A DNA stretch of 64,000 nt from Candidatus Campbellbacteria bacterium (GTDB lineage Bacteria > Patescibacteriota > Minisyncoccia > Phycocordibacterales > EsbW-18): NCBI GenBank assembly GCA_024653945.1, contig JANLIT010000002.1, positions 80,255 through 144,254 on the forward strand, read 5' to 3'. Each line of letters opens with the position of its first letter. Position 1 is the first letter of the stretch. The position numbers and the translations under genes were made by a program. This document shows, one piece after another, positions 1-64,000 of this stretch. The notes under the pieces were generated by a model that did not search any database, had not been told where the DNA came from, and was given only the letters and a program-made list of their open reading frames with translations.

Positions 1-247
1 AAATTACCTTAAGCGTTTGAGTGATTTGGAAAATATTGCTACATCATTTGAAGGTGTTGAGAAAGCATATGCGATTCAAGCGGGACGTGAGATTCGTATT
101 TTCATCAATCCGGAGAAAATTACCGACATTGAAGCAAAAACAATGGCACGCAGTATCGCTGACCGTATTGAAAAGGAATTAAAATTCCCTGGAGAAATTA
201 AGGTTAATGTGATTCGCGAGAATAGAGTTATAGAATACGCCCGGTAG
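1..247 (+). CDS. rny: Ribonuclease Y, C-terminal end; the gene starts upstream of the window
   Basis: The translation ...[54 protein letters not shown] matches the conserved RNase Y C-terminus (GREIRV..PE.I.D.EA...AR.I...IE.EL.YPG.IKVTVIRETRAVEYAK). Stop is at 245-247. Confidence 0.8.
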
Positions 248-270
248 TCATATAACATGTAACGTGTAAC

Positions 271-310
271 AAAAAAGGTCGGCTCCACCATGGGGCCGAC
301 CTTTGTCGCT
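271..310. terminator. Terminator hairpin between the convergent rny and phosphoesterase genes
   Basis: An A-run at 271-276 is followed by stem AGGTCGGC/GCCGACCT (276-302) with an 11-nt loop. On the minus strand the hairpin is followed by a T-run. Confidence 0.5.
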
Positions 311-330
311 TTAAAGAACCTTCGCGAGTT

Positions 331-759
331 TCACTCGGGTAGTGGTTCGATCCACGCCTCAGCAACAAGTACCAGACGACCCGTTGCCACGTCACGAACG
401 TGGTAGTTTACCCACGTATACGTTTTTCCACAACAAATGTCTTCTCGTATCTCGTTGCCTTCGATGATGCCAGTTCCCACGCGAGCACCCTTAGTGTTGC
501 AGGAAACTCGCGTACCGTTCGGAAGAACCATTTCGGGCCAGAAACATCCTGGAACGAGCTCCAAGTGAACATGGTCATCAGAAATCTCCAGAACCCGCAG
601 GGTCTGGAGGTCCAGAACCAGGTAGATGAGCCACCCCTCTTCCCGCTCACCATACCAAACCTCTTTGAATAGGTGTCCGAGCACGACACCCTGGCCACTC
701 AGTAGGCCAGAGCACACAACCCTCTTCCTCGGTGAAATGACTTCAGATGCACACACCAT
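331..759 (-). CDS. Putative metallophosphoesterase, YfcE/MJ0936-like
   Basis: The 142-aa ORF has a C-terminal region (VGTGIIEGNEIRE...TYTWVNYHVRDVATGRLVLV) resembling the YfcE-type phosphodiesterase C-terminus, and a DDHVH-like metal-ligand motif. The start codon is uncertain. Confidence 0.4.
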   Translation of the reverse strand: MVCASEVISPRKRVVCSGLLSGQGVVLGHLFKEVWYGEREEGWLIYLVLDLQTLRVLEISDDHVHLELVPGCFWPEMVLPNGTRVSCNTKGARVGTGIIEGNEIREDICCGKTYTWVNYHVRDVATGRLVLVAEAWIEPLPE

Positions 760-947
760 TGTTCACTCCCTCTCTACCTAGAAAAATGTTACGTTGAAAT
801 TGTAATCTTCGATAGTTATACATTTTTATATAGAAAATGTCAACTCACCGCCCTTTCTCTTCATATCCACACTATTCTCTAGGGGTATTGCTTAAAAAAC
901 GGCTTCGTTGCTATACTTTTGTATACGGTCGAATAAAAACCATTACC

Positions 948-961
948 AACCACTAGTGGTT
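948..961. promoter_or_regulatory. 14-bp palindrome AACCACTAGTGGTT, 10 bp upstream of the hup start
   Basis: A perfect palindrome lies in the divergent promoter region between the phosphoesterase and hup genes. It is a possible operator. Confidence 0.25.
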
Positions 962-971
962 ATCAAAAAAT

Positions 972-1250
972 ATGAATAAAGCAGCACTTGTCGAGCGCAT
1001 TGCAGAACGTCATGGTGTTACCAAGGCAGACGCAGAGCGCATCATGGACACAGTCATTGATTCAATTACATCAACGCTTAAAGGCGGAGGTGAAGTTGCA
1101 ATCGCTGGATTGGGTGCGTTCAAAGTTCGCGCCCGCGCAGCACGAACAGCACGCAACCCACGCACAGGAGCATTAGTAAATGTTCCCGCAACAAAAGTGC
1201 CAAAGTTTTCAGCAGCAAAGGCACTCAAAGAAGCAGTGAAAGGAAAATAA
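972..1250 (+). CDS. hup: DNA-binding protein HU
   Basis: The 92-aa product MNKAALVERIAE..GEVAIAGLGAFKVRARAARTARNPRTGA..V.. carries the canonical HU/IHF signature including the RNPRTGE-like arm. Confidence 0.9.
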   Translation: MNKAALVERIAERHGVTKADAERIMDTVIDSITSTLKGGGEVAIAGLGAFKVRARAARTARNPRTGALVNVPATKVPKFSAAKALKEAVKGK

Positions 1251-1274
1251 TTTTCATTTCATTGTCCCACATAC

Positions 1275-1301
1275 AAAAAATCTCCTTCGGGAGATTTTTT
1301 G
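1275..1301. terminator. Rho-independent terminator after hup
   Basis: AAAAAA, then stem ATCTCC/GGAGAT with loop TTCG, then TTTTTT. Confidence 0.7.
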
Positions 1302-1373
1302 TATACAATCATTTAATTTTCGGTCACTGAAAGCGACCGTTGCCGCCGCAAGGTGGTGTTTTTGTTTTGTGTG

Positions 1374-1444
1374 TGCGGGATGCCGGAATCGGACCGGCGA
1401 CACCAGTTTGGAAAACTGGAGTTATGCCACTTAACTAATCCCGC
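1374..1444 (-). tRNA. tRNA-Gly (anticodon TCC)
   Basis: On the reverse complement the fold is: acceptor GCGGGAT/ATCCCGC; D-arm GTTA-AGTGGCA-TAAC; anticodon stem CCAGT/ACTGG with loop TTTCCAA (anticodon UCC); T-arm GCCGG-TCCGATT-CCGGC; discriminator A. CCA is not encoded. Confidence 0.75.
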
Positions 1445-1566
1445 CTTCGCTGCGCTTCGGCGGGTAAACCCGCCAGACAATATCCGAACAATACCTACTC
1501 AATGCACAAGCAACACGTAGAAGCATGGTACCAAAAAATTGAGAAACGACAACGCCTACCTACGCA

Positions 1567-1598
1567 GACGCGCCCGCCTCGTATGAGGTGGGCGCGTC
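1567..1598. terminator. 14-bp GC-rich hairpin downstream of the minus-strand acidic ORF
   Basis: Stem GACGCGCCCGCCTC/GAGGTGGGCGCGTC with loop GTAT. No U-run follows. Confidence 0.3.
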
Positions 1599-1622
1599 AA
1601 TCAAGAGTATGTAAAACGTGCA

Positions 1623-1784
1623 CTACTCAGCCGATGAGCCGTCAGCATCTGATTCATCCTCGTCCGCACCTTCTCCATCTTCACCAACCTCAGGTGCCTC
1701 ATCCTCGGGGTCGTTCTCAAGAGGCGTTGCCGCAGGACTTTCATCACCATCTGTTGGAAGTGTAATATCGTCTAAATCTGACAT
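1623..1784 (-). CDS. Small, highly acidic hypothetical protein (53 aa)
   Basis: Translated by hand from the minus strand as MSDLDDITLPTDGDESPAATPLENDPEDEAPEVGEDGEGADEDESDADGSSAE. It falls below the ORF-track length cutoff. Overlapping plus-strand ORFs look like low-complexity artefacts. Confidence 0.35.
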   Translation of the reverse strand: MSDLDDITLPTDGDESPAATPLENDPEDEAPEVGEDGEGADEDESDADGSSAE

Positions 1785-1829
1785 ATATACAATAGGTTAA
1801 TTGGCAATGGTATCCGCATGGTGCGAATT

Positions 1830-1849
1830 CCTGCCTGCCGGCAGGCAGG
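1830..1849. repeat. Perfect 20-bp GC palindrome CCTGCCTGCCGGCAGGCAGG, copy 1 of 2 (26 bp shared with 6636-6655 in inverted orientation)
   Basis: Exact match to 6636-6655, with shared flank AATT-palindrome-CG on opposite sides. It lies 43 bp upstream of the acidic ORF start. Confidence 0.6.
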
Positions 1850-1946
1850 CGCATGAGTATAGCAATGTGTCTGTGTTTGTCAACCAAAATCACCACCATG
1901 TTGCATCAGGGTAATTTTATGCGCCCTTATTTTCTTTATTTTTTAT

Positions 1947-2003
1947 CCCGTTAGAGAATATTTCAATACAACGTCTTGTGTGTCACCCAAGTTCTCTAAC
2001 GGG
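1947..2003. repeat. MITE-like inverted-repeat element, copy a (57 bp)
   Basis: Termini CCCGTTAGAGAA ... TTCTCTAACGGG. Flanked by TTTAT and ATTTAT. Ends 11 nt 3' of the stop of the DoxX-like gene. Confidence 0.55.
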
Positions 2004-2014
2004 ATTTATTACAT

Positions 2015-2395
2015 CTATCGAAACCACTCACGTAGTGTTCGTGGCCACGACAGCATCAACAAAAGTGCGAGAGGGGCTCCCCAGTTTGCAAATCGTTCAA
2101 TGAAATCCCAGATTGATTCTCCAACAATTGGACGAAGAAGTGCGGTCCAAAATCCCCACAACACTGCCCACAACAACACAACGCGAATTGGTTTGAGAAG
2201 AACAACAAGCGCAACAAACATATCAGCAACACCAATCAACATAAGAAGCGTTATTGCAGTACCGAGGTCAGCACCAGTTAATTTTTGTATCCAACCGAGC
2301 CACTGTTCTTTTCCATCAAGGGCTAACATACCATGACCAATAAATTCTCCAGCAACCGCAATTCGCAACACCCACTGAATAAGTTTTGTATTCAT
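2015..2395 (-). CDS. DoxX-like small integral membrane protein
   Basis: The ~127-aa product has 3-4 predicted TM helices (GHGMLAL...LIGVADMFVALVVLL...LWAVLWGFW). The start is taken at MNTKLIQ, whose ATG lies in the left flank of MITE copy b. The ORF track extends to 2443. Confidence 0.45.
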   Translation of the reverse strand: MNTKLIQWVLRIAVAGEFIGHGMLALDGKEQWLGWIQKLTGADLGTAITLLMLIGVADMFVALVVLLKPIRVVLLWAVLWGFWTALLRPIVGESIWDFIERFANWGAPLALLLMLSWPRTLREWFR

Positions 2396-2512
2396 CCCGT
2401 TTAGAGGCAGGTCGCGGTCATTGAAAATTTCCGAAACCTGCAAATTATTCTAGTAAAACAACTACTCATTATCCACCATACAATCCCGGAAGCGACCGCG
2501 GCCTCTAACGGG
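2396..2512. repeat. MITE-like inverted-repeat element, copy b (117 bp), with a perfect 6-bp flanking direct repeat ATTCAT
   Basis: Termini CCCGTTTAGAGGCAGGTCGCGGTC ... GACCGCGGCCTCTAACGGG form a ~22-bp imperfect inverted repeat. ATTCAT sits at 2390-2395 and again at 2513-2518. The left copy supplies the ATG of the DoxX-like gene. Confidence 0.6.
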
Positions 2513-2565
2513 ATTCATGTACTAAAAGTATTAAAAATAAACTACCACACCCAGTGTAGCCTTTC

Positions 2566-2931
2566 TTATTTTTTCTTCCTAGACACTGTGTGAATTGCTT
2601 TTAACACCCACTCTGTAAGCACTTCCCTATCTTCAAGCACGTCTGTGGGAACTTCATAATAGTTTTTCAGCACCTGCTCCTTGCTTGGACGAAAACAATC
2701 CATACCTACGTCAATAAATTTCTGTTTACTTTCGTTATCAGTTTTTACATACAGCACGTTATCAGAAATAATCGCAAAAAATATCCCCTCAGCATACAAA
2801 CCAAAACCACCAAACATTTTTCGTGCGGTTACGTCTGGAATAGCCATAAGCTGATCCAGCACAAAGTCTTTAAATGATTCGTCCACAAGTGTCGGGGCGC
2901 CGAGAATCGGACTCGGTCTATCTGCTCCCAA
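2566..2931 (-). CDS. TfoX/Sxy N-terminal-domain protein (competence-regulator family)
   Basis: KMFGGFGLYAEGIFFAIISDNVLYVKTD matches the TfoX_N hallmark (F.G.GL....fa.i....LYlk.d). Confidence 0.65.
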   Translation of the reverse strand: MGADRPSPILGAPTLVDESFKDFVLDQLMAIPDVTARKMFGGFGLYAEGIFFAIISDNVLYVKTDNESKQKFIDVGMDCFRPSKEQVLKNYYEVPTDVLEDREVLTEWVLKAIHTVSRKKK

Positions 2932-2996
2932 AGCAGACGTACTACCGGTATACTACGCCCCGTAACAAAAACAACAATATCATGTCTATACTGATT

Positions 2997-3401
2997 TTAA
3001 TAGACCCTTTCTTGTTTTATATCATTTTTTCTTTCTTCATCGTGCAATATTCGATGACAATTTGCACAAACAACTTCACATTTATTTATTTCCGACTTAA
3101 TACGCGAGAGACCGACCGCACGACGAAATGTTCCGACTGTAAATAATTTATCTTTTCCATTTTTGTGATGGAAATCAAGAACTCTTGGATCTCCAACTCC
3201 GCACCTACTACACCCTTTTTGTTGTTTGTATTCTAGAATTAATTGATAATAACGATTAATAAGCATTTGTTTTGTAATACGGTAACAATCGCGACACTTT
3301 CTGCGCCTGTACACTTTTTTCTCAGTCGTTAGAGCAACCCCAAAGAAGGACTCTGGGAGCGATTTTCCACAATATTTACAAACTTTTTCGCACTTTTTCA
3401 T
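2997..3401 (-). CDS. HNH endonuclease
   Basis: Cys-rich N-terminus plus DFHHKNGKDK...CEVVCANCHRILH, the HNH motif (His-Asn-His with Zn-binding Cys pairs). Confidence 0.8.
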   Translation of the reverse strand: MKKCEKVCKYCGKSLPESFFGVALTTEKKVYRRRKCRDCYRITKQMLINRYYQLILEYKQQKGCSRCGVGDPRVLDFHHKNGKDKLFTVGTFRRAVGLSRIKSEINKCEVVCANCHRILHDEERKNDIKQERVY

Positions 3402-3459
3402 GTCCCAATCCTAGCGCATCAAGATAAATTTGGGATAAAGTAAAGTATCCCAAATTTTT

Positions 3460-3530
3460 CGGGCCGTCGTATAGTGGCAGTACACAAGGCTGGGGGTCTT
3501 GTAGTGAGAGTTCGATTCTCTCCGGCCCGA
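3460..3530 (+). tRNA. tRNA-Pro (anticodon GGG)
   Basis: Acceptor CGGGCCG/CGGCCCG; D-arm GTAT-AGTGGCA-GTAC; anticodon stem CAAGG/TCTTG with loop CTGGGGG; T-arm GAGAG-TTCGATT-CTCTC; discriminator A followed by CC. Confidence 0.75.
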
Positions 3531-3538
3531 CCGTAGTT

Positions 3539-3958
3539 CTAAAGGACATTCTCAATGAAGAGTGTATGAGCTGTTTTGTCCTTTAGATTAAGTCGAATTG
3601 CCACAACATCTACCTGATACCGTGTTTCACGTGAAATATGTTTCTCAACTAGGTATGTCTGAATTGCCCTAGAAAGTCGCTCGAGCTTTTCACGCGTAAC
3701 GTGTTCCTCAGGTCTGATCATCGAGGTTAAACCTTGATAACCTGTTTCACGTGAAACGACACCGTTCCCTGTTTCGCATGAAACACATTTAACTTCAACA
3801 AATCTCAAAACTTTATTCTTTTGGGCAATAATATCTATCTCTCCCCATTTCTTTAGATAGTGTCTTTCTGTAATCTTAAAACCTCGTTTCACAAGAAACA
3901 GACACGCTAATTCTTCTCCTATTTTGCCTATTTTGATGTGTTTTGGGTCATTTTTCAT
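3539..3958 (-). CDS. YraN/UPF0102-family endonuclease-like protein carrying in-frame palindromic repeat insertions
   Basis: N-terminus GKIGEELACLFLVKRGFKI...WGEIDIIAQKNKVLRFVEVK and C-terminus RYQVDVVAI match UPF0102. The central part contains the repeated peptide VSRET, encoded by GTTTCACGTGAAAC palindromes. Confidence 0.6.
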   Translation of the reverse strand: MKNDPKHIKIGKIGEELACLFLVKRGFKITERHYLKKWGEIDIIAQKNKVLRFVEVKCVSCETGNGVVSRETGYQGLTSMIRPEEHVTREKLERLSRAIQTYLVEKHISRETRYQVDVVAIRLNLKDKTAHTLFIENVL

Positions 3959-4008
3959 GGAAAATAAGATTTCATGTGTAACAAATACCTATATGTTTCA
4001 CGTGAAAC
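3624..4008. repeat. Array of five copies of the 14-bp palindrome GTTTCACGTGAAAC (two exact, three 1-2 mismatch)
   Basis: Copies at 3624-3637 (GTTTCACGTGAAAT), 3744-3757 (exact), 3771-3784 (GTTTCGCATGAAAC), 3886-3899 (GTTTCACAAGAAAC) and 3995-4008 (exact, in the promoter region upstream of the YraN-like start). Confidence 0.7.
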
Positions 4009-4061
4009 ACTTATATCGGACATTATTAGAGACAAATTCTATAATATGGCTTAACTGGGCT

Positions 4062-4118
4062 ATTTTACACTGATATTTGCCTTTATTTTACACATGTCCA
4101 ATTGCCTGTCTTTTACAC
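4062..4118. repeat. Three iteron-like direct repeats (A)TTTTACAC spaced 23-25 bp apart
   Basis: ctATTTTACACtgatatttgcc, ttATTTTACACatgtccaattgcc and tcTTTTACACatatcc. They lie in the divergent region between the YraN-like gene and the tRNA cluster. Confidence 0.4.
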
Positions 4119-4285
4119 ATATCCCCGTTGTTGTCCACAGTTTTAGCCATTTTACCCTTTTAAAATAAAGTTTTCTTAAAGACATGGTTGTTTTGTCTTT
4201 ATAAAAATTTTATCTATTATCTTTTGGTCGAGAGTTGGTTAGAATTTGCTAAATTTTTTTATCTGATTTGCTCACAAAAAGATTA

Positions 4286-4317
4286 TTGACATACAAATTA
4301 TCGTATATTGTTATAAA
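4286..4317 (+). promoter_or_regulatory. Candidate promoter for the tRNA-Gly/tRNA-Arg transcription unit
   Basis: TTGACA at 4286-4291, with TGtTATAAA-like extended -10 elements downstream. The spacing is ambiguous. Confidence 0.3.
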
Positions 4318-4388
4318 CATATGGTAAATTCAGTGAAAATAGATATACTGTTCTTTGCGGTGGACTCGTCCGCCGAACAACGTGCAAG

Positions 4389-4459
4389 GCGGGCATGGTT
4401 TAGTGGTAGAACACGTCCTTGCCAAGGACGAGACGGGAGTTCGATTCTCCCTGCCCGCA
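4389..4459 (+). tRNA. tRNA-Gly (anticodon GCC)
   Basis: Acceptor GCGGGCA/TGCCCGC; D-arm GTTT-AGTGGTA-GAAC; anticodon stem CGTCC/GGACG with loop TTGCCAA; T-arm GGGAG-TTCGATT-CTCCC; discriminator A. Confidence 0.8.
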
Positions 4460-4498
4460 CACAGAAACAGGTTATAATAAATAAAGCTTATTAATGTT

Positions 4499-4570
4499 GC
4501 TCCCGTGGTGAAATGGATATCATGACAGGCTTCGAACCTGTTGTTGGGGGTTCGAATCCCTCCGGGAGCA
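4499..4570 (+). tRNA. tRNA-Arg (anticodon TCG)
   Basis: Acceptor GCTCCCG/CGGGAGC; D-arm GTGA-AATGGATA-TCAT; anticodon stem ACAGG/CCTGT with loop CTTCGAA; T-arm GGGGG-TTCGAAT-CCCTC; discriminator A. Confidence 0.7.
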
Positions 4571-4592
4571 CAGAGTGTAATACAATGTTTTC

Positions 4593-4712
4593 GAAGGGAT
4601 TCGAAAGTCGGAGCGCGACGGCGCGACACAGTAGGTCAATGTACTCATTGAGACGGGCAATCAGTAGATTGTGCCGAAGTAGGCTTCGAAAATAATTGCG
4701 ATCGAATCCCTT
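4593..4712 (+). other. Long-range inverted repeat (GAAGGGATTCGA ... TCGAATCCCTT) enclosing ~97 nt of the cca leader
   Basis: 12-bp arms at 4593-4604 and 4702-4712. The interior has a tandem GCGCGAC GGCGCGAC. It ends 20 nt before the cca ATG. Confidence 0.3.
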
Positions 4713-4732
4713 ACAATAGTTGCAAGAACTGT

Positions 4733-6196
4733 ATGAAAGACCTACCAAAAGAAGCGCGGGGGATTGTGGCCCTACTGCAACATAACGGGTACGAGGCGTA
4801 TCTTGTTGGTGGTTGCGTGCGCGACATGTACCTTGATTGCACACCAAAGGATTGGGATGTGACCACAAATGCAAATCCCGAACAAATTCAGGCGCTTTTT
4901 CCACATACTTTTTATGAAAATGAGTACGGAACCGTTGGTGTGGTGAACGATGAAACAGAAGATGCAACACTCAAAGCAATTGAAGTCACGCCATATCGAA
5001 AGGAGAGCGGGTACAGCGACAAACGACACCCAGATAGTGTTTCTTTTGGCACATCTCTTGAAGAAGACCTTGCGCGACGAGATTTTACCATCAACGCATT
5101 CGCGTTTGATACCACAACCAACACACTTGTTGATGTATATGATGGAAAAAAAGATTTGAAGGACAAACTCATCCGCGCGGTTGGTGATGCGGAGAAACGA
5201 TTCAATGAAGATGCACTCCGCATGTTGCGCGCTGTTCGTTTTGCAACGGAATTTGGTTTTGATATTGAAAAAAAGACGTCGGATGCAATTCTCAAACACG
5301 CAGATGACCTCGCACATATATCGGCCGAGCGTATTCGTGATGAATTCACTAAAATGCTTTTGTCAGACAGCCCATTTCGTGGAGTACGGCTTCTCCACGA
5401 ACACAAATTGCTCTCGTACATTGTTCCAGAATTAGAGAAGGGAATTGATGTGGGTCAAAATCAGGCCCATTCTTACACGGTTTTTGAGCACATTGGACGA
5501 ACACTGCAAGCTGCTGCTGATAAAAAATTCTCACTTGAACTTCGTCTTGCGACACTTTTTCATGACATCGCAAAACCACATACAAAAGCGATGGACACAA
5601 AGAAAAATGATTGGTCTTTCCATGGACATGAAGTTGTGGGCTCACGTCTTGCACGCAAACGAATGCAAGAGTTACGTTTTCCAACAGAGATTGTTGAAAA
5701 AGTGACGAAACTTGTTCGATGGCACATGTTTTTCTCCGATACAGAACAAATTACACACTCCGCTGTGCGTCGTCTCATTCGAAATGTTGGTCCAGAGAAT
5801 GTTGAAGATATTTTGAATGTGCGCATCTGTGATCGAATTGGAACAGGACGACCAAAAGAACAACCATATCGTTTGCGTAAATACAAAGCCATGATTGATG
5901 AGGTGCTGCGCGACCCGGTGTCTGTTGGAATGCTTAGTATTGATGGTAAACAGCTTATGGAGCTCCTTGGAGAGCGTCCCGGACCACGTATTGGATGGAT
6001 TCTCCATGCACTCCTTGAAGATGTACTTGATGACCCAACACAAAATACAAAAGAGTATTTGGAAACTCGCGCACAAACACTTGTAAAGCTTCCCGACGCA
6101 GAACTCCGCATACTTGGTGAAAAAGGGAGAGATGCACAGGAAGAAGCTGAGGAAAAAGAAGTTAAAAAAATCCGCTCCAAACATCACGTGGAGTGA
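4733..6196 (+). CDS. cca: CCA-adding tRNA nucleotidyltransferase / poly(A) polymerase family protein with HD domain
   Basis: GGCVRDMYL...DWDVTT nucleotidyltransferase head, RDFTINA motif, and an HD domain (LFHDIAKP...HGHEVVG). Confidence 0.85.
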   Translation: MKDLPKEARGIVALLQHNGYEAYLVGGCVRDMYLDCTPKDWDVTTNANPEQIQALFPHTFYENEYGTVGVVNDETEDATLKAIEVTPYRKESGYSDKRHPDSVSFGTSLEEDLARRDFTINAFAFDTTTNTLVDVYDGKKDLKDKLIRAVGDAEKRFNEDALRMLRAVRFATEFGFDIEKKTSDAILKHADDLAHISAERIRDEFTKMLLSDSPFRGVRLLHEHKLLSYIVPELEKGIDVGQNQAHSYTVFEHIGRTLQAAADKKFSLELRLATLFHDIAKPHTKAMDTKKNDWSFHGHEVVGSRLARKRMQELRFPTEIVEKVTKLVRWHMFFSDTEQITHSAVRRLIRNVGPENVEDILNVRICDRIGTGRPKEQPYRLRKYKAMIDEVLRDPVSVGMLSIDGKQLMELLGERPGPRIGWILHALLEDVLDDPTQNTKEYLETRAQTLVKLPDAELRILGEKGRDAQEEAEEKEVKKIRSKHHVE

Positions 6197-6312
6197 GAAG
6201 AAGCTTGTTAGCTTCGTTAGCTTGTAGCTTATTAGCTTTTTAGTTTGTGGAGAAAACAAAACCTGCCCGAGCCGAAGCTGGGGCAGAAGTGCGTCGCTGT
6301 GGACAGAGAAAG

Positions 6313-6537
6313 CTATCTCTGCCAAACCCGAAGTGCCGGGAATCCGTTCACAGCGTCTAGAGTCATCAGATTACCAGGAGCCGTAACGTAAAGTTCACTC
6401 TCCCGAGTCCTCGCTTGAATCTCCGCGTGTTGGAAGAATCCCCTCAGTGAGGTGGTGGCGGTCTTGTTCATGATGAATACCTCACCAAACGGGTTCACGC
6501 GGACGAGAATGCGACCGTCGTCAAAAACCGTTTTCAT
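6313..6537 (-). CDS. Hypothetical small protein (74 aa)
   Basis: Intact ORF with a strong sigma70-type promoter upstream on the minus strand. No recognisable domain. Confidence 0.4.
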   Translation of the reverse strand: MKTVFDDGRILVRVNPFGEVFIMNKTATTSLRGFFQHAEIQARTRESELYVTAPGNLMTLDAVNGFPALRVWQR

Positions 6538-6589
6538 GACTTTCTCCTCCTGTTTTTTTGAGCACGGTTGCTCGAGAACATTCGGTAGT

Positions 6590-6617
6590 ATTATATTACA
6601 TTTTTTATTATTGTCAA
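6590..6617 (-). promoter_or_regulatory. Sigma70-type promoter (TTGACA-16-TATAAT) for the 6313-6537 gene
   Basis: The minus strand reads TTGACAataataaaaaatgtaaTATAAT. The 20-bp GC palindrome sits 19 bp upstream of the -35. Confidence 0.55.
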
Positions 6618-6635
6618 TATTCTCTAATTCGCACG

Positions 6636-6655
6636 CCTGCCTGCCGGCAGGCAGG
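6636..6655. repeat. Perfect 20-bp GC palindrome, copy 2 of 2
   Basis: Identical to 1830-1849. The flanks show the two copies are mutually inverted (aatt-palindrome-cg is shared). Confidence 0.6.
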
Positions 6656-6702
6656 AATTAGTCCTCTTCCAACTTCCATTATTTTAAATTAAATACGCAT
6701 AC

Positions 6703-6748
6703 GCATATGTGACTTATAGCCACGACCGTGGCTATAAGTCACATATGC
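6703..6748. repeat. 46-bp near-perfect palindrome with 22-bp arms (GCATATGTGACTTATAGCCACG AC CGTGGCTATAAGTCACATATGC)
   Basis: The arms are exact reverse complements around a 2-nt centre. Preceded by tandem ACGCAT ACGCAT. Sits in a ~700-bp noncoding region. Confidence 0.6.
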
Positions 6749-7133
6749 AAAAAGCCGCCCTGAAGTCACGGAACGCAATTCGGTGAAGAATAACCTTCTG
6801 TAACAGTGCAAGACGGCCTTGGCTTAGGATTGCTCGGAGAGAAATCCTTGTGTGGATATGGGGTAAGAAGAGCCTGAACGTATAGACTGGAGGTGCGTAT
6901 GTGGGGCGCACTATTCTCGTGTCTTGTCTTGCGAGACAATTTCACGCAAAACCGTTTGTTGCTTTTTTCCTCAATCCCTATCCTTGGGAAAGAACGAATG
7001 TGTCAGAAAGAGGCAAGGAGATTTGTGTGGGGTATATTTAATTGGGCCCCTTTGCTCTGACTCTGGTAGTAAGTGTAAAGGACATGCATACGAGTGTAAA
7101 GGACAAAAGTGCATAACTCTACTCTTAATGTCC

Positions 7134-7169
7134 TTTACTCAGCACTTAAGAATTTAAGTGCTGAGTAAA
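7134..7169. other. 16-bp stem hairpin (TTTACTCAGCACTTAA-GAAT-TTAAGTGCTGAGTAAA) plus upstream GTAAAGGAC repeats
   Basis: GTAAAGGAC occurs as two direct copies (7073-7106) and one inverted copy that pairs with them. Structured noncoding region 3' of xth. Confidence 0.35.
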
Positions 7170-7180
7170 TGCCGGACATC

Positions 7181-7208
7181 AAAAAACCTTTGTATACAAA
7201 GGTTTTTT
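7181..7208. terminator. Bidirectional rho-independent terminator
   Basis: AAAAAA-CCTTTGTATACAAAGG-TTTTTT, a perfect palindrome with flanking A and T runs. Confidence 0.7.
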
Positions 7209-7218
7209 GGCTTACTAC

Positions 7219-7261
7219 TTTTCCCGACGTTTCAGTCGGGACCCCGACCACAGCGTCGGGG
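7219..7261. repeat. Two-hairpin 46-bp repeat, copy A, abutting the xth stop
   Basis: CCCGACGTTTCAGTCGGG plus ACCCCGACCACAGCGTCGGGG. Copies at 22322-22367 and 24344-24392 (inverted) have a few loop changes (copy C almost identical, copy B three or four differences). Confidence 0.65.
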
Positions 7262-8035
7262 CTACTTACTACTTACTTCTAACCCAACCGGGCAGTGATC
7301 GGAGCCGTACACATCCGAAAGTATTTCTGAACGTTTAATTTTTGGAAGAAGATTTTGAGAAACAATAAAGTAGTCCAATCGCCAACCAATATTTCTATCT
7401 CGTGCGCGAGAAATGGTATCCCAATATGAGTAGGCATTTTTTGTGTCGGGATGAAAATGTCGGAATGTGTCAACAAATCCGGCGGAGAGAACTTCATCCA
7501 TCCACGCGCGTTCTTCTGGCAAAAATCCAACGTGTCCTTCATTTTCTTTCGGTCGAGCAATGTCTATTTCTTCATGCGCGACATTGACGTCACCACAAAA
7601 AATCACCTTTTTGCCATTTTTCCTTAGTTTTTTAATGTGTTCCAAAAATGCGTCATAAAAATCAAGCTTGTACTGAAGCTTTTCTGGAGAACCCCCTCCG
7701 TTTGGAAAATAGACATTCAAAAGTACAAAATCTTCAAAAGCGGCTTCAATAAGACGTCCTTGGGTGTTGAACTTTTCAGGTAACACATCAAAAGAGACAC
7801 TTTTAGGCTCTTTTTTTGAGTACACGGCTACACCACTATATCCTTTTCGTTCTTTTGATGAGTTGAAATAGGCAAAATAACCTTCTGGCTTTTGAACTTC
7901 TGGAGAAAGTTGGCCTTCTTCTACTTTCGTTTCTTGAAGGCAAAAAATATCAGGTTTTTCTTGTTCAAACCAATCCCAATACCCTTGATTAAAGAGTGAG
8001 CGAAGTCCGTTTACATTCCACGAGATAATTCTCAT
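7262..8035 (-). CDS. xth: Exodeoxyribonuclease III (AP endonuclease)
   Basis: MRIISWNVNGLRS...IFCLQETK...GDVNVAHEEIDI...SDHCPV are the ExoIII/EEP signatures. The start is taken at MRIIS; the ORF track extends upstream to 8074. The ATG lies within the left flank of MITE copy c. The last four codons plus stop are encoded by CTACTTACTACTTAC. Confidence 0.85.
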   Translation of the reverse strand: MRIISWNVNGLRSLFNQGYWDWFEQEKPDIFCLQETKVEEGQLSPEVQKPEGYFAYFNSSKERKGYSGVAVYSKKEPKSVSFDVLPEKFNTQGRLIEAAFEDFVLLNVYFPNGGGSPEKLQYKLDFYDAFLEHIKKLRKNGKKVIFCGDVNVAHEEIDIARPKENEGHVGFLPEERAWMDEVLSAGFVDTFRHFHPDTKNAYSYWDTISRARDRNIGWRLDYFIVSQNLLPKIKRSEILSDVYGSDHCPVGLEVSSK

Positions 8036-8154
8036 CCCGTTAGAGATAGGAAATGCGGGGCATTTCCGTATCATGTTTATCTTTCTTTAAAAATTCGACC
8101 ATGTTTTTAATTCTCCACACATCGCCCGTTCAAAACTGAGAGATCTCTAACGGG
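8036..8154. repeat. MITE-like inverted-repeat element, copy c (119 bp)
   Basis: Termini CCCGTTAGAGATAGG ... GAGATCTCTAACGGG. Flanks are TTCTCAT and ACTCAT (shared CTCAT). There is an internal hairpin GGAAATGCGGGGCATTTCC. It starts immediately after the xth ATG. Confidence 0.6.
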
Positions 8155-8297
8155 ACTCATACAATGATTGTATCCAGCACTAAACGTTTCTCCAAATGCA
8201 CTGGAGCATTTAGTGCTGGATGTACTTTCTGATACAATACACGTGCTTATAACATTATTATTTAAATACATTTGGAGGTCTGGCCTCCCAAAAACAT

Positions 8298-8582
8298 ATG
8301 ATGAAAGGAAAATGTGGAGTGGCAAAAATTATTTGGATTTTGATTATTGTTGGAGCAATTAACTGGGGTCTTGTAGGTCTCGGTGGATTCTTCCAGAGTA
8401 ACTGGAACATCGTCAACCTTATTTTTGGCAGTTTGGGATGGTGGGTTGAGGGTGTTGTCTACGTTCTCGTCGGAGTAGCCGGTGTTATGTCACTCTTTCA
8501 CTGTAAGTGTGCGAAATGTAGTACGTGTGAATCATGTGGTGCAAACAACATGAAAAAGGAAGTGCCAATGCAACAGATGTAA
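8298..8582 (+). CDS. DUF378-family small membrane protein with a C-terminal Cys-rich tail
   Basis: IWILIIVGAINWGLVGL...VVYVLVGVAGV is the DUF378 hallmark (two TM helices). The tail CKCAKCSTCESC is unusual for the family. Confidence 0.55.
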   Translation: MMKGKCGVAKIIWILIIVGAINWGLVGLGGFFQSNWNIVNLIFGSLGWWVEGVVYVLVGVAGVMSLFHCKCAKCSTCESCGANNMKKEVPMQQM

Positions 8583-8590
8583 TTCAGAAA

Positions 8591-8626
8591 AGACCGGACC
8601 TCCTCTTGGAGGTCCGGTCTTTTTTA
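8591..8626 (+). terminator. Rho-independent terminator after the DUF378 gene
   Basis: Stem AGACCGGACCTCC/GGAGGTCCGGTCT with loop TCTT, then TTTTTT. A second GC hairpin at 8627-8668 faces the convergent minus-strand gene. Confidence 0.7.
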
Positions 8627-8688
8627 TAACAACACCCCGCTCGAGTACGAGCGGGGTGTTGTGTTGTTATTGGAACTTTTAGGAGAAA

Positions 8689-11127
8689 CTAATTACTATA
8701 CTTAGTTAGTGGCACTGTTCCGTTTGTTGGTTGTGAATACAGTGTTTGAATTACACAACTAGTGTATGTGAGCCAAGAACTCAACATGGTGTCAGCACCT
8801 ATAACTTGTGTTCCGCTGACTTGTAATGTTGGAAGGTGGCAACCTGGAACCTCACCTCCACCCCCACCTCCGTCTCCGGGAGGAACTGGGGGTACCGGTG
8901 GTCCCACTGGCACCACATTACTATCAAAGAGATACGCGTTACGTATACCTCCGGCCATTATTTTTCCCTGCGGAGTCATAAAGAGGTGTAAAGGTTGTCC
9001 TGCCGATTCACCTATACTGGCTGTTCCATAATCTCGGCGTAGAGGTGCTTCTGCGACACCGGCAAGCGTGCCGTCGTGCCACAAGGTGAAATATCTCTCA
9101 TCAATACCCGGATAACCAGCAAACACCAGGTATGAGCCGGCAACCGCAAAAGCAGGAAATATGGCCATGTCTCGTCTGTTGATATTTGTAAGAACGCTTT
9201 CTGGTACTGTCAATTCTCCTGCAGGTTCCAATCCGTTTGCGCCACTCGTAAAAAGAAAAATTCGATTTGAGTAATTAAGATTTCTTCCCGACTGGCCAGT
9301 GTGTGAAGTCACCGCCAAGCGTTTTGGAGTAGATGTGTAATCAATTGCCACTCTTCCGGGACACAAATTATCCGGCAGTGTTAGTTCTTGTACTGATGTG
9401 ATCCCACCGTCTGATTCGGCTCTGAAAACAGTTGGCGTATACGAGACTGGGGTAGTACACCTGTCAGATGAATTTCCTACGCGTCCAAGTATGTAATCTC
9501 CAAAACCCACAAGAGGTCTCAGCGAGTGTTCCTCTCGCTCCGCAAGTATCTGGAGTGATGGTGTGGAAAGGGTTACATCTCTACCACTGTTTCCATCAAG
9601 ACCAACTTGTACGTTACCGATTACTTTGCCATTGGCGGCGGCAAAGTTACTGTTGCGAATAATAAAATTTGATGAGGGTGAGAAAAGTACACCCCCCCCA
9701 GAAACTTGATAATATCCCGCGTGTTCGGCTCCCGCTCCATACGTATTTCCCGAGACACTTCCACCGTTCGAGCGAACTGCCATAAAAAATCCTCTATCAC
9801 CATCGGCAACCATTTGAGATTCGGCATTTCCGTGGAAGAACAGCGTCTGAAACCTCGAACCACCATCCATGCAAAGATCACGTTGAGAAATAAGTGTACC
9901 ATCATCTTTAAAGAACCACGCTCCACCTTGTCGAAAAGGTGGATATGAGCTCAAGTAATTTTGATCTTTAGGACCACCACACGCACCAGAGAATGCGAAC
10001 GCACCGTTTGCATATGCTGCACTTTGGATATTCTGAGTGCCAAATCTTGGTCCTGGATACACCATTAAATTAGGTAGATCAAGCAGTGTCGCAACAAGCG
10101 GTAATCGCAAACCCGCCTCTGGCGCAGCAACAAAAGGCACTTCAAGATCACAGTGACGCGTTCCGTGAGAATTTGAAACCGTCATAGTAAAGACAGTGTC
10201 TTTTGTTATTGGTCCAGTTACAATACTGCCTGTTTGTTGAGAGTCCGCACGTGCAGGATCTGGAGCACCAACAGTTGGTGTACCTGAAGGAGTAGCTGGA
10301 GCATCATCAGCTTCTATTGAAATAGTTGTTGGTAAATATCCCACGGTGTACGCGAGCGTTACCGTTCCCCCCGTTGCTGTTTCCGGATTACTTCTCATTT
10401 GACAATTTGGTGCGTGGGGAGAGGGTGGTGCACCAGAAGTAACAGTTAAATTTGATGATATGGTGAGGCCGGCATACATGGCGTTAATCTGCGCAACACC
10501 CGCATGAAGTCCCAAAATTTCTTGTAGATTTCCACCGTGAGGAGAACCTGCGTTGTGAATAATCGTACCTTCCTGTGGAGAAGAAAATGTTGTGTAGCCA
10601 CTCACATCATTCCAACTCCCTCCATCGGCACTATATTCGGAACCAAAAATAGCGGGGTTACTACCGGCCTGCACCGTTTGAGGCGCTGGGTTCATGCGCA
10701 AAGATGGCCCGCCAGATGGAGCCGCTGGTTCATACCCAAGAAAAAACAATATTGAAGTTTCAAAAGGACATTGAATTGTTGCGGTTGGGGGATTACCTGC
10801 ATTAATCAACACAAGACGAGAGGTTCCAGCCATTGGCTCTACATCAATACGATATCCCCCAGGAGGTAATGGGGCACCACTATTTGTTGTGTTAACACTC
10901 TGAAAGGTTTGACCATTTCCTGGGAAAAAACGTGATGAGGAAATGACGGTCCCAGCGGGTCCTGTGATAGTAAAGGCGGGGTATGTGTTGAGAGGAAGTT
11001 GGCTACGTGAAAAACCGACACTAATATGATTACATGCATCCACAGCTGATGCGTTTTGAATATTAAACGACGCAAACCCAACAACGCTCAGAGCGACGAC
11101 AGCTATTCCAAGGAGATATTTTTTCAT
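8689..11127 (-). CDS. Large secreted protein (812 aa), possibly beta-helix/adhesin-like
   Basis: Signal peptide MKKYLLGIAVVALSVVGFASFNIQNASA. Gly/Ser/Asn-rich with repeated NG/SG motifs and a C-terminal PPVPPVPPGDGGGGGG linker. Function unknown. Confidence 0.6.
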   Translation of the reverse strand: MKKYLLGIAVVALSVVGFASFNIQNASAVDACNHISVGFSRSQLPLNTYPAFTITGPAGTVISSSRFFPGNGQTFQSVNTTNSGAPLPPGGYRIDVEPMAGTSRLVLINAGNPPTATIQCPFETSILFFLGYEPAAPSGGPSLRMNPAPQTVQAGSNPAIFGSEYSADGGSWNDVSGYTTFSSPQEGTIIHNAGSPHGGNLQEILGLHAGVAQINAMYAGLTISSNLTVTSGAPPSPHAPNCQMRSNPETATGGTVTLAYTVGYLPTTISIEADDAPATPSGTPTVGAPDPARADSQQTGSIVTGPITKDTVFTMTVSNSHGTRHCDLEVPFVAAPEAGLRLPLVATLLDLPNLMVYPGPRFGTQNIQSAAYANGAFAFSGACGGPKDQNYLSSYPPFRQGGAWFFKDDGTLISQRDLCMDGGSRFQTLFFHGNAESQMVADGDRGFFMAVRSNGGSVSGNTYGAGAEHAGYYQVSGGGVLFSPSSNFIIRNSNFAAANGKVIGNVQVGLDGNSGRDVTLSTPSLQILAEREEHSLRPLVGFGDYILGRVGNSSDRCTTPVSYTPTVFRAESDGGITSVQELTLPDNLCPGRVAIDYTSTPKRLAVTSHTGQSGRNLNYSNRIFLFTSGANGLEPAGELTVPESVLTNINRRDMAIFPAFAVAGSYLVFAGYPGIDERYFTLWHDGTLAGVAEAPLRRDYGTASIGESAGQPLHLFMTPQGKIMAGGIRNAYLFDSNVVPVGPPVPPVPPGDGGGGGGEVPGCHLPTLQVSGTQVIGADTMLSSWLTYTSCVIQTLYSQPTNGTVPLTKYSN

Positions 11128-11157
11128 GAGTATATATTACTAATAGTTCTTTACATT

Positions 11158-12090
11158 CTACTCTTTTTCGCGATTAGTGTGAAACTTGCTGTGGACTTCT
11201 TTGAGGTGTTTGTCCGTCACGTGTGTATAAATTTGCGTCGTGGTGATGTTAGCGTGACCAAGAAGCGCTTGTACGCTTCGTAAATCGGCACCATTCTCCA
11301 GTAGATCAGTGGCAAATGAGTGGCGAATGACGTGTGGTGTTACTTTTTTGCTAATACCAACCTTAATCGCATATCGTTTTACCAATCTTTCAACAGAGCG
11401 CGCGGTGAGACGCAAATCTTTTGCATTCTTTGACGCTTTTCCAAACTGAATGAACATCGCATCATCCATGTCGGTTCGTTTCTTCAAATAGTCGTTGACG
11501 GCATCACGCGCGGAAGGGGAGACAAACACAACACGCACCTTTTCACCTTTTCCACGAATGGAAAATTCCCCGCGTGACAAATCAATATCTCGAGGAAGTG
11601 ACACCAGCTCTGACACGCGCATGCCTGTTGAAAAAAGAAGTTCCAATAATGCCTTATCACGAAGAGCGCCGACCAAATCGCCCTCGGGCGCTTTCATAAT
11701 GCGGACCAATTCAACTGGCGTAATCAAATCAAGGTCGCGATCTCCGACTTTTGCGAGTTCAATGGCTTCTGGTTGGAGTGTTGTAATGTTTCGTTTGCGT
11801 AAAAATTTCAAGAATGCCCGTAAGGCAATCAAATAATAATTTTGTGTGTTCTTTTTGAGCGTTCCGCTGTTTTGTGCTTCATGTTTCATGGTTCGTGCCT
11901 GCTGACGATTGAGCCACAAACGAAACTCGCGCACGGATGTTTCGGTGATATCAACAGGTTTAGAAATCTTAGAAAAACCAACAAATCTTGAGAGGTACCT
12001 ATCATAGTTTTCAATCGTCTTGGTAGAGCGCCCACGTTCAATCTCAAGGTATTCAAGAAATTCGTGTTTTAATTTTTCAACAGGGTTCAT
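11158..12090 (-). CDS. Tyrosine recombinase, XerC/XerD family
   Basis: N-terminal SAM-like domain (EFLEYLEIERGRSTKTIENY), catalytic LRHSFATDLLENGADLRSVQALLGHANITTTQIYTHV, R..H..RY motifs. The ATG lies within the left flank of MITE copy d. Confidence 0.85.
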   Translation of the reverse strand: MNPVEKLKHEFLEYLEIERGRSTKTIENYDRYLSRFVGFSKISKPVDITETSVREFRLWLNRQQARTMKHEAQNSGTLKKNTQNYYLIALRAFLKFLRKRNITTLQPEAIELAKVGDRDLDLITPVELVRIMKAPEGDLVGALRDKALLELLFSTGMRVSELVSLPRDIDLSRGEFSIRGKGEKVRVVFVSPSARDAVNDYLKKRTDMDDAMFIQFGKASKNAKDLRLTARSVERLVKRYAIKVGISKKVTPHVIRHSFATDLLENGADLRSVQALLGHANITTTQIYTHVTDKHLKEVHSKFHTNREKE

Positions 12091-12208
12091 CGCACTAGAG
12101 ATAGAAAACGTGAAACGTTTTCGTGGTTATATTGGTAATGTACAAATCAATACACACATTTTTTGTTCGAGTAAGAGTGGTTTTCATAACTGAGAAATCT
12201 CTAATGTG
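12091..12208. repeat. MITE-like element, degenerate copy d (118 bp)
   Basis: CGCACTAGAGATAGAAAACGTGAAACGTTTTC ... CTGAGAAATCTCTAATGTG, homologous to copy c (8036-8154). Flanked by TTCAT (12086-12090) and ATTCAT (12209-12214). Confidence 0.5.
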
Positions 12209-12274
12209 ATTCATACTCCCTATTCTCCCGCACTTTCTAGTGTCGCACAATATTATTTTGCGCAACTTCTCTGC

Positions 12275-12303
12275 TTGACAACAAGAGCTATTCTGTGTAG
12301 AGT
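12275..12303 (+). promoter_or_regulatory. Sigma70-type promoter TTGACA-17-TAGAGT
   Basis: cTTGACAacaagagctattctgtgTAGAGT. An AAGGAGAGG SD and the ATG at 12340 follow. Confidence 0.5.
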
Positions 12304-12339
12304 GTGCGCAGAAAGATCGGCAACCAAAGGAGAGGTGGT

Positions 12340-12708
12340 ATGAGCAACGGAAGGTTTCCGAATTACCCCGGCTCAAAAAAAGAGGGGATGCTTCTGAAGT
12401 TTCCAAGCTCTTCGAGCATTGGAAAGGGGATTGTTGTGGAAATGGGAAGCGAAACCGAGAAGCCAGCGACTTCAAGGGCAGAAGTTGCCAGAAAGTTCTA
12501 CCGAATGGAGCTCTACCTTGGAGCTCTTCAGGGAAGGATCCGGCCCGAGAACATCGCCAGTAGGAAGTCGGGCCTCAAGGAGTTGAGTGACTCTCAGCTT
12601 CTCAACGTGGTTGAGAACTCGAGCGAGACGACGTGGGGGGTGCACCCGAGTTTCTACTGGGCGCTGTCGGAAATCATTCGTGAACGAGGCATTCCGCTTC
12701 TTCCGTGA
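12340..12708 (+). CDS. Hypothetical protein (122 aa)
   Basis: The ORF is preceded by SD AAGGAGAGGTGG 2 nt from the ATG and by the promoter at 12275. Confidence 0.45.
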   Translation: MSNGRFPNYPGSKKEGMLLKFPSSSSIGKGIVVEMGSETEKPATSRAEVARKFYRMELYLGALQGRIRPENIASRKSGLKELSDSQLLNVVENSSETTWGVHPSFYWALSEIIRERGIPLLP

Positions 12709-12745
12709 TGGTAACCATGTTCTTTAACAAAAGGGAGAGATGGGT

Positions 12746-12997
12746 ATGAACTGGATGAACATGTTGTACTGGGTCATCGGTATCATCGGATACATCCTGA
12801 TGGGCGGTTTGGTCGTTCGGACTGCCCGAAACAGGGGCTACGATAAACCCGAATTTTGGTGGGGAATGCCCAGATTCCTCATCATTCTACTCGTACCGAG
12901 TCCCCTCATGGGTCTTCTGTGGCCACTCTCGGTCCTGACCCACATCGTTTTGGACGGTATCGAGTTTGTTTTCAAAAGCCTCAACGGCTTCAAATAG
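12746..12997 (+). CDS. Small hypothetical membrane protein (83 aa)
   Basis: Two hydrophobic helices (LYWVIGIIGYILMGGLVV; FLIILLVPSPLMGLLWPLSVL). SD GGGAGAGA. Terminator downstream. Confidence 0.45.
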   Translation: MNWMNMLYWVIGIIGYILMGGLVVRTARNRGYDKPEFWWGMPRFLIILLVPSPLMGLLWPLSVLTHIVLDGIEFVFKSLNGFK

Positions 12998-13010
12998 CCG
13001 TGTTCTTCAA

Positions 13011-13060
13011 ACCGATTCGCACGTTGTTTTTTCAACGGCGCGAATCGGTTTTTTCTTTTT
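13011..13060 (+). terminator. Rho-independent terminator
   Basis: Stem ACCGATTCGC/GCGAATCGGT with a 19-nt loop, then TTTTTTCTTTTTC. A second GC hairpin follows at 13064-13088. Confidence 0.6.
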
Positions 13061-13295
13061 CTGCCCCGCCCTCGTATTGAGGGCGGGGTTCTAAAAAATC
13101 ATAGTCGTTTCACTCCTTGATTTTTTGAACTTGCAAAAAACCCATAATTTGATATAGTGTTTTTGGTCTGGTTTGGACAGCAACAATGCTTTCCCCGCAG
13201 CCATCTGTGCCTTTGTAAGCGGAGCATCAACCTCCGCGACCCTCTCGGGCCATAGGGTGACGCGACATAAAGCAGCGTTCTCGCCAAATCACACC

Positions 13296-13328
13296 GTGGG
13301 GGTACTCGTTCGTACCCCCACTTTTCTT
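13296..13328 (+). terminator. Rho-independent terminator ending an unannotated plus-strand transcript upstream of rpsO
   Basis: Stem GTGGGGGTAC/GTACCCCCAC with loop TCGTTC, then TTTTCTT. Confidence 0.6.
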
Positions 13329-13405
13329 AAAATCGTGGGGTAGTGGTATACTCCAAGTGTTCACAACGTTTTAATCCTAGTTTCCAGTATCAAGTCTCTA
13401 TTTAT

Positions 13406-13666
13406 ATGTTATCCAAGAAAAAGAAAATCAAAGTTATTAAGGAAAGTGCTCGACACGATGCCGACACAGGCTCTCCTGAAGTACAAATCAATTTGCTCTC
13501 AAAGCGTATTGATGAGCTTTCAAAGCACTTGAAAGACAACCGTAAGGACAAACACTCACGGCGCGGTCTTCTCGGAATGGTGGCACAACGCCGAACGCAT
13601 TTGGCATACCTCAAAAAGAAAAACCCAGCTAAACACGCCGAACTACTCAAGAAGATCAAAGAATAA
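13406..13666 (+). CDS. rpsO: 30S ribosomal protein S15
   Basis: DTGSPEVQINLLSKRIDELSKHLKDNRKDKHSRRGLLGMVAQRRTHLAYLKKKN matches the S15 consensus (TGS.EVQ...T.RI..L..HL....KD.HSRRGL..MV..RR.LL.YL). Confidence 0.85.
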   Translation: MLSKKKKIKVIKESARHDADTGSPEVQINLLSKRIDELSKHLKDNRKDKHSRRGLLGMVAQRRTHLAYLKKKNPAKHAELLKKIKE

Positions 13667-13794
13667 TTCCTTGCACGCAAGGACTGCAAAATATCAAATA
13701 CCAAATGACAAACAATCCTGTTATCATTTGGATTAAGGTCGTTGAATTTTTTTGATATTTGTTATTTGAACTTTGTAATTTATTTTAAATATTT

Positions 13795-14334
13795 ATGACC
13801 ATAATCAAACAGAAGGCACAGCGTGTTGCCGTTTTTATCGACGCGCAAAATCTCTATCATAGTGCACGACATCTCTACAGCGCTCGCGTTAATTTCGCAG
13901 CAATCGTTAAGGATGCAATAGGGGAGCGACCGCTCATTCGTGCAATCGCATACGTTATTTCTACCGAATCAGGTGAAGAAAAAACATTTTTTGAAGCTCT
14001 TACCAAAATGGGTATTGAGGTAAAAACAAAAGATTTACAAATTTTTGCAGGAGGCGCTAAGAAAGCTGACTGGGATGTTGGACTTGCTATGGACGCAGTG
14101 AAACTCGCACCAAAGTTGGATGCCGTTGTCATTGTGTCTGGAGACGGAGACTATGTTCCGCTCGTTGAGTACTTGCAGATTAGCCAAGGATGTCAGGTGG
14201 AAGCCATCGCATTCGGACGCTCAACATCTGCAAAACTCATTGAAGCCGCAGACCACTTCACCAATCTTGATGACGATCCCCGCAAGTACCTCATGGGGTA
14301 CCGCGGACGAAATGAGAGAAAAAATGTCAAATAG
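13795..14334 (+). CDS. NYN-domain protein (LabA/DUF88-like)
   Basis: VAVFIDAQNLYHSARH...AIAYV...VVIVSGDGDYVPLVEYLQ is the NYN/LabA motif set. Confidence 0.7.
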   Translation: MTIIKQKAQRVAVFIDAQNLYHSARHLYSARVNFAAIVKDAIGERPLIRAIAYVISTESGEEKTFFEALTKMGIEVKTKDLQIFAGGAKKADWDVGLAMDAVKLAPKLDAVVIVSGDGDYVPLVEYLQISQGCQVEAIAFGRSTSAKLIEAADHFTNLDDDPRKYLMGYRGRNERKNVK

Positions 14335-14340
14335 CAAATA

Positions 14341-14393
14341 GTAGAAAGTAGAAGGTAGAAGGTAGAAAGTAGTAAGTAGAAGGTGGTAAGCAA
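14341..14393. repeat. Low-complexity (AGTAGAAAG/GTAGAAG)n tract
   Basis: agtagaaagtagaaggtagaaggtagaaagtagtaagtagaaggtggtaagc. Its reverse complement belongs to the (TACTTN)n motif class seen at many gene ends in the window. Confidence 0.6.
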
Positions 14394-14394
14394 G

Positions 14395-14430
14395 AAAACC
14401 TCGCCGGCATGATGCCGGCGAGGTTTTTCT
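14395..14430. terminator. Bidirectional terminator after the NYN gene
   Basis: AAAA, then stem CCTCGCCGGC/GCCGGCGAGG with loop ATGAT, then TTTTT. Confidence 0.7.
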
Positions 14431-14522
14431 GTGTTGACTTTATTGCTTTTTAAGTGCAAAATCACGACCAGAAACAACCAGTTCGCTCTTTATCAACCGT
14501 AGTTCAAACCAAGGAGATTGTG

Positions 14523-14774
14523 ATGGAAAACGTGCTTCTCGACGTTGGGCTTTCTCTCCTCAAGATTCTGTACATGATGACCGCGTCGCTTCTGCTGACT
14601 GTGATGGTAAAAATCATCATCTGGGTCTGGCGCAAAGCAACCCCGAACAGTAGGGACCGCGGACTCGATATGTTGAAGTACCTCAGCCTTGTTGATGTTT
14701 GGTTTATTCTTTTTCTCATACTCTACCTGGCCAAAAGTATGGCCGAGATCTTGGAAGATGTTGCAAAAATGTAA
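14523..14774 (+). CDS. Small hypothetical membrane protein (83 aa)
   Basis: SD AAGGAG 7 nt upstream. Two TM helices. Its own GC-hairpin terminator follows. Confidence 0.45.
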   Translation: MENVLLDVGLSLLKILYMMTASLLLTVMVKIIIWVWRKATPNSRDRGLDMLKYLSLVDVWFILFLILYLAKSMAEILEDVAKM

Positions 14775-14799
14775 TTCTGACGTTCTGCGAGTAATCACT

Positions 14800-14840
14800 C
14801 GCCCCGCCTGTGCACCTCGTGTGCTCGGCGGGGCTTTTTT
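14800..14840 (+). terminator. GC-hairpin terminator (GCCCCGCC...GGCGGGGC family)
   Basis: cGCCCCGCCtgtgcacctcgtgtgctcGGCGGGGCtttttt. The loop is related to those of the terminators at 15387 and 15906. Confidence 0.65.
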
Positions 14841-14847
14841 GTTAAAC

Positions 14848-14875
14848 TTGACAAACATGTATTTAGGCATATAAT
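14848..14875 (+). promoter_or_regulatory. Sigma70-type promoter TTGACA-16-TATAAT
   Basis: cTTGACAaacatgtatttaggcaTATAATg, upstream of the sigma-region-4 protein gene. Confidence 0.6.
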
Positions 14876-14931
14876 GCGTGCCAGATTAGAGACACCGCAG
14901 TACGCAATGGCCTTTGGCCAAGGAGGTAAAG

Positions 14932-15369
14932 ATGGCGAGAGCACAGAAGTCCAAGCTTTCCACGATGGGTTCCCTGATGAAGGCAATCAGGGAGGCACTC
15001 AACCGACAAGTCAGCGTCGCGGCGGTGGAGATCAACTACCGCCTCACCCTCACCGCCGACGAGGTCCGTTCGACCCCCTGGCTTGCGGGTCTCGGGACAC
15101 AGCCCCTGAACCCCGAAGAGATTGCTGGACAACACGAGCTCCACAAACTCATCGAGGGCATTCTCCACCAGGAGAAGTTCCTCTCCAAGAGGGAGAAAGA
15201 GGTCCTGAGGCTCTACTTCGGGTTTGGGTGCAAGGAACACTCAACCTTCAAAGAGGTGGGGAAAGTTCTAGGGATTAGCGCCAACTGCGCCTGCCAGCAC
15301 CTCCACAAGGCCGTTAAGAAGTTGCGCCGTTCCCCCAAAGGACGGCAACTCGAGGCCTTCCTCAAGTAG
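14932..15369 (+). CDS. Sigma-70 region 3/4-only protein (145 aa) lacking region 2
   Basis: LSKREKEVLRLYFGFGCKEHSTFKEVGKVLGISANCACQHLHKAVKKLRR is a sigma70 region-4 HTH. No region 2 (-10 recognition) is present in this or any neighbouring ORF. SD AAGGAGG. Confidence 0.55.
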   Translation: MARAQKSKLSTMGSLMKAIREALNRQVSVAAVEINYRLTLTADEVRSTPWLAGLGTQPLNPEEIAGQHELHKLIEGILHQEKFLSKREKEVLRLYFGFGCKEHSTFKEVGKVLGISANCACQHLHKAVKKLRRSPKGRQLEAFLK

Positions 15370-15386
15370 CAGTTCCTTCCACCGTT

Positions 15387-15430
15387 GCCCCGCCGACGCA
15401 CCTTGTGTGCGAGGCGGGGCTTCTTTTTTT
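15387..15430 (+). terminator. GC-hairpin terminator of the same family
   Basis: GCCCCGCCgacgcaccttgtgtgcgaGGCGGGGCttcttttttt. Confidence 0.65.
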
Positions 15431-15503
15431 ATACACCGCGCACACACGAACAACCTCATTATTTTGTATACTTAGACTTAGATTTGAACATTGAGGAGGT
15501 GTC

Positions 15504-15902
15504 ATGCGACGAATATTTTTTGCGGTGCTCATTCTTGCAATTGGTATAGGTGCCGTGTTCTCTGTTGCACATTATATGAATGCGTACGATGTGTTCCACA
15601 AGAGAATCACTGTACTTGAAAATCGTGTTTATGCTCTTGAACAAAAACAGCGATCAGAAACCCAAGCACAACAGGTTGTGTTTGGGTTGATGAAGGGTAG
15701 GAATATTTTTGAGTGCGCAACATTTTCAAAAAAAGTATTTGGTGGCAATGTGTTCCTCCGCTACGACGACGGACGCGCCTCAAGAGGAACACTTGAGTAC
15801 GATGAGCACTCCCCAAAACCAAAACCCGGAGACCGGGTCGCAGTAACACGCACATCAAAAGGAACGACGCTTGTGCTCGTATCTCCCGAGTTGTGTAAGT
15901 AA
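15504..15902 (+). CDS. Hypothetical N-terminally membrane-anchored protein (132 aa)
   Basis: SD GAGGAGG. N-terminal TM helix (IFFAVLILAIGIGAVFSVA), then coiled-coil and globular parts. Confidence 0.45.
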   Translation: MRRIFFAVLILAIGIGAVFSVAHYMNAYDVFHKRITVLENRVYALEQKQRSETQAQQVVFGLMKGRNIFECATFSKKVFGGNVFLRYDDGRASRGTLEYDEHSPKPKPGDRVAVTRTSKGTTLVLVSPELCK

Positions 15903-15905
15903 TTT

Positions 15906-15950
15906 GCCCCGCCAATGCACTTCGTGCTAGGCGGGGCTTTTTTATTTTTC
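15906..15950 (+). terminator. GC-hairpin terminator of the same family
   Basis: GCCCCGCCaatgcacttcgtgctagGCGGGGCttttttatttttc. Confidence 0.65.
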
Positions 15951-15951
15951 T

Positions 15952-15970
15952 ATCGAGGTTTAACCTCGAT
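15952..15970. repeat. Hairpin ATCGAGG-TTTAA-CCTCGAT, related to 16888-16914
   Basis: Both hairpins share ATCGAGG...CCTCGATATT and flank the gene at 16066-16791. Confidence 0.4.
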
Positions 15971-15974
15971 ATTG

Positions 15975-16002
15975 TTGACTTTTTTTAAAAAGGGTGTATT
16001 GT
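15975..16002 (+). promoter_or_regulatory. Candidate promoter TTGACT-16-TATTGT
   Basis: gTTGACTttttttaaaaagggtgTATTGTcc. Confidence 0.4.
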
Positions 16003-16065
16003 CCACACCAGATGCACCGACCACACGGTGTGTGTCGGTTTGATTTCAGGAAAGGAGCTGGTGTC

Positions 16066-16791
16066 ATGTGTGAGTTCGTCTCATGGATACAGCCAATGGT
16101 CGGAGATCCTGTGTTTCTCGTAGACCGCGACCTCAAAGACAAGGTTATTCGCAAGCGCGTCGAGGGGTCCCAAGGAAAGGACTTCATTGGTCATGGAGCC
16201 ATCCGAGCCGCATTCCCTGAACTAAGGGGTGGAAATCGGGAGGAGCAACGGATTTGGGAGTCCTGGCGATTCCCAGAGAAGATTCAGCCGTACCTCAAGA
16301 ATCCCGCCACCGTTTTGGCAACTTGGGGAAAAATGCTTATCCTAGGACTCGATGCAAGTGGTCTTGAATTCATTGTTGAGAACGCACCGCCCGCGTGGTG
16401 GAAACCCATCGTTGATTTCTTCGTCGCGAAGAAGGCGAAGGATTCTAAGTGGGCGTATAGCCTGCTCGACACCGTGCACAATCTCACGAGGAGACAGCGG
16501 CAGATACTCGTCGAGAGTGTGGCAAAAAATCCGCAGTTGGCAGACAGTGCGCTTTTCAATTTTTCTGGTCTCACAAAGAAACAGATACAGATACTTGTTG
16601 AAGGTGCTGCAAAAAACCCAGAGTGGGCATACAGCGCACTCCGCGATACCCCTGATCTCTCAAGGAAGCAGAAGCAGGTGCTCATCGAGGGCGTGGTAAA
16701 GGATCCGAGATTTGCGGACGATACGCTCGCTCTCCCGGGTTTCACAAAGAAACAGAGGCAGATACTCGAGTCTGCTATTCGCACCAAGTAG
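16066..16791 (+). CDS. Hypothetical protein with four C-terminal ~30-aa tandem repeats (K/RQxQ-I/V-L-V/I-E-x-x-AKNP...)
   Basis: SD AAGGAG. Repeats: TRRQRQILVESVAKNPQLADSALFNFSGL, TKKQIQILVEGAAKNPEWAYSALRDTPDL, SRKQKQVLIEGVVKDPRFADDTLALPGF, TKKQRQILESAIRTK. Confidence 0.5.
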   Translation: MCEFVSWIQPMVGDPVFLVDRDLKDKVIRKRVEGSQGKDFIGHGAIRAAFPELRGGNREEQRIWESWRFPEKIQPYLKNPATVLATWGKMLILGLDASGLEFIVENAPPAWWKPIVDFFVAKKAKDSKWAYSLLDTVHNLTRRQRQILVESVAKNPQLADSALFNFSGLTKKQIQILVEGAAKNPEWAYSALRDTPDLSRKQKQVLIEGVVKDPRFADDTLALPGFTKKQRQILESAIRTK

Positions 16792-16823
16792 TTTTTTGCT
16801 CTTTCCTGTCTCATATCGAATTC

Positions 16824-16859
16824 ACGGCGGAATCCTTTTTAGGGATTCCGCCGTTTTTC
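16824..16859 (+). terminator. Rho-independent terminator
   Basis: Stem CGGCGGAATCC/GGATTCCGCCG with loop TTTTTAG, then TTTTT. Confidence 0.6.
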
Positions 16860-16875
16860 ATTCCAAGTTTTACAA

Positions 16876-16914
16876 GGCAACGCCTCCTAATATCGAGGCG
16901 TTGCCTCGATATTA
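16876..16914. repeat. Overlapping alternative hairpins (GGCAACGCCTC...GAGGCGTTGCC versus TAATATCGAGG...CCTCGATATTA)
   Basis: The two inverted repeats share the GAGGCGTTGCC segment, so both folds cannot form at once. Confidence 0.4.
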
Positions 16915-16996
16915 GAAATTGACTTTCTTAAGTTTCAAGCGTACAGTCTCGTCAGAAAATGTAGCATGCAGTGGCCCTTGGCCTAAGGAGGTTGTG

Positions 16997-17308
16997 ATGA
17001 GAAAAGATGTGCAAAGAAACGTGTTTTTTGTAGGAAGTGCTCTTACGGTAGTTGCTATTGTGGGTATCCTTTGTTTCACTTTCGGACGCGAAACGTCCGA
17101 ACAACATCTCGCTCGAGAAACTGCCCAGGTTCAGGCGAAAAATCAAAATGTCGCCAATGATCTCCTTGGTAGCCTTCGGTACATGAAAGACCCGCGGACA
17201 GGAATTTGTTTTGCGTTCACACCGACCTTCTATCCCAACGAGTTTGCGTTTACGACCATTCCGTGTGAGGCAATTCCGCCAGAGCTTCTCATCACCCCAA
17301 CACAGTGA
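16997..17308 (+). CDS. Hypothetical N-terminally membrane-anchored protein (103 aa)
   Basis: SD AAGGAGG preceded by the TGGCCCTTGGCC hairpin motif shared with the 14932 gene. TM helix VFFVGSALTVVAIVGILCF. Confidence 0.45.
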   Translation: MRKDVQRNVFFVGSALTVVAIVGILCFTFGRETSEQHLARETAQVQAKNQNVANDLLGSLRYMKDPRTGICFAFTPTFYPNEFAFTTIPCEAIPPELLITPTQ

Positions 17309-17341
17309 GAAGCACCTCTGCTTTCAAAAGGAGAAACGAAA

Positions 17342-17551
17342 ATGGCACGAGGTAGACTAGTTCTGAAACAGAAGGTGAAGTCGTTCTTTGAACCATTGGG
17401 CCAAGGTCCGGCCCTCGTATATCGCCACCTTGACGAGATGGTGAATGCCCTTGGTGCGACCAAAATCATCTCGATCAAAGATGACGTGTATGAGTACCCC
17501 GACAGAAGCAGGGCCATCATCCGCGTCGTTGTGTACGAAACCAACAAGTAG
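17342..17551 (+). CDS. Small hypothetical protein (69 aa)
   Basis: SD AAAGGAGAAA. Terminator at 17574-17603. Confidence 0.4.
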   Translation: MARGRLVLKQKVKSFFEPLGQGPALVYRHLDEMVNALGATKIISIKDDVYEYPDRSRAIIRVVVYETNK

Positions 17552-17573
17552 CCGTTCGCCCCGCTCCGCAGGA

Positions 17574-17603
17574 AGCCCCACGCTTCTCTGTGGGGCTTTT
17601 TCT
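17574..17603 (+). terminator. Rho-independent terminator
   Basis: Stem AGCCCCAC/GTGGGGCT with loop GCTTCTCT, then TTTTTCTTT. Confidence 0.6.
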
Positions 17604-17646
17604 TTACAGGAGTTTCGCTCCTGTGCAGGAGCGAAACTCCTGTAAA
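17603..17646. repeat. 44-bp perfect palindrome H3 (TTTACAGGAGTTTCGCTCCTG TGC AGGAGCGAAACTCCTGTAAA)
   Basis: Shares the outer arms TTTRCAGGAGT...ACTCCTGYAAA with 31956-31999. The inner arms differ, and in each copy the two strands change together so the stem stays perfect. Confidence 0.6.
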
Positions 17647-17789
17647 TTGATTTTTGTGCTATATTCTCAGTATTACAAAGGGGTAATTGCTCGCCTTTAC
17701 ATATACGGGTTTGAACATCATTCCGGGGTCTGCAACCGAGGGGAGATGAAAGTCAGATCTGCAATGTGAAGACGAGCTCAGTTTAGAGT

Positions 17790-20042
17790 ATGAAAAGCAA
17801 AACATTTGAGGTGGCCTTTGGTAACAAGACCCTCTCCGCAGAGTTTAACGACCTCGCCATGCAGGCGAACGGTTCGGTGATTGTTCGCTATGGCAACACC
17901 GCCGTTCTTGCAACTGCAGTCATGGGTTCAAAGGAACGTGAAGGACTGGATTATTTTCCTCTCACCGTTGATTACGAAGAAAAGTTTTACGCTGCGGGAC
18001 AAATTCTTGGAGGCAAGTACATGCGCCGAGAAGGGAAGCCGTCGGATGAAGCAATTCTCTCTGGTCGCGCAGTGGACCGCACAGTGCGTCCGCTCTTTGA
18101 CCAGCGTTTGCGTATTGAGGTGCAAGTTGTCACGACCATTCTTTCAATTGGAGAAGACGACCCAGATGTTATTGCCATTCTTGCAGCATCTCTCGCACTC
18201 AGCGTGTCAGATATTCCATGGGCAGGACCAGTTGGTGCAGTTCGTCTTGGGCGAACACCAGACGGCGCGTGGATAATTAACCCAAACTACGAAGAACGCA
18301 AAACAAATGTGCTTGATTTGCTTGTATGTGGTGCACAACAAAAGGTGAACATGATTGAAACGGGTGCACACCAAGTTTCTGAAGACATTATTATTGAAGG
18401 ACTCACCAAAGCAGTTGAAGAAATTACAAAACTTGAAACATTCCAAAACAATATCATCAAAGAATTAGGAAAAGAGAAAAAAGTATTCACATTTCCAACA
18501 CTCACCGATGCTACTCTCGCACTTTTTGAAAAAGAAATCACACCACAACTTACAGATGCCGTGTTCTGTGGTATTTCTGGTGGAGAAAAAGTTGGTGAAC
18601 TACACCACGCATGGCATGAGCTCCTCAAAACAAGTGCACCCGAGGAAAGTCGTGAACTAGCAGACTTATATTTTGAAGAAAAAGTTGAAGCGGTGTTTGA
18701 CGTTGGAATTCTTTCAGGTAAACGACCTGATGGACGCGACTTTGATACAGTTCGAGAAATCTACACACAAGCAGGAGGCGTTGCGCCAATGCTTCACGGT
18801 GCGGGTGTCTTCTACCGAGGTGAAACACACGTGCTTGCAGCACTCACGCTCGGTGGTCCTGAAGCGGTACAAGAAATGGAAGGGATGGAGGTCAAAGGCA
18901 AAAAAAGCTTTATGTTACACTACAATTTTCCTCCGTACTCAACAGGTGAAACGGGGCGCATGGGTGGCACTAACCGCCGCATGATTGGTCACGGAGCACT
19001 CGCAGAAAAAGCACTCTCCGCCGTTATTCCTCCAAAAGAGCAATTCCCATACACCATTCGTATTGTGTCAGAAGTGATGTCATCAAACGGTTCATCATCA
19101 ATGGGTTCCGTGTGCGGAGGAACGCTTGCACTTCTTGATGCGGGTGTGCCTATTCTTGCCCCTGTTGCAGGTATTGCGATGGGAGTAGTTATTGAAGAAA
19201 TATCAAATGACAAATCACAAATAGCAAAGTATAAGGTGCTTACGGATATTCAAGGACCGGAAGATCACTACGGTGACATGGACTTCAAAGTTGCAGGAAC
19301 GCGCGACGGTGTGACCGCAATGCAAATGGATGTGAAAGTTGCTGGAGTTCCACTTTCTGTTTTTCCAGAAGCATTTGAAAAAGCAAAAAAAGCGCGTCTC
19401 TTCATTTTGGATAAAATTGCAGAGACATTACCAACACACCGTGCAGAAATGAATGTACACGCACCACGTATTCTCGTCACAAAGATTAAAAAAGAATTTA
19501 TTGGTGCAGTGATTGGTGGCGGAGGAAAAACAATCAACCAAATCCGTGAACTAACCGGAACAGAAATTACGATTGAAGAAGATGGAACGGTCTTCATCAC
19601 AGGAAATGTTGAAGGGGCAGAGAAAACAAAGAAAATTATTGAAGGGATTGCGCGTGAGTATCTTGTTGGAGAAAAGTTCGAGGGTGTTGTCACACGCATC
19701 GCAGACTTTGGTTTGTTTGTGCGCATGGGCGATGAAAGCCCATTATCTGGAATGAAGGACACTGAAGGACTCGTGCACATTTCTGAAATTGCACCGTTTC
19801 GTCTTGCATCAATGGACGGTGTTGCAAATGTTGGAGACAAAGTACCCGTCATCATCAAAGAACTTGGTGAAGAAGGAAAAATTAAACTCTCTATCAAAGA
19901 TGCTGATCCTGAATTTGCCGTACGCAAAGGTTTGAAAGAGGGAACTTCCGCTGGAGGAGATTTCCGTTCAGGTGGAGACCACCGACACAGTTCTGGAGGA
20001 TACCGAGGTGGTTCAAGCCACCACAGCGGGCCACGGAGATAG
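17790..20042 (+). CDS. pnp: Polyribonucleotide nucleotidyltransferase (PNPase)
   Basis: 750 aa with two RNase PH domains, KH (IGAVIGGGGKTINQIRE) and S1 (GEKFEGVVTRIADFGLFV) domains, and a Gly/Ser/His-rich C-terminal tail. Confidence 0.92.
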   Translation: MKSKTFEVAFGNKTLSAEFNDLAMQANGSVIVRYGNTAVLATAVMGSKEREGLDYFPLTVDYEEKFYAAGQILGGKYMRREGKPSDEAILSGRAVDRTVRPLFDQRLRIEVQVVTTILSIGEDDPDVIAILAASLALSVSDIPWAGPVGAVRLGRTPDGAWIINPNYEERKTNVLDLLVCGAQQKVNMIETGAHQVSEDIIIEGLTKAVEEITKLETFQNNIIKELGKEKKVFTFPTLTDATLALFEKEITPQLTDAVFCGISGGEKVGELHHAWHELLKTSAPEESRELADLYFEEKVEAVFDVGILSGKRPDGRDFDTVREIYTQAGGVAPMLHGAGVFYRGETHVLAALTLGGPEAVQEMEGMEVKGKKSFMLHYNFPPYSTGETGRMGGTNRRMIGHGALAEKALSAVIPPKEQFPYTIRIVSEVMSSNGSSSMGSVCGGTLALLDAGVPILAPVAGIAMGVVIEEISNDKSQIAKYKVLTDIQGPEDHYGDMDFKVAGTRDGVTAMQMDVKVAGVPLSVFPEAFEKAKKARLFILDKIAETLPTHRAEMNVHAPRILVTKIKKEFIGAVIGGGGKTINQIRELTGTEITIEEDGTVFITGNVEGAEKTKKIIEGIAREYLVGEKFEGVVTRIADFGLFVRMGDESPLSGMKDTEGLVHISEIAPFRLASMDGVANVGDKVPVIIKELGEEGKIKLSIKDADPEFAVRKGLKEGTSAGGDFRSGGDHRHSSGGYRGGSSHHSGPRR

Positions 20043-20141
20043 GCGAGAAGAAAATATCAAATAACAAATACCCAATTTGCACAAAAAACGGCTCAGGTGG
20101 GCTGTTTTTTGTGCTTCTTGTCTGCAAGATAACAGTAATAC

Positions 20142-20230
20142 TTGACAAATATTATTATTTATGTATAATGGAGTTTGGACATACCCAACCCGAGTATTCC
20201 ACTTGAGTTGGTTCGAGAACGGGGGGAAAA
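20142..20230 (+). promoter_or_regulatory. Promoter (TTGACA-16-TATAAT) plus conserved leader hairpin of small-membrane-protein cassette 1
   Basis: TTGACAaatattattatttatgTATAAT, then TACCCAACCCGAGtattccaCTTGAGTTGG, a 9/10-bp stem. It is homologous to 29099-29192. Confidence 0.55.
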
Positions 20231-20416
20231 ATGACATCTAGTAGAATTTTTGTCGTCGGTGGGGGACTGTTCTTCGTTATAGGTTGGGTAGCGAACCTCT
20301 TGATCGACAACGACACAAACCACCCCGCCTATGGTGTCGTGTTGGCTCTCCTGATTTTGGGGGGTACCTTCATTGTCGCGGGGGTGAGTTCGAGAACTTT
20401 TTGGGGTAAACAGTAA
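20231..20416 (+). CDS. Small membrane protein (61 aa), paralog of 29193-29381
   Basis: MTSSRIFVVGGGLFFVIGWVANLLIDNDTNHPAYGVVLALLILGGTFIVAGV aligns with MHLSRISFLIGFCLSGFAALETVAIFWYGNETAHYEWAITARLTVGMALMIFGIGV. Two TM helices. Confidence 0.5.
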   Translation: MTSSRIFVVGGGLFFVIGWVANLLIDNDTNHPAYGVVLALLILGGTFIVAGVSSRTFWGKQ

Positions 20417-20452
20417 ACGCAGACAGAAACAACCCCCAGCCGCCCAAGAAAG

Positions 20453-20490
20453 TCGCCCGTGCGTCTTTCACGGGCGGCTTTTCTTTTTCT
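20453..20490 (+). terminator. Rho-independent terminator
   Basis: Stem TCGCCCGTG/CACGGGCGG, then CTTTTCTTTTTCT. A second GC hairpin (GTAGCCCCGCCTCTT-ACAA-GAGGCGGGGCTAC) follows at 20498-20527. Confidence 0.6.
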
Positions 20491-20630
20491 CAAAACGTAG
20501 CCCCGCCTCTTACAAGAGGCGGGGCTACTTACCACTTATTTTTTATAGTTGTATAAAAAAGACCAAACTGGTATTGTCTCGGCAGAGTTGTTCGTTGACA
20601 GGGTAACACTACCCAGAAAGGGACTGGTTT

Positions 20631-22220
20631 ATGAACAATGGTGTCCGCAGATTCGTTTTGTTGGTTTTGGTGGCGTCGCTTTTTCTGATGCAACCCGCCG
20701 TTGCACAAGTGCCGACGGTAACGCCAACACTGACGTTCAACAATCCACTGATTCACCCGTTCGGCCAGCACGTGCTTCACCGAGACGGATGGGACCGCTA
20801 CTTGATGTATTTTTCTATCAACAGTGCGGTACGACACGGAAAGCCTGTTGGTGAAGACTTCACACCCGGCGATTCTGGCACGTACAATACTGCGTGTCAT
20901 ACGTGGTGGGCAGATCGCATTTGGCTCACGTGGAGCTTCGGCGACGGAAAAGACCCATCGGGTTGGAATCAGAATGATGGATACGGAAATACTCCGCCCA
21001 TTTTACTTCTCAACATCGGGGGTCAAGACATCGACGGTGATGGTGTCATGGAGTATGAGGGAGTCGGTGAGCAGGCACTCATCGGCGATCCGTATGTGGT
21101 CTACTGGAACAATCAGTGGCACATGTACTATGAAGGAACCTCAAACTGTGACACGAGCGACGGCATGCTCTTCCACGCAACGGCCGACCACTGGTTCGGT
21201 CCATGGATAAAGAGGGGTCCTGTGAATGGACTTCTCGGCTCTCATGCAAATAGTGGATTGGCGTGGGCAACTGTTTTGCTTGATGAGGGTAACCTCTATC
21301 TGTACTACACGGACGGCAACGTGAGTCTGCGCGCGGCCACGGCATCTGACACCACCGGCCAGAACTTTGTATCTCAAACGATTCCGGTCATTGGACAAAT
21401 GATGTCTCGTGGACATGTGGTAAAAGTGCCTGGAGGCTACAAACTCATCTACGATCTCTTTGTTGGTCTTCCGGTTGTTACTGAAATGCGGTCATCGTTC
21501 TCGATGAATCGATTTTCTTTCCCCGTTGGAGTGAAGATACTCTCCTCAAAGCCCGACTACTTCGGATTTTCCGACACAGGTATGGGGCTACCAACATACT
21601 TGAAAGTTGGAAACGAGGAGCGGGTATATTTCACTGGCCACACGTATTCAGAATCACAGTGGCCGGGTTGGGAGGTCTCGCAAATATGCGTTGCTGTTTT
21701 GGGAACGCAAATTGAGCGACTCTCAAACGGTGGTTTTGAAACAATCACAGCAAACACCAACACTGCTCCTGATGGCTCGTGGATGCGGTACCGATACACA
21801 GGTACCAACTCCAACGTCCTCGTGGCAAACTCTGGAGTTGCCCGTAGTGGAGCTGATAGTGTCCGCCTTGGTGTCAATAACTCGTCGTCGCAGACACTTG
21901 ATCACGTGGCGATAGTAATTCCTGCAAACGCGACGAGTGCGATTCTTAGTTTCTGGTTGTCGGTTGCAACGAGCGAAACTGGCACAACTGCCACGGACAC
22001 TCTCAGTGTGAAGATTGCAAACGCAACTGGCACAGGCACGCTGGGAACGGTGCTCACGTTCAGTAATCGGAGCAATCCAAACGAGGGGTACTTTTTGAAA
22101 GCAGTTGATGTAACGAGATTCCGTGGACAAACCGTCAGGGTTCGATTTATCGGAGCAAACAACTCGACGAGACCTACAGAATTTCGAATTGACGACGTGA
22201 GTCTTACATCAGATGAATAG
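20631..22220 (+). CDS. Secreted protein with a beta-propeller glycoside-hydrolase-like core and a C-terminal beta-sandwich (CBM-like) domain
   Basis: Signal peptide RRFVLLVLVASLFLMQPAVAQ. DPYVVYWNNQWHMYYEG is GH43/GH32-like. The C-terminal LSNGGFE...RVRFIGAN...FRIDDVSL looks like a carbohydrate-binding-type module. Assignment is tentative. Confidence 0.5.
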   Translation: MNNGVRRFVLLVLVASLFLMQPAVAQVPTVTPTLTFNNPLIHPFGQHVLHRDGWDRYLMYFSINSAVRHGKPVGEDFTPGDSGTYNTACHTWWADRIWLTWSFGDGKDPSGWNQNDGYGNTPPILLLNIGGQDIDGDGVMEYEGVGEQALIGDPYVVYWNNQWHMYYEGTSNCDTSDGMLFHATADHWFGPWIKRGPVNGLLGSHANSGLAWATVLLDEGNLYLYYTDGNVSLRAATASDTTGQNFVSQTIPVIGQMMSRGHVVKVPGGYKLIYDLFVGLPVVTEMRSSFSMNRFSFPVGVKILSSKPDYFGFSDTGMGLPTYLKVGNEERVYFTGHTYSESQWPGWEVSQICVAVLGTQIERLSNGGFETITANTNTAPDGSWMRYRYTGTNSNVLVANSGVARSGADSVRLGVNNSSSQTLDHVAIVIPANATSAILSFWLSVATSETGTTATDTLSVKIANATGTGTLGTVLTFSNRSNPNEGYFLKAVDVTRFRGQTVRVRFIGANNSTRPTEFRIDDVSLTSDE

Positions 22221-22232
22221 TCACAGCACAGT

Positions 22233-22268
22233 GCCGAGCGATACCCTTTGGGTTCGCTCGGCTTTTTT
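22233..22268 (+). terminator. Rho-independent terminator
   Basis: Stem CCGAGCGATACCC/GGGTTCGCTCGG, then CTTTTTT. A GC hairpin CCCGCCTCTT-GT-AAGAGGCGGG follows at 22286-22307. Confidence 0.6.
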
Positions 22269-22321
22269 ATTTCCCAAAACGAAGTCCCGCCTCTTGTAAG
22301 AGGCGGGGCGTTTCTATTTTC

Positions 22322-22367
22322 TTTTCCCGACGTTTCGGTCGGGACCCCGACCGTAGCGTCGGGGCTA
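22322..22367. repeat. Two-hairpin 46-bp repeat, copy B
   Basis: CCCGACGTTTCGGTCGGG plus ACCCCGACCGTAGCGTCGGGG, followed by CTACTTACTAC. Confidence 0.65.
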
Positions 22368-22445
22368 CTTACTACATTCTACTTATTATTTTCTTATTCT
22401 TTTTTGAGTTTTGGATTTCACATTTTAGTTTTATACTATTCATAT

Positions 22446-23942
22446 ATGGTTGAACCATTTCAAAACGATCCGTCCTTTGGACTTCCTCCAGAAATTCCAA
22501 CAGGAACTTCCACTCCTGTTCCAGATGAAGTTGTTGTCACACCACCACCTGTTGTAAACAACACCATTCTTCCAGAACACAAACATGCAGCTACACCGAG
22601 ACAAACCCTCATTGATGTTCTTGGTCCTGAAGCCGTTTCAACATCACCAAACACGCCAACCTTCCAACCAATTCATACAGATATTCCAAAACCAGCACCA
22701 GCCCCCGCACCAGCTCAAGAGCAAACATTGCCAACCATTGAAGAGCCCCCATTTGAACGCGCCGTTCCACTAAAAACAGTTTCGTTTGGTATTCCGACAG
22801 AGCAAACACAACCTAAACCACCTGTTGAAGAAAAACCAACAGTGTCACAGCCAGTCACACCTCCCACACAAAATACACCACCACAAACTCCACCAACCAC
22901 CGCCGTAAGTGAAGCTATTCGTCGTGCATCTATCCGAACACTTGAATCGGACGCAGCAGAAACTATTCATAGTCAAAACCTTTCCGTTTCAAGTATTGCA
23001 CTCGCCCAACAACAAAAAGAATCAGAGAGAGCGGTGCGCGATATTCTCCCTGAAGAAAAGTCGGGTACCATACCATGGGTTCTTGGTGGTGTTGGTCTCG
23101 CAGTTCTTGGTGTCATCGTCGTAACTGTCGCATACCTCATGCAAACACAGGCCTCTGATGCACCAGTCACGGTGACTCCAGCAAATGCACTTATTCCTGG
23201 TGTTGAAGAAACAACACTTGATGTAACAGACATGACGCGAACAAAACTTTCTCAAACGCTGTCCGCACTTCCTTCTGCATACGCACAAAAAAGTGGTATC
23301 TCCCTCGTACGGCTCGTCACCTATGTTGAACAAACAGATACCGACGGAAAAGTGATGCGAGTTGTACAAGACATGTTGCCAGAAGATTTTTTTCAAACAC
23401 TTTCTGCGCGCAACACTGACCGCCTCGAACGCTCTCTCGGCAAGCTCACCTATTTCGGTATTGTGTCAAAGGGAGGAAAGGTATCTCCTTTTCTTGCGTT
23501 TGAAGTAGTGTCATACGAATCAGCATTTGCTGGACTTCTTGAGTGGGAGCCGGCACTTCCGGAGGACATCTCATTTATAGTTCGCGCGCCAGCGTCTCTT
23601 CCACCACCCCCCGCGCCAATACTTCCCCCCGTTTCTACAACAACACTCGGCACCGCATCAATCCCGACGTCCCAAGGAGTCGGGACTTCGACCTCTTCTC
23701 CGAAGAGCGTCGGAGCAACACTGGCGCCACAACCAACGGTCGTCAGGGTCACGTCCTCCGCCGTACCAATTTTTAAAGACTTGTCTGTAAAAAACAAAGA
23801 CACACGAGCGTATATTGGAGAGGATGGTATGGTACGTATTCTGTATTCGTTCCTCTCCCAAAAACTGCTCATTGTTGCCCAGGACGAGGAAACTCTTACT
23901 GCTATTATTGATTACATCTCTACCGCCCGTTTTTCGGGGTAG
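22446..23942 (+). CDS. Proline/threonine-rich single-pass membrane protein (498 aa)
   Basis: The start is taken at MVEPFQ; the ORF track extends upstream over the repeat region. PT-rich N-terminal half, TM helix IPWVLGGVGLAVLGVIVVTVAYL, C-terminal globular domain. Confidence 0.45.
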   Translation: MVEPFQNDPSFGLPPEIPTGTSTPVPDEVVVTPPPVVNNTILPEHKHAATPRQTLIDVLGPEAVSTSPNTPTFQPIHTDIPKPAPAPAPAQEQTLPTIEEPPFERAVPLKTVSFGIPTEQTQPKPPVEEKPTVSQPVTPPTQNTPPQTPPTTAVSEAIRRASIRTLESDAAETIHSQNLSVSSIALAQQQKESERAVRDILPEEKSGTIPWVLGGVGLAVLGVIVVTVAYLMQTQASDAPVTVTPANALIPGVEETTLDVTDMTRTKLSQTLSALPSAYAQKSGISLVRLVTYVEQTDTDGKVMRVVQDMLPEDFFQTLSARNTDRLERSLGKLTYFGIVSKGGKVSPFLAFEVVSYESAFAGLLEWEPALPEDISFIVRAPASLPPPPAPILPPVSTTTLGTASIPTSQGVGTSTSSPKSVGATLAPQPTVVRVTSSAVPIFKDLSVKNKDTRAYIGEDGMVRILYSFLSQKLLIVAQDEETLTAIIDYISTARFSG

Positions 23943-23977
23943 ATTTTACGGAAAAAACCTGCTAAGATGCCCCTCAT

Positions 23978-24340
23978 ATGACACACATAACCGATGAGCA
24001 ACTAGCTCACTTCAAACAAGTATTAACCGACGAAAAGACGCGCCTTGAAAGCGAGCTTTCAAACGTAGGTATTAAAAATCCAAACAAAGCAGGGGATTGG
24101 TCACCTGTCGTCGACGAAGCTATTGACGCTTCAACTTCAGACAAAAACGAACTTGCAGACAAATTTGAGGATTTGGAAGAAAATACTGCTATTTCAGACA
24201 CACTTGAGATGCAACTCAAAGAAGTTGCTGACGCACTCGCACGAATTGAAAACGGCACGTATGGAGTAGATGAAAATACAAATGAACCAATTCCTGTTGA
24301 CCGCCTCGAAGCAAATCCTTCAGCACGAACGAATATTTAA
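23978..24340 (+). CDS. DksA/TraR-family protein with a degenerate (Cys-less) zinc finger
   Basis: The C-terminus LARIENGTYGVDENTNEPIPVDRLEANPSARTNI parallels IENGTYG.CE.CG..I...RL.A.P.A..C of DksA/YocK, but all four Cys positions are replaced. Confidence 0.5.
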   Translation: MTHITDEQLAHFKQVLTDEKTRLESELSNVGIKNPNKAGDWSPVVDEAIDASTSDKNELADKFEDLEENTAISDTLEMQLKEVADALARIENGTYGVDENTNEPIPVDRLEANPSARTNI

Positions 24341-24343
24341 ATA

Positions 24344-24392
24344 GTAGCCCCGACGCTATGGTCGGGGTCCCGACTGAAACGTCGGGAAAAGT
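24344..24392. repeat. Two-hairpin 46-bp repeat, copy C (inverted orientation), immediately 3' of the DksA-like stop
   Basis: The reverse complement reads CCCGACGTTTCAGTCGGG plus ACCCCGACCATAGCGTCGGGG. Confidence 0.65.
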
Positions 24393-24405
24393 AGAAAGCA
24401 AAAAG

Positions 24406-24437
24406 AAAAACCGCGAGCCCTAAAGCTGGCGGTTTTT
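24406..24437. terminator. Bidirectional terminator
   Basis: AAAAA, stem CCGCGAGC/GCTGGCGG, TTTTT. Confidence 0.55.
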
Positions 24438-24448
24438 GACGAAAGAAC

Positions 24449-24835
24449 TTAGTAATCTCGTCTATGACGCTCGTCATAGCTCGCGAAGATGCTGTGCCAA
24501 TCAAAAACAACTTCCTCCAACAAAAGTAGAAGGTCATTCTTGGAAGGGTGGTTGTGAATGTAATTTTCTTCCCCACACACAGGGCAACGAACATGACACA
24601 CACCCACCCCGGAAGGAGTCCAATAATCACCTCCAGAGCAACTAAAAGGTGAAACATAATTCATCTTCTGAATGAATGCCCACTGGTGGAGGGGTCGACG
24701 ACTGTTACACCTCTGACACTTAAAGTTGAATTTGCGAGCAATGTTGAGCTTCTTGGAGCGCGCTTCCCTAAGAGCTTCGTTGAGTCGCCTCTCTTCTGCG
24801 TTGACCTCTCTAAACAACTTCGCAACGTTGGTCAT
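24449..24835 (-). CDS. Hypothetical zinc-ribbon protein
   Basis: CQRCNS...CHVRCPVCGEE Cys pairs. The start is taken at MTNVAKLF. Confidence 0.4.
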   Translation of the reverse strand: MTNVAKLFREVNAEERRLNEALREARSKKLNIARKFNFKCQRCNSRRPLHQWAFIQKMNYVSPFSCSGGDYWTPSGVGVCHVRCPVCGEENYIHNHPSKNDLLLLLEEVVFDWHSIFASYDERHRRDY

Positions 24836-24957
24836 GTGTGTCTCCTTAGCAAGCAACAAATCTATCGCGAGTGTATACGCTCACTACCACATAGTCAATT
24901 TAAAAAGAAGCCCGCCATTCTTTGAAAGAATGGCGGAGTTTTTTGGTGCTGTGTTGT

Positions 24958-25200
24958 TCAACCGTCAGAATCGTACCAAATAAGTTCATTTTGGTCTAAG
25001 GGCGGTGGAATAATCTTCGCGCCCTTGCGGTAATCTTCTAGAGTTATACCAACCATTACGCGCAACGTTCCGTCGTGTTGTACAACAATGTCAATTCTCA
25101 GAAACGAGAGGTCTCTCTGAGACAGTTGCCACGCAATCTGTTCGGCAATCTGCTCTTGGTTCATGGGACCGACGACCACATCAACCAGTCCATCTTTCAT
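24958..25200 (-). CDS. Hypothetical protein (80 aa)
   Basis: Intact ORF. No recognisable domain. Confidence 0.35.
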   Translation of the reverse strand: MKDGLVDVVVGPMNQEQIAEQIAWQLSQRDLSFLRIDIVVQHDGTLRVMVGITLEDYRKGAKIIPPPLDQNELIWYDSDG

Positions 25201-25264
25201 GATTTCTCCTTTCGAGTCTGTACGAATCTACACAAAACATACTCGCAAGATACATTACTGTCAA

Positions 25265-25373
25265 TTTTTCTTTCTACTTTTTACATACTACTGATTTTAT
25301 CCTTGGTATTTGTTTCGAATTTCGATATTCGGATTTTCATTGGTTATTGTTACTTGGCCCTTGGTTATTCCAA
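25265..25373 (+). repeat. ~110-bp upstream repeat, copy 1 (homologous to 29781-29890), containing a tandem (ATTTCG)n-like tract
   Basis: TTTTTCTTTCTACTTTTTACATACTACT...TTTCGAATTTCGATATTCGGATTTTCATTGGTTATTG..TTGG..TTATT aligns with 29781-29890. It ends ~40 bp before the comM GTG start. Confidence 0.6.
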
Positions 25374-25409
25374 GATTTTATCCTTCCTTTATCTCAAAAG
25401 GATAAAATC
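25374..25409 (+). promoter_or_regulatory. Hairpin GATTTTATCC...GGATAAAATC enclosing the only SD-like AAAGGA upstream of comM
   Basis: 10-bp arms at 25374-25383 and 25400-25409. A third GATTTTATCC lies at 25293-25302. Confidence 0.3.
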
Positions 25410-25414
25410 TTGGC

Positions 25415-26977
25415 GTGTCCTTCGCAAAAGTATACAGTGCCCAAACGTCTCTACTCGCGGCTCATATTATTTCCGTCGAGGTGGATGTTTCTAATGGTCT
25501 TCACGCGTTTTCAATTGTGGGACTTCCTGACAAGGCGGTTGAGGAATCTCGCGACCGCGTATCTGCCGCAATAAAAAATAGCAATTTTGAATCGCCCAAA
25601 AGTCGCAACCAAAAAATAGTTATCTCTCTTGCACCGGCCGATATCAAAAAAGAAGGGCCATTGTTTGATGTTGCCATTGCACTTGCATATCTGCGTTCAC
25701 AAGACGATATTCGTTTTAATCCAGAGAAAAAATTATTTCTCGGTGAACTTTCTCTTGATGGGGACGTTCGGCGCATCAGTGGTGTTCTTCCTCTTGTTAT
25801 CAAAGCACAACAAATGGGTTTCACGGAGGTGTTTGTGCCAAGCGACAACACGGCAGAGGCTGCGCTTGTTCGAGGGATTTCCGTGTTTGGTATACGCACA
25901 CTCAAAGAACTCATTGTTCATCTCAATGAAAAGAAAAATCCTGATGATGACGGTAATGATATTCCTAAAATAAAAATACCAACAACACCCGAGACAGAAT
26001 ACATTCCAACGGTTGCACAACACAGTATTGATTTCTCAGATGTGCGCGGACAAACAACGGCAAAACGCGCTCTAGAAATCGCCGCCGCAGGCGGACACAA
26101 CATCGCACTGTGGGGTCCGCCCGGTACAGGAAAAACACTCCTTGCAAAAGCACTCGTGGGTATTCTTCCACCACTCTCATTTGATGAAATGTTAGAAGTA
26201 ACAGCGATTCATTCTGTTGCAGGATTACTTAAAGAACACACCGTCACACACCCACCGTTCCGCTCACCTCACCACACGAGTTCATATGTTTCACTCGTTG
26301 GTGGGGGTGCATTTCCAAAGCCCGGAGAAATTACGCTTGCACATCGTGGTGTTCTTTTCCTAGATGAATTTCCTGAATTTGATAGGCGCGTGATTGAAAG
26401 TTTGCGACAACCACTTGAAGACCGCGTCGTGTCTGTTGCTCGCGTCCGCGGAAGTGCGCAATTTCCTGCAGATACACTCTTGGTCGCCGCACTCAACCCT
26501 TGTCCGTGCGGTAAATGGGGAAGTGGGCGCGCGTGCACCTGCTCACCCCATATTCTTCTTCACTACCAACGGAAAATATCTGGACCAGTGATGGATAGAA
26601 TTGATTTGTGGGTTGAGGTTGCACCGGTTGAACACGCGGACCTTTCTCGTGGAGGGGACGGTGAAGCAAGCGCTGTTGTGCGAGAACGTGTACTGTCTGC
26701 GCGAGCTCTACAGACAAAAAGATTTGAAAACACTACCCGTAGAAAAAACAGCGATATGAATGTGCGGGACCTAGATATATTCACGCCTCTCACAAAAGAG
26801 GTCCGCGACATTCTCAACACATCAGCAAAAAAGTTGGACCTCTCAGCACGTGCGTACCATCGAGTTATTAAAATTGCACGCACCATTGCCGATTTAGAAA
26901 ATACAGAACACATAGAACGCCATCACATTCTTGAAGCGCTCCAATATCGTCCGAAAATGTTTGGAGCTGGAATGTAA
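25415..26977 (+). CDS. comM: YifB/ComM-family Mg-chelatase-like AAA+ ATPase
   Basis: GTG start. The N-terminal ChlI-like domain aligns with YifB from residue 1. Walker A GPPGTGKT. Cys cluster CPCGKWGSGRACTC. Typical C-terminal domain. Confidence 0.85.
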   Translation: MSFAKVYSAQTSLLAAHIISVEVDVSNGLHAFSIVGLPDKAVEESRDRVSAAIKNSNFESPKSRNQKIVISLAPADIKKEGPLFDVAIALAYLRSQDDIRFNPEKKLFLGELSLDGDVRRISGVLPLVIKAQQMGFTEVFVPSDNTAEAALVRGISVFGIRTLKELIVHLNEKKNPDDDGNDIPKIKIPTTPETEYIPTVAQHSIDFSDVRGQTTAKRALEIAAAGGHNIALWGPPGTGKTLLAKALVGILPPLSFDEMLEVTAIHSVAGLLKEHTVTHPPFRSPHHTSSYVSLVGGGAFPKPGEITLAHRGVLFLDEFPEFDRRVIESLRQPLEDRVVSVARVRGSAQFPADTLLVAALNPCPCGKWGSGRACTCSPHILLHYQRKISGPVMDRIDLWVEVAPVEHADLSRGGDGEASAVVRERVLSARALQTKRFENTTRRKNSDMNVRDLDIFTPLTKEVRDILNTSAKKLDLSARAYHRVIKIARTIADLENTEHIERHHILEALQYRPKMFGAGM

Positions 26978-27018
26978 TAACAAATTTCAAATGACAAATA
27001 GCAAATGACAAACAATAT

Positions 27019-27558
27019 ATGAAAGCACTTACCTTAGAAACACTTGCGGAACGAATTTACTTCATTCGCAATAAACGAGTAATGACCGATAGTGATTTGG
27101 CAGAATTATATGAAGTAACAACAAAAGTACTCAACCAAGCAGTCCGAAGAAATATGGAGCGTTTTCCAGAAGATTTTATGTTTCAACTCACCAAAGAGGA
27201 GAACTTGATATTCCAAAGTGGAACATCAGGTTCTAGATATTTGAAGTCACAGTTTGTGACTTCAAGGTCGTGGGGTGGCCGACGCAAGCCAGTGTTCGTA
27301 TTTACTCAGGAGGGAGTTGCCATGCTTTCTGGAATACTTCGTAGCCCAAGGGCGGTGCAAGTTAATATTGTCATTATGCGCGCATTTGTGCATCTTCGGG
27401 AAATACTTTCCACACACAAAGAGCTTTTGCAACGACTTATCGAGCTAGAGAAAAAATACGACGAACGGTTTAGAATTGTGTTTGAGGCAATTCAGCAGAT
27501 GATGCGCGAACCAGACCCGCCAAGACATCCAATTGGATTTCAACCAAACACCAAATAG
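27019..27558 (+). CDS. ORF6N-domain (KilA-N-like) DNA-binding protein
   Basis: The N-terminal IYFIRNKRVMTDSDLAELYEVTTKVLNQAVRRNMERF fits the ORF6N/KilA-N family. Confidence 0.6.
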   Translation: MKALTLETLAERIYFIRNKRVMTDSDLAELYEVTTKVLNQAVRRNMERFPEDFMFQLTKEENLIFQSGTSGSRYLKSQFVTSRSWGGRRKPVFVFTQEGVAMLSGILRSPRAVQVNIVIMRAFVHLREILSTHKELLQRLIELEKKYDERFRIVFEAIQQMMREPDPPRHPIGFQPNTK

Positions 27559-27590
27559 TTTTGAATTTTGATATTTGAAATTGGTCATTA

Positions 27591-27626
27591 AGCATAAAAA
27601 CCGCCATCACTGGCGGTTTTTATGCT
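27591..27626. terminator. Bidirectional terminator with a 16-bp stem
   Basis: AGCATAAAAACCGCCA-TCAC-TGGCGGTTTTTATGCT. Confidence 0.7.
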
Positions 27627-27746
27627 TTGGGTATTTCTAGATCAAAACCCGTAGTGCGTGACCCCACTCACTACCGGCTCCACCCTAGAATTTCTTTACT
27701 GTTTTTCTCATGTGCTTTCTACTTTCTACCTACATACTATCTACTA

Positions 27747-27760
27747 CATACCAGCTACCA
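27747..27760. repeat. Intergenic copy of the 14-mer CATACCAGCTACCA within a (TACNNN)n tract
   Basis: Identical to the tandem 14-mers inserted in pcrA at 30218-30245. It lies just 3' of the M23 peptidase stop. Confidence 0.6.
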
Positions 27761-27764
27761 TTCT

Positions 27765-28793
27765 TTAGAACGGATTCGTTGCTCCACGAACCTCAAAGTG
27801 AACATGCGAGCCAGTTGAGCGTCCTGTTGAGCCAACATAACCAATCACATCACCCTGCGCCACGGTCTGACCAACTGAAACTGCATTACTACTGTTGTGG
27901 GAGTACAGCGTCTGTGTTCCGTTATCATGCTTAATAACCACGTAGTTTCCATATCCACCATTCCACCCACCACTTGAAGAAACGATGACCTCCCCCGCGG
28001 CCGCTGCCCAAATCGGCGTCCCTGCTGGAGAGCCAATGTCAATACCATTATTTCCATGCAATCCCTGAGTCTTAATACCCCTTGTTGGTCGCATATAGTA
28101 TCCCGCGTATGTGGGACCCGCATATGCACGAGACGCCCCACCAACTGAGCTTTTTGACGGTACGGCAACAATTTCACCATCAGGAATGATAATCTCACTT
28201 CCAACGGCAAGGGCGGAGTCAATCTCAATACCGTTATACTGCAAAATTTCATCCAAATCACCCTTGTACTTCTTGGCAATACTCTTTACCGTATCACCCT
28301 TCTTCACTATGTGTTGAATTCCTGTAACTGGCAAAATGACGAGTGTCTGGCCCGGTCGAATGAGTGATTTTCCTGAAAGGTCATTTGCCCAACGAATGGT
28401 ATTGATGGAAACATTAAACATGTCCGCAATCGTGGAAAGAGAGTCACCCTCGCGGACGATATATGTGGAAATTTGGTCAGATGTTGCTGATAGTCGTCGC
28501 TCATCAGCTATTGGGTTGTCGTTGTATGCAAGGGCAACACCGTAGATAATATTGGAATGTGTTGCCACAGCAAACTTTGGATTGGGATTTCCTGTGCTTT
28601 CTAAAAGGGGTATGTTGAGCGATGTAAGGTGAATTCCCGGAAATTCCTCTTGAGCACCTACTGACGGCAAGAAACCATAGATACCCAGCAAGGCCCCATA
28701 TGAAACGAAAGGAAGCACCGTGGCGAGTATACGAAAAACAAAACCACGCCAGAAGCGCTGTGACTGAAAACCGTGTTTCATCCGACTCGTCAA
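27765..28793 (-). CDS. LysM-domain M23-family peptidoglycan endopeptidase
   Basis: Two LysM repeats (DSLSTIADMFNVSINTIRWAN; DTVKSIAKKYKGDLDEILQYN) and the M23 motifs HxxxD...GSTGRSTGSHVHFE. Confidence 0.8.
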   Translation of the reverse strand: MTSRMKHGFQSQRFWRGFVFRILATVLPFVSYGALLGIYGFLPSVGAQEEFPGIHLTSLNIPLLESTGNPNPKFAVATHSNIIYGVALAYNDNPIADERRLSATSDQISTYIVREGDSLSTIADMFNVSINTIRWANDLSGKSLIRPGQTLVILPVTGIQHIVKKGDTVKSIAKKYKGDLDEILQYNGIEIDSALAVGSEIIIPDGEIVAVPSKSSVGGASRAYAGPTYAGYYMRPTRGIKTQGLHGNNGIDIGSPAGTPIWAAAAGEVIVSSSGGWNGGYGNYVVIKHDNGTQTLYSHNSSNAVSVGQTVAQGDVIGYVGSTGRSTGSHVHFEVRGATNPF

Positions 28794-29098
28794 AAAAGAA
28801 ATGGACGAGCCAAAATCACGATAGGGAGATAGTATATGGTGAGGTTAATGGTAATCCTGCTTTGTCTGGCGTTCCCACCAAGGTGGGAGGATTCTTCACT
28901 TCTGCAACCCTTACAATTCTACGGGAATGGAGATAAAGGGGCAATAAAGAAGTGGACTACTCCGTGGATAAAAATTATGTCAAAAACGGCTCTACAGAGC
29001 CGTTTTTTGGATTTTAGACACCCCGTGGACTATTGACATCACACATGTTTTCATTGTAAAAAACATTTCCAATGTAACTTTTTGGACACATGGCAGGA

Positions 29099-29192
29099 TT
29101 GACAAATACTATAATTCGTATATAATAGCGTCTGAATGTACCCAACCCGAGCATTTCGCTTGAGTTGGCTCAAAAACAAGGGGAGATGTCCC
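29099..29192 (+). promoter_or_regulatory. Promoter (TTGACA-16-TATAAT) plus conserved leader hairpin of small-membrane-protein cassette 2
   Basis: TTGACAaatactataattcgtaTATAAT, then TACCCAACCCGAGcatttcgCTTGAGTTGG, ending in SD GGGGAG. It is homologous to 20142-20230. Confidence 0.55.
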
Positions 29193-29381
29193 ATGCACCT
29201 GTCAAGAATTTCCTTCCTCATCGGTTTTTGTCTCTCCGGATTTGCGGCGCTGGAAACAGTTGCCATCTTCTGGTACGGCAACGAGACCGCCCACTACGAA
29301 TGGGCCATCACAGCCCGGCTGACTGTGGGAATGGCCCTGATGATTTTCGGCATCGGCGTGGAGGTCTTCCGTAAGAAGTAA
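29193..29381 (+). CDS. Small membrane protein (62 aa), paralog of 20231-20416
   Basis: See the paralog alignment under 20231-20416. The ORF track lists a longer 29136 start, which is unlikely given the SD and leader. Confidence 0.5.
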   Translation: MHLSRISFLIGFCLSGFAALETVAIFWYGNETAHYEWAITARLTVGMALMIFGIGVEVFRKK

Positions 29382-29437
29382 CCTCGATTCAAATTGGGCA
29401 ATCCTGCCCGAGTTGGCTCAAAAAGGAGACTGTAGGC

Positions 29438-29710
29438 ATGAGAAGTGAGACGAGTGACGACGGCGTCACGAGTATCGAGTATGTGGAAAACAGGGGTCAT
29501 GTCGTTGTCCACGGCCATACTGCCGTCGCCGTGAGCAACGACCTTGCGGGAGTTCTGATGAACATCGCCCTCTTCCAGAAGGAGATGTCCGCCCGGTGGA
29601 AGCTCATAGGCCCTATCCAGCAAGGTTCAGGGCCCCGCGGAACTTTCTATGCGACGATGGTCTTCGAAGACCTCGCCGCGGTCAACGTCGACGGTGGGGA
29701 AATCGATTAG
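29438..29710 (+). CDS. Hypothetical protein (90 aa)
   Basis: Its leader carries the 3' half of the cassette leader (CCCGAGTTGGCTCAAAAAGGAG). No recognisable domain. Confidence 0.4.
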   Translation: MRSETSDDGVTSIEYVENRGHVVVHGHTAVAVSNDLAGVLMNIALFQKEMSARWKLIGPIQQGSGPRGTFYATMVFEDLAAVNVDGGEID

Positions 29711-29780
29711 TATTCTCGTCTCTGCCACCACTATCGCCCGCCGGCCAAGCAACATGCACAAGCATGTGCTCGGTCGGCGG

Positions 29781-29890
29781 TTTTTCTTTTCTACTTTCTA
29801 CTTACTACTTTCTACTCGTTTAGGTTTCGGATTTCGATATTCGAATTTCGTATTTTCATTGATTATTGGTGCTTGGTTATTGGTCATTTC
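29781..29890 (+). repeat. ~110-bp upstream repeat, copy 2, upstream of pcrA
   Basis: TTTTTCTTTTCTACTTTCTACTTACTACT...TTTCGGATTTCGATATTCGAATTTCGTATTTTCATTGATTATTGGTGCTTGGTTATTGG aligns with 25265-25373. Confidence 0.6.
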
Positions 29891-29984
29891 TTACCGCTTA
29901 CTACTTACTACTTTCTACTCTTGTTTGTATTTTGTTATTTGCCATTTGATATTTGCTATTTGGCCACCATGCTATTATGCGTCC

Positions 29985-31946
29985 ATGCACTACCTTGAAA
30001 GCCTCAATCCTGCACAAAAACGAGCTGTTTCACATACTGACGGTGCTCTTATGATTATTGCTGGTGCCGGGACAGGAAAGACACGCGTCATAACCACCCG
30101 CATACTCCACCTTATTAATAGTGGTGTCCTTCCCGAGAAGATTCTCGCCATTACCTTCACCAATAAAGCGGCGACCGAGATGCGCGAACGGGTTGGACAT
30201 CTCCTTGGAACCGACCTACATACCAGCTACCACATACCAGCTACCACCTCTCCTTTTGTGGGAACCTTTCATTCCCTCGGTGTCAAAATCTTGCGAGAAA
30301 ATGTGACACGTCTTGGTGTGACAAAGTACTTCACCATTTTTGACCGCGATAATTCTCTTTCGGCAATCAAACGAATTGTAAAAGACCTCGGATTAGATCC
30401 CAAACAACATTCACCAAACGCATTTCTCTCCGTTATTTCAAAAAACAAAGGCGAGGCAACAACACTTTCAAAGTTTAAGGAAAAAAGTGGGCTCAACTAT
30501 TTTGAGCGACTCGTTGTTCCTGTGTGGGAGAAATACGCCGAGGTGCTTACAAAAGAAAAAGCATTTGATTTTGATGATTTACTTCTTTCTACATTGGAAC
30601 TCCTCAAAAAGAATCCAGATATTCTTGAACACTACCAGAAGCGTTGGTCACACATTCACGTTGATGAGTATCAAGACACCAACACGGTGCAGTATGAACT
30701 CACCAAACTACTCGCGAGCGGACATGGGAATATTTGTGTTGTCGGTGACCACGACCAATGCATTTACACATGGCGAAGTGCCGACATGCGCAATCTCGCG
30801 CGATTTGAAAAAGATTTCTCCCACGTAACAGTTGTGATGTTGGAAGAAAATTATCGTTCAACACAAACAATTCTCTCTGCAGCAAATAGCGCCATCGCAC
30901 AAAATGAATTTAGAAAAGAAAAGAATTTGTTTACTAACAGTGCTGATGGAGCAAAAATAGAACTCTACACTGCGGCAAATGAAAATGACGAAGCAATGTG
31001 GATTGCTGCGCGTGCTGCAGAATTAATTGCGTCTGGTACTCCCGCAAACGAAATCGCCGTGTTGTTTCGTGCAAACTTTCAGTCACGCGTACTTGAAGAA
31101 GCGTTTCTCAACACGCACGTACCATACCAAATGCTTGGTGTACGTTTTTTTGAACGAAAAGAGGTGAAGGATATTCTCTCGTACATTATTGCCGCACTTA
31201 ATCCAGACAGCACAACCGCTATTTCTCGAATTATAAATGTTCCAGCGCGCGGTATTGGAAAAACAACACTCCTTAAAATTCTTTCATACCAAGAACATGA
31301 CTTGCCAGCAAAGATGAAAGAAAAGATTGAACGATTTCGTGCGCTACTTGGACGCATTGCGGAATACACCCACACACACAAACCATCCGAGGTAGTTAAA
31401 TTTGTCATCAAAGAAAGTGGAATTGAATTAGACCTCATACATGGAGGTGATGACGACATTGAACGTCTCGCCAACATGAAAGAGCTCGCCACACTCGCGG
31501 TGCGATATGACACTCTTCCACCAGAAGAGGGCGTCTCAACATTTTTGGAAAACGCATCACTGGCAAGTGATCAAGACGCACTCCGCAATGACGAATCATC
31601 GGTGAAACTTATGACCATTCACGCTGCAAAAGGGCTTGAATTTGCTCATGTTTTTATTTCTGGTCTTGAAGAGGGGCTCTTTCCCGATGAACGAAGTGAG
31701 ACGCGCGAAACACCCGAGGAACGCGAGGAGGAACGCCGACTTTTTTATGTTGCACTCACACGTGCACGACACCAAGCACATCTTTCGTACGCATTTATCC
31801 GCACCATTTTCGGAACACCAACCATCAACACACCGTCACGATTTATAACTGAAATGGATAGTGAGCTTGTGGAAGATGTTACCCCTACAAATGAGTGGAA
31901 ACCCCAAGGAGGTTTTGGAAAAGGCCTTTTGGATATAGATTTTTAA
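29985..31946 (+). CDS. pcrA: UvrD/PcrA-family ATP-dependent DNA helicase carrying an in-frame low-complexity insertion
   Basis: Walker A AGAGTGKT, motifs TFTNKAA, VDEYQDTN, and the C-terminal helicase domain. The start is taken at MHYLESLNPAQKRAV; the upstream in-frame extension in the ORF track is low-complexity. An insert DLHTSYHIPATTSP is encoded by tandem CATACCAGCTACCA. Confidence 0.85.
   Translation: MHYLESLNPAQKRAVSHTDGALMIIAGAGTGKTRVITTRILHLINSGVLPEKILAITFTNKAATEMRERVGHLLGTDLHTSYHIPATTSPFVGTFHSLGVKILRENVTRLGVTKYFTIFDRDNSLSAIKRIVKDLGLDPKQHSPNAFLSVISKNKGEATTLSKFKEKSGLNYFERLVVPVWEKYAEVLTKEKAFDFDDLLLSTLELLKKNPDILEHYQKRWSHIHVDEYQDTNTVQYELTKLLASGHGNICVVGDHDQCIYTWRSADMRNLARFEKDFSHVTVVMLEENYRSTQTILSAANSAIAQNEFRKEKNLFTNSADGAKIELYTAANENDEAMWIAARAAELIASGTPANEIAVLFRANFQSRVLEEAFLNTHVPYQMLGVRFFERKEVKDILSYIIAALNPDSTTAISRIINVPARGIGKTTLLKILSYQEHDLPAKMKEKIERFRALLGRIAEYTHTHKPSEVVKFVIKESGIELDLIHGGDDDIERLANMKELATLAVRYDTLPPEEGVSTFLENASLASDQDALRNDESSVKLMTIHAAKGLEFAHVFISGLEEGLFPDERSETRETPEEREEERRLFYVALTRARHQAHLSYAFIRTIFGTPTINTPSRFITEMDSELVEDVTPTNEWKPQGGFGKGLLDIDF
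30213..30252 (+). repeat. In-frame tandem 14-mer (CATACCAGCTACCA x2) inside pcrA
   Basis: Positions 30218-30231 and 30232-30245 are identical, and identical to intergenic 27747-27760. Confidence 0.65.
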
Positions 31947-31955
31947 GGTATATTC

Positions 31956-31999
31956 TTTGCAGGAGTCTTGCTTCTGTACAGAAGCAAGACTCCTGCAAA
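31956..31999. repeat. 44-bp perfect palindrome H4 between the pcrA stop and the rsmA start
   Basis: TTTGCAGGAGTCTTGCTTCTG TAC AGAAGCAAGACTCCTGCAAA. Same family as 17603-17646. Confidence 0.6.
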
Positions 32000-32007
32000 A
32001 TAAAAAC

Positions 32008-32808
32008 ATGGCACACCGTGCAAAAAAAGAACTTGGACAAAATTTTTTGAAATCTAAACTTGCGATTAGCAAAATCGTTGAAGTGGCTTCCTTATCCGCA
32101 ACAGACACCGTTCTTGAAATTGGACCAGGCAAGGGAGCACTTACACGAGCACTCCTTGATACTGGATGCACTGTTATTGCAATTGAAAAAGATGGTGAAC
32201 TTATTGTATTGTTGCAAAAAACTTTTGCAGAAGAGATTGCATCAAAAAAACTAACACTGATTCAAGGCGACATTCGCACTGTTGATTTTTCTCATTACCT
32301 GCTACAAGCTACGAGCTACAAGCTCATTGCCAACATTCCCTACTACATCACGGGAGAAATTTTAGAATTATTTCTTGAACACGGACCACAACCAGAACGC
32401 ATTGTGGTACTTGTACAAAAAGAAGTTGCACAACGAATTGTAGCACGTGATAAAAAAGAAAGTATTCTCTCACTGTCGGTGAAAGCGTATGGCACACCGA
32501 AGATTGTGATGAATGTGTCAAAGAAATATTTTTCTCCTGCACCAAAAGTTGATTCGGCCGTGTTGTGCATTTCAGATATTTCAAAAAAGAAATTTGCAGG
32601 TGGTGATGAAAAGAAATTTTTTACACTCGTCAAAGCTGGCTTCGCACACAAACGAAAACAACTCGTCCCGAATCTTGCGAGCCTGGTACCAAAAGAAACG
32701 CTTTCGCGTTTCTTGACGGAGCACGGACACTCCGCGAGGGAGCGTGCGGAGGAATTGTCGGTTGATGATTGGCTTGCGTTATCTCAAACTACAAATCCGA
32801 CCCTGTAA
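32008..32808 (+). CDS. rsmA: 16S rRNA (adenine1518-N6/adenine1519-N6)-dimethyltransferase
   Basis: GQNFL, SAM-binding VLEIGPGKGALT, and NIPY motifs. The start is taken at MAHRAKKELGQNFL. Confidence 0.85.
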   Translation: MAHRAKKELGQNFLKSKLAISKIVEVASLSATDTVLEIGPGKGALTRALLDTGCTVIAIEKDGELIVLLQKTFAEEIASKKLTLIQGDIRTVDFSHYLLQATSYKLIANIPYYITGEILELFLEHGPQPERIVVLVQKEVAQRIVARDKKESILSLSVKAYGTPKIVMNVSKKYFSPAPKVDSAVLCISDISKKKFAGGDEKKFFTLVKAGFAHKRKQLVPNLASLVPKETLSRFLTEHGHSARERAEELSVDDWLALSQTTNPTL

Positions 32809-33922
32809 TAAATGATATAACCCCCATGGTTGGAATAAGAAGTGGCTCACCTTCGTATGTGATATAACAGGTTTGGGTTCCTGGTACATACAATCCTATT
32901 GTCTTCGACGCAAAGGGCATATTCCAGTTCGCATATCCTTGAGCATATGTGTACCCGACCCATGCAGGTGTGAGCATGCCCGGGGGAGCAATGACGATTG
33001 CCCATGTGTCGCTGTAATAACAGAAGAAACGATAATAAATAGTTCCACCAAAAGGAAGTAGGCTGACGGCAAGTGCTTCTTTTGGTTTTAAAATAGTAAC
33101 AACCGACGTTAAGAAGCGAAAAAGGAGGTTCCCTGTTTTTTGTGCTTGAGGAATCGCCCAAGTAATGTCGTCCGAGGACTGTATTAATTCAATAATATCT
33201 TTTTTTGAGTCTTTACGAATTTGGTTCTTAACAGCATCTTTTGTTTTTGAATCCATGTCATTCAAATATCCTCCCTCATCCAAAAAGGCAATGAGTATTT
33301 CAACATTGTTTTCATTTTGATTTTGTACGAGATCCATCACCGCCCTTGTCGTCGGCGGACTCGCAATGGTTTCTGGGACAATCTCCGTATCCTTTCTTGC
33401 CATCAACATCTCTGTATCAGAAATAACCACCAAATTCATGCGCGACACAATACTGGTAAATAGTTCTTTTGTTTTTGCATCTGGGCCCACTTCAGCAGGT
33501 ATAGTACTGCCAGTGCCCATATCTTCAATGACAATAGTAGGTGTATCACTTATAAACGCACGCGTACTTGGACCAAAAAAACCGGTTCCTGACACTAATC
33601 CAGCTGGTATAAGTATTTCTTCGCGATACAGCTCCTGATACCTCCGTACCGCATCAGCGGTCAGCACACCATAATACGACGTTTCATACCCCGGAGACCC
33701 GTCGCCTGCTTCCGCAACATGCGTTACTGTGTTTTGATTCAAAAGTATTTGTAACTGCCACACATCACCACCAGAGTCGCCGAGACGCAGGTTGCGGGAA
33801 AACGTTTCCGCAGAAGCACGGGCGGACAGCAACAAAAAAAATACACCGATAAAAAAACTGGCGCCCAATACCAGACGTGCGCTGGAGGGCGTGCCCCAAA
33901 AAGCCTTTTTGTGCGTGGACAT
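32789..33922 (-). CDS. Secreted protein with an N-terminal peptidoglycan-binding (PG_binding_1-like) domain
   Basis: Signal anchor. GDSGGDVWQLQILLN...GYFGPSTR is the PG-binding repeat. The C-terminal domain is unknown. Confidence 0.5.
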   Translation of the reverse strand: MSTHKKAFWGTPSSARLVLGASFFIGVFFLLLSARASAETFSRNLRLGDSGGDVWQLQILLNQNTVTHVAEAGDGSPGYETSYYGVLTADAVRRYQELYREEILIPAGLVSGTGFFGPSTRAFISDTPTIVIEDMGTGSTIPAEVGPDAKTKELFTSIVSRMNLVVISDTEMLMARKDTEIVPETIASPPTTRAVMDLVQNQNENNVEILIAFLDEGGYLNDMDSKTKDAVKNQIRKDSKKDIIELIQSSDDITWAIPQAQKTGNLLFRFLTSVVTILKPKEALAVSLLPFGGTIYYRFFCYYSDTWAIVIAPPGMLTPAWVGYTYAQGYANWNMPFASKTIGLYVPGTQTCYITYEGEPLLIPTMGVISFITGSDL

Positions 33923-33980
33923 ATATATAGTATAGCGTAGAATAAAGGATGATAATACGTGGGGTATACACTTTTATTCT

Positions 33981-34970
33981 ATGCAACCTGATTCTTTTTT
34001 ACACAAACCAAGCAAACGTATTTTTGCCCTCGGAATAATTGCTATCGCGGTGATTGCTTCTGTTGTTCTTTTTAAAATAAAACCATCAACCACCCAACAG
34101 GGCGTGCTCAAAAATGAGGTGGTAAGCGGTACCATTGTTACCGAAATAGATTCTGATGCAGACGGACTCAAAGATTGGGAGGAGGCACTTTGGGGTACCG
34201 ACCCAAAAATGACGGACTCGAATGGAGATGGAATTGGTGACCTTGCAGAAGTGCGAAATAAAAAAATCGAAATACAGACGACACGAGAACAAATTCTTAA
34301 TTCTGCAACGAGCAGTATGTTTTCTTATTTTGAACAGGGTACAAACATCACCAAAACCGATGCTCTTTCTCGAGCACTCTTTGAACAAGTTATTGCATTT
34401 AAAACTGCGGGAATTCCTCTCACGAAAGAAGATGCAATACACATCGCTTCAACGCTCGGAAGTGTGATTGAACAGGCACCAGACACAAACCAGAAACAAT
34501 TTCAATTAAGCAACCTCAGTATTATTGAAACACCAACCACTGCACAGTTACATACCTATGGAAACACTGTTGCAGGAGCGCTTAAGGTTACTGTGTCCGA
34601 ACAAAATAACGAATTTTTTGTATTTGAAGAGTTTGCAAAAACAGGAAACGTTGCCTCTTTTGTAAAACTGAGCCCCGTTATTCAGCACTACAAAGATGTT
34701 GTTGCCAAGCTACGCGGTATTGCCACCCCACGAGACATTTCCGCAAGCTACCTTGATTTTATTAATACAACACAAATAACAGCAACTATACTTGGACAAC
34801 TTCAGACCGCCTCCGTCGACTCCGTGGCTATTATTCCCGTGTTACAAACATACCAAACAAACTACGACGCCCGAGTTGCCGCACTTCGTGCCATTAAAAC
34901 GTATCTTGTTGCGCAAAATATCACCTATACCGACTTTGAAGACGGGTTTTTACTTGTTACTATGGACTAG
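33981..34970 (+). CDS. Hypothetical N-terminally anchored protein, first gene of the T4SS-like cluster
   Basis: N-terminal TM helix IFALGIIAIAVIASVVLF. No recognisable domain. Confidence 0.4.
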   Translation: MQPDSFLHKPSKRIFALGIIAIAVIASVVLFKIKPSTTQQGVLKNEVVSGTIVTEIDSDADGLKDWEEALWGTDPKMTDSNGDGIGDLAEVRNKKIEIQTTREQILNSATSSMFSYFEQGTNITKTDALSRALFEQVIAFKTAGIPLTKEDAIHIASTLGSVIEQAPDTNQKQFQLSNLSIIETPTTAQLHTYGNTVAGALKVTVSEQNNEFFVFEEFAKTGNVASFVKLSPVIQHYKDVVAKLRGIATPRDISASYLDFINTTQITATILGQLQTASVDSVAIIPVLQTYQTNYDARVAALRAIKTYLVAQNITYTDFEDGFLLVTMD

Positions 34971-34978
34971 TTCTGTAC

Positions 34979-37900
34979 ATGTTCTCTCATTTTTATACAA
35001 AAATAGTCGTTACTCTCCTCGTTGTGCTTTTTGTCATAACACCCGTTGGTTTATCTCTTTCTACGGGCATGCAAGTACAACGTGTCCAAGCAGGATCACT
35101 GCCTCTTGGCGAGCTTGGTAAGGGCTTTGTTTCCACGGTTGCAGCGTGTGCTATAACTGCATTTATAATGAAATATGTATCTGGTGTTGTTGCAATTTTG
35201 CCATCTGCGACAGTGCCCGCAGGAACGGCGGAAACTCCTGTGAAAAAAATGCTTGACTGTATTCTCTATGGTGTTGTAAACGTAATTATTGAGGACATGA
35301 TAAAGAGCATCACGAGGTGGGCACAGAGTGGGTTTGAAGGAAACCCCGTGTTTGTTACTCAATTGGACTCCTACATGCGCGATGTTGTTGATAAACAGAT
35401 AGGGTTATATCTTGAAAGCAAAATTCCACTGCTTTGTTCTCCGTTTAAACTTGATGTCCAGCTCGCCCTCATGCAGTCATACCAAACAAGTTCCGGGAGA
35501 TATCAAGGGAGCTGTTCGCTCACAGAGGCGGTTGGGAACGTTGAGGGATTTCTTGGTGGAAACTTTTATGACGGTGGCTGGAATGGGTGGGTAGATTTGG
35601 TAAGCAACCCATACAGCAATCCCTACGGCTCATACCTTGAAGCGGACAGAGAGATGAAAATAAAAATCTTAGCAACTACAGATAAACAAACAAAAGATAT
35701 AGCCCAAGGGGCGGGGTACTTGTCTAAGCAGGTGCAACAGTGTTATGCGATGGTTGACGGGACAAGGGTTGATATGACAGCAGAGGATTATGAAAACGCC
35801 AATACTCCCGCTGGTGCAGATGATGTTGGTTGTGATGAACCACGGACAGTCACCCCTGGTTCATATATTCAAGAGCAGGTTGCAAAGACAACTGGACTTT
35901 CTATGGAGCGACTGTCTTTTGCAGATGAACTTAATGAAATGATAACGGCCATTGTTGCCTTCTTGGTACGCGATGTTCTTCTCGGAGAAAAAGGTCTTGC
36001 GGGATACGACCCGAACGATTTCCTCGACGACACATATCCAGACCTTCCAAGTCTTGATGAGATTGAAATACCTGGGGTTGATACGGGTGGTGATTTTCAA
36101 ATGTGTTTGCCAGAAAATTTGTGGGAAATATACCCACTTTCCGATGGAGTACCTGGTCAAGCGATAAGAATTCCATCAAGCCAATACCCTGCAACTGGCT
36201 TGCCATTTACCTCAACGCCTTCAAACCCAAGCTTAGAGATTCCTATCAACATGGGCGTAAAACAAAACTACTCACGTGTACAAATTTCGTTTACTGTAAC
36301 CGTTGGTGACCAATATCAATGTGTTCCGGTCGATCCACCCACACCCGAATGTCCGGTATCTCTTGGTGACCAATACAATGTTTTTTGGCTTCACAGAGAT
36401 ACGGGTTGGGGGCAAAACGATGTGGTTGAACTTGTTTCAAGACAACACGGAGGACAACTGGCCTTTAAGACAAGTGTTAATCTAGTCAATGGAAGTCCTT
36501 GTGCGGCAACACTAAACAATGGTTCTCGTTTTTCTTTTGTTGCTGGTCAGACATATCGCGTTGAAGTAGATTACAACCCGGGCCTAAGGGGTTTTGAGTC
36601 CGGCGCTTTTGGCCAAATGTCGTTAAAAATTAATGGCTCTGCTGTTGCAAGCCTAAACACCGGCACTAACGGCCAGGGTATTAATGTGTTGCAGAGTAAT
36701 CCTCCTTTTGGAAAACATAAGGGCAAGGGTGGTTTTAAAATAGTGCTCGGTGGTGCAGAAAATGCTGAGGGTAATGAGGGTGCCCCCTATGGTTGGACAT
36801 GGAGAGATCTGAATGTTGTATTTACACCCGGTCCGGCAACCACCGCGGATAGTGGTGATGATGATGGCAGCGGTTGTGTTCCTTGGGGAACAACAACGTG
36901 TGAAGGCCCTGTTCCAACAGCAACACTCACCGCAACAAGCCCAGTGAACTCTGGAACTCCCACAACTATTTCGTGGAGTTCAACGGACGCAACATCGTGT
37001 GACGTAACGCAGGGCTCAAATGCAGGATTTTCTACTGGTAGCGCACTATCAGGAAGCGATACCTCGTTTAATCTCACCGCAACTACAACGTTTGCAATTC
37101 GCTGTAGAGGAACGGGTGGGGCAGCAAACAAAAGTGCAACTGTTACTATCGGTGGTGCACCAACAGCAACCCTCACCGCTTCTCCAAACCCCGTAAACCC
37201 ACAAAGCCCAACAATACTGACGTGGAGTTCCACTGGTGCAACAGCGTGTTCAGTAACAGCGGGCTCAGATTCAGGATTTGAAATCGTCGGCAGTGCACCT
37301 TCGGGAAGTGATGACTCAGACGACCTTATAGCTTCGGCAACAACATTTGCAATTCTCTGTACAGGAACAGGCGGAACGGCCACCGCAAGTGTTGTTGTTA
37401 ATGCTGACGCAACACCGACGCCACTACGACTCTTTATTGACGATCGCGACACCCCCGGACAGATGGAACTCTATAAAGAAGCGAGTTCTGGAATCACGAA
37501 ACTCTCTGGACCACTTGTGGCCGACGGAAACGTACTCTTCTTTAAGGTCTCGCAGAATGGCCGGTACGTGGCGTACAGTGCCAGTGCTCGTAATTACCTA
37601 GACTATGAACTGTACACCGTGCCAATCACGGGTGGTGCTGTTACGCGCATTAGCCACACCTTGCCGTTTGACTATGATGTGAAGAATTTTGATTTCTCGC
37701 CAGACGGTCAGCGTGTCGTCTACCAAGCAGGCCGAACATCTATTGGGTTGTGGGAGCTGTTCTCCACACCAAGCGCGAGCGCTGGAGCACTGCGTATCAG
37801 CCAACAAATGGACGCTGGCGAGAATGTGCAGGTACAGCCAGGACAGGAAGAGTTTAAAATAAGTTGTGATAGTGAAACGGTCTACTTCCTCGCCGACACA

Positions 37901-38008
37901 ACGGCAACAGAAGTATATGAGGCATACTCGGTGCCCATCGGTGGTGGCACGATTACACTAATTCCAGGAGGTCAGTTGCCGGTGTTTCCATGTGTGGTTC
38001 CTTTTTAG
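34979..38008 (+). CDS. Large (1009 aa) membrane-anchored surface protein with two ~85-aa Ig-like repeats
   Basis: N-terminal TM. Repeats PTATLTATSPVNSGTPTTISWSSTDATSCDVTQGS...AIRCRGTGGAANKSATV and APTATLTASPNPVNPQSPTILTWSSTGATACSVTAGS...AILCTGTGGTATASVVV. Confidence 0.5.
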   Translation: MFSHFYTKIVVTLLVVLFVITPVGLSLSTGMQVQRVQAGSLPLGELGKGFVSTVAACAITAFIMKYVSGVVAILPSATVPAGTAETPVKKMLDCILYGVVNVIIEDMIKSITRWAQSGFEGNPVFVTQLDSYMRDVVDKQIGLYLESKIPLLCSPFKLDVQLALMQSYQTSSGRYQGSCSLTEAVGNVEGFLGGNFYDGGWNGWVDLVSNPYSNPYGSYLEADREMKIKILATTDKQTKDIAQGAGYLSKQVQQCYAMVDGTRVDMTAEDYENANTPAGADDVGCDEPRTVTPGSYIQEQVAKTTGLSMERLSFADELNEMITAIVAFLVRDVLLGEKGLAGYDPNDFLDDTYPDLPSLDEIEIPGVDTGGDFQMCLPENLWEIYPLSDGVPGQAIRIPSSQYPATGLPFTSTPSNPSLEIPINMGVKQNYSRVQISFTVTVGDQYQCVPVDPPTPECPVSLGDQYNVFWLHRDTGWGQNDVVELVSRQHGGQLAFKTSVNLVNGSPCAATLNNGSRFSFVAGQTYRVEVDYNPGLRGFESGAFGQMSLKINGSAVASLNTGTNGQGINVLQSNPPFGKHKGKGGFKIVLGGAENAEGNEGAPYGWTWRDLNVVFTPGPATTADSGDDDGSGCVPWGTTTCEGPVPTATLTATSPVNSGTPTTISWSSTDATSCDVTQGSNAGFSTGSALSGSDTSFNLTATTTFAIRCRGTGGAANKSATVTIGGAPTATLTASPNPVNPQSPTILTWSSTGATACSVTAGSDSGFEIVGSAPSGSDDSDDLIASATTFAILCTGTGGTATASVVVNADATPTPLRLFIDDRDTPGQMELYKEASSGITKLSGPLVADGNVLFFKVSQNGRYVAYSASARNYLDYELYTVPITGGAVTRISHTLPFDYDVKNFDFSPDGQRVVYQAGRTSIGLWELFSTPSASAGALRISQQMDAGENVQVQPGQEEFKISCDSETVYFLADTTATEVYEAYSVPIGGGTITLIPGGQLPVFPCVVPF

Positions 38009-38050
38009 GTGGAGTTTTAAGATTGGGGTGGTACGGTTGAGGTACATAAA

Positions 38051-40435
38051 ATGAAGCAAATCAAAAAGTGTGTAACTCTAAAAAATATGTTCACGTGGGG
38101 TAAAAAAAATCCAAGTCCAGAACTTTGCCAAGCGACATTATCTCGCGGGGCAAAAAGCGCGCAAAAAAAGTGCTGGATTAAGTTTGTGTTGCCACTTCTG
38201 TTTGTGGTTGCTGTTCTTACCACATTCTCCGTACCAACCCAGGCACACGCATACGAATGTGACCCGCCACGAGAAGGTTACGTGGACATGCACATGGGTT
38301 CTGGGTGTGTACTTCTTCCAGACAATCCTAACCTTGAGGGGACGGGCGCAGAGGACAAAGAAAGTGGTGGCTTTTGGGATATCATAACAAAGCCAAGAAT
38401 CCTTGTTGCGTGGATACTTTATATTGTTCTTGAAATACTTGGAATACTTCTTGCGGTAAGTGGTGCTCTTTTAGATTTCAGTATTCAGTTCTCCATAGTA
38501 AACATGAGTCAGTTTATTTCCGGAACAAACGGAATAAATGAGGGTTGGACAATTATCCGAGACCTCATGAATATTGTCTTTGTGTTTGCACTTCTCTTTG
38601 TGGGAATTAATACCATACTTGGTTCATGGTCTAGTTCATCTTTCAACACAAAACTCATTCCCAAAATTCTCTTGGCCGCCCTGTTTATCAACTTCAGCAT
38701 GATGATTACCAAGGTTGTTATAGACACATCAAACATTCTCACTCTTGAACTTTATGTTGCTACGAAAAAAATCTCTGAACCCGTAGCAGGTGTTACACCT
38801 CCTGAGGGTATTAACATGAATACTACGGGACTTGCGGGGGGGATAATGAACAGCCTGCACATGACCTCTTTTCTAAATGGAAAACTCACAAAAGAGGGGA
38901 GGGCTGTCGCAATACCCGACTCGGCAGATAGAAGTTTGTTGACCAATGTGACCATGGGAATCATTGTTGTGCTCGTTGCCATGTTTATTTTTCTCATCAT
39001 GGCATTTATGTTCTTGGCGCGAATGGTTATTTTTATTATTTTGATAGTTACCTCACCAATAGCATTTATGGGGGGGCTTATTCCTCAGCTCAAATCTCAA
39101 GCGGATAAGTGGTGGGAAGCGTTGTGGGGTCAAGCATTTTTTGCTCCAATCTTTTTTGCAATGCTCTTAGTGGTATTCAAAATACTTAATGACCCCCATT
39201 TTCAAGATTTTGCAGCCCGTCCCCTTGATCCTAATGGTACTGGTATTGAGGGTCTTGATTTATCAAACTTTGTTGCTGGCAGCGCTGAAGTTATTGTTAA
39301 ATATATCATCGTCATCTACCTCCTTGTTACTGCACTCATTGTTGCTAAAAAAGTTTCAAGTGATGCAGGAAAGGGTGCTGCTGGTTTGGGTTCAAAACTG
39401 GCGGGTGGCGCAATATTTGGAGGCGGAGCACTTCTCGCCCGACAAACACTTGGACGCGCCGGAGAAGGGTTGGCAAAATCTGGGAGGGTTGGAAGGTTGG
39501 CAGAGTCAACAAACCCATTCATAAAACGTGTTGGCCAATCACTCTCTGCGGCAGGAAACTGGACACAAAAGGCAAGTTTTGATACACGGGGTCTCAAAGC
39601 TGCCGCTAGCCTTGATGCTGGAAAAGCTGCTGGTGAAGGTGGTCTGATTGGTAGACGCGAAGCACGAAGTAAGGGGAAGGAGGAGCGTCTTACTATGTAC
39701 GCAAAGAACAGAGCAATAGCAGGACAAGAGGTGGCAGTACGAGAAGCCGAGGCAGATGTTTCGAAGAAAACGAAAGAGGGCGCAAGTGACGATGACATAA
39801 AGAAGGCAAATGACAATCTTGCTATACAGAAAAGCGCGCTTGTTGAAATGAGGGGTGGCCCATCAAAAGAGCGCAGAGAACTTGCTGAAGCAAGTGCAAA
39901 GCTTACTCTTGCAGAAGAAACAGAGCTTAACACTACAATGAAAATAATTGCACTGCGAAAAGAATATATTGAAGACCTTGAAAACCGAAGAGACATTGCA
40001 AAAGAGGGTTCAGATGAGAAGAGGAAGCTTGAAGAGGAAGTAACAGACGCCAAGAAAAACCTTGAGGAATACAAGAACGGTATAAAAGGTGCGGATGGCA
40101 CGGTGACTGGGGCTAAATCAAAAAACATATTGGATGTGATTGGACTAATGGAGACACGGGGCAAAATTGAAAAAGCCCAAAAAACCACCACCGCAACGGC
40201 CCTACGAAAATTGGGTGAGGAGTATGCTACTTCAGTAGTTGTAGCAACACATGATGCGGGAGTAAGAGTAATACGAAAAGGACTAGAGGACTCAGAAAAA
40301 GGTAGTCTCGCCAAAGAAATCGCAAAGTTGAAGGCGGAAAAAAAGGACGCGAAAGAACCTGAAGTGAAGACACCGGCACCGGCGGCGCCGGGGGGACCAG
40401 TGCCACAGCTAGGAAACCCACACAGCCCAGAATAG
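38051..40435 (+). CDS. VirB6/TrbL-like polytopic membrane protein with a long charged coiled-coil C-terminus (794 aa)
   Basis: 6-7 predicted TM helices in the first 450 aa. The K/E-rich C-terminal half. Its position beside the VirB4 and PrgI-like genes supports the call. Confidence 0.4.
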   Translation: MKQIKKCVTLKNMFTWGKKNPSPELCQATLSRGAKSAQKKCWIKFVLPLLFVVAVLTTFSVPTQAHAYECDPPREGYVDMHMGSGCVLLPDNPNLEGTGAEDKESGGFWDIITKPRILVAWILYIVLEILGILLAVSGALLDFSIQFSIVNMSQFISGTNGINEGWTIIRDLMNIVFVFALLFVGINTILGSWSSSSFNTKLIPKILLAALFINFSMMITKVVIDTSNILTLELYVATKKISEPVAGVTPPEGINMNTTGLAGGIMNSLHMTSFLNGKLTKEGRAVAIPDSADRSLLTNVTMGIIVVLVAMFIFLIMAFMFLARMVIFIILIVTSPIAFMGGLIPQLKSQADKWWEALWGQAFFAPIFFAMLLVVFKILNDPHFQDFAARPLDPNGTGIEGLDLSNFVAGSAEVIVKYIIVIYLLVTALIVAKKVSSDAGKGAAGLGSKLAGGAIFGGGALLARQTLGRAGEGLAKSGRVGRLAESTNPFIKRVGQSLSAAGNWTQKASFDTRGLKAAASLDAGKAAGEGGLIGRREARSKGKEERLTMYAKNRAIAGQEVAVREAEADVSKKTKEGASDDDIKKANDNLAIQKSALVEMRGGPSKERRELAEASAKLTLAEETELNTTMKIIALRKEYIEDLENRRDIAKEGSDEKRKLEEEVTDAKKNLEEYKNGIKGADGTVTGAKSKNILDVIGLMETRGKIEKAQKTTTATALRKLGEEYATSVVVATHDAGVRVIRKGLEDSEKGSLAKEIAKLKAEKKDAKEPEVKTPAPAAPGGPVPQLGNPHSPE

Positions 40436-40445
40436 AGGGAGATCT

Positions 40446-41108
40446 GTGGTGGTTAATATAGTACATTGTATGAACGAAGAATCTCAAAAAATCATCAAAG
40501 AAAAATTTGCCCAGCTTCCTCCTGCTTTACAAAAAGCATTTACGGAGATTGATCTTTTGGGTCGTGTGCGAAATATCATAACCAAAAATAATCTGCGAGT
40601 GGACGACGGGGGGTTGTTTGAGGATGAGGTTATGTTTATATTACTTGGTTTAGAGCATCCAAATAACTTTATTGCGAACCTTACCACCCGACTGCATGTT
40701 CCCCTTATCACTATTGAAAAACTTGTTATTGATGTAGAGAAGGAAGTTTTTCTTCCTGTGAGAGAGTCCTTGATGAAGATGTTTCCAACTGGGGAACACG
40801 GAGCAACCCCCGAAAAACTACCTGTCGCACCAGCAACGTCTCAACAACACTCCCCAACCGTTATCTACCCGCAAAAACCCGCCGTACAAGCACCAGTATC
40901 ACAAGCGGTACCTCCTGCAAATCTTCCAATCACACCACAACCACAGACAGCCCCTGGACTAACCCGCACACTTCCAAAAGATATTGTACAAACAAAACTT
41001 GAACAAAGTTTCCGCATGCCTCCAACAACGACAACCATTAAAGAAAGTACGCCACCAACACCTGTGACACAAAAGGTGGTAGATCCGTACCGCGAACCAA
41101 CTGAGTGA
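40446..41108 (+). CDS. Hypothetical protein with a Pro/Thr/Gln-rich C-terminus (alternative start at 40470)
   Basis: The ORF track starts at GTG 40446. The first ATG (MNEESQK) is at 40470. Confidence 0.4.
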   Translation: MVVNIVHCMNEESQKIIKEKFAQLPPALQKAFTEIDLLGRVRNIITKNNLRVDDGGLFEDEVMFILLGLEHPNNFIANLTTRLHVPLITIEKLVIDVEKEVFLPVRESLMKMFPTGEHGATPEKLPVAPATSQQHSPTVIYPQKPAVQAPVSQAVPPANLPITPQPQTAPGLTRTLPKDIVQTKLEQSFRMPPTTTTIKESTPPTPVTQKVVDPYREPTE

Positions 41109-41196
41109 CATGTAGCATGTAGCACGAAGCATGTAACATGTAGCTTGAAACAAGAAGTTTTAGAAAAAATTTAGGACAGGGAGTTATTGTATACTG

Positions 41197-41559
41197 GTGA
41201 ACAAAAACTCACCGGAAACATTTCATCAAAAACTTCAAACATTGATGTACTCTTTTGTGCACAGTGTCTATGATGCAACTAAAACATTCCCCGGAGACGA
41301 GATTTTTGGTGTAACAAGTCAACTGCGTCGAGCAACACTATCTGTTGCCCTAAATTATACAGAGGGATACGCTCGTCATGGTAAAAGGGAGCTTGCTCAT
41401 TTTCTTAAGATTTCTTATGGCTCACTCAAAGAATCCATGTATCTTGTGCAGTTTGCTAAAGACAGAGAGTGGATATCTCTAGAAACACATCAAAAACTGT
41501 ACCAAATGGGGGATGAGATTGGTAAAATGTTGTGGTCAAGTTTTTCACATATGACATAA
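41197..41559 (+). CDS. Four-helix-bundle protein (23S rRNA intervening-sequence protein family)
   Basis: FHQKLQTLMYSFVHSVYDATKTFPGDEIFGVTSQLRRATLSVALNYTEGYAR...LKISYGSLKESMYLVQFAKD matches the TIGR02436-type family. Confidence 0.6.
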   Translation: MNKNSPETFHQKLQTLMYSFVHSVYDATKTFPGDEIFGVTSQLRRATLSVALNYTEGYARHGKRELAHFLKISYGSLKESMYLVQFAKDREWISLETHQKLYQMGDEIGKMLWSSFSHMT

Positions 41560-41605
41560 GATATATAACGTGTATCATGTAGCATATAATGCACAACAAA
41601 AATAT

Positions 41606-41633
41606 GTTACATGTTTCGTGTTACATGTTTCGT
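41606..41633 (+). repeat. Tandem 14-bp direct repeat GTTACATGTTTCGT x2, immediately upstream of the PrgI-like gene
   Basis: 41606-41619 and 41620-41633 are identical. Related CATGTAGC/CATGTAAC motifs cluster at 41109-41150 and 41576-41590, flanking the four-helix-bundle gene. Confidence 0.55.
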
Positions 41634-41641
41634 GTCCTACC

Positions 41642-42064
41642 ATGAAATTTGAAGTCCCTCAATTCATTGACATAGAAGACAAGGTGTTCGGACCACTCAC
41701 CTTTAAACAGTTCATCTATCTTGCGGGTAGTGCTGGTCTTTCGGTGGTTATTTGGGTTTTTCTACCACTTCTTCTTGCCATTCCACTTATTGGTGTTGTT
41801 GTCGGACTTGGTGTTGCGCTTGCATTCTATAAAGTGAACAACGAACCATTTATTGCTCTCATTGAGTCAGCGCTTCGATACTCTCTCGGGCATAAACTGT
41901 ATATTTGGAAAAAAATGCCGAAAAAAGTTACCAAAGAAAAAGAAGATGGCACACAGGAGTCCGGTATGCTTGTTCCCCGCATCGCAGATAGTAAGTTGCG
42001 CGACCTTGCGTGGAGTTTGGATGTACACGATTCACTCAATGGGGGCGGGGAATCACCACTGTAA
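41642..42064 (+). CDS. PrgI-like (VirB3-analog) small membrane protein
   Basis: MKFEVPQFIDIEDKVFGPLTFKQFIYLAGSAGLSVVIWVFLPLLLAIPLIGVVVGL shows the Gram-positive-type PrgI pattern: N-terminal amphipathic segment, GPLT, two TM helices. Confidence 0.4.
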   Translation: MKFEVPQFIDIEDKVFGPLTFKQFIYLAGSAGLSVVIWVFLPLLLAIPLIGVVVGLGVALAFYKVNNEPFIALIESALRYSLGHKLYIWKKMPKKVTKEKEDGTQESGMLVPRIADSKLRDLAWSLDVHDSLNGGGESPL

Positions 42065-42105
42065 GTGTTGGTGAGACGCACTTTCTCGGCTACAATATAT
42101 ACATT

Positions 42106-42777
42106 ATGGCCCAACCAAAAGCCGAATCGACACAGGCATTCGTGCCCATCAAAGAAATTCGTAGTGGTGTTGTTGTACTCAAAGATGGGTCTCTTCGTGC
42201 TGTCCTTCTTGCATCATCTCTCAACTTTGCTCTCAAATCTGAAGATGAGCAATCTGCCATCATCATGCAATTTCAAAACATGTTGAACTCTATTGAGTTT
42301 CCCATTCAGATACTCGTGCAATCCCGCAGACTTGATATTCGCCCATACATTGCCTTGCTAGAAAACCAACTAAAGGAACAAACAATTGACCTCATTAAGG
42401 TGCAAACACGTGAGTACATTGAATTTGTGAAAGGATTCACCGAGAATGTGAGCATCATGACAAAATATTTTTATATTGTGGTGCCCTACACTGGCGCAAT
42501 TGTGAGTGCCTCAAAGGGCGGTGTTCTCGGTGGACTCAAGGGGCTCTTTGGAAAAAAGAATCGTACCAATTCCGAACAAAAACTTACCGCTTTTGAAGAG
42601 AGTCGCAGTCAGCTCGAACAACGCGTTACCGCTGTAACACAAAACCTTGCGCGTACGGGCATTCGCTCAACACAACTAAGAACTGAAGAGCTTGTTGAGT
42701 TGTACTACAAAATGTTTAATCCTGGCGACTCAGAAAAACCTATTGTTCTGCAAGGACTTCAGGGGGTTCAAAAATAA
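42106..42777 (+). CDS. virB4: VirB4/TraC-family ATPase, N-terminal domain, encoded as a separate ORF (split gene or pseudogene)
   Basis: AFVPIKEIRSGVVVLKDGSLRAVLLASSLNFALKSEDEQSAIIMQFQNMLNSIEFPIQILVQSRRLDI is the canonical VirB4 N-terminus. TAA at 42775-42777 lies 3 nt before the ATG of the ATPase ORF. Confidence 0.55.
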   Translation: MAQPKAESTQAFVPIKEIRSGVVVLKDGSLRAVLLASSLNFALKSEDEQSAIIMQFQNMLNSIEFPIQILVQSRRLDIRPYIALLENQLKEQTIDLIKVQTREYIEFVKGFTENVSIMTKYFYIVVPYTGAIVSASKGGVLGGLKGLFGKKNRTNSEQKLTAFEESRSQLEQRVTAVTQNLARTGIRSTQLRTEELVELYYKMFNPGDSEKPIVLQGLQGVQK

Positions 42778-42780
42778 TAT

Positions 42781-44709
42781 ATGGGAATTCTTGATTTTAT
42801 AAAAGGAAAACCAAAAAAGGCGGCACAAATTACCCCCGTGCTTCCAAAGGATATTTACGAGGCTGGTGTGCTTGAACTCCAAGACGTTATTGCACCATCT
42901 GCTCTCAAAATAACACCCCGCGCACTCAACCTTGGGGACAAGGTGGTGCGAACGTTCTTTGCTATTTCATACCCACGCTTTCTTCCAGACAATTGGCTTT
43001 CACCAGTTATCAACATGGACAAGGTGTTTGATCTCTCTATCTCTATTATTCCTGTTGATACCGCACAAGTGCTCAAAGAATTCAGAAAGCGTGTTGCAGA
43101 AGTACAAAGCCAAATTCACATGCGCGAAGATAAGGGAATGGTGCGTGACCCAATGCTTGATAGTGCCTATGAAAATCTTGAATCACTTCGTGACCAACTA
43201 CAACAAGCAACTGAGAAACTATTTGATGTTGGACTGTATATCTCCATCTATTCAGAAAATGAGAGTGACCTTGATAAAACAGAATCAGAAATTCGCTCAC
43301 TTCTTGAATCACGTCTTATTTATCTCAAACCCGCGCTCTTCCAACAAGAGCAGGGATTCAAGAGCGTGCTTCCTGTGGGAACCGACGAACTTGGTATCCA
43401 CAGCAAACTCAACACAGCACCTCTCTCAAGCTTTTTTCCATTTGTGTCATTTGATCTTTCATCAAATCAGGGAATTCTCTATGGTGTGAACCGCCACAAC
43501 TCTGGACTCATTCTGTTTGACCGATTCTCTATGCCAAACTACAACTCAGTTATGTTTGCAACATCAGGGGCAGGAAAAAGTTACGCAACGAAGTTGGAAA
43601 TTCTTCGTACGCTCATGTTTGACACCGAAGTTATTGTAATTGACCCAGAGCGTGAGTATGAATTTATGGTTGATGCTATGGGTGGACGCTATTTTGATAT
43701 TTCACTTACATCTCAACACCACATCAATCCCTTTGACCTACCTCCAGTGCGCGAAGATGAAACCCCAGCAAACGTATTGCGTTCAAACATTATTACACTT
43801 GTGGGACTCTTCCGTATTATGTTTGGTGGGCTCACGCCAGAAGAGGATGCCATTATTGACCGAGCTATTACTGAAGTGTATGCACTCAAAGATATTACTG
43901 GAGAACACGATTTTGCGGGTGTTGAGCCACCCCTTTTGTCTGATTTTGAACTCGTGCTTGCGGGTATGAACGGTGGAGAATCGCTCGTACAACGACTTTC
44001 AAAGTACACCAAAGGAACGTGGTCTGGCTTCATCAACCAACCAACTAACGTGGATATCAATAAAAAATTTATTGTGTTCTCTGTACGTGACATGGAAGAG
44101 GAGCTCAAGCCGGTTGCTATGTATTTGATTACACACTATATCTGGAGTGCAGTACGCCGTACACTCAAAAAGCGCCTCCTTGTGGTGGACGAGGCATGGC
44201 TCATGATGAAGGATGAAAATACCGCATCGTTGTTGTTTGGGTTGGCAAAACGTGGACGAAAGTACTTCCTCGGCATTGCCACCATCACGCAGGATGTTGG
44301 GGACTTCCTACGTTCCCCATACGGACTTCCAATTATCACCAACTCTTCAATTCAGTTGCTCTTAAAACAGTCTCCGTCGTCTATTGATCTCGTGCAACAA
44401 ACATTTAACCTCACCGACGAGGAAAAGTTCTTGCTTCTTGAATCTGAGCGCGGGGAGGGCATTTTCTTTGCTGGACTCAAGCACGTGGCAATAAAAAGTA
44501 TTGCATCGTATACCGAAGACCAAATTATTACCTCGGACCCGTCACAACTTCTTGCACTCAAAAAATCACGAGAAGAATTACAGGCAACAAAAGAGAGTGA
44601 CGTGGTAAAAACAAGTGATGTTGAACCTCTTGCAGAAAAAGTATCACAATCTGAACAACACAAAAACGAGCTTCTCACCCAGGCTGTGGATATGAAAAAC
44701 GTAGAATAA
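42781..44709 (+). CDS. virB4: VirB4/TraC/CagE-family type IV secretion ATPase (C-terminal two thirds)
   Basis: Walker A ATSGAGKS, Walker B LLVVDEAW, and conserved FDxxGxxY and ATQ motifs. Confidence 0.8.
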   Translation: MGILDFIKGKPKKAAQITPVLPKDIYEAGVLELQDVIAPSALKITPRALNLGDKVVRTFFAISYPRFLPDNWLSPVINMDKVFDLSISIIPVDTAQVLKEFRKRVAEVQSQIHMREDKGMVRDPMLDSAYENLESLRDQLQQATEKLFDVGLYISIYSENESDLDKTESEIRSLLESRLIYLKPALFQQEQGFKSVLPVGTDELGIHSKLNTAPLSSFFPFVSFDLSSNQGILYGVNRHNSGLILFDRFSMPNYNSVMFATSGAGKSYATKLEILRTLMFDTEVIVIDPEREYEFMVDAMGGRYFDISLTSQHHINPFDLPPVREDETPANVLRSNIITLVGLFRIMFGGLTPEEDAIIDRAITEVYALKDITGEHDFAGVEPPLLSDFELVLAGMNGGESLVQRLSKYTKGTWSGFINQPTNVDINKKFIVFSVRDMEEELKPVAMYLITHYIWSAVRRTLKKRLLVVDEAWLMMKDENTASLLFGLAKRGRKYFLGIATITQDVGDFLRSPYGLPIITNSSIQLLLKQSPSSIDLVQQTFNLTDEEKFLLLESERGEGIFFAGLKHVAIKSIASYTEDQIITSDPSQLLALKKSREELQATKESDVVKTSDVEPLAEKVSQSEQHKNELLTQAVDMKNVE

Positions 44710-44716
44710 CCCGGCT

Positions 44717-45520
44717 ATGTCAGAAAATGATTCTCAAGAAAATAAAAAACCGAAACGAATTGATTCTACAACACGCTACTTGTTGATTGGAACCGCAATT
44801 ATTTTTGATCTTATCAGCATTATCCCTGTTGTTGGACAGTTCTTGGCCATTGGAGGGGCGGGTATCACTTTTTATATTTGGTTCAAGACACTCGGCGTAT
44901 CATTCATAAGCCCAAAACGAATTGTAACCACCGCCGTTGAGTATATTGGCGAAGCAATTCCTGTTGTAAGTGCTCTTCCCCTTATAACAACTGGAACAAT
45001 TATTATGATTGTGTTAACTGACATTGAGGACAAAACGGGAATCGGTTTGGCAAGTTTGGCAGCTGGAAAAATGTCAAAAGGGAAAGTGTCCACAACAGCA
45101 CAACGAACAGAAAGAAAGGCTGCACGTAGAGCGGCCGATCCCGAACGAGCAACTCGGGCACGAGAACGCCTAGCCAAAATGAAAGAAAAAAAGGTTGGTA
45201 TAGCGACAAAAACGAATCCTCAGGGAATGATGAGGGATTTAAAGCCAACCGAAAAGTACAATTATGGAGATGGTGGGGCAAAGGTGACATTTAAAAACCC
45301 TTGGCAGAAATTAAAGTTTAGAGTAGGAAAACCACAAATAAAGGCGACTGGTGGAGAGGAGTGGGAGCAAAACCCTGCAAGTGAACGCCTACGACTCATT
45401 CGAGGTGGTGGCCAGGGAATAAGTGCACCTAGTCAGCCACTATCAAAGTACAACGAGCCTCTCACCGACCATTCTCCTCCAACTGGTCCTGTGGAAAACA
45501 AAGAAAAAGGAACCGCTTAA
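44717..45520 (+). CDS. Hypothetical membrane protein (267 aa) in the T4SS-like cluster
   Basis: Three hydrophobic helices in the N-terminal 110 aa. Charged C-terminus. Confidence 0.4.
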   Translation: MSENDSQENKKPKRIDSTTRYLLIGTAIIFDLISIIPVVGQFLAIGGAGITFYIWFKTLGVSFISPKRIVTTAVEYIGEAIPVVSALPLITTGTIIMIVLTDIEDKTGIGLASLAAGKMSKGKVSTTAQRTERKAARRAADPERATRARERLAKMKEKKVGIATKTNPQGMMRDLKPTEKYNYGDGGAKVTFKNPWQKLKFRVGKPQIKATGGEEWEQNPASERLRLIRGGGQGISAPSQPLSKYNEPLTDHSPPTGPVENKEKGTA

Positions 45521-45547
45521 AATATAAAAGAGTGCTAGTATAAAGGT

Positions 45548-46261
45548 ATGACAACGCTTCAAAAAACAGCCATCCTTGTCTTTCTTTTTCTTTTTGGTGC
45601 TGTTGCCAACGCCCAAATAAACGTTACTACAGAAATTATCCGACCAACAGTTGAAATGATATGGGAAGCGCATTCTTATATTCCACCTTTTTATAAAGGA
45701 AAAGCACTCTATCCGATTGGTGGGGAAGTAACCGTCTTAGCGCTTCCTCCTGCTTCGTTGGGAAATCCAAACGCTCTCACCTACACATGGAAACGAGATG
45801 GGCAAGTGCAGGGGTCTCTTTCTGGTGTTGGAAAAAGTTCTTTTAGTTTCTCTGGTTCACAATTTGGAGACATACCACTCGTTGTTGTTGAGGTTTCTAG
45901 CGGAAACGCGAGAGCTGTTGGGGCGCTTCAAATTCAACAAATAAATCCAGTCATTAGGTTCTATGAAAATAAACCACTGGAAGGTGTTGCTCTTGAACAC
46001 GCACTTCCTCAAACTCTCACAACGACAAAAAAGGACATAGCACTTGAGGTATACCCGTATTTTTTCTCAGCAAATACTAACAACGACAGCTCGCTTGCAT
46101 ACTCGTGGTCAGCAAATGGAAAAAAAATTCTTGATGCAAAAGGTCCAAGTATTGTTGTACAAAGTGATGAACCTCGTTCCATCATCATGTTACTTTCCAT
46201 GAATCATGTTGCTCAAATTCTTCAACGAGCAAGTACTAGTATTCTCGTTACCTTTGAATAG
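45548..46261 (+). CDS. Secreted hypothetical protein (237 aa)
   Basis: Signal peptide LQKTAILVFLFLFGAVANA. SD AAAGG. Confidence 0.4.
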   Translation: MTTLQKTAILVFLFLFGAVANAQINVTTEIIRPTVEMIWEAHSYIPPFYKGKALYPIGGEVTVLALPPASLGNPNALTYTWKRDGQVQGSLSGVGKSSFSFSGSQFGDIPLVVVEVSSGNARAVGALQIQQINPVIRFYENKPLEGVALEHALPQTLTTTKKDIALEVYPYFFSANTNNDSSLAYSWSANGKKILDAKGPSIVVQSDEPRSIIMLLSMNHVAQILQRASTSILVTFE

Positions 46262-46262
46262 T

Positions 46263-47168
46263 ATGCGTATACTCACTAGAAAAAATGTTGTCTTTGTTTT
46301 AACTCTTGTCGTTTTCCTTGTACCCATCTTTTTTATTCATGCCGCAACAGAACCATACACACTTCTTGTCAATGATATTCCGGGTCTTGGAGAGACGGTA
46401 ACACCTGGTGCGGGAGGTGGGGTGGGTGCATATCTCAATACCATTTTTAGAATAGGTCTGGGTATTGCCGTAACACTTGCCATTCTTATGTTTGTCTACA
46501 ACGGAGTCATCTACATGACATCCGACATTGTTGGAAACAAAGAGGGTGCAAAAAAAGCATTCTTGAGTATTTTAGGAGGGCTCGTGCTTGTATTTAGCTC
46601 TGTGCTTATTCTTGAGGTCATCAATCCCCAACTTGTTAACTTTGGAATCTTTGAAACACTAGGAGCAATTGAACCCGCACCAGGTGGCGGGGGTGGGGGC
46701 GGAACGCCTCCTCCCCCTGGAGGGGATGGAACAACCGACCCCGCCATGGAAACCAGTGCTCGTGCATATTTAGATGCTAACCATATCACCGTAAATCAAG
46801 CCGCCTGTACTCCTGGACAAGGGGCTCCAAGTTGTATAAACGTTGGTGACATGTCGACACCTGTTGCACATCAACTTGTCGCTTTGGCTGAAGCCTGTGG
46901 ATGCAACATAAACATCACAGGTGGAACAGAGCGGGGTCACACAACACACGGACCAGACAAACCTATGTATGATTTTAGTAAAAAAATAATAAACGGCCAG
47001 ACACCGCCTATTACCACCTACCTTGAGGGCCTGCAAAAAGTGAAGGTGGTCGGTGGCGGACAAGTATATACTGATGGAACGAGTGAGTTCTGGGATGAGC
47101 CCGCAAATCCGGGTAGCAATTGGGGTTCACACTGGCATGCGTGTATTGGAACAACGTGTCGTTTTTAA
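46263..47168 (+). CDS. Pilin-like (TrbC/VirB2-like double-TM) N-terminus fused to a Cys/His-rich C-terminal domain
   Basis: Signal anchor plus a second hydrophobic segment (FRIGLGIAVTLAILMFVYNG...SILGGLVLVFSSVLILEVI). G/P-rich linker. C-terminus with CTPGQGAPSC, ACGC, HTTHG, HWHAC resembles a zinc-hydrolase fold. Confidence 0.35.
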   Translation: MRILTRKNVVFVLTLVVFLVPIFFIHAATEPYTLLVNDIPGLGETVTPGAGGGVGAYLNTIFRIGLGIAVTLAILMFVYNGVIYMTSDIVGNKEGAKKAFLSILGGLVLVFSSVLILEVINPQLVNFGIFETLGAIEPAPGGGGGGGTPPPPGGDGTTDPAMETSARAYLDANHITVNQAACTPGQGAPSCINVGDMSTPVAHQLVALAEACGCNINITGGTERGHTTHGPDKPMYDFSKKIINGQTPPITTYLEGLQKVKVVGGGQVYTDGTSEFWDEPANPGSNWGSHWHACIGTTCRF

Positions 47169-47180
47169 TAAATATAGTGT

Positions 47181-48425
47181 ATGAAAAAAATTGTTATTTT
47201 TATAATCGTATTTGTTGTCGCTCTTTTTTTGGCAGGGAGTGTGTGGTGGTTTTTTACGAAAAATGATTTAGCAACGACGGGAGACGGTACACAACAGGGA
47301 ACTCAAACATTTAACCCGTTTGGACTTTTTGGAGACATCACACCAATACGTCCCAGCGCAACGAGCACAGACGGACAAACACCCGACACTGGTGTACAAC
47401 AAAAAAAGTTTCTTACCGCTATTTCTGAAAAAGTAGTTGCTGGTTCCACATTTGCCATCATTACACATGGCACCTCTACCGATATGTTGGTGCGTTATGT
47501 TGAACGAGAAACAGGACACATTTTTGACTACTCACTTTCAACGGGGCTTACGACTCGTATTTCAAACACTACCGTTCCTCGCGTTCGTGAGGCATTGTGG
47601 GGAAACAACGCTTCAACCGTTGCGTTACGCTATCTTACTGAGGACGGTTCTATAGAAACATTTTTAGGAACCATTGCAACATCAAGCGCAAATTTGGACA
47701 ACGGATCACTTCTATCTGGATCATTCCTGCCAAAAGACATTGTATCTCTTTCTATTCACCCAACACTTCCAAAAACTTTTTATCTTACAAAAACAAATGC
47801 TGGTGGTGTTGGGTATGTTTTGAGTGAAAAAATTACAAAAAGTGTGTTTTTACACCCTTTTTCACAATGGCAAACCTCGTGGAGTGGAGCATCGTCCGTT
47901 CTTTTAACAACGGCACCGTCCTCTCAATCTAACGGAAACGCTTTCTTGCTTAACACAACAACGAAGACCTTTGACCGCATCGCCAGCAGCACGACCGCAT
48001 TAACAGCACACCCTTCTCCAGACGGATTGCGTGTTCTTTTTGGATCCGTAGGACAAGCCGGTATGCGACTCTTTATATATGATGTTATGAAAAAACAAAG
48101 AACCGCACTTTCTTTCAGCACGCTTCCAGAAAAATGTGCGTGGGTAGGGGCGGGAACCCTGTATTGCGCCATTCCTGATATTCAAATTCAAACAGGGCTT
48201 CCTGATGTGTGGTATCAAGGTGTTGTGTCGTTTTCTGACGAGCTTTGGAAAATTGATACACAAACAGGAAATGCAACATTCATTTTCGACCCACACGACA
48301 CAATTTCCGGTGGTGCCGACATGATTGATATAGGGGTGAGTGCTGGTGGAGGGTTTCTTTCATTCACAAATAAAAAAGACGGCCGGCTGTGGCTCGTTGA
48401 TTTTTCCGCCCAACCCGTAGAATAA
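47181..48425 (+). CDS. Hypothetical N-terminally anchored protein (414 aa), possibly beta-propeller-like
   Basis: N-terminal TM helix. Ser/Thr-rich. Last gene of the cluster before the bidirectional terminator. Confidence 0.4.
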   Translation: MKKIVIFIIVFVVALFLAGSVWWFFTKNDLATTGDGTQQGTQTFNPFGLFGDITPIRPSATSTDGQTPDTGVQQKKFLTAISEKVVAGSTFAIITHGTSTDMLVRYVERETGHIFDYSLSTGLTTRISNTTVPRVREALWGNNASTVALRYLTEDGSIETFLGTIATSSANLDNGSLLSGSFLPKDIVSLSIHPTLPKTFYLTKTNAGGVGYVLSEKITKSVFLHPFSQWQTSWSGASSVLLTTAPSSQSNGNAFLLNTTTKTFDRIASSTTALTAHPSPDGLRVLFGSVGQAGMRLFIYDVMKKQRTALSFSTLPEKCAWVGAGTLYCAIPDIQIQTGLPDVWYQGVVSFSDELWKIDTQTGNATFIFDPHDTISGGADMIDIGVSAGGGFLSFTNKKDGRLWLVDFSAQPVE

Positions 48426-48441
48426 CTTTGTTTAGTATTTT

Positions 48442-48479
48442 AAAAAGATGGACTTCTAAATTAGAAGTCCATCTTTTTG
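48442..48479. terminator. Bidirectional terminator between the T4SS-like cluster and yidC
   Basis: AAAAAGATGGACTTCTA...TAGAAGTCCATCTTTTT. Confidence 0.7.
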
Positions 48480-48483
48480 CTTG

Positions 48484-49218
48484 CTACTTACTACTTACTA
48501 CTTTTTCCGTATCCAATTTCTTTCGTATCATTCCTTCTTGTGCAATTGAAAAAAGGTTGCTTGTTGTCCAGTACAGAGCGACACTTGCTGGGAGTGCGTA
48601 TGAAATAAACACAATGATGACAGGGAAGACATATTTCATTTGGAGTGACATACTTTTTGCAAAATCTGCACCAAACCCCTTTTTACTTCCAACCTCTGGC
48701 GCCTTCATAAAGTACGCTTGAAAAAATTGAGAAACACCAGCAAGAACGGCTAGGGGTATGCTTTTTTGAGCAACATCAAGAAATCCAAGAAACATTGTTG
48801 AAATAGAACCTGGGTTTGATACAAATGAGTACAGAAAATCGGGGTGAATTTCAGGTAATCCTGTACGCACAAACATGTAATACAGCCCAAAAATAATGGG
48901 AATTTGGACAAGGAGAAAGAAGATACTTGCAAAAGGATTTACCTTATATGCCTTATACAGCTTCATCGTTTCCTGTGCTTGTCTGGCTGAATCATTTTTA
49001 AACTTTGTACGCACCTCATCCATCGCGGGCTGAATATTTTGCATTGCCATCTGTGTTCGAAGCGCTTTTTGTGCAAGAGGAAAGAGAATAAATCGTACGA
49101 TAACCGTAAAGACAACAACAATCACACCCAGGTCCGCCCACGGAAGTGCGTGCATGAGAATTACAACACCGTTGTAGAGAGGTTGTGTAACGAGTGTAAA
49201 GAAAAAACCTTGAGACAT
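48484..49218 (-). CDS. yidC: Membrane protein insertase YidC/Oxa1 family (short form)
   Basis: Five TM helices with the conserved Oxa1/YidC core (PLAQKALRTQMAMQNIQP...VNPFAS). The C-terminal ...VVSSK* is encoded by CTACTTACTACTTAC. Confidence 0.85.
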   Translation of the reverse strand: MSQGFFFTLVTQPLYNGVVILMHALPWADLGVIVVVFTVIVRFILFPLAQKALRTQMAMQNIQPAMDEVRTKFKNDSARQAQETMKLYKAYKVNPFASIFFLLVQIPIIFGLYYMFVRTGLPEIHPDFLYSFVSNPGSISTMFLGFLDVAQKSIPLAVLAGVSQFFQAYFMKAPEVGSKKGFGADFAKSMSLQMKYVFPVIIVFISYALPASVALYWTTSNLFSIAQEGMIRKKLDTEKVVSSK

Positions 49219-49236
49219 GAGCGTATTGTACTCTTT

Positions 49237-49566
49237 TTAGGAGGAGCGTCTAGTGAGTGTGTCGCCAAGCTCTTTTTGTATTTCGGCAGGAGTCGCCACA
49301 AACGGTTTTGAAAGAATAATGATGTAGTGTCCTGCAAAAGTATTTTGTTCTTTTGAGAGATTTTCTATCGCGGAATATATTTTTCTTCGTAATGCATTTC
49401 TACCTACTGCTGTACGAATATGTTTTTTAGGAACAACAACTGCCCATTGTGTTTTTGTGGGAGAGGGGAGGTGTCGTATAGCAAAGTGTGGTGTACGAAT
49501 AAGTGCGCCAGCTGAAAATGCTGTATCAAACTGTTGTGTGGAGAGTCGTTTGTTTTTAGAAAGCAT
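49237..49566 (-). CDS. rnpA: Ribonuclease P protein component
   Basis: KNKRLSTQQFDTAFSAG..IRTPHF...RNALRRKIYSAIENL is the RnpA RNR motif. Located immediately downstream of rpmH. Confidence 0.8.
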   Translation of the reverse strand: MLSKNKRLSTQQFDTAFSAGALIRTPHFAIRHLPSPTKTQWAVVVPKKHIRTAVGRNALRRKIYSAIENLSKEQNTFAGHYIIILSKPFVATPAEIQKELGDTLTRRSS

Positions 49567-49578
49567 GAAGCCGGGGGC

Positions 49579-49713
49579 TTATGCAGAAATCTTTTTTCGT
49601 CCCTTGGCACGACGTCGTTTAATCATTCGTCGTCCTGTTGATGTTCTCATACGAACACGAAACCCGTGTGTCATTGCTCGCTTTCTTTTCTTTGGTTGAT
49701 ATTTTCGTTTCAT
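49579..49713 (-). CDS. rpmH: 50S ribosomal protein L34
   Basis: Hand-translated as [44 protein letters not shown]. Not in the ORF track because it is under 60 aa. Confidence 0.85.
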
Positions 49714-49974
49714 ACGATTTCACAAAATCGCGTCGCGCAAGTGTTGATTTTACGAAATCATGTCACGTACCGTCAATTGAGACGTGACACAGAGCGCGAC
49801 GGGTGCTGGGTGATTAGTTTGGTAGTTAGTAAAAATTGTTGACTTTTGTACTATGTGTTTTGTGTTACCTATTTTATGCTTCCGTTGTCCCCATATTATT
49901 AACATAGTTTTCATATTTTTTCAAGCTCACGGCTTGGAGAAGGAGTATATAATAACCAGGCATCAAATCTCCAA

Positions 49975-51339
49975 ATGAACATCACACCAACAGACACAAA
50001 AACATTATGGAAAGAAGTTCTTGGAATGATAGAGCTAACGGTGTCTAAGGCGGTATTTCGGACATGGTTTAAAGACACCCACATCGTCAAGGTAGAGGAC
50101 GGGGTGGTATTTGTGGGTGTTCCAAACCTCTTTGCAAAGGATTGGGTGTCTGAAAAACACCACAAAATGATATTGAAGAGCCTCCGTGACATATCAGACA
50201 CCATTCGGTCTGTTGAATACATCATTTCTACAAAAGCACCAAGTGAGACCAAGATACAATCATATACTCAGGTTTCCCCCGGAAACTCGCCCGACGAACT
50301 TCCTCTACGAGACCTCTACATCAATAAATTAGACAACCTTAACCCGCGATACACCTTTGACACGTTTGTGGTTGGGTCATTCAACGAGCTCGCCTATGCG
50401 GCCGCACAGGCGATTTTAGAGCGCCCCGGAACACGATATAACCCATTTTTTGTGTACGGGCAGACCGGTCACGGGAAAACACACCTTATTCAAGCAGTGG
50501 GAAACGAGATGCGAAAAAAATATCCGGACAAAAAAGTGTACTACGTAACATCTGAACGATTTGCACAAGATCTTGTCAATTCAATTCAACTTAATACAAC
50601 AAGTAATTTTAAAGAAAAATATAGAAAGTTTGATGTGTTAATTATGGATGATGTCCAATTTCTTTCAAATAAAGAAAAAATGCAGGAGGAGCTCTTCCAT
50701 TTATTTAATGAAATTTATGATAAAAATGGTCAAATTATCTTTTCCTCGGATAGACACCCTAACTATATACAAAGCCTTGCTGAACGTCTTAAATCACGCT
50801 TTAACGCTGGTATGACGGTGGATATACCGGCGCCTGATTCTGAGTCACGAATGGCGATTGTAAAAACGAAAGCGGCTGAAAATAATATTGTGTTGTCTGA
50901 TGAGATTGTAACCTACCTATCACACTCCATGGATGGAAACATTCGGGAGATTGAGGGGGCGCTTAACTCAATTATGTGCCAAATTTTACTCAAAAAGAGA
51001 GATTTAAGCCTTCAAGAAATTAAAGAGGTGGTTAAAAACAATATAAAACCGAAAAAAATGGTTGCTGTGAAGGATGTGGTAAAGATTGTTGCTGGTTTTT
51101 ACAATCTTGATGAAGAAAGTATTTATAAAAAGAGTCGTAAAAAAGAAGTGGTAAAACCACGGCAGGTAATTATGTATATTCTTCGTGAAGATTTTGCACT
51201 ACCATATCCAACCATTGGTCAAAAACTTGGTGGGAGAGACCACACAACGGTTATTCATTCGTATGAAAAAATTAAAAGGGAATTAGAAACAGATCATCAG
51301 TTGGGCCAAGAATTAACTCAGGTTCGTGCGATGTTATAG
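49975..51339 (+). CDS. dnaA: Chromosomal replication initiator protein DnaA
   Basis: Walker A GQTGHGKTHL, box VII, and the C-terminal DNA-binding HTH (GQKLGGRDHTTVIHSYEKI). Confidence 0.92.
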   Translation: MNITPTDTKTLWKEVLGMIELTVSKAVFRTWFKDTHIVKVEDGVVFVGVPNLFAKDWVSEKHHKMILKSLRDISDTIRSVEYIISTKAPSETKIQSYTQVSPGNSPDELPLRDLYINKLDNLNPRYTFDTFVVGSFNELAYAAAQAILERPGTRYNPFFVYGQTGHGKTHLIQAVGNEMRKKYPDKKVYYVTSERFAQDLVNSIQLNTTSNFKEKYRKFDVLIMDDVQFLSNKEKMQEELFHLFNEIYDKNGQIIFSSDRHPNYIQSLAERLKSRFNAGMTVDIPAPDSESRMAIVKTKAAENNIVLSDEIVTYLSHSMDGNIREIEGALNSIMCQILLKKRDLSLQEIKEVVKNNIKPKKMVAVKDVVKIVAGFYNLDEESIYKKSRKKEVVKPRQVIMYILREDFALPYPTIGQKLGGRDHTTVIHSYEKIKRELETDHQLGQELTQVRAML

Positions 51340-51574
51340 GTGTGGATATGTTTTGTATAAGTGTGTGTAGTACTTCTGTATAAATAGAGTAAGAAATGTG
51401 TTTAAAAAACGTATAAAAACCTAAAAATCTGAACATCGCTTTTTTAATCATTTTTTATCTTCCCTCTATACAATTCAATTCACAAGGCACTTTCTAAAAA
51501 ACCAATACAACACACGGCCTTAAAAACTTATACACATATTCACCCTCTTAATAGTAATAATAAGTTTTATATAT
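51340..51574. other. Candidate oriC (AT-rich dnaA-dnaN intergenic region with DnaA-box-like 9-mers)
   Basis: TGTGGATAT at 51341-51349 is 8/9 of TGTGGATAA. TTATACACA at 51528-51536 fits TTATNCACA. The region is AT-rich and lies between dnaA and dnaN. Confidence 0.35.
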
Positions 51575-52675
51575 ATGAAAATACTCCTACAAAAAGAACA
51601 TCTGTATAACGCTCTGGTGGCAACAGAAAGAGTCACTGGAAAAAATCTTTCTCTCCCAGTTCTTCGGTGTGTTCTTTTGATTGCAGAAAAAAAAGAGCTT
51701 GTTGTGAGGGCAACAAACTTAGATATTGGAGTTGAAGTACGAGTTCCCGCAGATGTTTCAGAAGAGGGAACGGTTGCTGTTCCTGCAGACACTCTTTTTA
51801 CACTTCTTTCCACACTTTCTTATGAAGGTCCACTAACTCTTTCTCTTGTAGACGGATCAATTGTGCTTTCAACGCCAAAAAGTACAACCCGTGTTGCCAC
51901 ACTTTCTCATGAAGATTTTCCACGATTACCAAAAATATCAGACAATCATCTTTTTACTATTCAGGCAAAAGATTTTGTTACAGGACTAAAAAGCGTGTGG
52001 TGGAGTGCCTCGGTTTCAAGTATTAAACCAGAACTTTCAAGTATTTATTTATACCAAAACGGCGAACACCTTGTGTGTGTTGCAACAGACTCGTTTCGTC
52101 TTGCTGAGAAAAAAATAAAAATTTCAAAAACAGAAAAACTTGACTCACTTCTTATTCCACTTAAAAACGTCGTTGAAATTATACGGCATCTTGAAAATTT
52201 TTCCGGCGACATTTCTGTGTATGGAGACGTACACCAGATTGGCTTTACGCTTGGAAACACGTACATCACCTCCCGTGTTGTTGACGGAGTATTTCCAGAC
52301 TACAAACAAATTATTCCGAAAACATTTGAAACAGAGATGACACTTTTAAAACAAGATCTTGCAGATGCACTTAAACATGTTCGAATTTTTTCAGGACAAT
52401 TTAATAAACTATTGGTTAGTATTAACCATACAAAAAAACAATGTGTCGTTCAAACAACAAACCCTGAATCGGGTGAAAGTAGCGTCTCTCTTGATGCGGC
52501 AATTACAGGTCCGGATATTACTATGAGCTTTAATTATGCGTACATACTTGATGCTCTCCAAACGGTTGCAACAGATTCAGTAACCCTACAATTTGCTGGG
52601 GTTGGAAAACCAACACAAATTCGCAGTGTGGGAGATCAATCATTTTTGTACATTGTGATGCCAATGAACCGATAA
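51575..52675 (+). CDS. dnaN: DNA polymerase III beta sliding clamp
   Basis: 366 aa with a three-domain clamp architecture. Positioned immediately after dnaA. Confidence 0.88.
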   Translation: MKILLQKEHLYNALVATERVTGKNLSLPVLRCVLLIAEKKELVVRATNLDIGVEVRVPADVSEEGTVAVPADTLFTLLSTLSYEGPLTLSLVDGSIVLSTPKSTTRVATLSHEDFPRLPKISDNHLFTIQAKDFVTGLKSVWWSASVSSIKPELSSIYLYQNGEHLVCVATDSFRLAEKKIKISKTEKLDSLLIPLKNVVEIIRHLENFSGDISVYGDVHQIGFTLGNTYITSRVVDGVFPDYKQIIPKTFETEMTLLKQDLADALKHVRIFSGQFNKLLVSINHTKKQCVVQTTNPESGESSVSLDAAITGPDITMSFNYAYILDALQTVATDSVTLQFAGVGKPTQIRSVGDQSFLYIVMPMNR

Positions 52676-52677
52676 GT

Positions 52678-52935
52678 ATGAGAGGAATACTTGATTTTTT
52701 GTCACGATACAAAGAAATTACACCACCAGACATCGTGGTGCGAAGAAAACTTATTGATGTTATTGAAGAAAAAACAAAAATACGATTAGAAGGAAAGGAT
52801 GTTCGTATTATTGGGCCTGTTGCGTATTGTGGTGTTGAAAGCGGTTTAAAAAACATGCTCTTTTTAAAAAAAGAAGATATTTTACAACGTCTTGAAGAAA
52901 CCCTCGGGAAAAAAATAGTAAAAGATATTCAATAG
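52678..52935 (+). CDS. DUF721-like small protein
   Basis: 85 aa immediately after dnaN, the usual position of DUF721. GKDVRIIGPVAYCGVESGLKNMLFLKKEDILQRLEE fits the DUF721 pattern. Confidence 0.45.
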   Translation: MRGILDFLSRYKEITPPDIVVRRKLIDVIEEKTKIRLEGKDVRIIGPVAYCGVESGLKNMLFLKKEDILQRLEETLGKKIVKDIQ

Positions 52936-52945
52936 GTGTATTTAT

Positions 52946-53031
52946 CCCGTTAGAGAATACCCCGTAGCAAACCACGGGGCTTATGTTGTACGAGCGCGGG
53001 GTCTAGTCCCCCGTGTAAGTTCTCTAGCGGG
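52946..53031. repeat. MITE-like inverted-repeat element, copy e (86 bp)
   Basis: CCCGTTAGAGAATACCCCGTAGC ... TTCTCTAGCGGG, with an internal CCCCGTAGCAAACCACGGGG hairpin. Flanked by ATTTAT and ACTTAT. It ends 3 nt before the stop of the minus-strand PBP gene. Confidence 0.55.
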
Positions 53032-53033
53032 AC

Positions 53034-55520
53034 TTATTTAAGTGAAAATGATTTTGTGACACCAACCTTACTGCCATCTGTTTTGTGGAAGATAAAATAG
53101 AGTGCGTTTTCTTCCTCGAGTGTTAAATCTGAATCAATAGGAAACGAGAGGGAGTACGAACCGCGAACAACATCAGGAACCACGGTATTATTTATTAACA
53201 CCTCGGTCTGGTTATTATTATAGCCAGCAGGGAGTGTGAGTCTAAGAGAAATAGTGTCGTCTTTTTGATAGGATGACTTAAGTCCAGTTATACCAATATC
53301 TCCTGAGGTAGCCCCGGTGTCCGAGTTTGATGTAGAAAGTGGTGTGTTGGTAATAATTTTTACACCAGATGAATATCCGTTTTGTGCTGCCCACGCGCGT
53401 ACGGGGTACTCCCAGTATGCGTATTGAGGGTCATTTGAGGGATTGCTTGGAGCAGGGCCGGTTGGGTCGTCGGTATTTATCCAATGAAGAACATCATGCA
53501 CATTTTGGGTCACCTCAATTTTACGAAATGCATCAGGGGTATTGTTTTTTGCGGGACTGCCTGTTCGTGAATCTATTTCTTGAGTATCTCCTCCTTGCCA
53601 AATACCCAAGAGAACGGGTTTGTTTGAGGTTGATTTTTCTGGACTTGAAAAATGTGAGTCGGGATATTTTTGTAAAGCTACGTCCATAAAACGGTGCCAC
53701 AGTGGGGCAATAACAAATCCAGCAACCTTTTTGTCAATAGGTGTGTTGTCGTTGTTTCCTCCCCACGCACCAACGGCAATGTTCGGTGTATATCCGATAA
53801 TCCACACATCACGGTAGTCATTTGTGGTTCCCGTTTTTACCGCAACATCAGTACTTGGAAAATATAACGCAGACGCTGCTCCAAACGACGGTGTGCGTGC
53901 GATATTGTCAGACAAGATGCTTGATATTTGTCGTGCAATATTTTGCTCCAATACACGAGAGGGGTGTTCAGAAAATTGTTCAAGCACAGTCCCATCAGAA
54001 CGTTCAACTTTGAGAATAGATTTTGTTTCGTTGCGTATGCCCCCATTACCAAACACACCGTATGCACTTGTAAGGTCCAGTAAGGTTACTTCTCCACCAC
54101 CAAGCACCAACGTGAGACCGTATCGTGACGCGTCTGCAAGTGTTGAAATGCCCATATCTCGGGCGGTCTTAATAGATGCAGTAATTCCAGCAAGATAGAG
54201 TGCTTTCACCGCAGGAATGTTAATTGACTGTGCAAGTGCGCTGCGAATACTTATTGGTCCACGAAACTTGGAATCGTAGTTTTCAGGATAGTAACAAGGT
54301 GTTGCACTTTTTGTACTTGTTACGGGGCACGCAGTTGAAAATTGTGTTGGAAGATCAAAGAGAACTGTTTCAGGTGTGATTCCTTTTTTAAAAGCGGTTG
54401 CATAGACAAATGGTTTGAACGCAGACCCAGGTTGTCGTTTTGCCGTCGCGATGTTTACATTTCCATCTATTGCGGTATCAAAATAATCACGTGAACCAAC
54501 CATGACAAGAATCTGACCAGTTTTTGGGTCAACGGCAACGAGACCAGCATTTTCTGCTTTAAATTTTGCTTCGTTTTCTAGCGCCCCCTCCCGTACAATT
54601 TCCTCTGCCTGTTCCTGTAATTCATAATCAAGTGTTGTAATGACACGCAGCCCATCTTCTTCAAGTGCGTTTTGTCCATACTTTTGCTCAAGGTATTGAA
54701 GAATATAAAAAACAAAATGAGGCGCAAGGAGTCCTTTTTCTGGACGAGGTTTAAACTCCACCTTTTCTATTTTTGCAGTGTCATACTCTTCTTGTGTAAT
54801 AAATTTGTCTTCAAGCATTCGGCTTAACACAAGATTTTTTCTATCCTCAAGCTTGTCTACGTTGTCACCATACGGAGAATAAAACGTTGGGGCTTGAGGA
54901 AGTGCGGCGAGATATGCAGATTCAGACAAAGTAATTTCTGAGGCATCTTTATGAAAAAAAGTACGACTGGCTTCTTCAACACCATACACACTTCCTCCAT
55001 ATGGTGTTTCATTGAGATACAATGCAAGAATTTCTTCCTTGGAAAGATTTTGTTCCAACTTAAGGGCGAGAACCCACTCTTTTAGTTTTCGTGAAATAGT
55101 TTTTTCTTGTGTAAGGAGAGAGTTTTTTACAACTTGTTGAGTAATAGTAGAACCGCCCTGGCTGTACTGAAGGGAAAGAATATTAACAAGAACTGCTCGA
55201 AAAAGGGAACTCCACTTAATGCCGTGGTGCTGATAAAACTCAGCATCTTCAATAGCAACGGTTGCGTTTTTGACGTTTCGAGAAATTTGGTCAAATGGAA
55301 TAACGGTGCGTTGAATATTTTCATGGAGGTCATACAGAAGGACCTCGCCGGTGCGGTCATATATTTTTGTTGACTGCTGGACCTTTCGCTCTTCAAACAC
55401 ATCAAAATCAGGCAATCGCAATGAGGCGGCCCAAAACAAGACAACCCCAGCACCCAAGGCGCCGAGACCAAGAAGCAAGAGTGCTGCTGTGTAGTACGGG
55501 TGGTGTTTCTTACGAGTCAT
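53034..55520 (-). CDS. Class A penicillin-binding protein (glycosyltransferase GT51 + transpeptidase) with a C-terminal extension
   Basis: N-terminal TM. GT51 motifs (EDAEFYQHHG, GGSTITQQ). Transpeptidase SGSAFKPF, SLN and KTG motifs. Extra ~200-aa C-terminal domain. Confidence 0.88.
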   Translation of the reverse strand: MTRKKHHPYYTAALLLLGLGALGAGVVLFWAASLRLPDFDVFEERKVQQSTKIYDRTGEVLLYDLHENIQRTVIPFDQISRNVKNATVAIEDAEFYQHHGIKWSSLFRAVLVNILSLQYSQGGSTITQQVVKNSLLTQEKTISRKLKEWVLALKLEQNLSKEEILALYLNETPYGGSVYGVEEASRTFFHKDASEITLSESAYLAALPQAPTFYSPYGDNVDKLEDRKNLVLSRMLEDKFITQEEYDTAKIEKVEFKPRPEKGLLAPHFVFYILQYLEQKYGQNALEEDGLRVITTLDYELQEQAEEIVREGALENEAKFKAENAGLVAVDPKTGQILVMVGSRDYFDTAIDGNVNIATAKRQPGSAFKPFVYATAFKKGITPETVLFDLPTQFSTACPVTSTKSATPCYYPENYDSKFRGPISIRSALAQSINIPAVKALYLAGITASIKTARDMGISTLADASRYGLTLVLGGGEVTLLDLTSAYGVFGNGGIRNETKSILKVERSDGTVLEQFSEHPSRVLEQNIARQISSILSDNIARTPSFGAASALYFPSTDVAVKTGTTNDYRDVWIIGYTPNIAVGAWGGNNDNTPIDKKVAGFVIAPLWHRFMDVALQKYPDSHFSSPEKSTSNKPVLLGIWQGGDTQEIDSRTGSPAKNNTPDAFRKIEVTQNVHDVLHWINTDDPTGPAPSNPSNDPQYAYWEYPVRAWAAQNGYSSGVKIITNTPLSTSNSDTGATSGDIGITGLKSSYQKDDTISLRLTLPAGYNNNQTEVLINNTVVPDVVRGSYSLSFPIDSDLTLEEENALYFIFHKTDGSKVGVTKSFSLK

Positions 55521-55608
55521 AACAAGTATGTGATGATTATATCACGCAGTATTTACGGTAGATATCAAATGGAGCGATGTGGCGCACCATGATACACTAC
55601 GATGGTAT

Positions 55609-56841
55609 ATGACGGCAAAAAAGCAAAAAGATACGGTCATAGTTGATTCTGCGCGCATACAGGAGGTTTTGACGCGCGGTGTCGCCGAAACCATTTCATT
55701 TGAGAATTTGAAGAAAAAACTACTGTCTGGAAAACGTTTGCGGGTAAAGCTCGGCATTGACCCAACAAGCCCCAACATACATCTGGGGCGTGCGGTAACC
55801 CTTTTGAAGCTAAGAGATTTTCAGGAGCTTGGACATATTCCGGTTTTGATTATTGGAGATGCAACGGGTGTTATAGGCGATACGTCGGACAAAGATTCCG
55901 GACGGCCTATGTTGTCATCAAAAGAGGTGAAGAACAATGAAAAAACATACCTCAAACAAATTGAAAAAATAGTTGACCTTTCTCGCGCCGAAGTACACCA
56001 CAATTCAAAATGGCTGAACAAACTCTCATTTGCAGAAATTGGCGAACAAGCAGACCAGTTTTCAATCTCTGATTTTATTGCGCGGGATATCATTAAGCGC
56101 CGACTTGTTGCTGGAAAGCGCGTTTCGCTACGAGAAACACTGTACCCACTTATGCAGGGTTATGACAGTGTGGCAATTAAGGCTGACATTGAGATTGGTG
56201 GCACCGACCAACGCTTTAATGTGCTTTCTGGGCGTGTGTTGCAACAACACTATAAACAGGAGTCACAAGATGTCGTCATTATGGAGATGCTTTTGGGAAT
56301 TGATGGAAGAAAGATGAGTTCAAGTTGGGGAAATATTATTGCACTTACCGATACGCCCAATGTGATGTATGCCAACATCATGCGTGTGCACGATAGTTTG
56401 GTAATGAAATATTTTGAAATCTGTACACGTGTTTCAGGAGAAGAAGTGGCACGTTTGCAAAAAGAATTCGCTACTCGTCCACGAGAATTAAAGATGCGAT
56501 TAGCGCGAGAGATTGTGACACTTTATCACTCACCAGGCGCCGCACAAAAAGCAGAAGAGGAATTTGTAAAAGTGTTTAGCAACAAAGAACTTCCAAGCTC
56601 AATGCCGGAGACGCTTATCGGTAACGCGTCTTCATTAGAAGACGTGCTTATGAAAGAGGGGATGGTGCCTTCAAAATCAGAAATCCGTCGACTTATTGAA
56701 GGTGGTGGTTTGCGTGATGCAGAAACAGGAGAAAAAATTCACGAAGTGAAGGCCCCTATTTCAAAGTCAATCATTCTCAAGATTGGAAAGAAAAAGTTTC
56801 TCAAAATCACCCTTAAACATGTTCCCAAAAAGAAGGAATAA
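55609..56841 (+). CDS. tyrS: Tyrosine--tRNA ligase
   Basis: PNIHLGR (HIGH-like), LGHIPVLIIGDATGVIGDTSDK, KMSSS (KMSKS-like), and a C-terminal S4-like domain. Confidence 0.75.
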   Translation: MTAKKQKDTVIVDSARIQEVLTRGVAETISFENLKKKLLSGKRLRVKLGIDPTSPNIHLGRAVTLLKLRDFQELGHIPVLIIGDATGVIGDTSDKDSGRPMLSSKEVKNNEKTYLKQIEKIVDLSRAEVHHNSKWLNKLSFAEIGEQADQFSISDFIARDIIKRRLVAGKRVSLRETLYPLMQGYDSVAIKADIEIGGTDQRFNVLSGRVLQQHYKQESQDVVIMEMLLGIDGRKMSSSWGNIIALTDTPNVMYANIMRVHDSLVMKYFEICTRVSGEEVARLQKEFATRPRELKMRLAREIVTLYHSPGAAQKAEEEFVKVFSNKELPSSMPETLIGNASSLEDVLMKEGMVPSKSEIRRLIEGGGLRDAETGEKIHEVKAPISKSIILKIGKKKFLKITLKHVPKKKE

Positions 56842-56842
56842 C

Positions 56843-56870
56843 AAAAAACCGCCCTCTTGGCGGTTTTTTG
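56843..56870. terminator. Bidirectional terminator
   Basis: AAAAAACCGCC-CTCTT-GGCGGTTTTTT. Confidence 0.7.
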
Positions 56871-56879
56871 TTTGAGAAC

Positions 56880-57092
56880 TTATAGTTCTTCATCAAGTTC
56901 GTCCGAAAGCAATCCAATATCATCATCTTCTTCCTCATCCTCATCGAGTGGTGCAACTGGTTTTGGCACAATAGAATCTTCCTCCTCATCTGGTTCTACA
57001 GGAACAGGAACATCTACGGCGTCATCCCACGGAGACAGTGCATCATCGTCCTCTGCGATGAGTGGTGCAAGAGATGCGTCTGCGTCAAACAT
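56880..57092 (-). CDS. Small, highly acidic hypothetical protein (70 aa)
   Basis: MFDADASLAPLIAEDDDALSPWDDAV...DEDEEEDDDIGLLSDELDEEL. Has a terminator on its 3' side. The Ser-rich plus-strand ORF 56857-57156 is the alternative and is rejected. Confidence 0.35.
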   Translation of the reverse strand: MFDADASLAPLIAEDDDALSPWDDAVDVPVPVEPDEEEDSIVPKPVAPLDEDEEEDDDIGLLSDELDEEL

Positions 57093-57336
57093 AGGCTCAC
57101 TATTAGGTAGTAAAAACGCTGTGCGCGTTTGTATTAGCTCCTCGGCTCGGAAATAAAAGAATGTTTCCTTTTATTTCACTCGCCCCTCGTCGCTAATAAT
57201 CTCTCACAAAAACAGTGCCAGTGCGAGAGTGGGTATGTTGTACCAAATCATGCGCAGGAGTTCAAGACCCCCCAGACCCTCAGGTGAATAATGTGTGGAC
57301 AACTGAATAGAAAGGAAAAGAGGGTATACTTTCACC

Positions 57337-57810
57337 ATGAAGGTACTTGGTATAGATCCTGGATATGGCCGCCTCGGTATTTCCGTACTTGAGGGCGACA
57401 GACAAAAACAACGCATTCTTTTTTCTGAATGTTTTGTAACTGATTCTAAAGAAGATTTTTCAAAACGACTATTGAAATCAATACGGCGTGTTGAAGCTAT
57501 TTGTACAGAATATGCTCCTGACGCAGTTGCACTCGAGACGCTTTTTTTTAGTAACAATCAAAAAACTGCAATGAATGTTGCGGAAGTTCGTGGGGCGCTT
57601 GTGTATCTTGCAGAAGATAAAGAAATACCGCTTGCTCAATATTCACCACAAGAAATAAAAATGGCAGTGTCTGGATATGGAAAAAGTTCAAAAGCAGATA
57701 TTGCAACAATGCTTACAAAACTTCTCGTCATCCCAAAGAAAAAAATGTTGGATGATGAATACGATGCAATTGGTGTTGCTCTCACACACCTTGTTAGTGC
57801 AAAACACTGA
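57337..57810 (+). CDS. ruvC: Crossover junction endodeoxyribonuclease RuvC
   Basis: MKVLGIDPGYGRLGISVLE...ALETLFF...DEYDAIGVALTH are the RuvC catalytic motifs. Confidence 0.85.
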   Translation: MKVLGIDPGYGRLGISVLEGDRQKQRILFSECFVTDSKEDFSKRLLKSIRRVEAICTEYAPDAVALETLFFSNNQKTAMNVAEVRGALVYLAEDKEIPLAQYSPQEIKMAVSGYGKSSKADIATMLTKLLVIPKKKMLDDEYDAIGVALTHLVSAKH

Positions 57811-57812
57811 CA

Positions 57813-58337
57813 CTACTCGGCGTTTGTATACACCTCCTGCACATCATCATTATCTTCAAGTTCTTCAATGAGGCCGGCGAGTTTCATTCCGTCTTCTTCA
57901 GAAAGGGGAATGGTTGTTGATGGCGCCCACCCTTCGGAGGTTTTGGTGAATGCCCAACTTGCCGATCCGGGGGCTGCAAGCGCGAGCCCATTTTCAGAAA
58001 GAAGGTGTTTCATTTCTTGAGATGTTCTGTTTTTGCTATCGGTGAGTCCTTCAATAATAAGCGCACAGCCCCCCGGTCCGTATGCCTCATAGGTTACTTT
58101 TTCATCAGCAACGGTGTTTTGGGCACTTTGTATTGATCGGTCGATATTATCTTTGGGCATATTTGCTACACGCGCTTTTTCAATAGCCGCCTTGAGGGTT
58201 GGTGCGTTGAGGTCACCCTTCGTAACCCGGGCCTCCGTTTTGATGAGTTTCACCAGTTTGGTAAAGAGTTTTCCGCGTTGTGCATCAACGGCACCCTTCT
58301 TTTGCTTTATTTGGCTCCACTTATTGTGTCCGGACAT
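57813..58337 (-). CDS. YebC/PmpR-family DNA-binding regulatory protein (short form)
   Basis: MSGHNKWSQIKQKKGAVDAQRGKLFTKL is the YebC N-terminal signature. Confidence 0.8.
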   Translation of the reverse strand: MSGHNKWSQIKQKKGAVDAQRGKLFTKLVKLIKTEARVTKGDLNAPTLKAAIEKARVANMPKDNIDRSIQSAQNTVADEKVTYEAYGPGGCALIIEGLTDSKNRTSQEMKHLLSENGLALAAPGSASWAFTKTSEGWAPSTTIPLSEEDGMKLAGLIEELEDNDDVQEVYTNAE

Positions 58338-58552
58338 GGTTGATTTTTTAAGAGCTGAGCGATTAAAAAATCTCCACCCCACCCTCTTAATTTATCTAGT
58401 ATATCAAAGAACGGAAGAAATTTTTAGAGGGCGGGGTTCTCAAAAAATATAGTTGCTCGCGAGACTCGCGCCTTATTTTTTGGAAAAACAAAGGACGCAC
58501 CGAGGTGCGTCCGAAACCGTGCCGACATGTAAGCCATTAGAATTTCCAGCAC

Positions 58553-58906
58553 CTACACAGGCGGGCGGGGGGTGAGGTGTGGAGACTTCAGCGCGCGAAG
58601 CTCCATTTGGGAGCCGTGCACAAACCATAACACCAGACCCCCAACAAGACCGAGGATGAACACAAGCCAGTTTGCACGTGAGAGGTCGGTGGTTAGGGGG
58701 TGAAACCTTGTCGCCGGAAAGAGTGGTGAAAAAAGTATCACCAATGCGAATGCCCAGTTTTGCAACAAAAATCCTCCAGACAGGCGCTCAAGAACACATA
58801 GCGCTCCGACCATAACAAGAGGAAACCAAACCGCTTTCAAAAACTCCCACAGAAGGAATGCAAACCACAACACAATCAGGGTTGCCACTTCGCCGAGCGT
58901 TTCCAT
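58553..58906 (-). CDS. Hypothetical polytopic membrane protein
   Basis: Four hydrophobic helices. The start is taken at METLGEV; the ORF track extends to 58987. Confidence 0.35.
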   Translation of the reverse strand: METLGEVATLIVLWFAFLLWEFLKAVWFPLVMVGALCVLERLSGGFLLQNWAFALVILFSPLFPATRFHPLTTDLSRANWLVFILGLVGGLVLWFVHGSQMELRALKSPHLTPRPPV

Positions 58907-59056
58907 AAGTACCCTCCTTTGGAAAACAACACCGAGAACGTCTCTGTCTCTGAAGGTACCACCAGCGCTGTGTAATGCAATAGCCAAAGAAAAAGCCCCG
59001 CCTTAGCACAAAGTGCTTCGGCTGGGCGAAAGAACATCTTTTTTGCCAAGGCTCTC

Positions 59057-59656
59057 TTAGATATTGTATTCATCAACCAAAAAATGAGAGCCACCCGATA
59101 TCACCCCAGGCCCCTCAGTTGGTGGAGGTGGGGTCTTCTCTTCCTTGGGCCAGTACAACTTGATGGAGTACTTACCCTCGGCGGTCTTGAGAACTTCGTA
59201 GCCAGCTTCTTCGAGCGCCTTGCAGAGATTGAAAAAAATCTCCTGGTACCCCTTGAATGACGTGGTTGCGCTCTCGCTTCTTTCGCGAAGACTGAGGCTT
59301 GGCTCGCGGGCTTGAGACACCTCCGTTTGAAGATCACTGGCAATCTTCGATCCAAGACGAAGATTTACAGCAAGCTTGGTGAGTTTCTCATCAACTTCAT
59401 TTTGTCCGATGAACGAGCTTCGGATGATGAGCTCGTTCCGAAGCTCTTTGAGTTTCTTCAGGATGAGGAAGGTAAGAAGAACAATTCCCATACATCCAAG
59501 AGAAAAGAGGACAATGATATTGGAATCGGTTGGAACACCATCTCGAAACGCCAACATTCCGATGGATGTGAGTACAAACAGAGTACAAGCACCCCACAAT
59601 CTTTTTGTGACAGAGACATCCGACAAATCATATTTCAAATCTCGTTTCACATCCAC
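59057..59656 (-). CDS. Hypothetical membrane protein with two TM helices (199 aa)
   Basis: TM helices LWGACTLFVLTSIGMLAF and IIVLFSLGCMGIVLLTFLIL, followed by a coiled-coil-like C-terminus. Confidence 0.4.
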   Translation of the reverse strand: MDVKRDLKYDLSDVSVTKRLWGACTLFVLTSIGMLAFRDGVPTDSNIIVLFSLGCMGIVLLTFLILKKLKELRNELIIRSSFIGQNEVDEKLTKLAVNLRLGSKIASDLQTEVSQAREPSLSLRERSESATTSFKGYQEIFFNLCKALEEAGYEVLKTAEGKYSIKLYWPKEEKTPPPPTEGPGVISGGSHFLVDEYNI

Positions 59657-59790
59657 CTCCTCCCGCTTTTTGCGGGTGACGTTCCCGCCACAATGGGCCC
59701 ATGAGATCTGCTCGTGAGCAGAGACGATCCGCGCCTCTCAAGGAACATTCGAAACAACAATACGCTTTTGGAGCGTGGTGTCAATCGTAT

Positions 59791-59828
59791 AGAAAAAGCC
59801 CCGCCGCGCACTTGCGTGCAGGCGGGGC
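59791..59828 (-). terminator. GC-hairpin terminator for the 59835-60125 gene
   Basis: GCCCCGCCGCGCAC-TTGC-GTGCAGGCGGGGC. The minus strand has a U-run after it (plus-strand A-run at 59793-59797). Confidence 0.55.
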
Positions 59829-59834
59829 GGGGCA

Positions 59835-60125
59835 TTAGCCACCAGTCGTTCCTCCCAATGAGGGGGAATTCGGAAGCTTCGTCCCGGGCCAGAATTCCTT
59901 CTCGAATCGCTCGGCATCCTCCTGAACTCTGCGGATGATCTGTGCAATCACGGCCCGCAATTTCTCCGGCGAGTCGAACTGGGCCAAGGTGCTCAGCCGT
60001 TCGGAGATGAGAATGGCGGGCATCATCACCTGGGGCGGGGTTCCCACCTCGTACAACCTTCTGAGGATGTAGTCGGCGTGGTACTTGATGAGCTCTTCGT
60101 CACCCTGCAGTCGAGTTTCGGGCAT
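59835..60125 (-). CDS. Hypothetical protein (96 aa)
   Basis: Intact ORF with a downstream terminator. Confidence 0.4.
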   Translation of the reverse strand: MPETRLQGDEELIKYHADYILRRLYEVGTPPQVMMPAILISERLSTLAQFDSPEKLRAVIAQIIRRVQEDAERFEKEFWPGTKLPNSPSLGGTTGG

Positions 60126-60193
60126 TTCAGCCTCCTTGTTGTTGGTGAACAGGTTCGGAAAGTATTATATTTTAAAATATACTTTTGTCAAGT

Positions 60194-61255
60194 CTACAGG
60201 AGTGACTCTTGATCAGCTGGTTTTGCACCAATATGTGCACGTCCTTTACCTGTAATGATACGTCCGCGAGGGGAGCGTTCAATAAAACCAAGTTGCATGA
60301 GATATGGTTCGTACACTTCTTCAATAGTTGCGGAGTCTTCTGACAGAGAAGCTGCAAGTGTTGAGAGTCCGACGGGTCCGCCGTTGAACGTGTCAACAAT
60401 AAGTGAAAGTAATTTTTGGTCTGTCGGCGTGAGTCCGCACTCATCAATACCAAGAAGTGTGAGGGCGTCGAGCACAACCTCGTGTGTAACATCTTTTTTG
60501 TGTACTTGTGCAAAATCGCGCACGCGTTTGAGCAAATAGTTTGCTGTGCGTGGTGTTGAGCGGCTTCGTTTTGCAATTTCTTTCAATGCGGAAGCATCGG
60601 CCTCTACGCCAAGCAGTTTCGCTGAGCGTTTGAGAATAGAAAAAATTTCTTCGTCAGTATAAAACTCCAATCGAAACATTCCTCCAGAAAAACGTGAACG
60701 AAGTGGAGCAGAAAGAAGTGCAATGCGCGTTGTTGCGGCAATCAAGGTGAATGGTGGAAGATCCAATTGCACCGTGCGTGCTGACGGACCCTTGCCGATG
60801 ATGATATCGAGACGCCCCGACTCCATGGCGGGGTAGAGAACTTCTTCAATTGCAGGATTAAGACGATGGATTTCATCAATAAACAAAATATCGTTTGGTG
60901 AAAGATTGGTGAGCACCGACGCGAGGTCACCAACGCGTTCAATTGCTGGGCCCGAAGTAATTTTAATTGCGTTGTTCAGTTCGTGAGCAATGAGGTGTGC
61001 AAGTGTTGTCTTTCCAAGACCCGCCGGTCCATAAAAAAGGATATGTTCTGGTGCATGCCCGCGCTCTTTTGCGGCAGACAATAAAATATGAAGGTTGTCT
61101 TTTGTTTGAGATTGTCCGATGTACTCGTTCCAGTGAGTTGGGCGAAGAGAAGCATCCAAATACACATCGCGGATTTCTTTTGGGGTCTCCTCGGCGGGTT
61201 TTTTGGAGGGACTTGAGCCCGTTAGAGTTTTTTCTTTATCGGAAAAAGATGTCAT
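60194..61255 (-). CDS. ruvB: Holliday junction branch-migration ATPase RuvB
   Basis: [12 protein letters not shown], Walker [12 protein letters not shown], Walker [11 protein letters not shown], sensor motifs. The alternative start at 61333 would add 26 aa. Confidence 0.88.
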
Positions 61256-61316
61256 AGGAGTATGTGCCCATTTTACAGGGTATTTTGATGTGGTCCAAGA
61301 TAAAACTTTAACGGGC

Positions 61317-61345
61317 TTGACATTCTCAATCAAGTATGCTAGGAT
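61317..61345 (+). promoter_or_regulatory. Sigma70-type promoter TTGACA-17-TAGGAT driving an unannotated plus-strand transcript
   Basis: cTTGACAttctcaatcaagtatgcTAGGATact. Confidence 0.45.
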
Positions 61346-61351
61346 ACTGTT

Positions 61352-61658
61352 GTTCTTTTCAGAAGCGGTTTCAGTAAGGGGTGGCGCACGGAAAGTCCTC
61401 TCAAGAGGAACGAATATTTTCTCGTGCTTACTTAACAGACAGGCGAGAAACCTCTAAGCAAACGTCATGGTCACATGCACAAAGTCGGTGAGGACCCGTT
61501 GGTTGTCTCGATCTCGCATCGAGGTAGCGAACAGTATCCTGAACAGATAATGTGGTTTTGCTTAGAGATTTCTCTTCTGTTAACCTACCCTTTATACTAC
61601 TCGTTATTAAGAAATAAGGAAAGCCACACCATATACTGCGGTGTGGCTTTCTTGTTTT
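61352..61658 (+). ncRNA. Candidate ~300-nt structured ncRNA of unknown identity
   Basis: Bounded by the promoter at 61317 and the terminator at 61621-61658 (AAGCCACACC...GGTGTGGCTT plus a U-run). It contains GGAAAGUCC (61389-61397) and ACAGAUAAUGUGGUUUUGCUUA near the 3' end, faint RNase P RNA-like motifs. It has no long ORF. Confidence 0.35.
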
Positions 61659-61749
61659 GTAAAGTTTTTGTTTTCTAACCACCAACCCCTTACTTCTAAC
61701 TTCCAATATCTATTATTTTGGAGCGGGTCTTTTGTGTTTTGTCTACTTT

Positions 61750-63465
61750 TTAGATTTCAGGTGTTGGTGGTGCAGCTTTTTCTTCGGTTGTTAAATCCAC
61801 CACACGCTCAATTTCCTCAAGTGTTGTTTTGCCTTCAAGGACTTTCATAACACCATCTTGAGCCAGTGTGAGAAGACCTTGAAGGTCCGCAGCTTTTCTA
61901 ATTTCACGTTCAGATGGTGAGGATTCAATAATGTCTTCAATTGCGGCGTTCACGATAATTCCTTCATACAAACCCATACGACCCTTATATCCAAGGCCGT
62001 TGCATGCCTCACAGCCACCCTCTCCTGCATGCCACACACGTTCTCGTTGTAGGCTTGCTATTTTACTTGTATCAACAACGGTTCCGAGAACGGCATCAAT
62101 TTTTTCTTTTTCAACACCCTCGAGAGGTACTTCTTTTTTACATTTTTCACAGAGTATTCGCACAAGTCGTTGTGCAAGTGCAAGTGTAAGAGCAGAACCT
62201 AAAATACGAGGATTGATTCCAATGTCGATAAGTCGTGTGAACGCTCCAGCAGCAGAGTTGGTGTGGAGTGTTGAGAACACAAGGTGACCGGTGAGTGCGG
62301 CGTGAATGGCAATTTCCGCAGTTTCATTGTCTCGAATTTCACCCACCATGATGATGTCAGGGTCTTGTCGAAGGGCCGCACGTAGTCCGCTTTGAAATGT
62401 GTAATCGTGCCCACTATCAACCTGCGTTTGGACGACACCCTTCAAGTGATACTCGATTGGGTCTTCAATGGTGATAATTTTGATATCGGGCGTGTGTACT
62501 TTTTTGAGGAATGCGTACAGTGTCGTTGTTTTTCCTGAACCCGTTGGACCAGTAGTGAGAATAAGTCCATTTGGTTTGGCAATTGCAGCGGTTATAATTG
62601 CAAACAAATCATCGCGCATACCAAGCCTTTCAATAGACACAGAGATTGAGTCAGGGTTTAAAATACGCATTACGATAGACTCACCATATTGACCAGGAAG
62701 AATTGATGTACGAATTTCAATACTGATATCTTTAAAATTGATACTAAAACGACCGTCCTGTGCCTCGTTTTGTACGTTGAGCTTGAGGGTTGAGAGAAGT
62801 TTAAAACGTGAAAGTACAAGGTGATATGTTTCCGAATCAATCGTTGCCACATCGGCGAGCACACCGTCCACTCGCATACGAACACGAACATCTTTTTCCT
62901 CGGGTTCTATGTGGATGTCGGATGCTTTTGTTGCAAGGGCACTCGAAAGAAGTACTTCAATAATTCGTGAAATACGGTGTGTCTTTTGCATGGCGAGTGC
63001 TTCCACAAAGAGTTTTTTGATGTCTTCAAGATGTCGTACTTGTGCAACAAGCGCGGTCATGTCTTCAGATCCAATATCGAGCATTCCCTTTTTGCTTCCC
63101 GCTGTGTATGAAAGATCTTTATATCTGTCCCACACAAATGCAAGGCTGTGTGTTGAGGTAAGAGAGAGTGTCGGAGTGAACCCACGACTCTCAAGCTCGG
63201 CAAGAACTGTTTTTGTTGCTGGATTTTCTGGTGCGTGTACCGCCACACTGAGCGCTTTTCCTGTGAGTCCAAACGCAGCAATCATCCCTTCGCGCGCCGA
63301 TTTTTCTGGAATGATAATAAGCGCGTCTGGATTAATTGGAGAAGAGGTGAGGTCAATGTACGGTATAGAATATTTATTTGAAAGCATGTGCATCAAATCC
63401 TCCTCCTCTTGTTCGCGGAGTTGCTCGAACTTTTTATTTTGTTTGTCTTCGTCAAAGGTAATCAT
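61750..63465 (-). CDS. pilB: Type IV pilus assembly ATPase PilB / GspE family
   Basis: N-terminal GSPII_E_N domain, Walker A TGPTGSGKTTTL, Asp box, His box, and the tetracysteine CEKC...CEAC motif. Confidence 0.85.
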   Translation of the reverse strand: MITFDEDKQNKKFEQLREQEEEDLMHMLSNKYSIPYIDLTSSPINPDALIIIPEKSAREGMIAAFGLTGKALSVAVHAPENPATKTVLAELESRGFTPTLSLTSTHSLAFVWDRYKDLSYTAGSKKGMLDIGSEDMTALVAQVRHLEDIKKLFVEALAMQKTHRISRIIEVLLSSALATKASDIHIEPEEKDVRVRMRVDGVLADVATIDSETYHLVLSRFKLLSTLKLNVQNEAQDGRFSINFKDISIEIRTSILPGQYGESIVMRILNPDSISVSIERLGMRDDLFAIITAAIAKPNGLILTTGPTGSGKTTTLYAFLKKVHTPDIKIITIEDPIEYHLKGVVQTQVDSGHDYTFQSGLRAALRQDPDIIMVGEIRDNETAEIAIHAALTGHLVFSTLHTNSAAGAFTRLIDIGINPRILGSALTLALAQRLVRILCEKCKKEVPLEGVEKEKIDAVLGTVVDTSKIASLQRERVWHAGEGGCEACNGLGYKGRMGLYEGIIVNAAIEDIIESSPSEREIRKAADLQGLLTLAQDGVMKVLEGKTTLEEIERVVDLTTEEKAAPPTPEI

Positions 63466-63665
63466 TACCTATAGTTTACCCCGTGAGATACACACTGACT
63501 ATACCTTGTGTGGCTTATGACTCGTACACACTCTTTAAAACGCTTTCAACAACATGCAAATAAAATATCTCACGGGGCGTACCTGGGTATCATGTCGTAG
63601 AAAGTACACCATATTCCCACCCTTCATCAATGAGTGAGTATTTTTGGGGGTGGTACAATAGGGTC

Positions 63666-64000
63666 ATGAAAAGGGTGGAATGCCAGTCGCTGGATGAGGT
63701 GGGCAAGCTCGCACGAGCTTTTTTGGGTACCCTTGTGTCTAGGGAAGATGGGGCAACACTTGTCATCTTAAAAGGGGATCTTGGTGCGGGTAAAACCGCA
63801 TTTGTAAAAGAAACGGCGCGATTGCTCGGCATTACGGAACACGTAACAAGTCCGACGTTTGTTATTGAAAAACGCTACACACTTCCTTCCGGCTTACTAC
63901 CTACTACTTCCTACTTTCGCTCCCTCGTCCACATCGATGCATACAGGATGGAAAGTGCACATGAGCTCGAGGTGCTTGGGTGGCAAGAACTTTTGAAAGA
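63666..64000 (+). CDS. tsaE: tRNA threonylcarbamoyladenosine biosynthesis protein TsaE (5' part; continues beyond the window) with an in-frame low-complexity insertion
   Basis: P-loop GDLGAGKT, then TSPTFVIEKRY. An insert GLLPTTSYFRS is encoded by GGCTTACTACCTACTACTTCCTACTTTCGC (63891-63920) before the conserved HIDAYRM. Confidence 0.65.
   Translation, partial: MKRVECQSLDEVGKLARAFLGTLVSREDGATLVILKGDLGAGKTAFVKETARLLGITEHVTSPTFVIEKRYTLPSGLLPTTSYFRSLVHIDAYRMESAHELEVLGWQELLK

What the first reader, a model, noticed from the sequence alone, without database searches (positions are those of the whole stretch)
33981..48425. Type-IV-secretion-like gene cluster without relaxase or coupling protein
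About 14 kb of co-oriented genes encode: a 1009-aa surface protein with Ig-like repeats; a VirB6/TrbL-like 794-aa polytopic protein; a PrgI-like two-TM protein; VirB4 split into N- and C-terminal ORFs; several membrane-anchored or secreted hypotheticals; and a pilin-like protein fused to a Cys/His-rich putative hydrolase. No VirD4, relaxase, VirB11 or VirB9/10 homolog is visible. A four-helix-bundle gene flanked by ACATGT-type repeats is embedded. PilB lies 13 kb away. The composition suggests a minimised Gram-positive-type T4SS-like apparatus used for DNA uptake or host-cell interaction rather than conjugation.
Basis: partly seen in the sequence, partly recalled or inferred. Interest (0 to 1): 0.7.

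Follow-up and report, generated by a model that had tools for sequence, protein, structure and literature searches.

The report
Known Patescibacteria chromosomal type IV secretion cluster
This is a real but already described kind of gene cluster: the chromosomal, relaxase-free type IV secretion system that most ultrasmall Patescibacteria (CPR) carry next to their replication origin, here in a Campbellbacteria genome, with one under-described detail (its pilin carries an extra metal-binding-type domain).

Summary
Window 33981-48425 carries 12 co-oriented genes. Eleven form a type IV secretion (T4SS) cluster: a VirB4 ATPase encoded as two genes (a TrsD-like N-terminal part plus the ATPase body), PrgI/VirB3, a divergent extended VirB6/TrbL, one VirB2-type pilin with a C-terminal extra domain, and six envelope or unknown proteins. 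The twelfth is an embedded 23S-rRNA-IVS-protein gene enclosed by a long stem.

No relaxase, coupling protein, VirB11 or VirB9/10 was found in the 64 kb window, nor inside the same cluster in 55 related genomes.

The locus is chromosomal and syntenic (uvrD-ksgA-cluster-yidC-rnpA-dnaA-dnaN) across 55 Paceibacteria species. The source is a Candidatus Campbellbacteria MAG.

This system has been published: Quiñonero-Coronel 2025 (PMC12102498) covers distribution, TrsD, pilins, absence of relaxase and proximity to dnaA. Wang 2023 (PMC10633639) shows it is essential for epibiotic growth in a Saccharibacterium.

Two details may be under-described. First, the pilin's C-terminal domain, with invariant Cys, His, Asp and Glu residues, belongs to a family of at least 1115 clusters. 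It has no Pfam or PDB relative and is twice fused to a lytic transglycosylase instead of a pilin. Second, IVS-like cassettes recur inside this operon.

The parts
33981..34970 (+). o1: 329-aa membrane-anchored protein. One N-terminal TM, a weak TSP3-type Ca-binding repeat, and a helical C-terminal domain. First gene of the cluster and the least conserved.
   Evidence: tblastn relatives in only 9 of 55 loci, always between ksgA and o2. A promoter-like site lies at 33916-43.
34979..38008 (+). o2: 1009-aa envelope protein. It has N-terminal TM segments and a conserved ~350-aa N-terminal module. The variable C-terminus here carries two ~80-aa tandem repeats at about residues 646-810 and a weak TolB-like propeller signal. 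Probably an adhesin-like surface protein.
   Evidence: repeat score 196 against 38 +/- 6. N-terminal module conserved in 32 of 55 loci, with protein lengths of 285-1009 aa. Homologues carry F5/8 type C, Fn3 or LamG C-termini. No Pfam or PDB hit for the N-terminal module. The AlphaFold model was unusable, pLDDT 47.
38051..40435 (+). o3: 794-aa polytopic membrane protein with about 7-8 hydrophobic segments (residues 39-437) and a ~350-aa Lys/Glu/Ala-rich hydrophilic tail. A divergent 'extended' VirB6/TrbL.
   Evidence: Own sequence gives no Pfam or NCBIfam hit. 3 of 25 orthologues hit PF04610 TrbL, best E 1.5e-5. 4 of 33 homologues are annotated PF04610 or PF19590, for example P0007, which matches o3 at E 5.5e-56. 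Hydrophobic segments.
40446..41108 (+). o4: ~212-aa soluble protein (start probably 40470). It has a helical N-terminal domain, a Pro-rich linker and an invariant C-terminal DPYREP motif. Role unknown.
   Evidence: No TM segments. Relatives in 28 of 55 loci. Invariant D-P-Y-(R)-E-P at the C-terminus in 27 sequences. No Pfam or PDB hit.
41107..41636 (+). IVS-like cassette. The gene o5 (41197-41559, 120 aa, 23S rRNA intervening-sequence protein / four-helix bundle) is enclosed by inverted arms at 41107-41139 and 41604-41636. Probably not a T4SS component.
   Evidence: PF05635, 91.6 bits. Arms are 33 nt and 85% complementary. TGTWACATGT occurs 3 times in the window, all here, against 0.37 expected. 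The predicted closing stem has z = -6.6. Equivalent cassettes occur in 12 of 55 related loci.
41642..42064 (+). o6: PrgI / VirB3-like protein of 140 aa with a TM hairpin.
   Evidence: PF12666 PrgI, E 9.4e-10, 39.3 bits against a cut-off of 27. Present in 52 of 55 loci. Hydrophobic segment at residues 23-66.
42106..42777 (+). o7: TrsD-like protein of 223 aa, equivalent to the N-terminal ~180 residues of VirB4.
   Evidence: Matches the N-terminal parts of VirB4 models: NF045975 positions 97-233 (E 2.8e-14), TIGR00929 positions 3-179 (E 1.6e-5), NF045971 positions 2-101 (E 3.2e-5). The hit to TrsD NF041427 is weak, E 0.004. A separate ORF in 54 of 55 loci.
42781..44709 (+). o8: VirB4 ATPase body of 642 aa, with the Walker A motif GAGKS.
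   Evidence: NF045971 (CD1110-family VirB4), 364.7 bits against a cut-off of 325, covering model positions 185-734 of 752. PF19044, E 5e-23. PDB 4ag5, E 4.7e-42. 59-81% identical to genes in 55 Patescibacteria genomes.
44717..45520 (+). o9: small 3-TM membrane protein. The conserved core is ~115 aa; here it has a basic, probably disordered 150-aa tail. Role unknown.
   Evidence: No relation to the pilin by hhalign and no consistent Pfam family. Relatives in 20 of 55 loci.
45548..46261 (+). o10: secreted or anchored 237-aa protein with two Ig/PKD-like domains.
   Evidence: N-terminal hydrophobic segment. Weak profile hits to a PKD domain (E 0.0097) and to T4 Hoc (E 0.049). Relatives in 44 of 55 loci.
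46263..47168 (+). o11: VirB2-type T4SS pilin (signal peptide plus two TM helices, residues ~1-126), a Gly/Pro linker, and a 145-aa Cys/His-rich C-terminal domain (residues ~158-301) that is predicted to be extracytoplasmic.
   Evidence: PF18895 in 12 of 12 orthologues and PF04956 in 7 of 12. NCBI names the identical protein 'pilin'. C-terminal domain: invariant C, C, GG-E, H, D, E, H and near-invariant H. At least 1115 representative clusters; 122 of the top 150 have a pilin N-terminus. SLT fusions in P0065 and P0072. No Pfam, PDB or fold match.
47181..48425 (+). o12: 414-aa protein with an N-terminal TM anchor and a TolB/PD40-like beta-propeller. Last gene of the cluster.
   Evidence: Profile against PDB: designed propellers E 4e-5, TolB E 0.017. 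Pfam PD40 in 2 of 26 orthologues and DPPIV_N in 5 of 26. Relatives in 41 of 55 loci.

Best explanation
The region is the vertically inherited, chromosomal type IV secretion system typical of Patescibacteria, the monoderm MPF_FATA-derived 'Patescibacteria clade'. This is the Paceibacteria/Parcubacteria layout next to the replication-origin genes, in a Candidatus Campbellbacteria genome.

Shown here:
- A membrane translocon set: VirB4 made of two polypeptides (TrsD-like plus ATPase body), PrgI/VirB3, and an extended VirB6.
- One VirB2-type pilin.
- No relaxase or coupling protein nearby.
- Conserved synteny with housekeeping genes.

Inferred: VirB4, VirB3 and VirB6 form an ATP-driven channel in the single membrane. 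The channel assembles a pilus or short conduit from the pilin. By the positive-inside rule, the pilin's C-terminal domain is exposed outside the cell, where it probably cuts or binds peptidoglycan, taking the VirB1 role. The anchored surface proteins are o2 (variable adhesin-like C-termini), o10 (Ig/PKD-like) and o12 (beta-propeller); they would scaffold the apparatus through the wall or contact the host cell. The machine most likely serves the epibiotic lifestyle, by transfer of proteins or other macromolecules to or from a host cell, rather than conjugation. The homologous system is essential for growth on the host in Southlakia epibionticum.

The embedded IVS-protein gene is a separate cassette whose enclosing RNA stem probably creates a processing site in the operon transcript.
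For: - Component identities.
- Two-gene VirB4 collinear with one VirB4 model, and conserved as two ORFs.
- Source organism: P0001 and P0034 are 100% identical to Candidatus Campbellbacteria MAG proteins.
- Synteny uvrD-ksgA-cluster-yidC-rnpA-dnaA-dnaN across 55 species-level genomes.
- No GC anomaly: 0.43-0.49 inside the cluster against 0.38-0.50 across the window.
- No relaxase, T4CP or other Walker-A protein in the window or inside the cluster in the 55 loci.
- Literature describing this system and context: PMC12102498, PMC10633639, PMC12857230.
- Pilin C-terminal domain twice found fused to an SLT lytic transglycosylase.
Against: - Function is not tested. The role of this T4SS is called 'completely unknown' even in the cultivated model (PMC11665869).
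- VirB6 identity rests on orthologues, not on the window protein itself.
- No VirB8-like protein was recognised.
- The hydrolase role of the pilin domain has no family or fold support.
- A coupling protein may exist elsewhere in the genome; only 64 kb of a contig of at least 238 kb was seen.
Confidence: 0.85

Rival explanations
1. The apparatus is an uptake machine, importing DNA, nucleotides or other host material. It would work like the Helicobacter ComB T4SS or the archaeal Ced system, both of which operate without a relaxase.
For: - There is no relaxase or T4CP near the cluster.
- o8 gives a weak partial hit to CedB: 32 bits against a cut-off of 700.
- The literature raises uptake as a candidate role because these organisms cannot make nucleotides (PMC11665869).
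Against: - No ComB-type VirB7/9/10 or Ced components were found.
- In S. epibionticum, natural transformation depends on ComEC and comEC is dispensable, while the T4SS is essential (PMC12857230). DNA transformation itself is therefore not the essential function.
- Direction of transport cannot be read from sequence.
Confidence: 0.2
2. The cluster is the transfer module of an integrated conjugative element or a decayed plasmid, with the relaxase and T4CP lost or lying just outside the window.
For: - The VirB4, PrgI and TrsD families come from conjugative elements of Firmicutes and Mycoplasma.
- A tyrosine recombinase lies at 11158-12090.
Against: - The same gene order, flanked by uvrD/ksgA and yidC/rnpA/dnaA/dnaN, occurs in 55 different species-level genomes.
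- There is no compositional anomaly.
- The recombinase is 22 kb away and separated by housekeeping genes.
- All 11 genes are intact, and most are conserved at 25-80% identity.
- PMC12102498 found relaxases in only 103 of 3035 genomes.
Confidence: 0.03
3. The system is mainly a pilus or adhesion and wall-remodelling device with no substrate translocation. VirB4 would only power pilin extraction and polymerisation, and the pilin-tethered domain and surface proteins would mediate attachment to, or lysis of, the host wall.
For: - A single conserved pilin slot is filled in 43 of 56 sequences, most with a C-terminal extra domain.
- o2 has variable adhesin-like C-termini.
- No coupling ATPase is present nearby.
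Against: - VirB6 and VirB3, which form the translocation channel in other systems, are conserved here.
- A separate type IV pilus system (PilB at 61750-63465) already provides adhesion and motility in this phylum (PMC12206443, listed).
Confidence: 0.12

Closest known systems
Patescibacteria-clade T4SS (Quiñonero-Coronel et al. 2025, PMC12102498). The experimentally studied example is SEML1_0006-0019 of Southlakia epibionticum (Wang et al. 2023, PMC10633639).
   Same: Chromosomal. VirB4 plus an adjacent TrsD-like gene, PrgI/VirB3, VirB6 and a VirB2-like pilin inside a monoderm-type system. No relaxase or T4CP beside virB4. Located near dnaA, dnaN, ksgA and rnpA, as reported for Paceibacteria.
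   Different: There is one pilin gene rather than the array of six divergent pilins seen in Saccharibacteria, and it carries a 145-aa C-terminal domain. No separate lysozyme or peptidase genes lie downstream of virB4. The accessory genes o1, o2, o4, o9, o10 and o12 are lineage-specific and uncharacterised.
[quoted passage not shown]
   Same: The best curated VirB4 model is the CD1110 family (above cut-off). The PrgI family is present. VirB4 is split as in TrsD/TrsE. There is no outer-membrane core.
   Different: No relaxase, T4CP, recognisable VirB8-like (PrgL/TcpC) protein or PrgB-type adhesin. It has a VirB2-type pilin, which Gram-positive systems normally lack. It is chromosomal and vertically inherited.
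Mycoplasma ICE T4SS (NCBIfam Mbov_0397 VirB4 and the Mbov_0395 pilin-like protein).
   Same: o7 and o8 match the Mbov_0397 VirB4 model (E 2.8e-14 and 2.7e-72). The o11 pilin region weakly matches the Mbov_0395 pilin-like family, 20.6 bits against a cut-off of 40.
   Different: All scores are below the curated cut-offs. The Mycoplasma system belongs to a mobile ICE with DNA-transfer functions.
Helicobacter pylori ComB DNA-uptake T4SS.
   Same: A T4SS that works without a relaxase or VirD4-type coupling protein.
   Different: ComB is a diderm system with VirB7/9/10 homologues, and none is present here. No sequence-level relationship beyond VirB4 was seen.
23S rRNA intervening sequences encoding PF05635 proteins (established knowledge of Leptospira- and Coxiella-type IVSs; recalled, not tested here).
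   Same: A PF05635 ORF enclosed by a long imperfect stem formed from the flanks.
   Different: It sits inside a protein-coding operon rather than in an rRNA gene. Rfam finds no rRNA in the window.

Membership tests
Type IV secretion system, monoderm MPF_FATA-derived Patescibacteria clade | VirB4-family ATPase with Walker motifs | tested here: met
   NF045971, 364.7 bits against a cut-off of 325. PF19044, E 5e-23. PDB 4ag5, E 4.7e-42. GAGKS P-loop.
Type IV secretion system, monoderm MPF_FATA-derived Patescibacteria clade | VirB4 branches inside the Patescibacteria clade of the VirB4 tree | tested here: inconclusive
   No tree was built. o8 is 59-81% identical to VirB4 genes of 55 Patescibacteria genomes, and its best curated model is MPF_FATA-type. 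This is consistent with the clade but is not a phylogenetic test.
Type IV secretion system, monoderm MPF_FATA-derived Patescibacteria clade | TrsD-like gene (homologous to the VirB4 N-terminus) next to virB4 | tested here: met
   o7 matches the N-terminal 100-230 positions of three VirB4 models, best E 2.8e-14. The match to the TrsD model is weak, E 0.004. Present in 54 of 55 loci.
Type IV secretion system, monoderm MPF_FATA-derived Patescibacteria clade | VirB3/PrgI homologue | tested here: met
   PF12666, 39.3 bits against a cut-off of 27.
Type IV secretion system, monoderm MPF_FATA-derived Patescibacteria clade | VirB6/TrbL polytopic membrane protein | tested here: met
   Met only by transitive homology. 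o3 itself has no hit. 3 of 25 orthologues hit PF04610, best E 1.5e-5. Homologues P0007, P0011 and P0016 carry PF04610, with E to o3 as low as 5.5e-56. About 7-8 hydrophobic segments.
Type IV secretion system, monoderm MPF_FATA-derived Patescibacteria clade | VirB2-like pilin near virB4 | tested here: met
   PF18895 in 12 of 12 orthologues, best E 1.3e-8; the window protein scores 25.0 bits against a cut-off of 26.6. PF04956 in 7 of 12.
Type IV secretion system, monoderm MPF_FATA-derived Patescibacteria clade | VirB8-like (NTF2-fold) component | tested here: not met
   No Pfam, NCBIfam or PDB-profile hit for any cluster protein. PMC12102498 also reports that VirB8 is rarely detectable in this phylum, so the published clade does not require it.
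Type IV secretion system, monoderm MPF_FATA-derived Patescibacteria clade | Chromosomal context near dnaA, dnaN, ksgA and rnpA (Paceibacteria layout) | tested here: met
   ksgA at 31957-32808, yidC at 48484-49218, rnpA at 49237-49566, dnaA at 49975-51339, dnaN at 51575-52675. Same order in 55 loci.
Conjugative element (ICE or conjugative plasmid) | Relaxase (any MOB class) | tested here: not met
   No relaxase family among any ORF of 150 aa or more in the window by Pfam. No unassigned large ORF inside the cluster in the 55 loci. MOBscan itself was not available.
Conjugative element (ICE or conjugative plasmid) | Type IV coupling protein (VirD4/TcpA) | tested here: not met
   No T4CP family and no Walker A motif in the unassigned ORFs of the window. 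The rest of the genome could not be searched.
Conjugative element (ICE or conjugative plasmid) | Integration module or variable presence (island behaviour) | tested here: not met
   The nearest recombinase is 22 kb away. The cluster is present at the same chromosomal position in 55 species. No GC anomaly.
LAS / peptidase M15-type zinc peptidoglycan peptidase (for the o11 C-terminal domain) | His...Asp...His metal-ligand pattern (H-x6-8-D, then H-x-H or E-x-x-H) | tested here: met
   The pattern alone is met. H228-x7-D236, E278 and H289-W-H291 are invariant or nearly so in 28-38 diverse members. The comparison with VanY-type motifs is from memory and was not computed.
LAS / peptidase M15-type zinc peptidoglycan peptidase (for the o11 C-terminal domain) | Significant sequence or fold similarity to a known LAS enzyme | tested here: not met
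23S rRNA intervening-sequence protein cassette (PF05635) | PF05635 four-helix-bundle ORF | tested here: met
   91.6 bits against a cut-off of 33.8.
23S rRNA intervening-sequence protein cassette (PF05635) | Located inside a 23S rRNA gene | tested here: not met
   Rfam finds only tRNAs in the window. The gene lies between o4 and prgI.
23S rRNA intervening-sequence protein cassette (PF05635) | ORF enclosed by a long stem formed by its flanks | tested here: met
   33-nt arms, 85% complementary. Fold z = -6.6. 11 of 14 cassettes in related loci have flank duplexes with z of -2.7 or lower.

The most novel reading that the evidence does not exclude
In this Paceibacteria T4SS subtype, the single VirB2-type pilin carries an extracellular, metal-binding-type domain on a flexible Gly/Pro linker. 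The domain belongs to a family of at least 1115 sequence clusters that has no Pfam, NCBIfam or PDB relative.

If the domain is a peptidoglycan peptidase, the pilin itself supplies the 'missing' VirB1 function. A pilus built from it would be an enzyme-studded filament able to breach the wall of the host cell.

Separately, a conserved IVS-like stem-plus-ORF cassette may act as an RNase III processing site that uncouples the two halves of the operon.
Probability: 0.3. Interest if true: 0.6.

Novelty: already known. Interest (0 to 1): 0.3.

Why it matters
As a T4SS call, this adds nothing beyond published surveys. It is one more instance of a system already known to be nearly universal in Patescibacteria and essential in the one tractable species. 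The function of that system is still unknown.

The useful residue is practical. The Paceibacteria layout gives a compact, strongly syntenic 11-gene set, with only one pilin and defined accessory proteins, for comparative and structural work.

The pilin-fused domain family may explain why VirB1 homologues are rarely found next to virB4 in this phylum. It also offers a directly testable biochemical handle: wall-degrading activity and metal dependence.

Tried and rejected
- **o2 structure.** AlphaFold2 on the o2 N-terminal module with 14 sequences gave pLDDT 46.8, which is unusable, so no fold search was made.
- **PDB profile searches.** Nothing significant for o3, o2-N, o11, the C-terminal domain family or o4. 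A single-sequence search with the L018 pilin also found nothing.
- **Phage search.** tblastn of a pilin C-terminal domain against phage genomes gave only chance hits.
- **Two pilin C-terminal domain types.** hhalign between the GGTE-GH-H-D type and the TE-WPPT-H-CH-G-CVD type put the motifs in register but was not significant, E 0.15. Their homology is not claimed.
- **o9 as a second pilin.** Rejected: hhalign probability 0.2%.
- **o10 as VirB8/TcpC-like.** Rejected in favour of Ig/PKD-like.
- **A diversity-generating retroelement around the Avd-like o5.** Rejected: no reverse transcriptase and no template/variable repeat pair in the window.
- **Exact-sequence look-ups** of o8 and P0001 found no recorded contig.
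- **DnaA-box scan** did not localise oriC.
- **Promoter and terminator scans** were no better than shuffles.

Full report
**1. What is in the sequence**

Between 33981 and 48425 there are 12 tightly packed ORFs on the + strand. Comparison with orthologues corrects four starts: o4 probably 40470, o6 41642, o7 42106 and o11 46263.

The flanks are housekeeping genes:
- upstream: uvrD (29649-31946) and ksgA (31957-32808)
- downstream: yidC (48484-49218, minus strand), rnpA (49237-49566, minus strand), dnaA (49975-51339), dnaN (51575-52675) and a class A PBP

GC content inside the cluster (0.43-0.49) is the same as outside it.

**2. Source and conservation**

o3 and o11 are 100% identical to proteins of a Candidatus Campbellbacteria MAG on a 238,534-bp contig. 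NCBI calls o11 'pilin'. The lineage is Patescibacteria, Parcubacteria group.

A scan of one genome per species with o8 returned 55 loci, all from Patescibacteria (Zambryskibacteria, Paceibacterota, Parcubacteria and others), at 59-81% identity. tblastn of every gene against these loci shows one conserved order: uvrD-ksgA-(o1)-o2-o3-o4-(IVP)-prgI-trsD-virB4-(o9)-o10-pilin-o12-yidC-rnpA-dnaA-dnaN.

The cluster is therefore a stable chromosomal locus at the dnaA region, not an island.

**3. Core T4SS components**

- **o8 is VirB4.** It scores 364.7 bits on the NCBIfam CD1110-family VirB4 model (cut-off 325), hits PF19044 and AAA_10, and matches the PDB 4ag5 VirB4 C-terminal domain at E 4.7e-42.
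- **The VirB4 split is real.** o8 covers positions 185-734 of the 752-position model. o7 covers positions 2-101 of the same model and the N-terminal parts of two other VirB4 models, best E 2.8e-14. In the window the two ORFs happen to share a frame. In relatives they are separate ORFs in different frames, in 54 of 55 loci. This is the conserved TrsD/TrsE-type arrangement reported as the commonest T4SS component of the phylum (PMC12102498).
- **o6 is PrgI/VirB3**, scoring above the Pfam cut-off.
- **o3 is VirB6-like by transitive homology.** It gives no hit by itself. However, 3 of 25 orthologues hit TrbL/VirB6, and homologues annotated PF04610 or PF19590 match o3 at E values down to 5.5e-56. 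It has about 7-8 hydrophobic segments and a ~350-aa hydrophilic tail. That fits the 'extended VirB6' type discussed in PMC12857230.
- **The o11 N-terminal part is a VirB2-type pilin.** PF18895 matches 12 of 12 orthologues and PF04956 matches 7 of 12.

**4. What is absent**

Pfam scans of all ORFs of 150 aa or more in the 64 kb found no relaxase, T4CP, VirB11, VirB8, VirB9 or VirB10. The five large unassigned ORFs have no Walker A motif.

In the 55 loci, the ORFs inside the cluster that are not matched to window genes are divergent pilins, o4 homologues or TrsD. None is a candidate ATPase.

The rest of the genome could not be searched. PMC12102498 reports VirD4-like genes in most Patescibacteria genomes, usually far from virB4.

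**5. Accessory proteins**

- **o2** has a conserved ~350-aa N-terminal module found in 32 of 55 loci. Its C-termini are very variable (protein lengths 285-1009 aa) and in homologues carry F5/8 type C, Fn3 or LamG domains. Here it has two genuine ~80-aa tandem repeats. This is the pattern of a surface adhesin on a conserved anchor. The fold of the anchor remains unknown because the model failed.
- **o10** is a secreted protein with two PKD/Ig-like domains.
- **o12** is an anchored TolB/PD40-like beta-propeller. The signals are weak but concordant.
- **o9** is a small 3-TM protein unrelated to the pilin.
- **o4** is a soluble protein with an invariant C-terminal DPYREP motif.
- **o1** is a poorly conserved anchored protein.

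**6. The pilin's extra domain**

After the second TM helix comes a Gly/Pro linker and then a 145-aa domain. By the usual VirB2 topology and the Lys-rich inter-helix loop, this domain should lie outside the cell (inference).

An exhaustive profile search found 1115 representative clusters at E of 1e-3 or better. Of the best 150, 122 have the same pilin N-terminus. Two of them, P0065 and P0072, instead have an SLT lytic transglycosylase N-terminal to the domain. That arrangement mirrors the SLT-plus-peptidase architecture of Gram-positive VirB1-like hydrolases described in PMC12102498.

Invariant residues are two Cys, GG-E, His, Asp, Glu and His, with two further near-invariant His. The arrangement H-x7-D ... 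H-W-H resembles LAS/M15 zinc peptidases. That resemblance is from memory and was not computed. No Pfam, NCBIfam, PDB-sequence or fold-search result supports it.

In the related loci the pilin slot between o10 and o12 is filled in 43 of 56 sequences. Seventeen carry this domain. Others carry the pilin alone or a different C-terminal domain with a similar-looking motif, whose homology is not significant.

I did not find this fusion mentioned in PMC12102498. A search of that paper for 'fused' and 'fusion' returned only the VirB3-VirB4 passage. That paper notes that most genomes with VirB2 lack a VirB1 homologue.

**7. The embedded four-helix-bundle gene**

o5 is a PF05635 protein. Its flanks form a 33-nt, 85%-complementary inverted repeat built from ~14-nt tandem units. 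The motif TGTWACATGT occurs only here in the window. The predicted RNA fold closes the whole gene in a ~35-bp stem, z = -6.6.

tblastn finds 13 more such genes in 12 of the 55 loci, all within 2.4 kb upstream of virB4. They occupy three different intergenic slots:
- o4|prgI: nine cases, including the window
- prgI|trsD: two cases
- trsD|virB4: three cases

Eleven of the 14 have flank duplexes with z of -2.7 or lower, and the arm sequences differ in every genome. The architecture matches an rRNA intervening sequence placed inside an mRNA. An RNase III-type processing site is the most economical reading, but it is not shown.

No reverse transcriptase or template repeat is present, so it is not a diversity-generating retroelement.

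**8. Comparison with the literature**

- PMC12102498 surveyed 3035 Patescibacteria genomes and found VirB4 in 2417 of them. It reports a monophyletic Patescibacteria clade nested in MPF_FATA, abundant TrsD, PrgI/VirB3, VirB6 and VirB2-like pilins near virB4, and relaxases in only 103 genomes. In Paceibacteria it reports proximity to dnaA, dnaN, ksgA, rnpA and rpmH.
- PMC10633639 showed that the homologous cluster is essential for epibiotic growth of S. epibionticum and lacks recognisable coupling and relaxase proteins.
- PMC12857230 and PMC11665869 list it as a new T4SS type whose role is unknown, with effector delivery or uptake as candidate roles.

**9. Verdict**

Interest is low to moderate.

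The remaining value lies in two points:
- The pilin-fused domain family is large, unannotated and plausibly a wall-active enzyme.
- The IVS-like cassettes recur inside the operon.

I found neither in the papers I searched or read. Neither is proven here.

Noticed in passing
window 41107-41636; also L007 8463-8846, L025 8497-8874, L054 8036-8416, L009 9560-9931, L017 9566-9925 and others: PF05635 ('23S rRNA IVS protein') genes enclosed by long flank-to-flank stems recur inside the T4SS operon. There are 14 cassettes in 13 of 56 sequences, in three different intergenic slots, all within 2.4 kb upstream of virB4. The arms are made of short tandem units whose sequence differs in every genome while complementarity is kept. 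This may be an RNase III processing element or a small mobile cassette.
   Followed up: partly
window 46731-47168 (o11 residues ~158-301); P0052-P0200: The pilin's C-terminal domain defines a large family of at least 1115 clusters at 50% identity. It has no Pfam, NCBIfam or PDB relative. It is mostly fused to T4SS pilins and twice to SLT lytic transglycosylase. It has invariant Cys, His, Asp and Glu residues.
   Followed up: partly
window 40470-41108 (o4) and orthologues in 27 loci: This soluble protein has an invariant extreme C-terminal motif, D-P-Y-R-E-P, behind a Pro-rich linker. In several relatives the codons for this motif are part of a hairpin that spans the stop codon. The motif could be a docking or secretion signal.
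   Followed up: no
window 20142-20227 and 29099-29184: An 86-nt direct repeat (78% identity) consists of a near-consensus promoter (TTGACA-17-TATAAT) followed by a conserved ~50-nt leader containing a hairpin. The copies lie upstream of an unassigned 529-aa secreted protein and of uvrD. There is no Rfam match.
   Followed up: no
window 7205-7266, 22311-22369, 24343-24404: There are three copies of a ~60-nt GC-rich double-hairpin element (90-95% identical or complementary) in intergenic regions, resembling REP-like or terminator repeats.
   Followed up: no
window 14337-14396, 22355-22400, 29766-29954, 48472-48505, 63885-63918: Intergenic tracts of degenerate CTACTTA / TAAGTAG-type short tandem repeats occur on both strands across the window. 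Similar units build the arms around IVP genes in related genomes.
   Followed up: no
window 8689-11127 (-), 20631-22220 (+), 22248-23942 (+): Three large ORFs (812, 529 and 564 aa) have hydrophobic N-terminal or internal segments, no Pfam hit and no P-loop. They are probably surface proteins. The 812-aa one lies next to a XerC/D-like tyrosine recombinase at 11158-12090.
   Followed up: no
window 32789-33922 (-): A divergently transcribed 377-aa anchored protein with a weak PG_binding_1 domain lies directly upstream of the cluster. It is conserved in only 3 of 55 loci. An M23 peptidase with LysM domains lies at 27765-28793.
   Followed up: no

Follow-up and report, generated by a model that had tools for sequence, protein, structure and literature searches.

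A putative structured RNA gene between pilB and ruvB belongs to an uncatalogued family of Paceibacteria-type CPR bacteria

Gene organization of the pilB-ruvB locus

We analyzed a 64,000-nucleotide stretch of a Candidatus Campbellbacteria contig (the window, to which all positions refer). The ruvB and pilB genes both lie on its minus strand, separated by a 494-bp intergenic gap, in which a promoter, an ORF-poor stretch, a hairpin and a UUGUUUUGU tail were all found on the plus strand. The features of the locus, with the stems numbered P0 to P3, are:

60194-61255, minus strand: ruvB, context gene, divergent from the RNA
61270-61297, minus strand: ruvB promoter-like site TGGACC-16-TAAAAT, back to back with the RNA promoter (a consensus match only)
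61317-61345, plus strand: RNA promoter, with -35 TTGACA at 61317-61322, a 17-nt spacer ending in TGC and -10 TAGGAT at 61340-61345
61352-61660, plus strand: predicted primary transcript of ~300 nt, its 5' end placed ~7 nt past the -10 box and its 3' end at the U-tract
61376-61382, plus strand: P0 outer stem, 5' strand AAGGGGU, pairs with 61587-61593; only in the window and the related contigs L081 and L084
61383-61428, plus strand: 5' accessory hairpin, enclosed by P0, specific to the subgroup of the window, L081 and L084, and absent in L086, L087 and L090
61438-61462, plus strand: P1 closing stem, 5' strand, with the family signature CUCUAAGCAA at 61452-61461
61466-61477, plus strand: P2, small 5' hairpin CAUG GUCA CAUG, with an A-U to G-C change in L089
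61478-61554, plus strand: P3 long arm, in which AGGAC (61491-61495) faces UAUCCU (61535-61540), with a wobble-rich inner helix
61557-61581, plus strand: P1 closing stem, 3' strand, with UUGCUUAGAG at 61558-61567; it includes the GCUUA singled out in an earlier, sequence-only reading of this DNA
61587-61593, plus strand: P0 outer stem, 3' strand ACCCUUU, pairs with 61376-61382
61619-61660, plus strand: intrinsic terminator, a 12-bp GC-rich stem with a 9-nt loop followed by UUGUUUUGU
61750-63465, minus strand: pilB / T2SSE ATPase, context gene, convergent with the RNA

The sequence-only reading had described a promoter-to-terminator unit without an ORF between ruvB and pilB, and all the features it described were indeed located. 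The ~270 to 300 nt between promoter and terminator, on the plus strand and antisense to pilB and ruvB, contain no conserved or credible ORF. Only short ORFs (27 to 92 aa) occur in the RNA region, and these are disrupted in relatives: ATGGTCACATGCACAAAG reads ...ACATAG in L081 and L084, which breaks the ORF, and the 27-codon ORF of the core gains a stop codon in relatives. A small-protein gene was rejected because neither the 27-aa nor the 92-aa ORF is conserved among relatives. The element is single-copy within the window, and this uniqueness together with its syntenic position ruled out a repeat or mobile element. Downstream of the terminator lies the stop codon of pilB, on the opposite strand. 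Judged by its sequence features, the ORF-free stretch appears to be a real, separately transcribed and highly folded non-coding RNA gene.

On the other side of ruvB, three ORFs without a Pfam match (144, 199 and 96 aa) occupy 58553-60125, between ruvB and yebC (57813-58382), with local GC of up to 0.63. As ruvB, yebC and ruvC are contiguous in relatives, this interval looks like an insertion of ~1.8 kb.

Promoter and terminator of the RNA

A promoter scan gave the RNA promoter 10 of 12 consensus matches plus an extended -10 TG. A match in a single sequence is weak evidence alone, because shuffled sequence already leads one to expect 1.6 ± 1.3 promoter-like sites per 1.2 kb, and three were observed. 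What makes the promoter convincing is its conservation across homologues: on the RNA strand, 98 of 104 homologues are preceded by an exact TTGACA-(16..18)-TAnnnT, with the TG present in 95 of those 98.

The terminator stem GAAAGCCACACC/GGUGUGGCUUUC (61619-61651) is formed by pairing of 61619-61630 with 61640-61651, and the hairpin is maintained in relatives by compensatory changes. This separate terminator is present in the subgroup of the window, L081 and L084; in many family members a U-run follows P1 directly. The terminator may also end minus-strand pilB transcripts, for which the tail would be CUUAUUUCUU. At the other end of the gene, the first ~15 transcribed nucleotides (ACUGNUGUUCUUUUCAGAA; window 61346-61363) are conserved in the window clade (L081 to L090), even in members without the 5' domain that follows them.

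Homologues and their genomic context

The RuvB protein of the window falls in the Patescibacteria, and its best match among the species-representative genomes is 68% identical. Closer RuvB proteins, with 78 to 91% identity, led to contigs L081 to L090, which show a gap of 300 to 590 bp upstream of ruvB with pilB beyond it in most. In L089, ddl and another gene intervene between the RNA and the pilB side, which indicates that the RNA stays with ruvB. Alignment of these relatives showed a nearly invariant core of ~145 nt with diverging flanks.

A single-sequence nhmmer search against 80 ruvB loci of species-representative genomes gave no match, and homologues in those loci emerged only with covariance models. 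The first model (R1), of the core from the close relatives, picked up weak matches in more distant genomes, which lay upstream of ruvB in unchanged position and polarity and shared CUCUAAGCAA...UUGYUUAGAG. A metagenome scan with this motif pair returned at least 120 loci. Among the matches listed, ruvB lay directly beside the element in 93 of 120, with the element upstream of ruvB in one polarity throughout, and the matches without ruvB were contig ends or unrelated palindromes. Perfect palindromes CTCTAAGCAATC...GATTGCTTAGAG were seen in L096, L124, L153 and other ruvB-less matches, on contigs that are not CPR-like; they are probably unrelated repeats that match the pattern by chance.

Genomes and metagenomes supplied at least ~100 distinct homologues. 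Wherever the sequence permits a check, these sit in the pilB-ruvB interval and run antisense to both genes. Of 80 loci that could be evaluated, 69 have pilB as the convergent neighbor of the RNA. A second covariance model (R2), of 64 diverse members, recovered the RNA from Nomura-, Kaiser-, Sung- and Colwellbacteria-type loci, again upstream of ruvB, and found nothing in the ruvB loci of Gottesman-, Roizman-, Uhr-, Doudna- and Peribacteria or of non-CPR bacteria. The window scored 75 bits with R2 (E of about 4e-18) and 163 bits with R1. It carries the features by which we define the family, namely P1, P2 and P3 with AGGAC/UAUCCU and CUGG/CUGG, an own promoter, and a position between pilB and ruvB on the opposite strand.

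That the 10-bp core of P1 looks invariant is in part an effect of ascertainment, since the metagenome scan required that core and divergent members with another P1 seem to exist (L010 and L013 to L016), with closing stems such as GGGCAAU/AUUGCCC in L013 to L016. In L010, L013, L015 and L016 (positions ~2650-2990, opposite ruvB) we observed long inverted repeats with different closing stems, for example GGGCCGUGGGCAAUUA/UAAUUGCCCACGGCCC, and L010 also has an ATGTCAA ruvB start. These repeats are probably divergent members that were missed or weakly scored by the P1 pattern and R2. From these comparisons, the RNA is predicted to belong to an uncatalogued family that occupies the same spot in many Paceibacteria-type Patescibacteria (CPR). 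A literature search found no description of this RNA.

Fold and domain architecture

The plus strand from 61350 to 61660 was predicted to fold at -114.4 kcal/mol (z = -6.8), and none of 100 shuffles was equally stable. The several local stems noted previously were thus borne out, and long-range stems were found in addition. Double changes were present in 14 of 54 predicted pairs among only seven close sequences, including AA/UU to GG/CC in P1 and A-U to G-C in P2 (L089). We then used a clean covariance-model alignment (A6) of 94 members with 45 model pairs: 92.1% of the cells were paired, 36 of the 45 pairs had changed on both sides, and 589 cells were compensatory. These statistics were reached in 0 of 500 column shuffles, and a control in which the partners were slid by 1 to 3 columns gave at most 50% paired. 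Folded individually, 78 of 104 members adopted a closing stem with three branches.

P1 is a closing stem of 25 to 28 bp with the core CUCUAAGCAA/UUGYUUAGAG. In P3, AGGA/UCCU surrounds an internal loop of C against UA and is followed by a wobble-rich helix built on facing CUGG motifs (C-G, U.G, G.U, G-C). The apical hairpin of P3 (61505-61525) is variable, and ACAGAUAA (61543-61550) lies in the variable part of its 3' strand. Most family members are ~150 to 180 nt long, and most have a fourth, 3' hairpin, P4 (CUUU.../...AAAG), giving a 4-way junction. The window clade is without P4, and the 3' strand of its P3 is GCGAACAG, as opposed to CUGGGNC elsewhere. The 5' accessory hairpin includes GGAAAGUCC (61390-61398), which lies in a local stem UCCUC/GAGGA, and one pair of the enclosing P0 stem (28/264) is A-U, U-A and G-C across the window, L081 and L084. 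The window clade appears to have lost P4, and the subgroup of the window, L081 and L084 appears to have gained the P0-enclosed 5' hairpin.

The P2 loop reads GGUCCUCA(U/C) in L086, L087, L089 and L090 (e.g., minus strand of L086:3727-3876), a sequence complementary to the 5' strand of the P3 motif, GUGAGGACC. The two form an alternative 9-bp helix in the minimum-free-energy fold, of which the window retains only part. Going by these modelled folds, the alternative helix could be a conformational switch.

The functional strand

At successive variable positions of the closing stem, the ratios of G.U to A.C on the RNA strand were 33:3, 36:3, 29:0 and 18:6, and about one third of the members have G.U in the P1 core. 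The R2 scores were approximately twice as high in the plus sense (e.g., 127 versus 58 bits), and the minus strand folded less well than the plus strand over the same 237 nt (-77.2 versus -86.0 kcal/mol). The G.U bias, the model scores, the promoter and the U-tracts all point to an RNA encoded on the strand opposite ruvB and pilB, the plus strand of the window. A DNA palindrome, operator or uptake sequence was rejected on the grounds that G.U in the P1 core makes the DNA repeat imperfect and that RNA pairing is kept on one strand only.

The palindromic character of the element also admits a reading in which the minus strand is functional, as a structured intercistronic element or terminator in a pilB-ruvB mRNA, and the plus-strand gene is an illusion. 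The element does lie between two co-oriented genes, and sub-regions of the minus strand fold at z values of -4.7 to -6.1. However, the asymmetry between G.U and A.C, the two-fold higher covariance-model scores in the plus sense, and the near-perfect conserved promoter and U-tracts on the plus strand are all at odds with it, and we consider it very improbable.

Comparison with known RNA classes

Rfam 15 at gathering thresholds reported only five tRNAs in the whole window, all elsewhere. ARAGORN likewise gave no tmRNA and only five tRNAs elsewhere in the window, and tmRNA was rejected for want of both an ARAGORN and an Rfam match. The five tRNA genes (Gly-UCC, Pro-UGG, Pro-GGG, Gly-GCC and Arg-UCG) are clustered at 1373-4571 on both strands. 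At E ≤ 10 with relaxed filters, the Rfam search of 61150-61850 returned only noise, mostly on the terminator hairpin, with no RNase P, SRP, 6S or tmRNA. Rfam searches of 18 other member loci at E ≤ 10, and of 10 long related loci, gave nothing consistent. The sequence-only reading had named a lack of Rfam hits as a result that would speak against the RNA. There was indeed no match; nonetheless, the RNA appears real and merely uncatalogued, which makes the absence of an Rfam match the wrong test.

Of the identities proposed in that reading, a reduced RNase P RNA was rejected, and we give it next to no credence. Its basis was the motif GGAAAGUCC (61390-61398) together with ACAGAUAA..GCUUA (61543-61564). 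Both do occur in the window, but they vary in close relatives: GGAAAGUCC becomes AAAAAGUCC in L081 and L084, with the entire 5' domain missing in L086, L087 and L090, and ACAGAUAA becomes ACCGAUAA, ACAAACAA or AUAAAACU. Their bases also pair elsewhere, GGAAAGUCC in a local hairpin and ACAGAUAA..GCUUA in P3 and the 3' strand of P1. In the window, the P4 helix of RNase P, from CR-I GGAAAGUCC and CR-V (ACAGAA..GGCUUA), is not formed, as both motifs are held in other helices supported by covariation. The specificity domain (CR-II/CR-III, P10-P12) is absent; most members, at only ~150 to 180 nt, have nothing beyond P1 to P4. A point in favor of this identity is that CPR RNase P RNAs have diverged and can fall below the Rfam thresholds, as a published survey reports (PMC8172020); yet in that survey such diverged RNAs were still recovered by Rfam models at lowered thresholds, whereas the present locus had no model match even at E ≤ 10. 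The cis-regulatory leader offered as another option did not hold, as nothing is encoded downstream on that strand and convergent pilB comes next in 69 of 80 loci. The remaining option, a stand-alone small RNA, agrees with the conserved promoter, the terminator, the covariation and the strand-specific G.U pairs.

A diverged SRP RNA (4.5S/scRNA) or another known housekeeping RNA is suggested by the overall hairpin shape and by two sequence resemblances: GGUGGCGC..AGUCC in the window is presumably Alu-like, and the GUUGGUU../..GUAGC stretches are reminiscent of E. coli 4.5S RNA. This identity is extremely unlikely, however, given that no Rfam SRP model matched, that the Alu-like 5' domain is limited to three close relatives, and that the apical loops are variable (CUCGC, GUUUAC, GAAAG, UUCG...), without the conserved GNAR loop and symmetric-loop motif. 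A divergent 6S-type RNA, that is, a rod that would bind the RNA polymerase holoenzyme by mimicry of an open promoter, has somewhat more in its favor. Most members have a suitable length of 150 to 180 nt and are mostly double-stranded, with two long coaxial arms (P1 and P3) and small central hairpins; the promoter is strong, the gene is single-copy, and neither the 64-kb window nor ~140 kb of related loci yielded a 6S RNA, which is weak evidence. On the other hand, no Rfam 6S match appeared at E ≤ 10, and at the center, linkers of ~2 to 5 nt join the helices in a tight 3- or 4-way junction, in place of a large single-stranded bubble. P3 stacks directly on P1 in the window clade, and P2 and P4 are supported by covariation. 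Mainly for lack of a central bubble, we regard a 6S-like role as unlikely.

Overlap of the RNA promoter with the ruvB start

Most relatives begin ruvB with ATGTCAAG, whose reverse complement forms the -35 region of the window, CTTGACAT (61315-61322). With TTGACAT in the promoter, 86 of 104 members share this arrangement: their -35 box is ATGTCAAG (ATG TCA AG) read on the opposite strand, and the first codons of ruvB therefore make up the -35 box of the RNA promoter. Compact members have only ~45 to 56 nt from P1 to the ruvB ATG, and no convincing conserved -35/-10 for ruvB was found within or beside their RNA gene. Across the family (e.g., L105, L131 and L146), the ruvB ATG has nothing resembling a Shine-Dalgarno sequence in front of it. 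A TAGCA(T/C) hexamer, the complement of the TG-C-TA of the RNA promoter, is located at about -21 to -16 of the ruvB ATG and could serve as the -10 element for a near-leaderless ruvB mRNA.

The window differs in its ruvB start. Its -35 region still reads CTTGACAT, but the ATG there leads into an out-of-frame ORF of just 16 codons; ruvB itself starts at 61255, ~65 nt from the -35 box, and its N-terminus is 12 residues longer than in L081. The ancestral ruvB start ATGTCAAGCCC persists as the -35 region of the RNA promoter (61312-61322, minus strand). The candidate -10 of the ruvB promoter-like site is retained in L084 (TAAAAT) and L086 (TAGAAT). On either side of the rearranged ruvB-start segment lie the arms of an inverted repeat (61213-61228 / 61306-61322; GAGCCCGTTA / TAACGGGCT), which appears to mark the rearrangement. 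Since the ruvB start of the window lineage has moved ~65 nt from the -35 box, the interlock is not essential for retention of the RNA.

Proposed role

We consider it fairly probable that 61317-61660 (plus strand) is an independent gene for a structured non-coding RNA of ~300 nt, from an uncurated family of Paceibacteria-type CPR bacteria, and that its product is a putative stable, protein-binding RNA interlocked with ruvB. Our best guess for its function, going by the sequence comparisons, is a stable protein-binding small RNA interlocked with ruvB expression. It would act through its fold, as a stable and abundant RNA, with the invariant helix and internal-loop motifs forming a specific protein-binding platform. 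The suggestion of a platform comes from the conservation pattern, because the conservation of helices and internal loops exceeds what stability, termination or antisense pairing would need; the AGGAC/UAUCCU and CUGG/CUGG internal-loop sequences are conserved across lineages whose RuvB proteins are only ~65% identical. In members with the overlap, RNA polymerase bound to the promoter of the RNA would cover the start of ruvB, and ruvB or pilB-ruvB transcripts begun upstream would be antisense to the RNA. This physical interlock would make transcription of the RNA and expression of ruvB mutually dependent. A contribution in cis to the expression of ruvB, and of pilB, is plausible from the promoter/start-codon overlap and the antisense position.

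The strict position beside ruvB could even reflect a purely cis role. In that case, the RNA would run head-on to pilB-ruvB read-through or the ruvB leader from a promoter that covers the ruvB start codon, and pairing with the sense transcript, or polymerase collision or occlusion, would set the expression of ruvB and of the 3' end of pilB; the fold would serve mainly stability and termination. The invariant position and polarity between pilB and ruvB fit well with this, as do the overlap of the -35 box with the ruvB ATG in 86 of 104 members and the spacing of ~45 to 56 nt from P1 to ATG in compact members, which leaves no clear room for a separate ruvB promoter. P1, placed between an A-tract and a U-tract, furthermore resembles a bidirectional terminator. 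However, compensatory changes preserve P1, P3 and P4, whose G.U pairs are confined to the RNA strand, the conserved AGGAC/UAUCCU and CUGG/CUGG sequences go beyond what an antisense RNA or a terminator needs, and the window clade retains the RNA although its ruvB has gained a separate start and a promoter-like site. We take a purely cis antisense or interference role to be a minor but real possibility. A more specific idea builds on the analogy with 6S RNA, which mimics an open promoter: a 4-way-junction RNA with its promoter fused to the ruvB start codon might be a structure-specific partner or decoy of the Holliday-junction machinery, binding Ruv or another junction-recognizing protein in an autoregulatory loop or, more modestly, might be the RNA of a lineage-wide CPR housekeeping RNP. 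This idea is quite unlikely. The stable protein-binding RNA interlocked with ruvB remains the reading that we prefer.

Relation to known systems and significance

CPR/Patescibacteria have tiny genomes and few known regulators, and to our knowledge hardly any lineage-specific non-coding RNA has been reported from these bacteria. The present data describe a CPR RNA family supported by covariation, with at least ~100 distinct members, a fixed genomic address and a near-consensus promoter, and the covariance model now permits its annotation. The fusion of the -35 box to the ruvB start codon is unusual and makes the coupling of the RNA to recombination and pilus genes directly testable. A false lead is also removed, in that the pilB-ruvB region is not to be annotated as RNase P RNA in these genomes: the likeness to RNase P RNA (RF00010/RF00011) consists of two short sequence resemblances in the window genome alone, and the family RNA is without P4 of RNase P, CR-I to CR-V, an S-domain or a model match.

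Among the known systems, 6S RNA (RF00013) is similar: it too is a rod of about 150 to 300 nt from a single-copy gene with a strong promoter, and a long closing stem joins its 5' and 3' ends. The pilB-ruvB RNA differs in having neither the large central bubble nor an Rfam match, and shows conserved helix sequences and a 3- or 4-way junction instead. Bacterial Y RNAs (YrlA/Yrn1) also combine a long conserved closing stem with a multi-helix junction domain, whereas the pilB-ruvB RNA has no Rfam match and no recognized tRNA-like T-loop motif, and its neighbors are pilB and ruvB as opposed to rsr/rtcB. Cis-encoded antisense RNAs and overlapping divergent promoters (e.g., riboswitch-controlled or constitutive) likewise lie opposite co-oriented genes, with a promoter over the translation start of the neighbor, and it is this overlap that makes interference or pairing plausible here. 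Compared with them, the pilB-ruvB RNA is elaborate and supported by covariation, with conserved internal loops; it terminates before pilB, and its overlap with a sense transcript is putative. The orphan structured non-coding RNA classes (raiA motif, OLE, ROOL/GOLLD; Breaker/Weinberg-type motifs) are likewise stand-alone, supported by covariation, restricted to lineages and found in a conserved genomic context. The pilB-ruvB RNA matches none of these in Rfam 15. It is smaller than OLE, ROOL and GOLLD, is confined to Paceibacteria-type CPR bacteria, and has its promoter fused to the ruvB start codon. The pilB-ruvB RNA is thus a new family of a familiar general kind, the orphan structured bacterial small RNAs, with an unusual genomic interlock.
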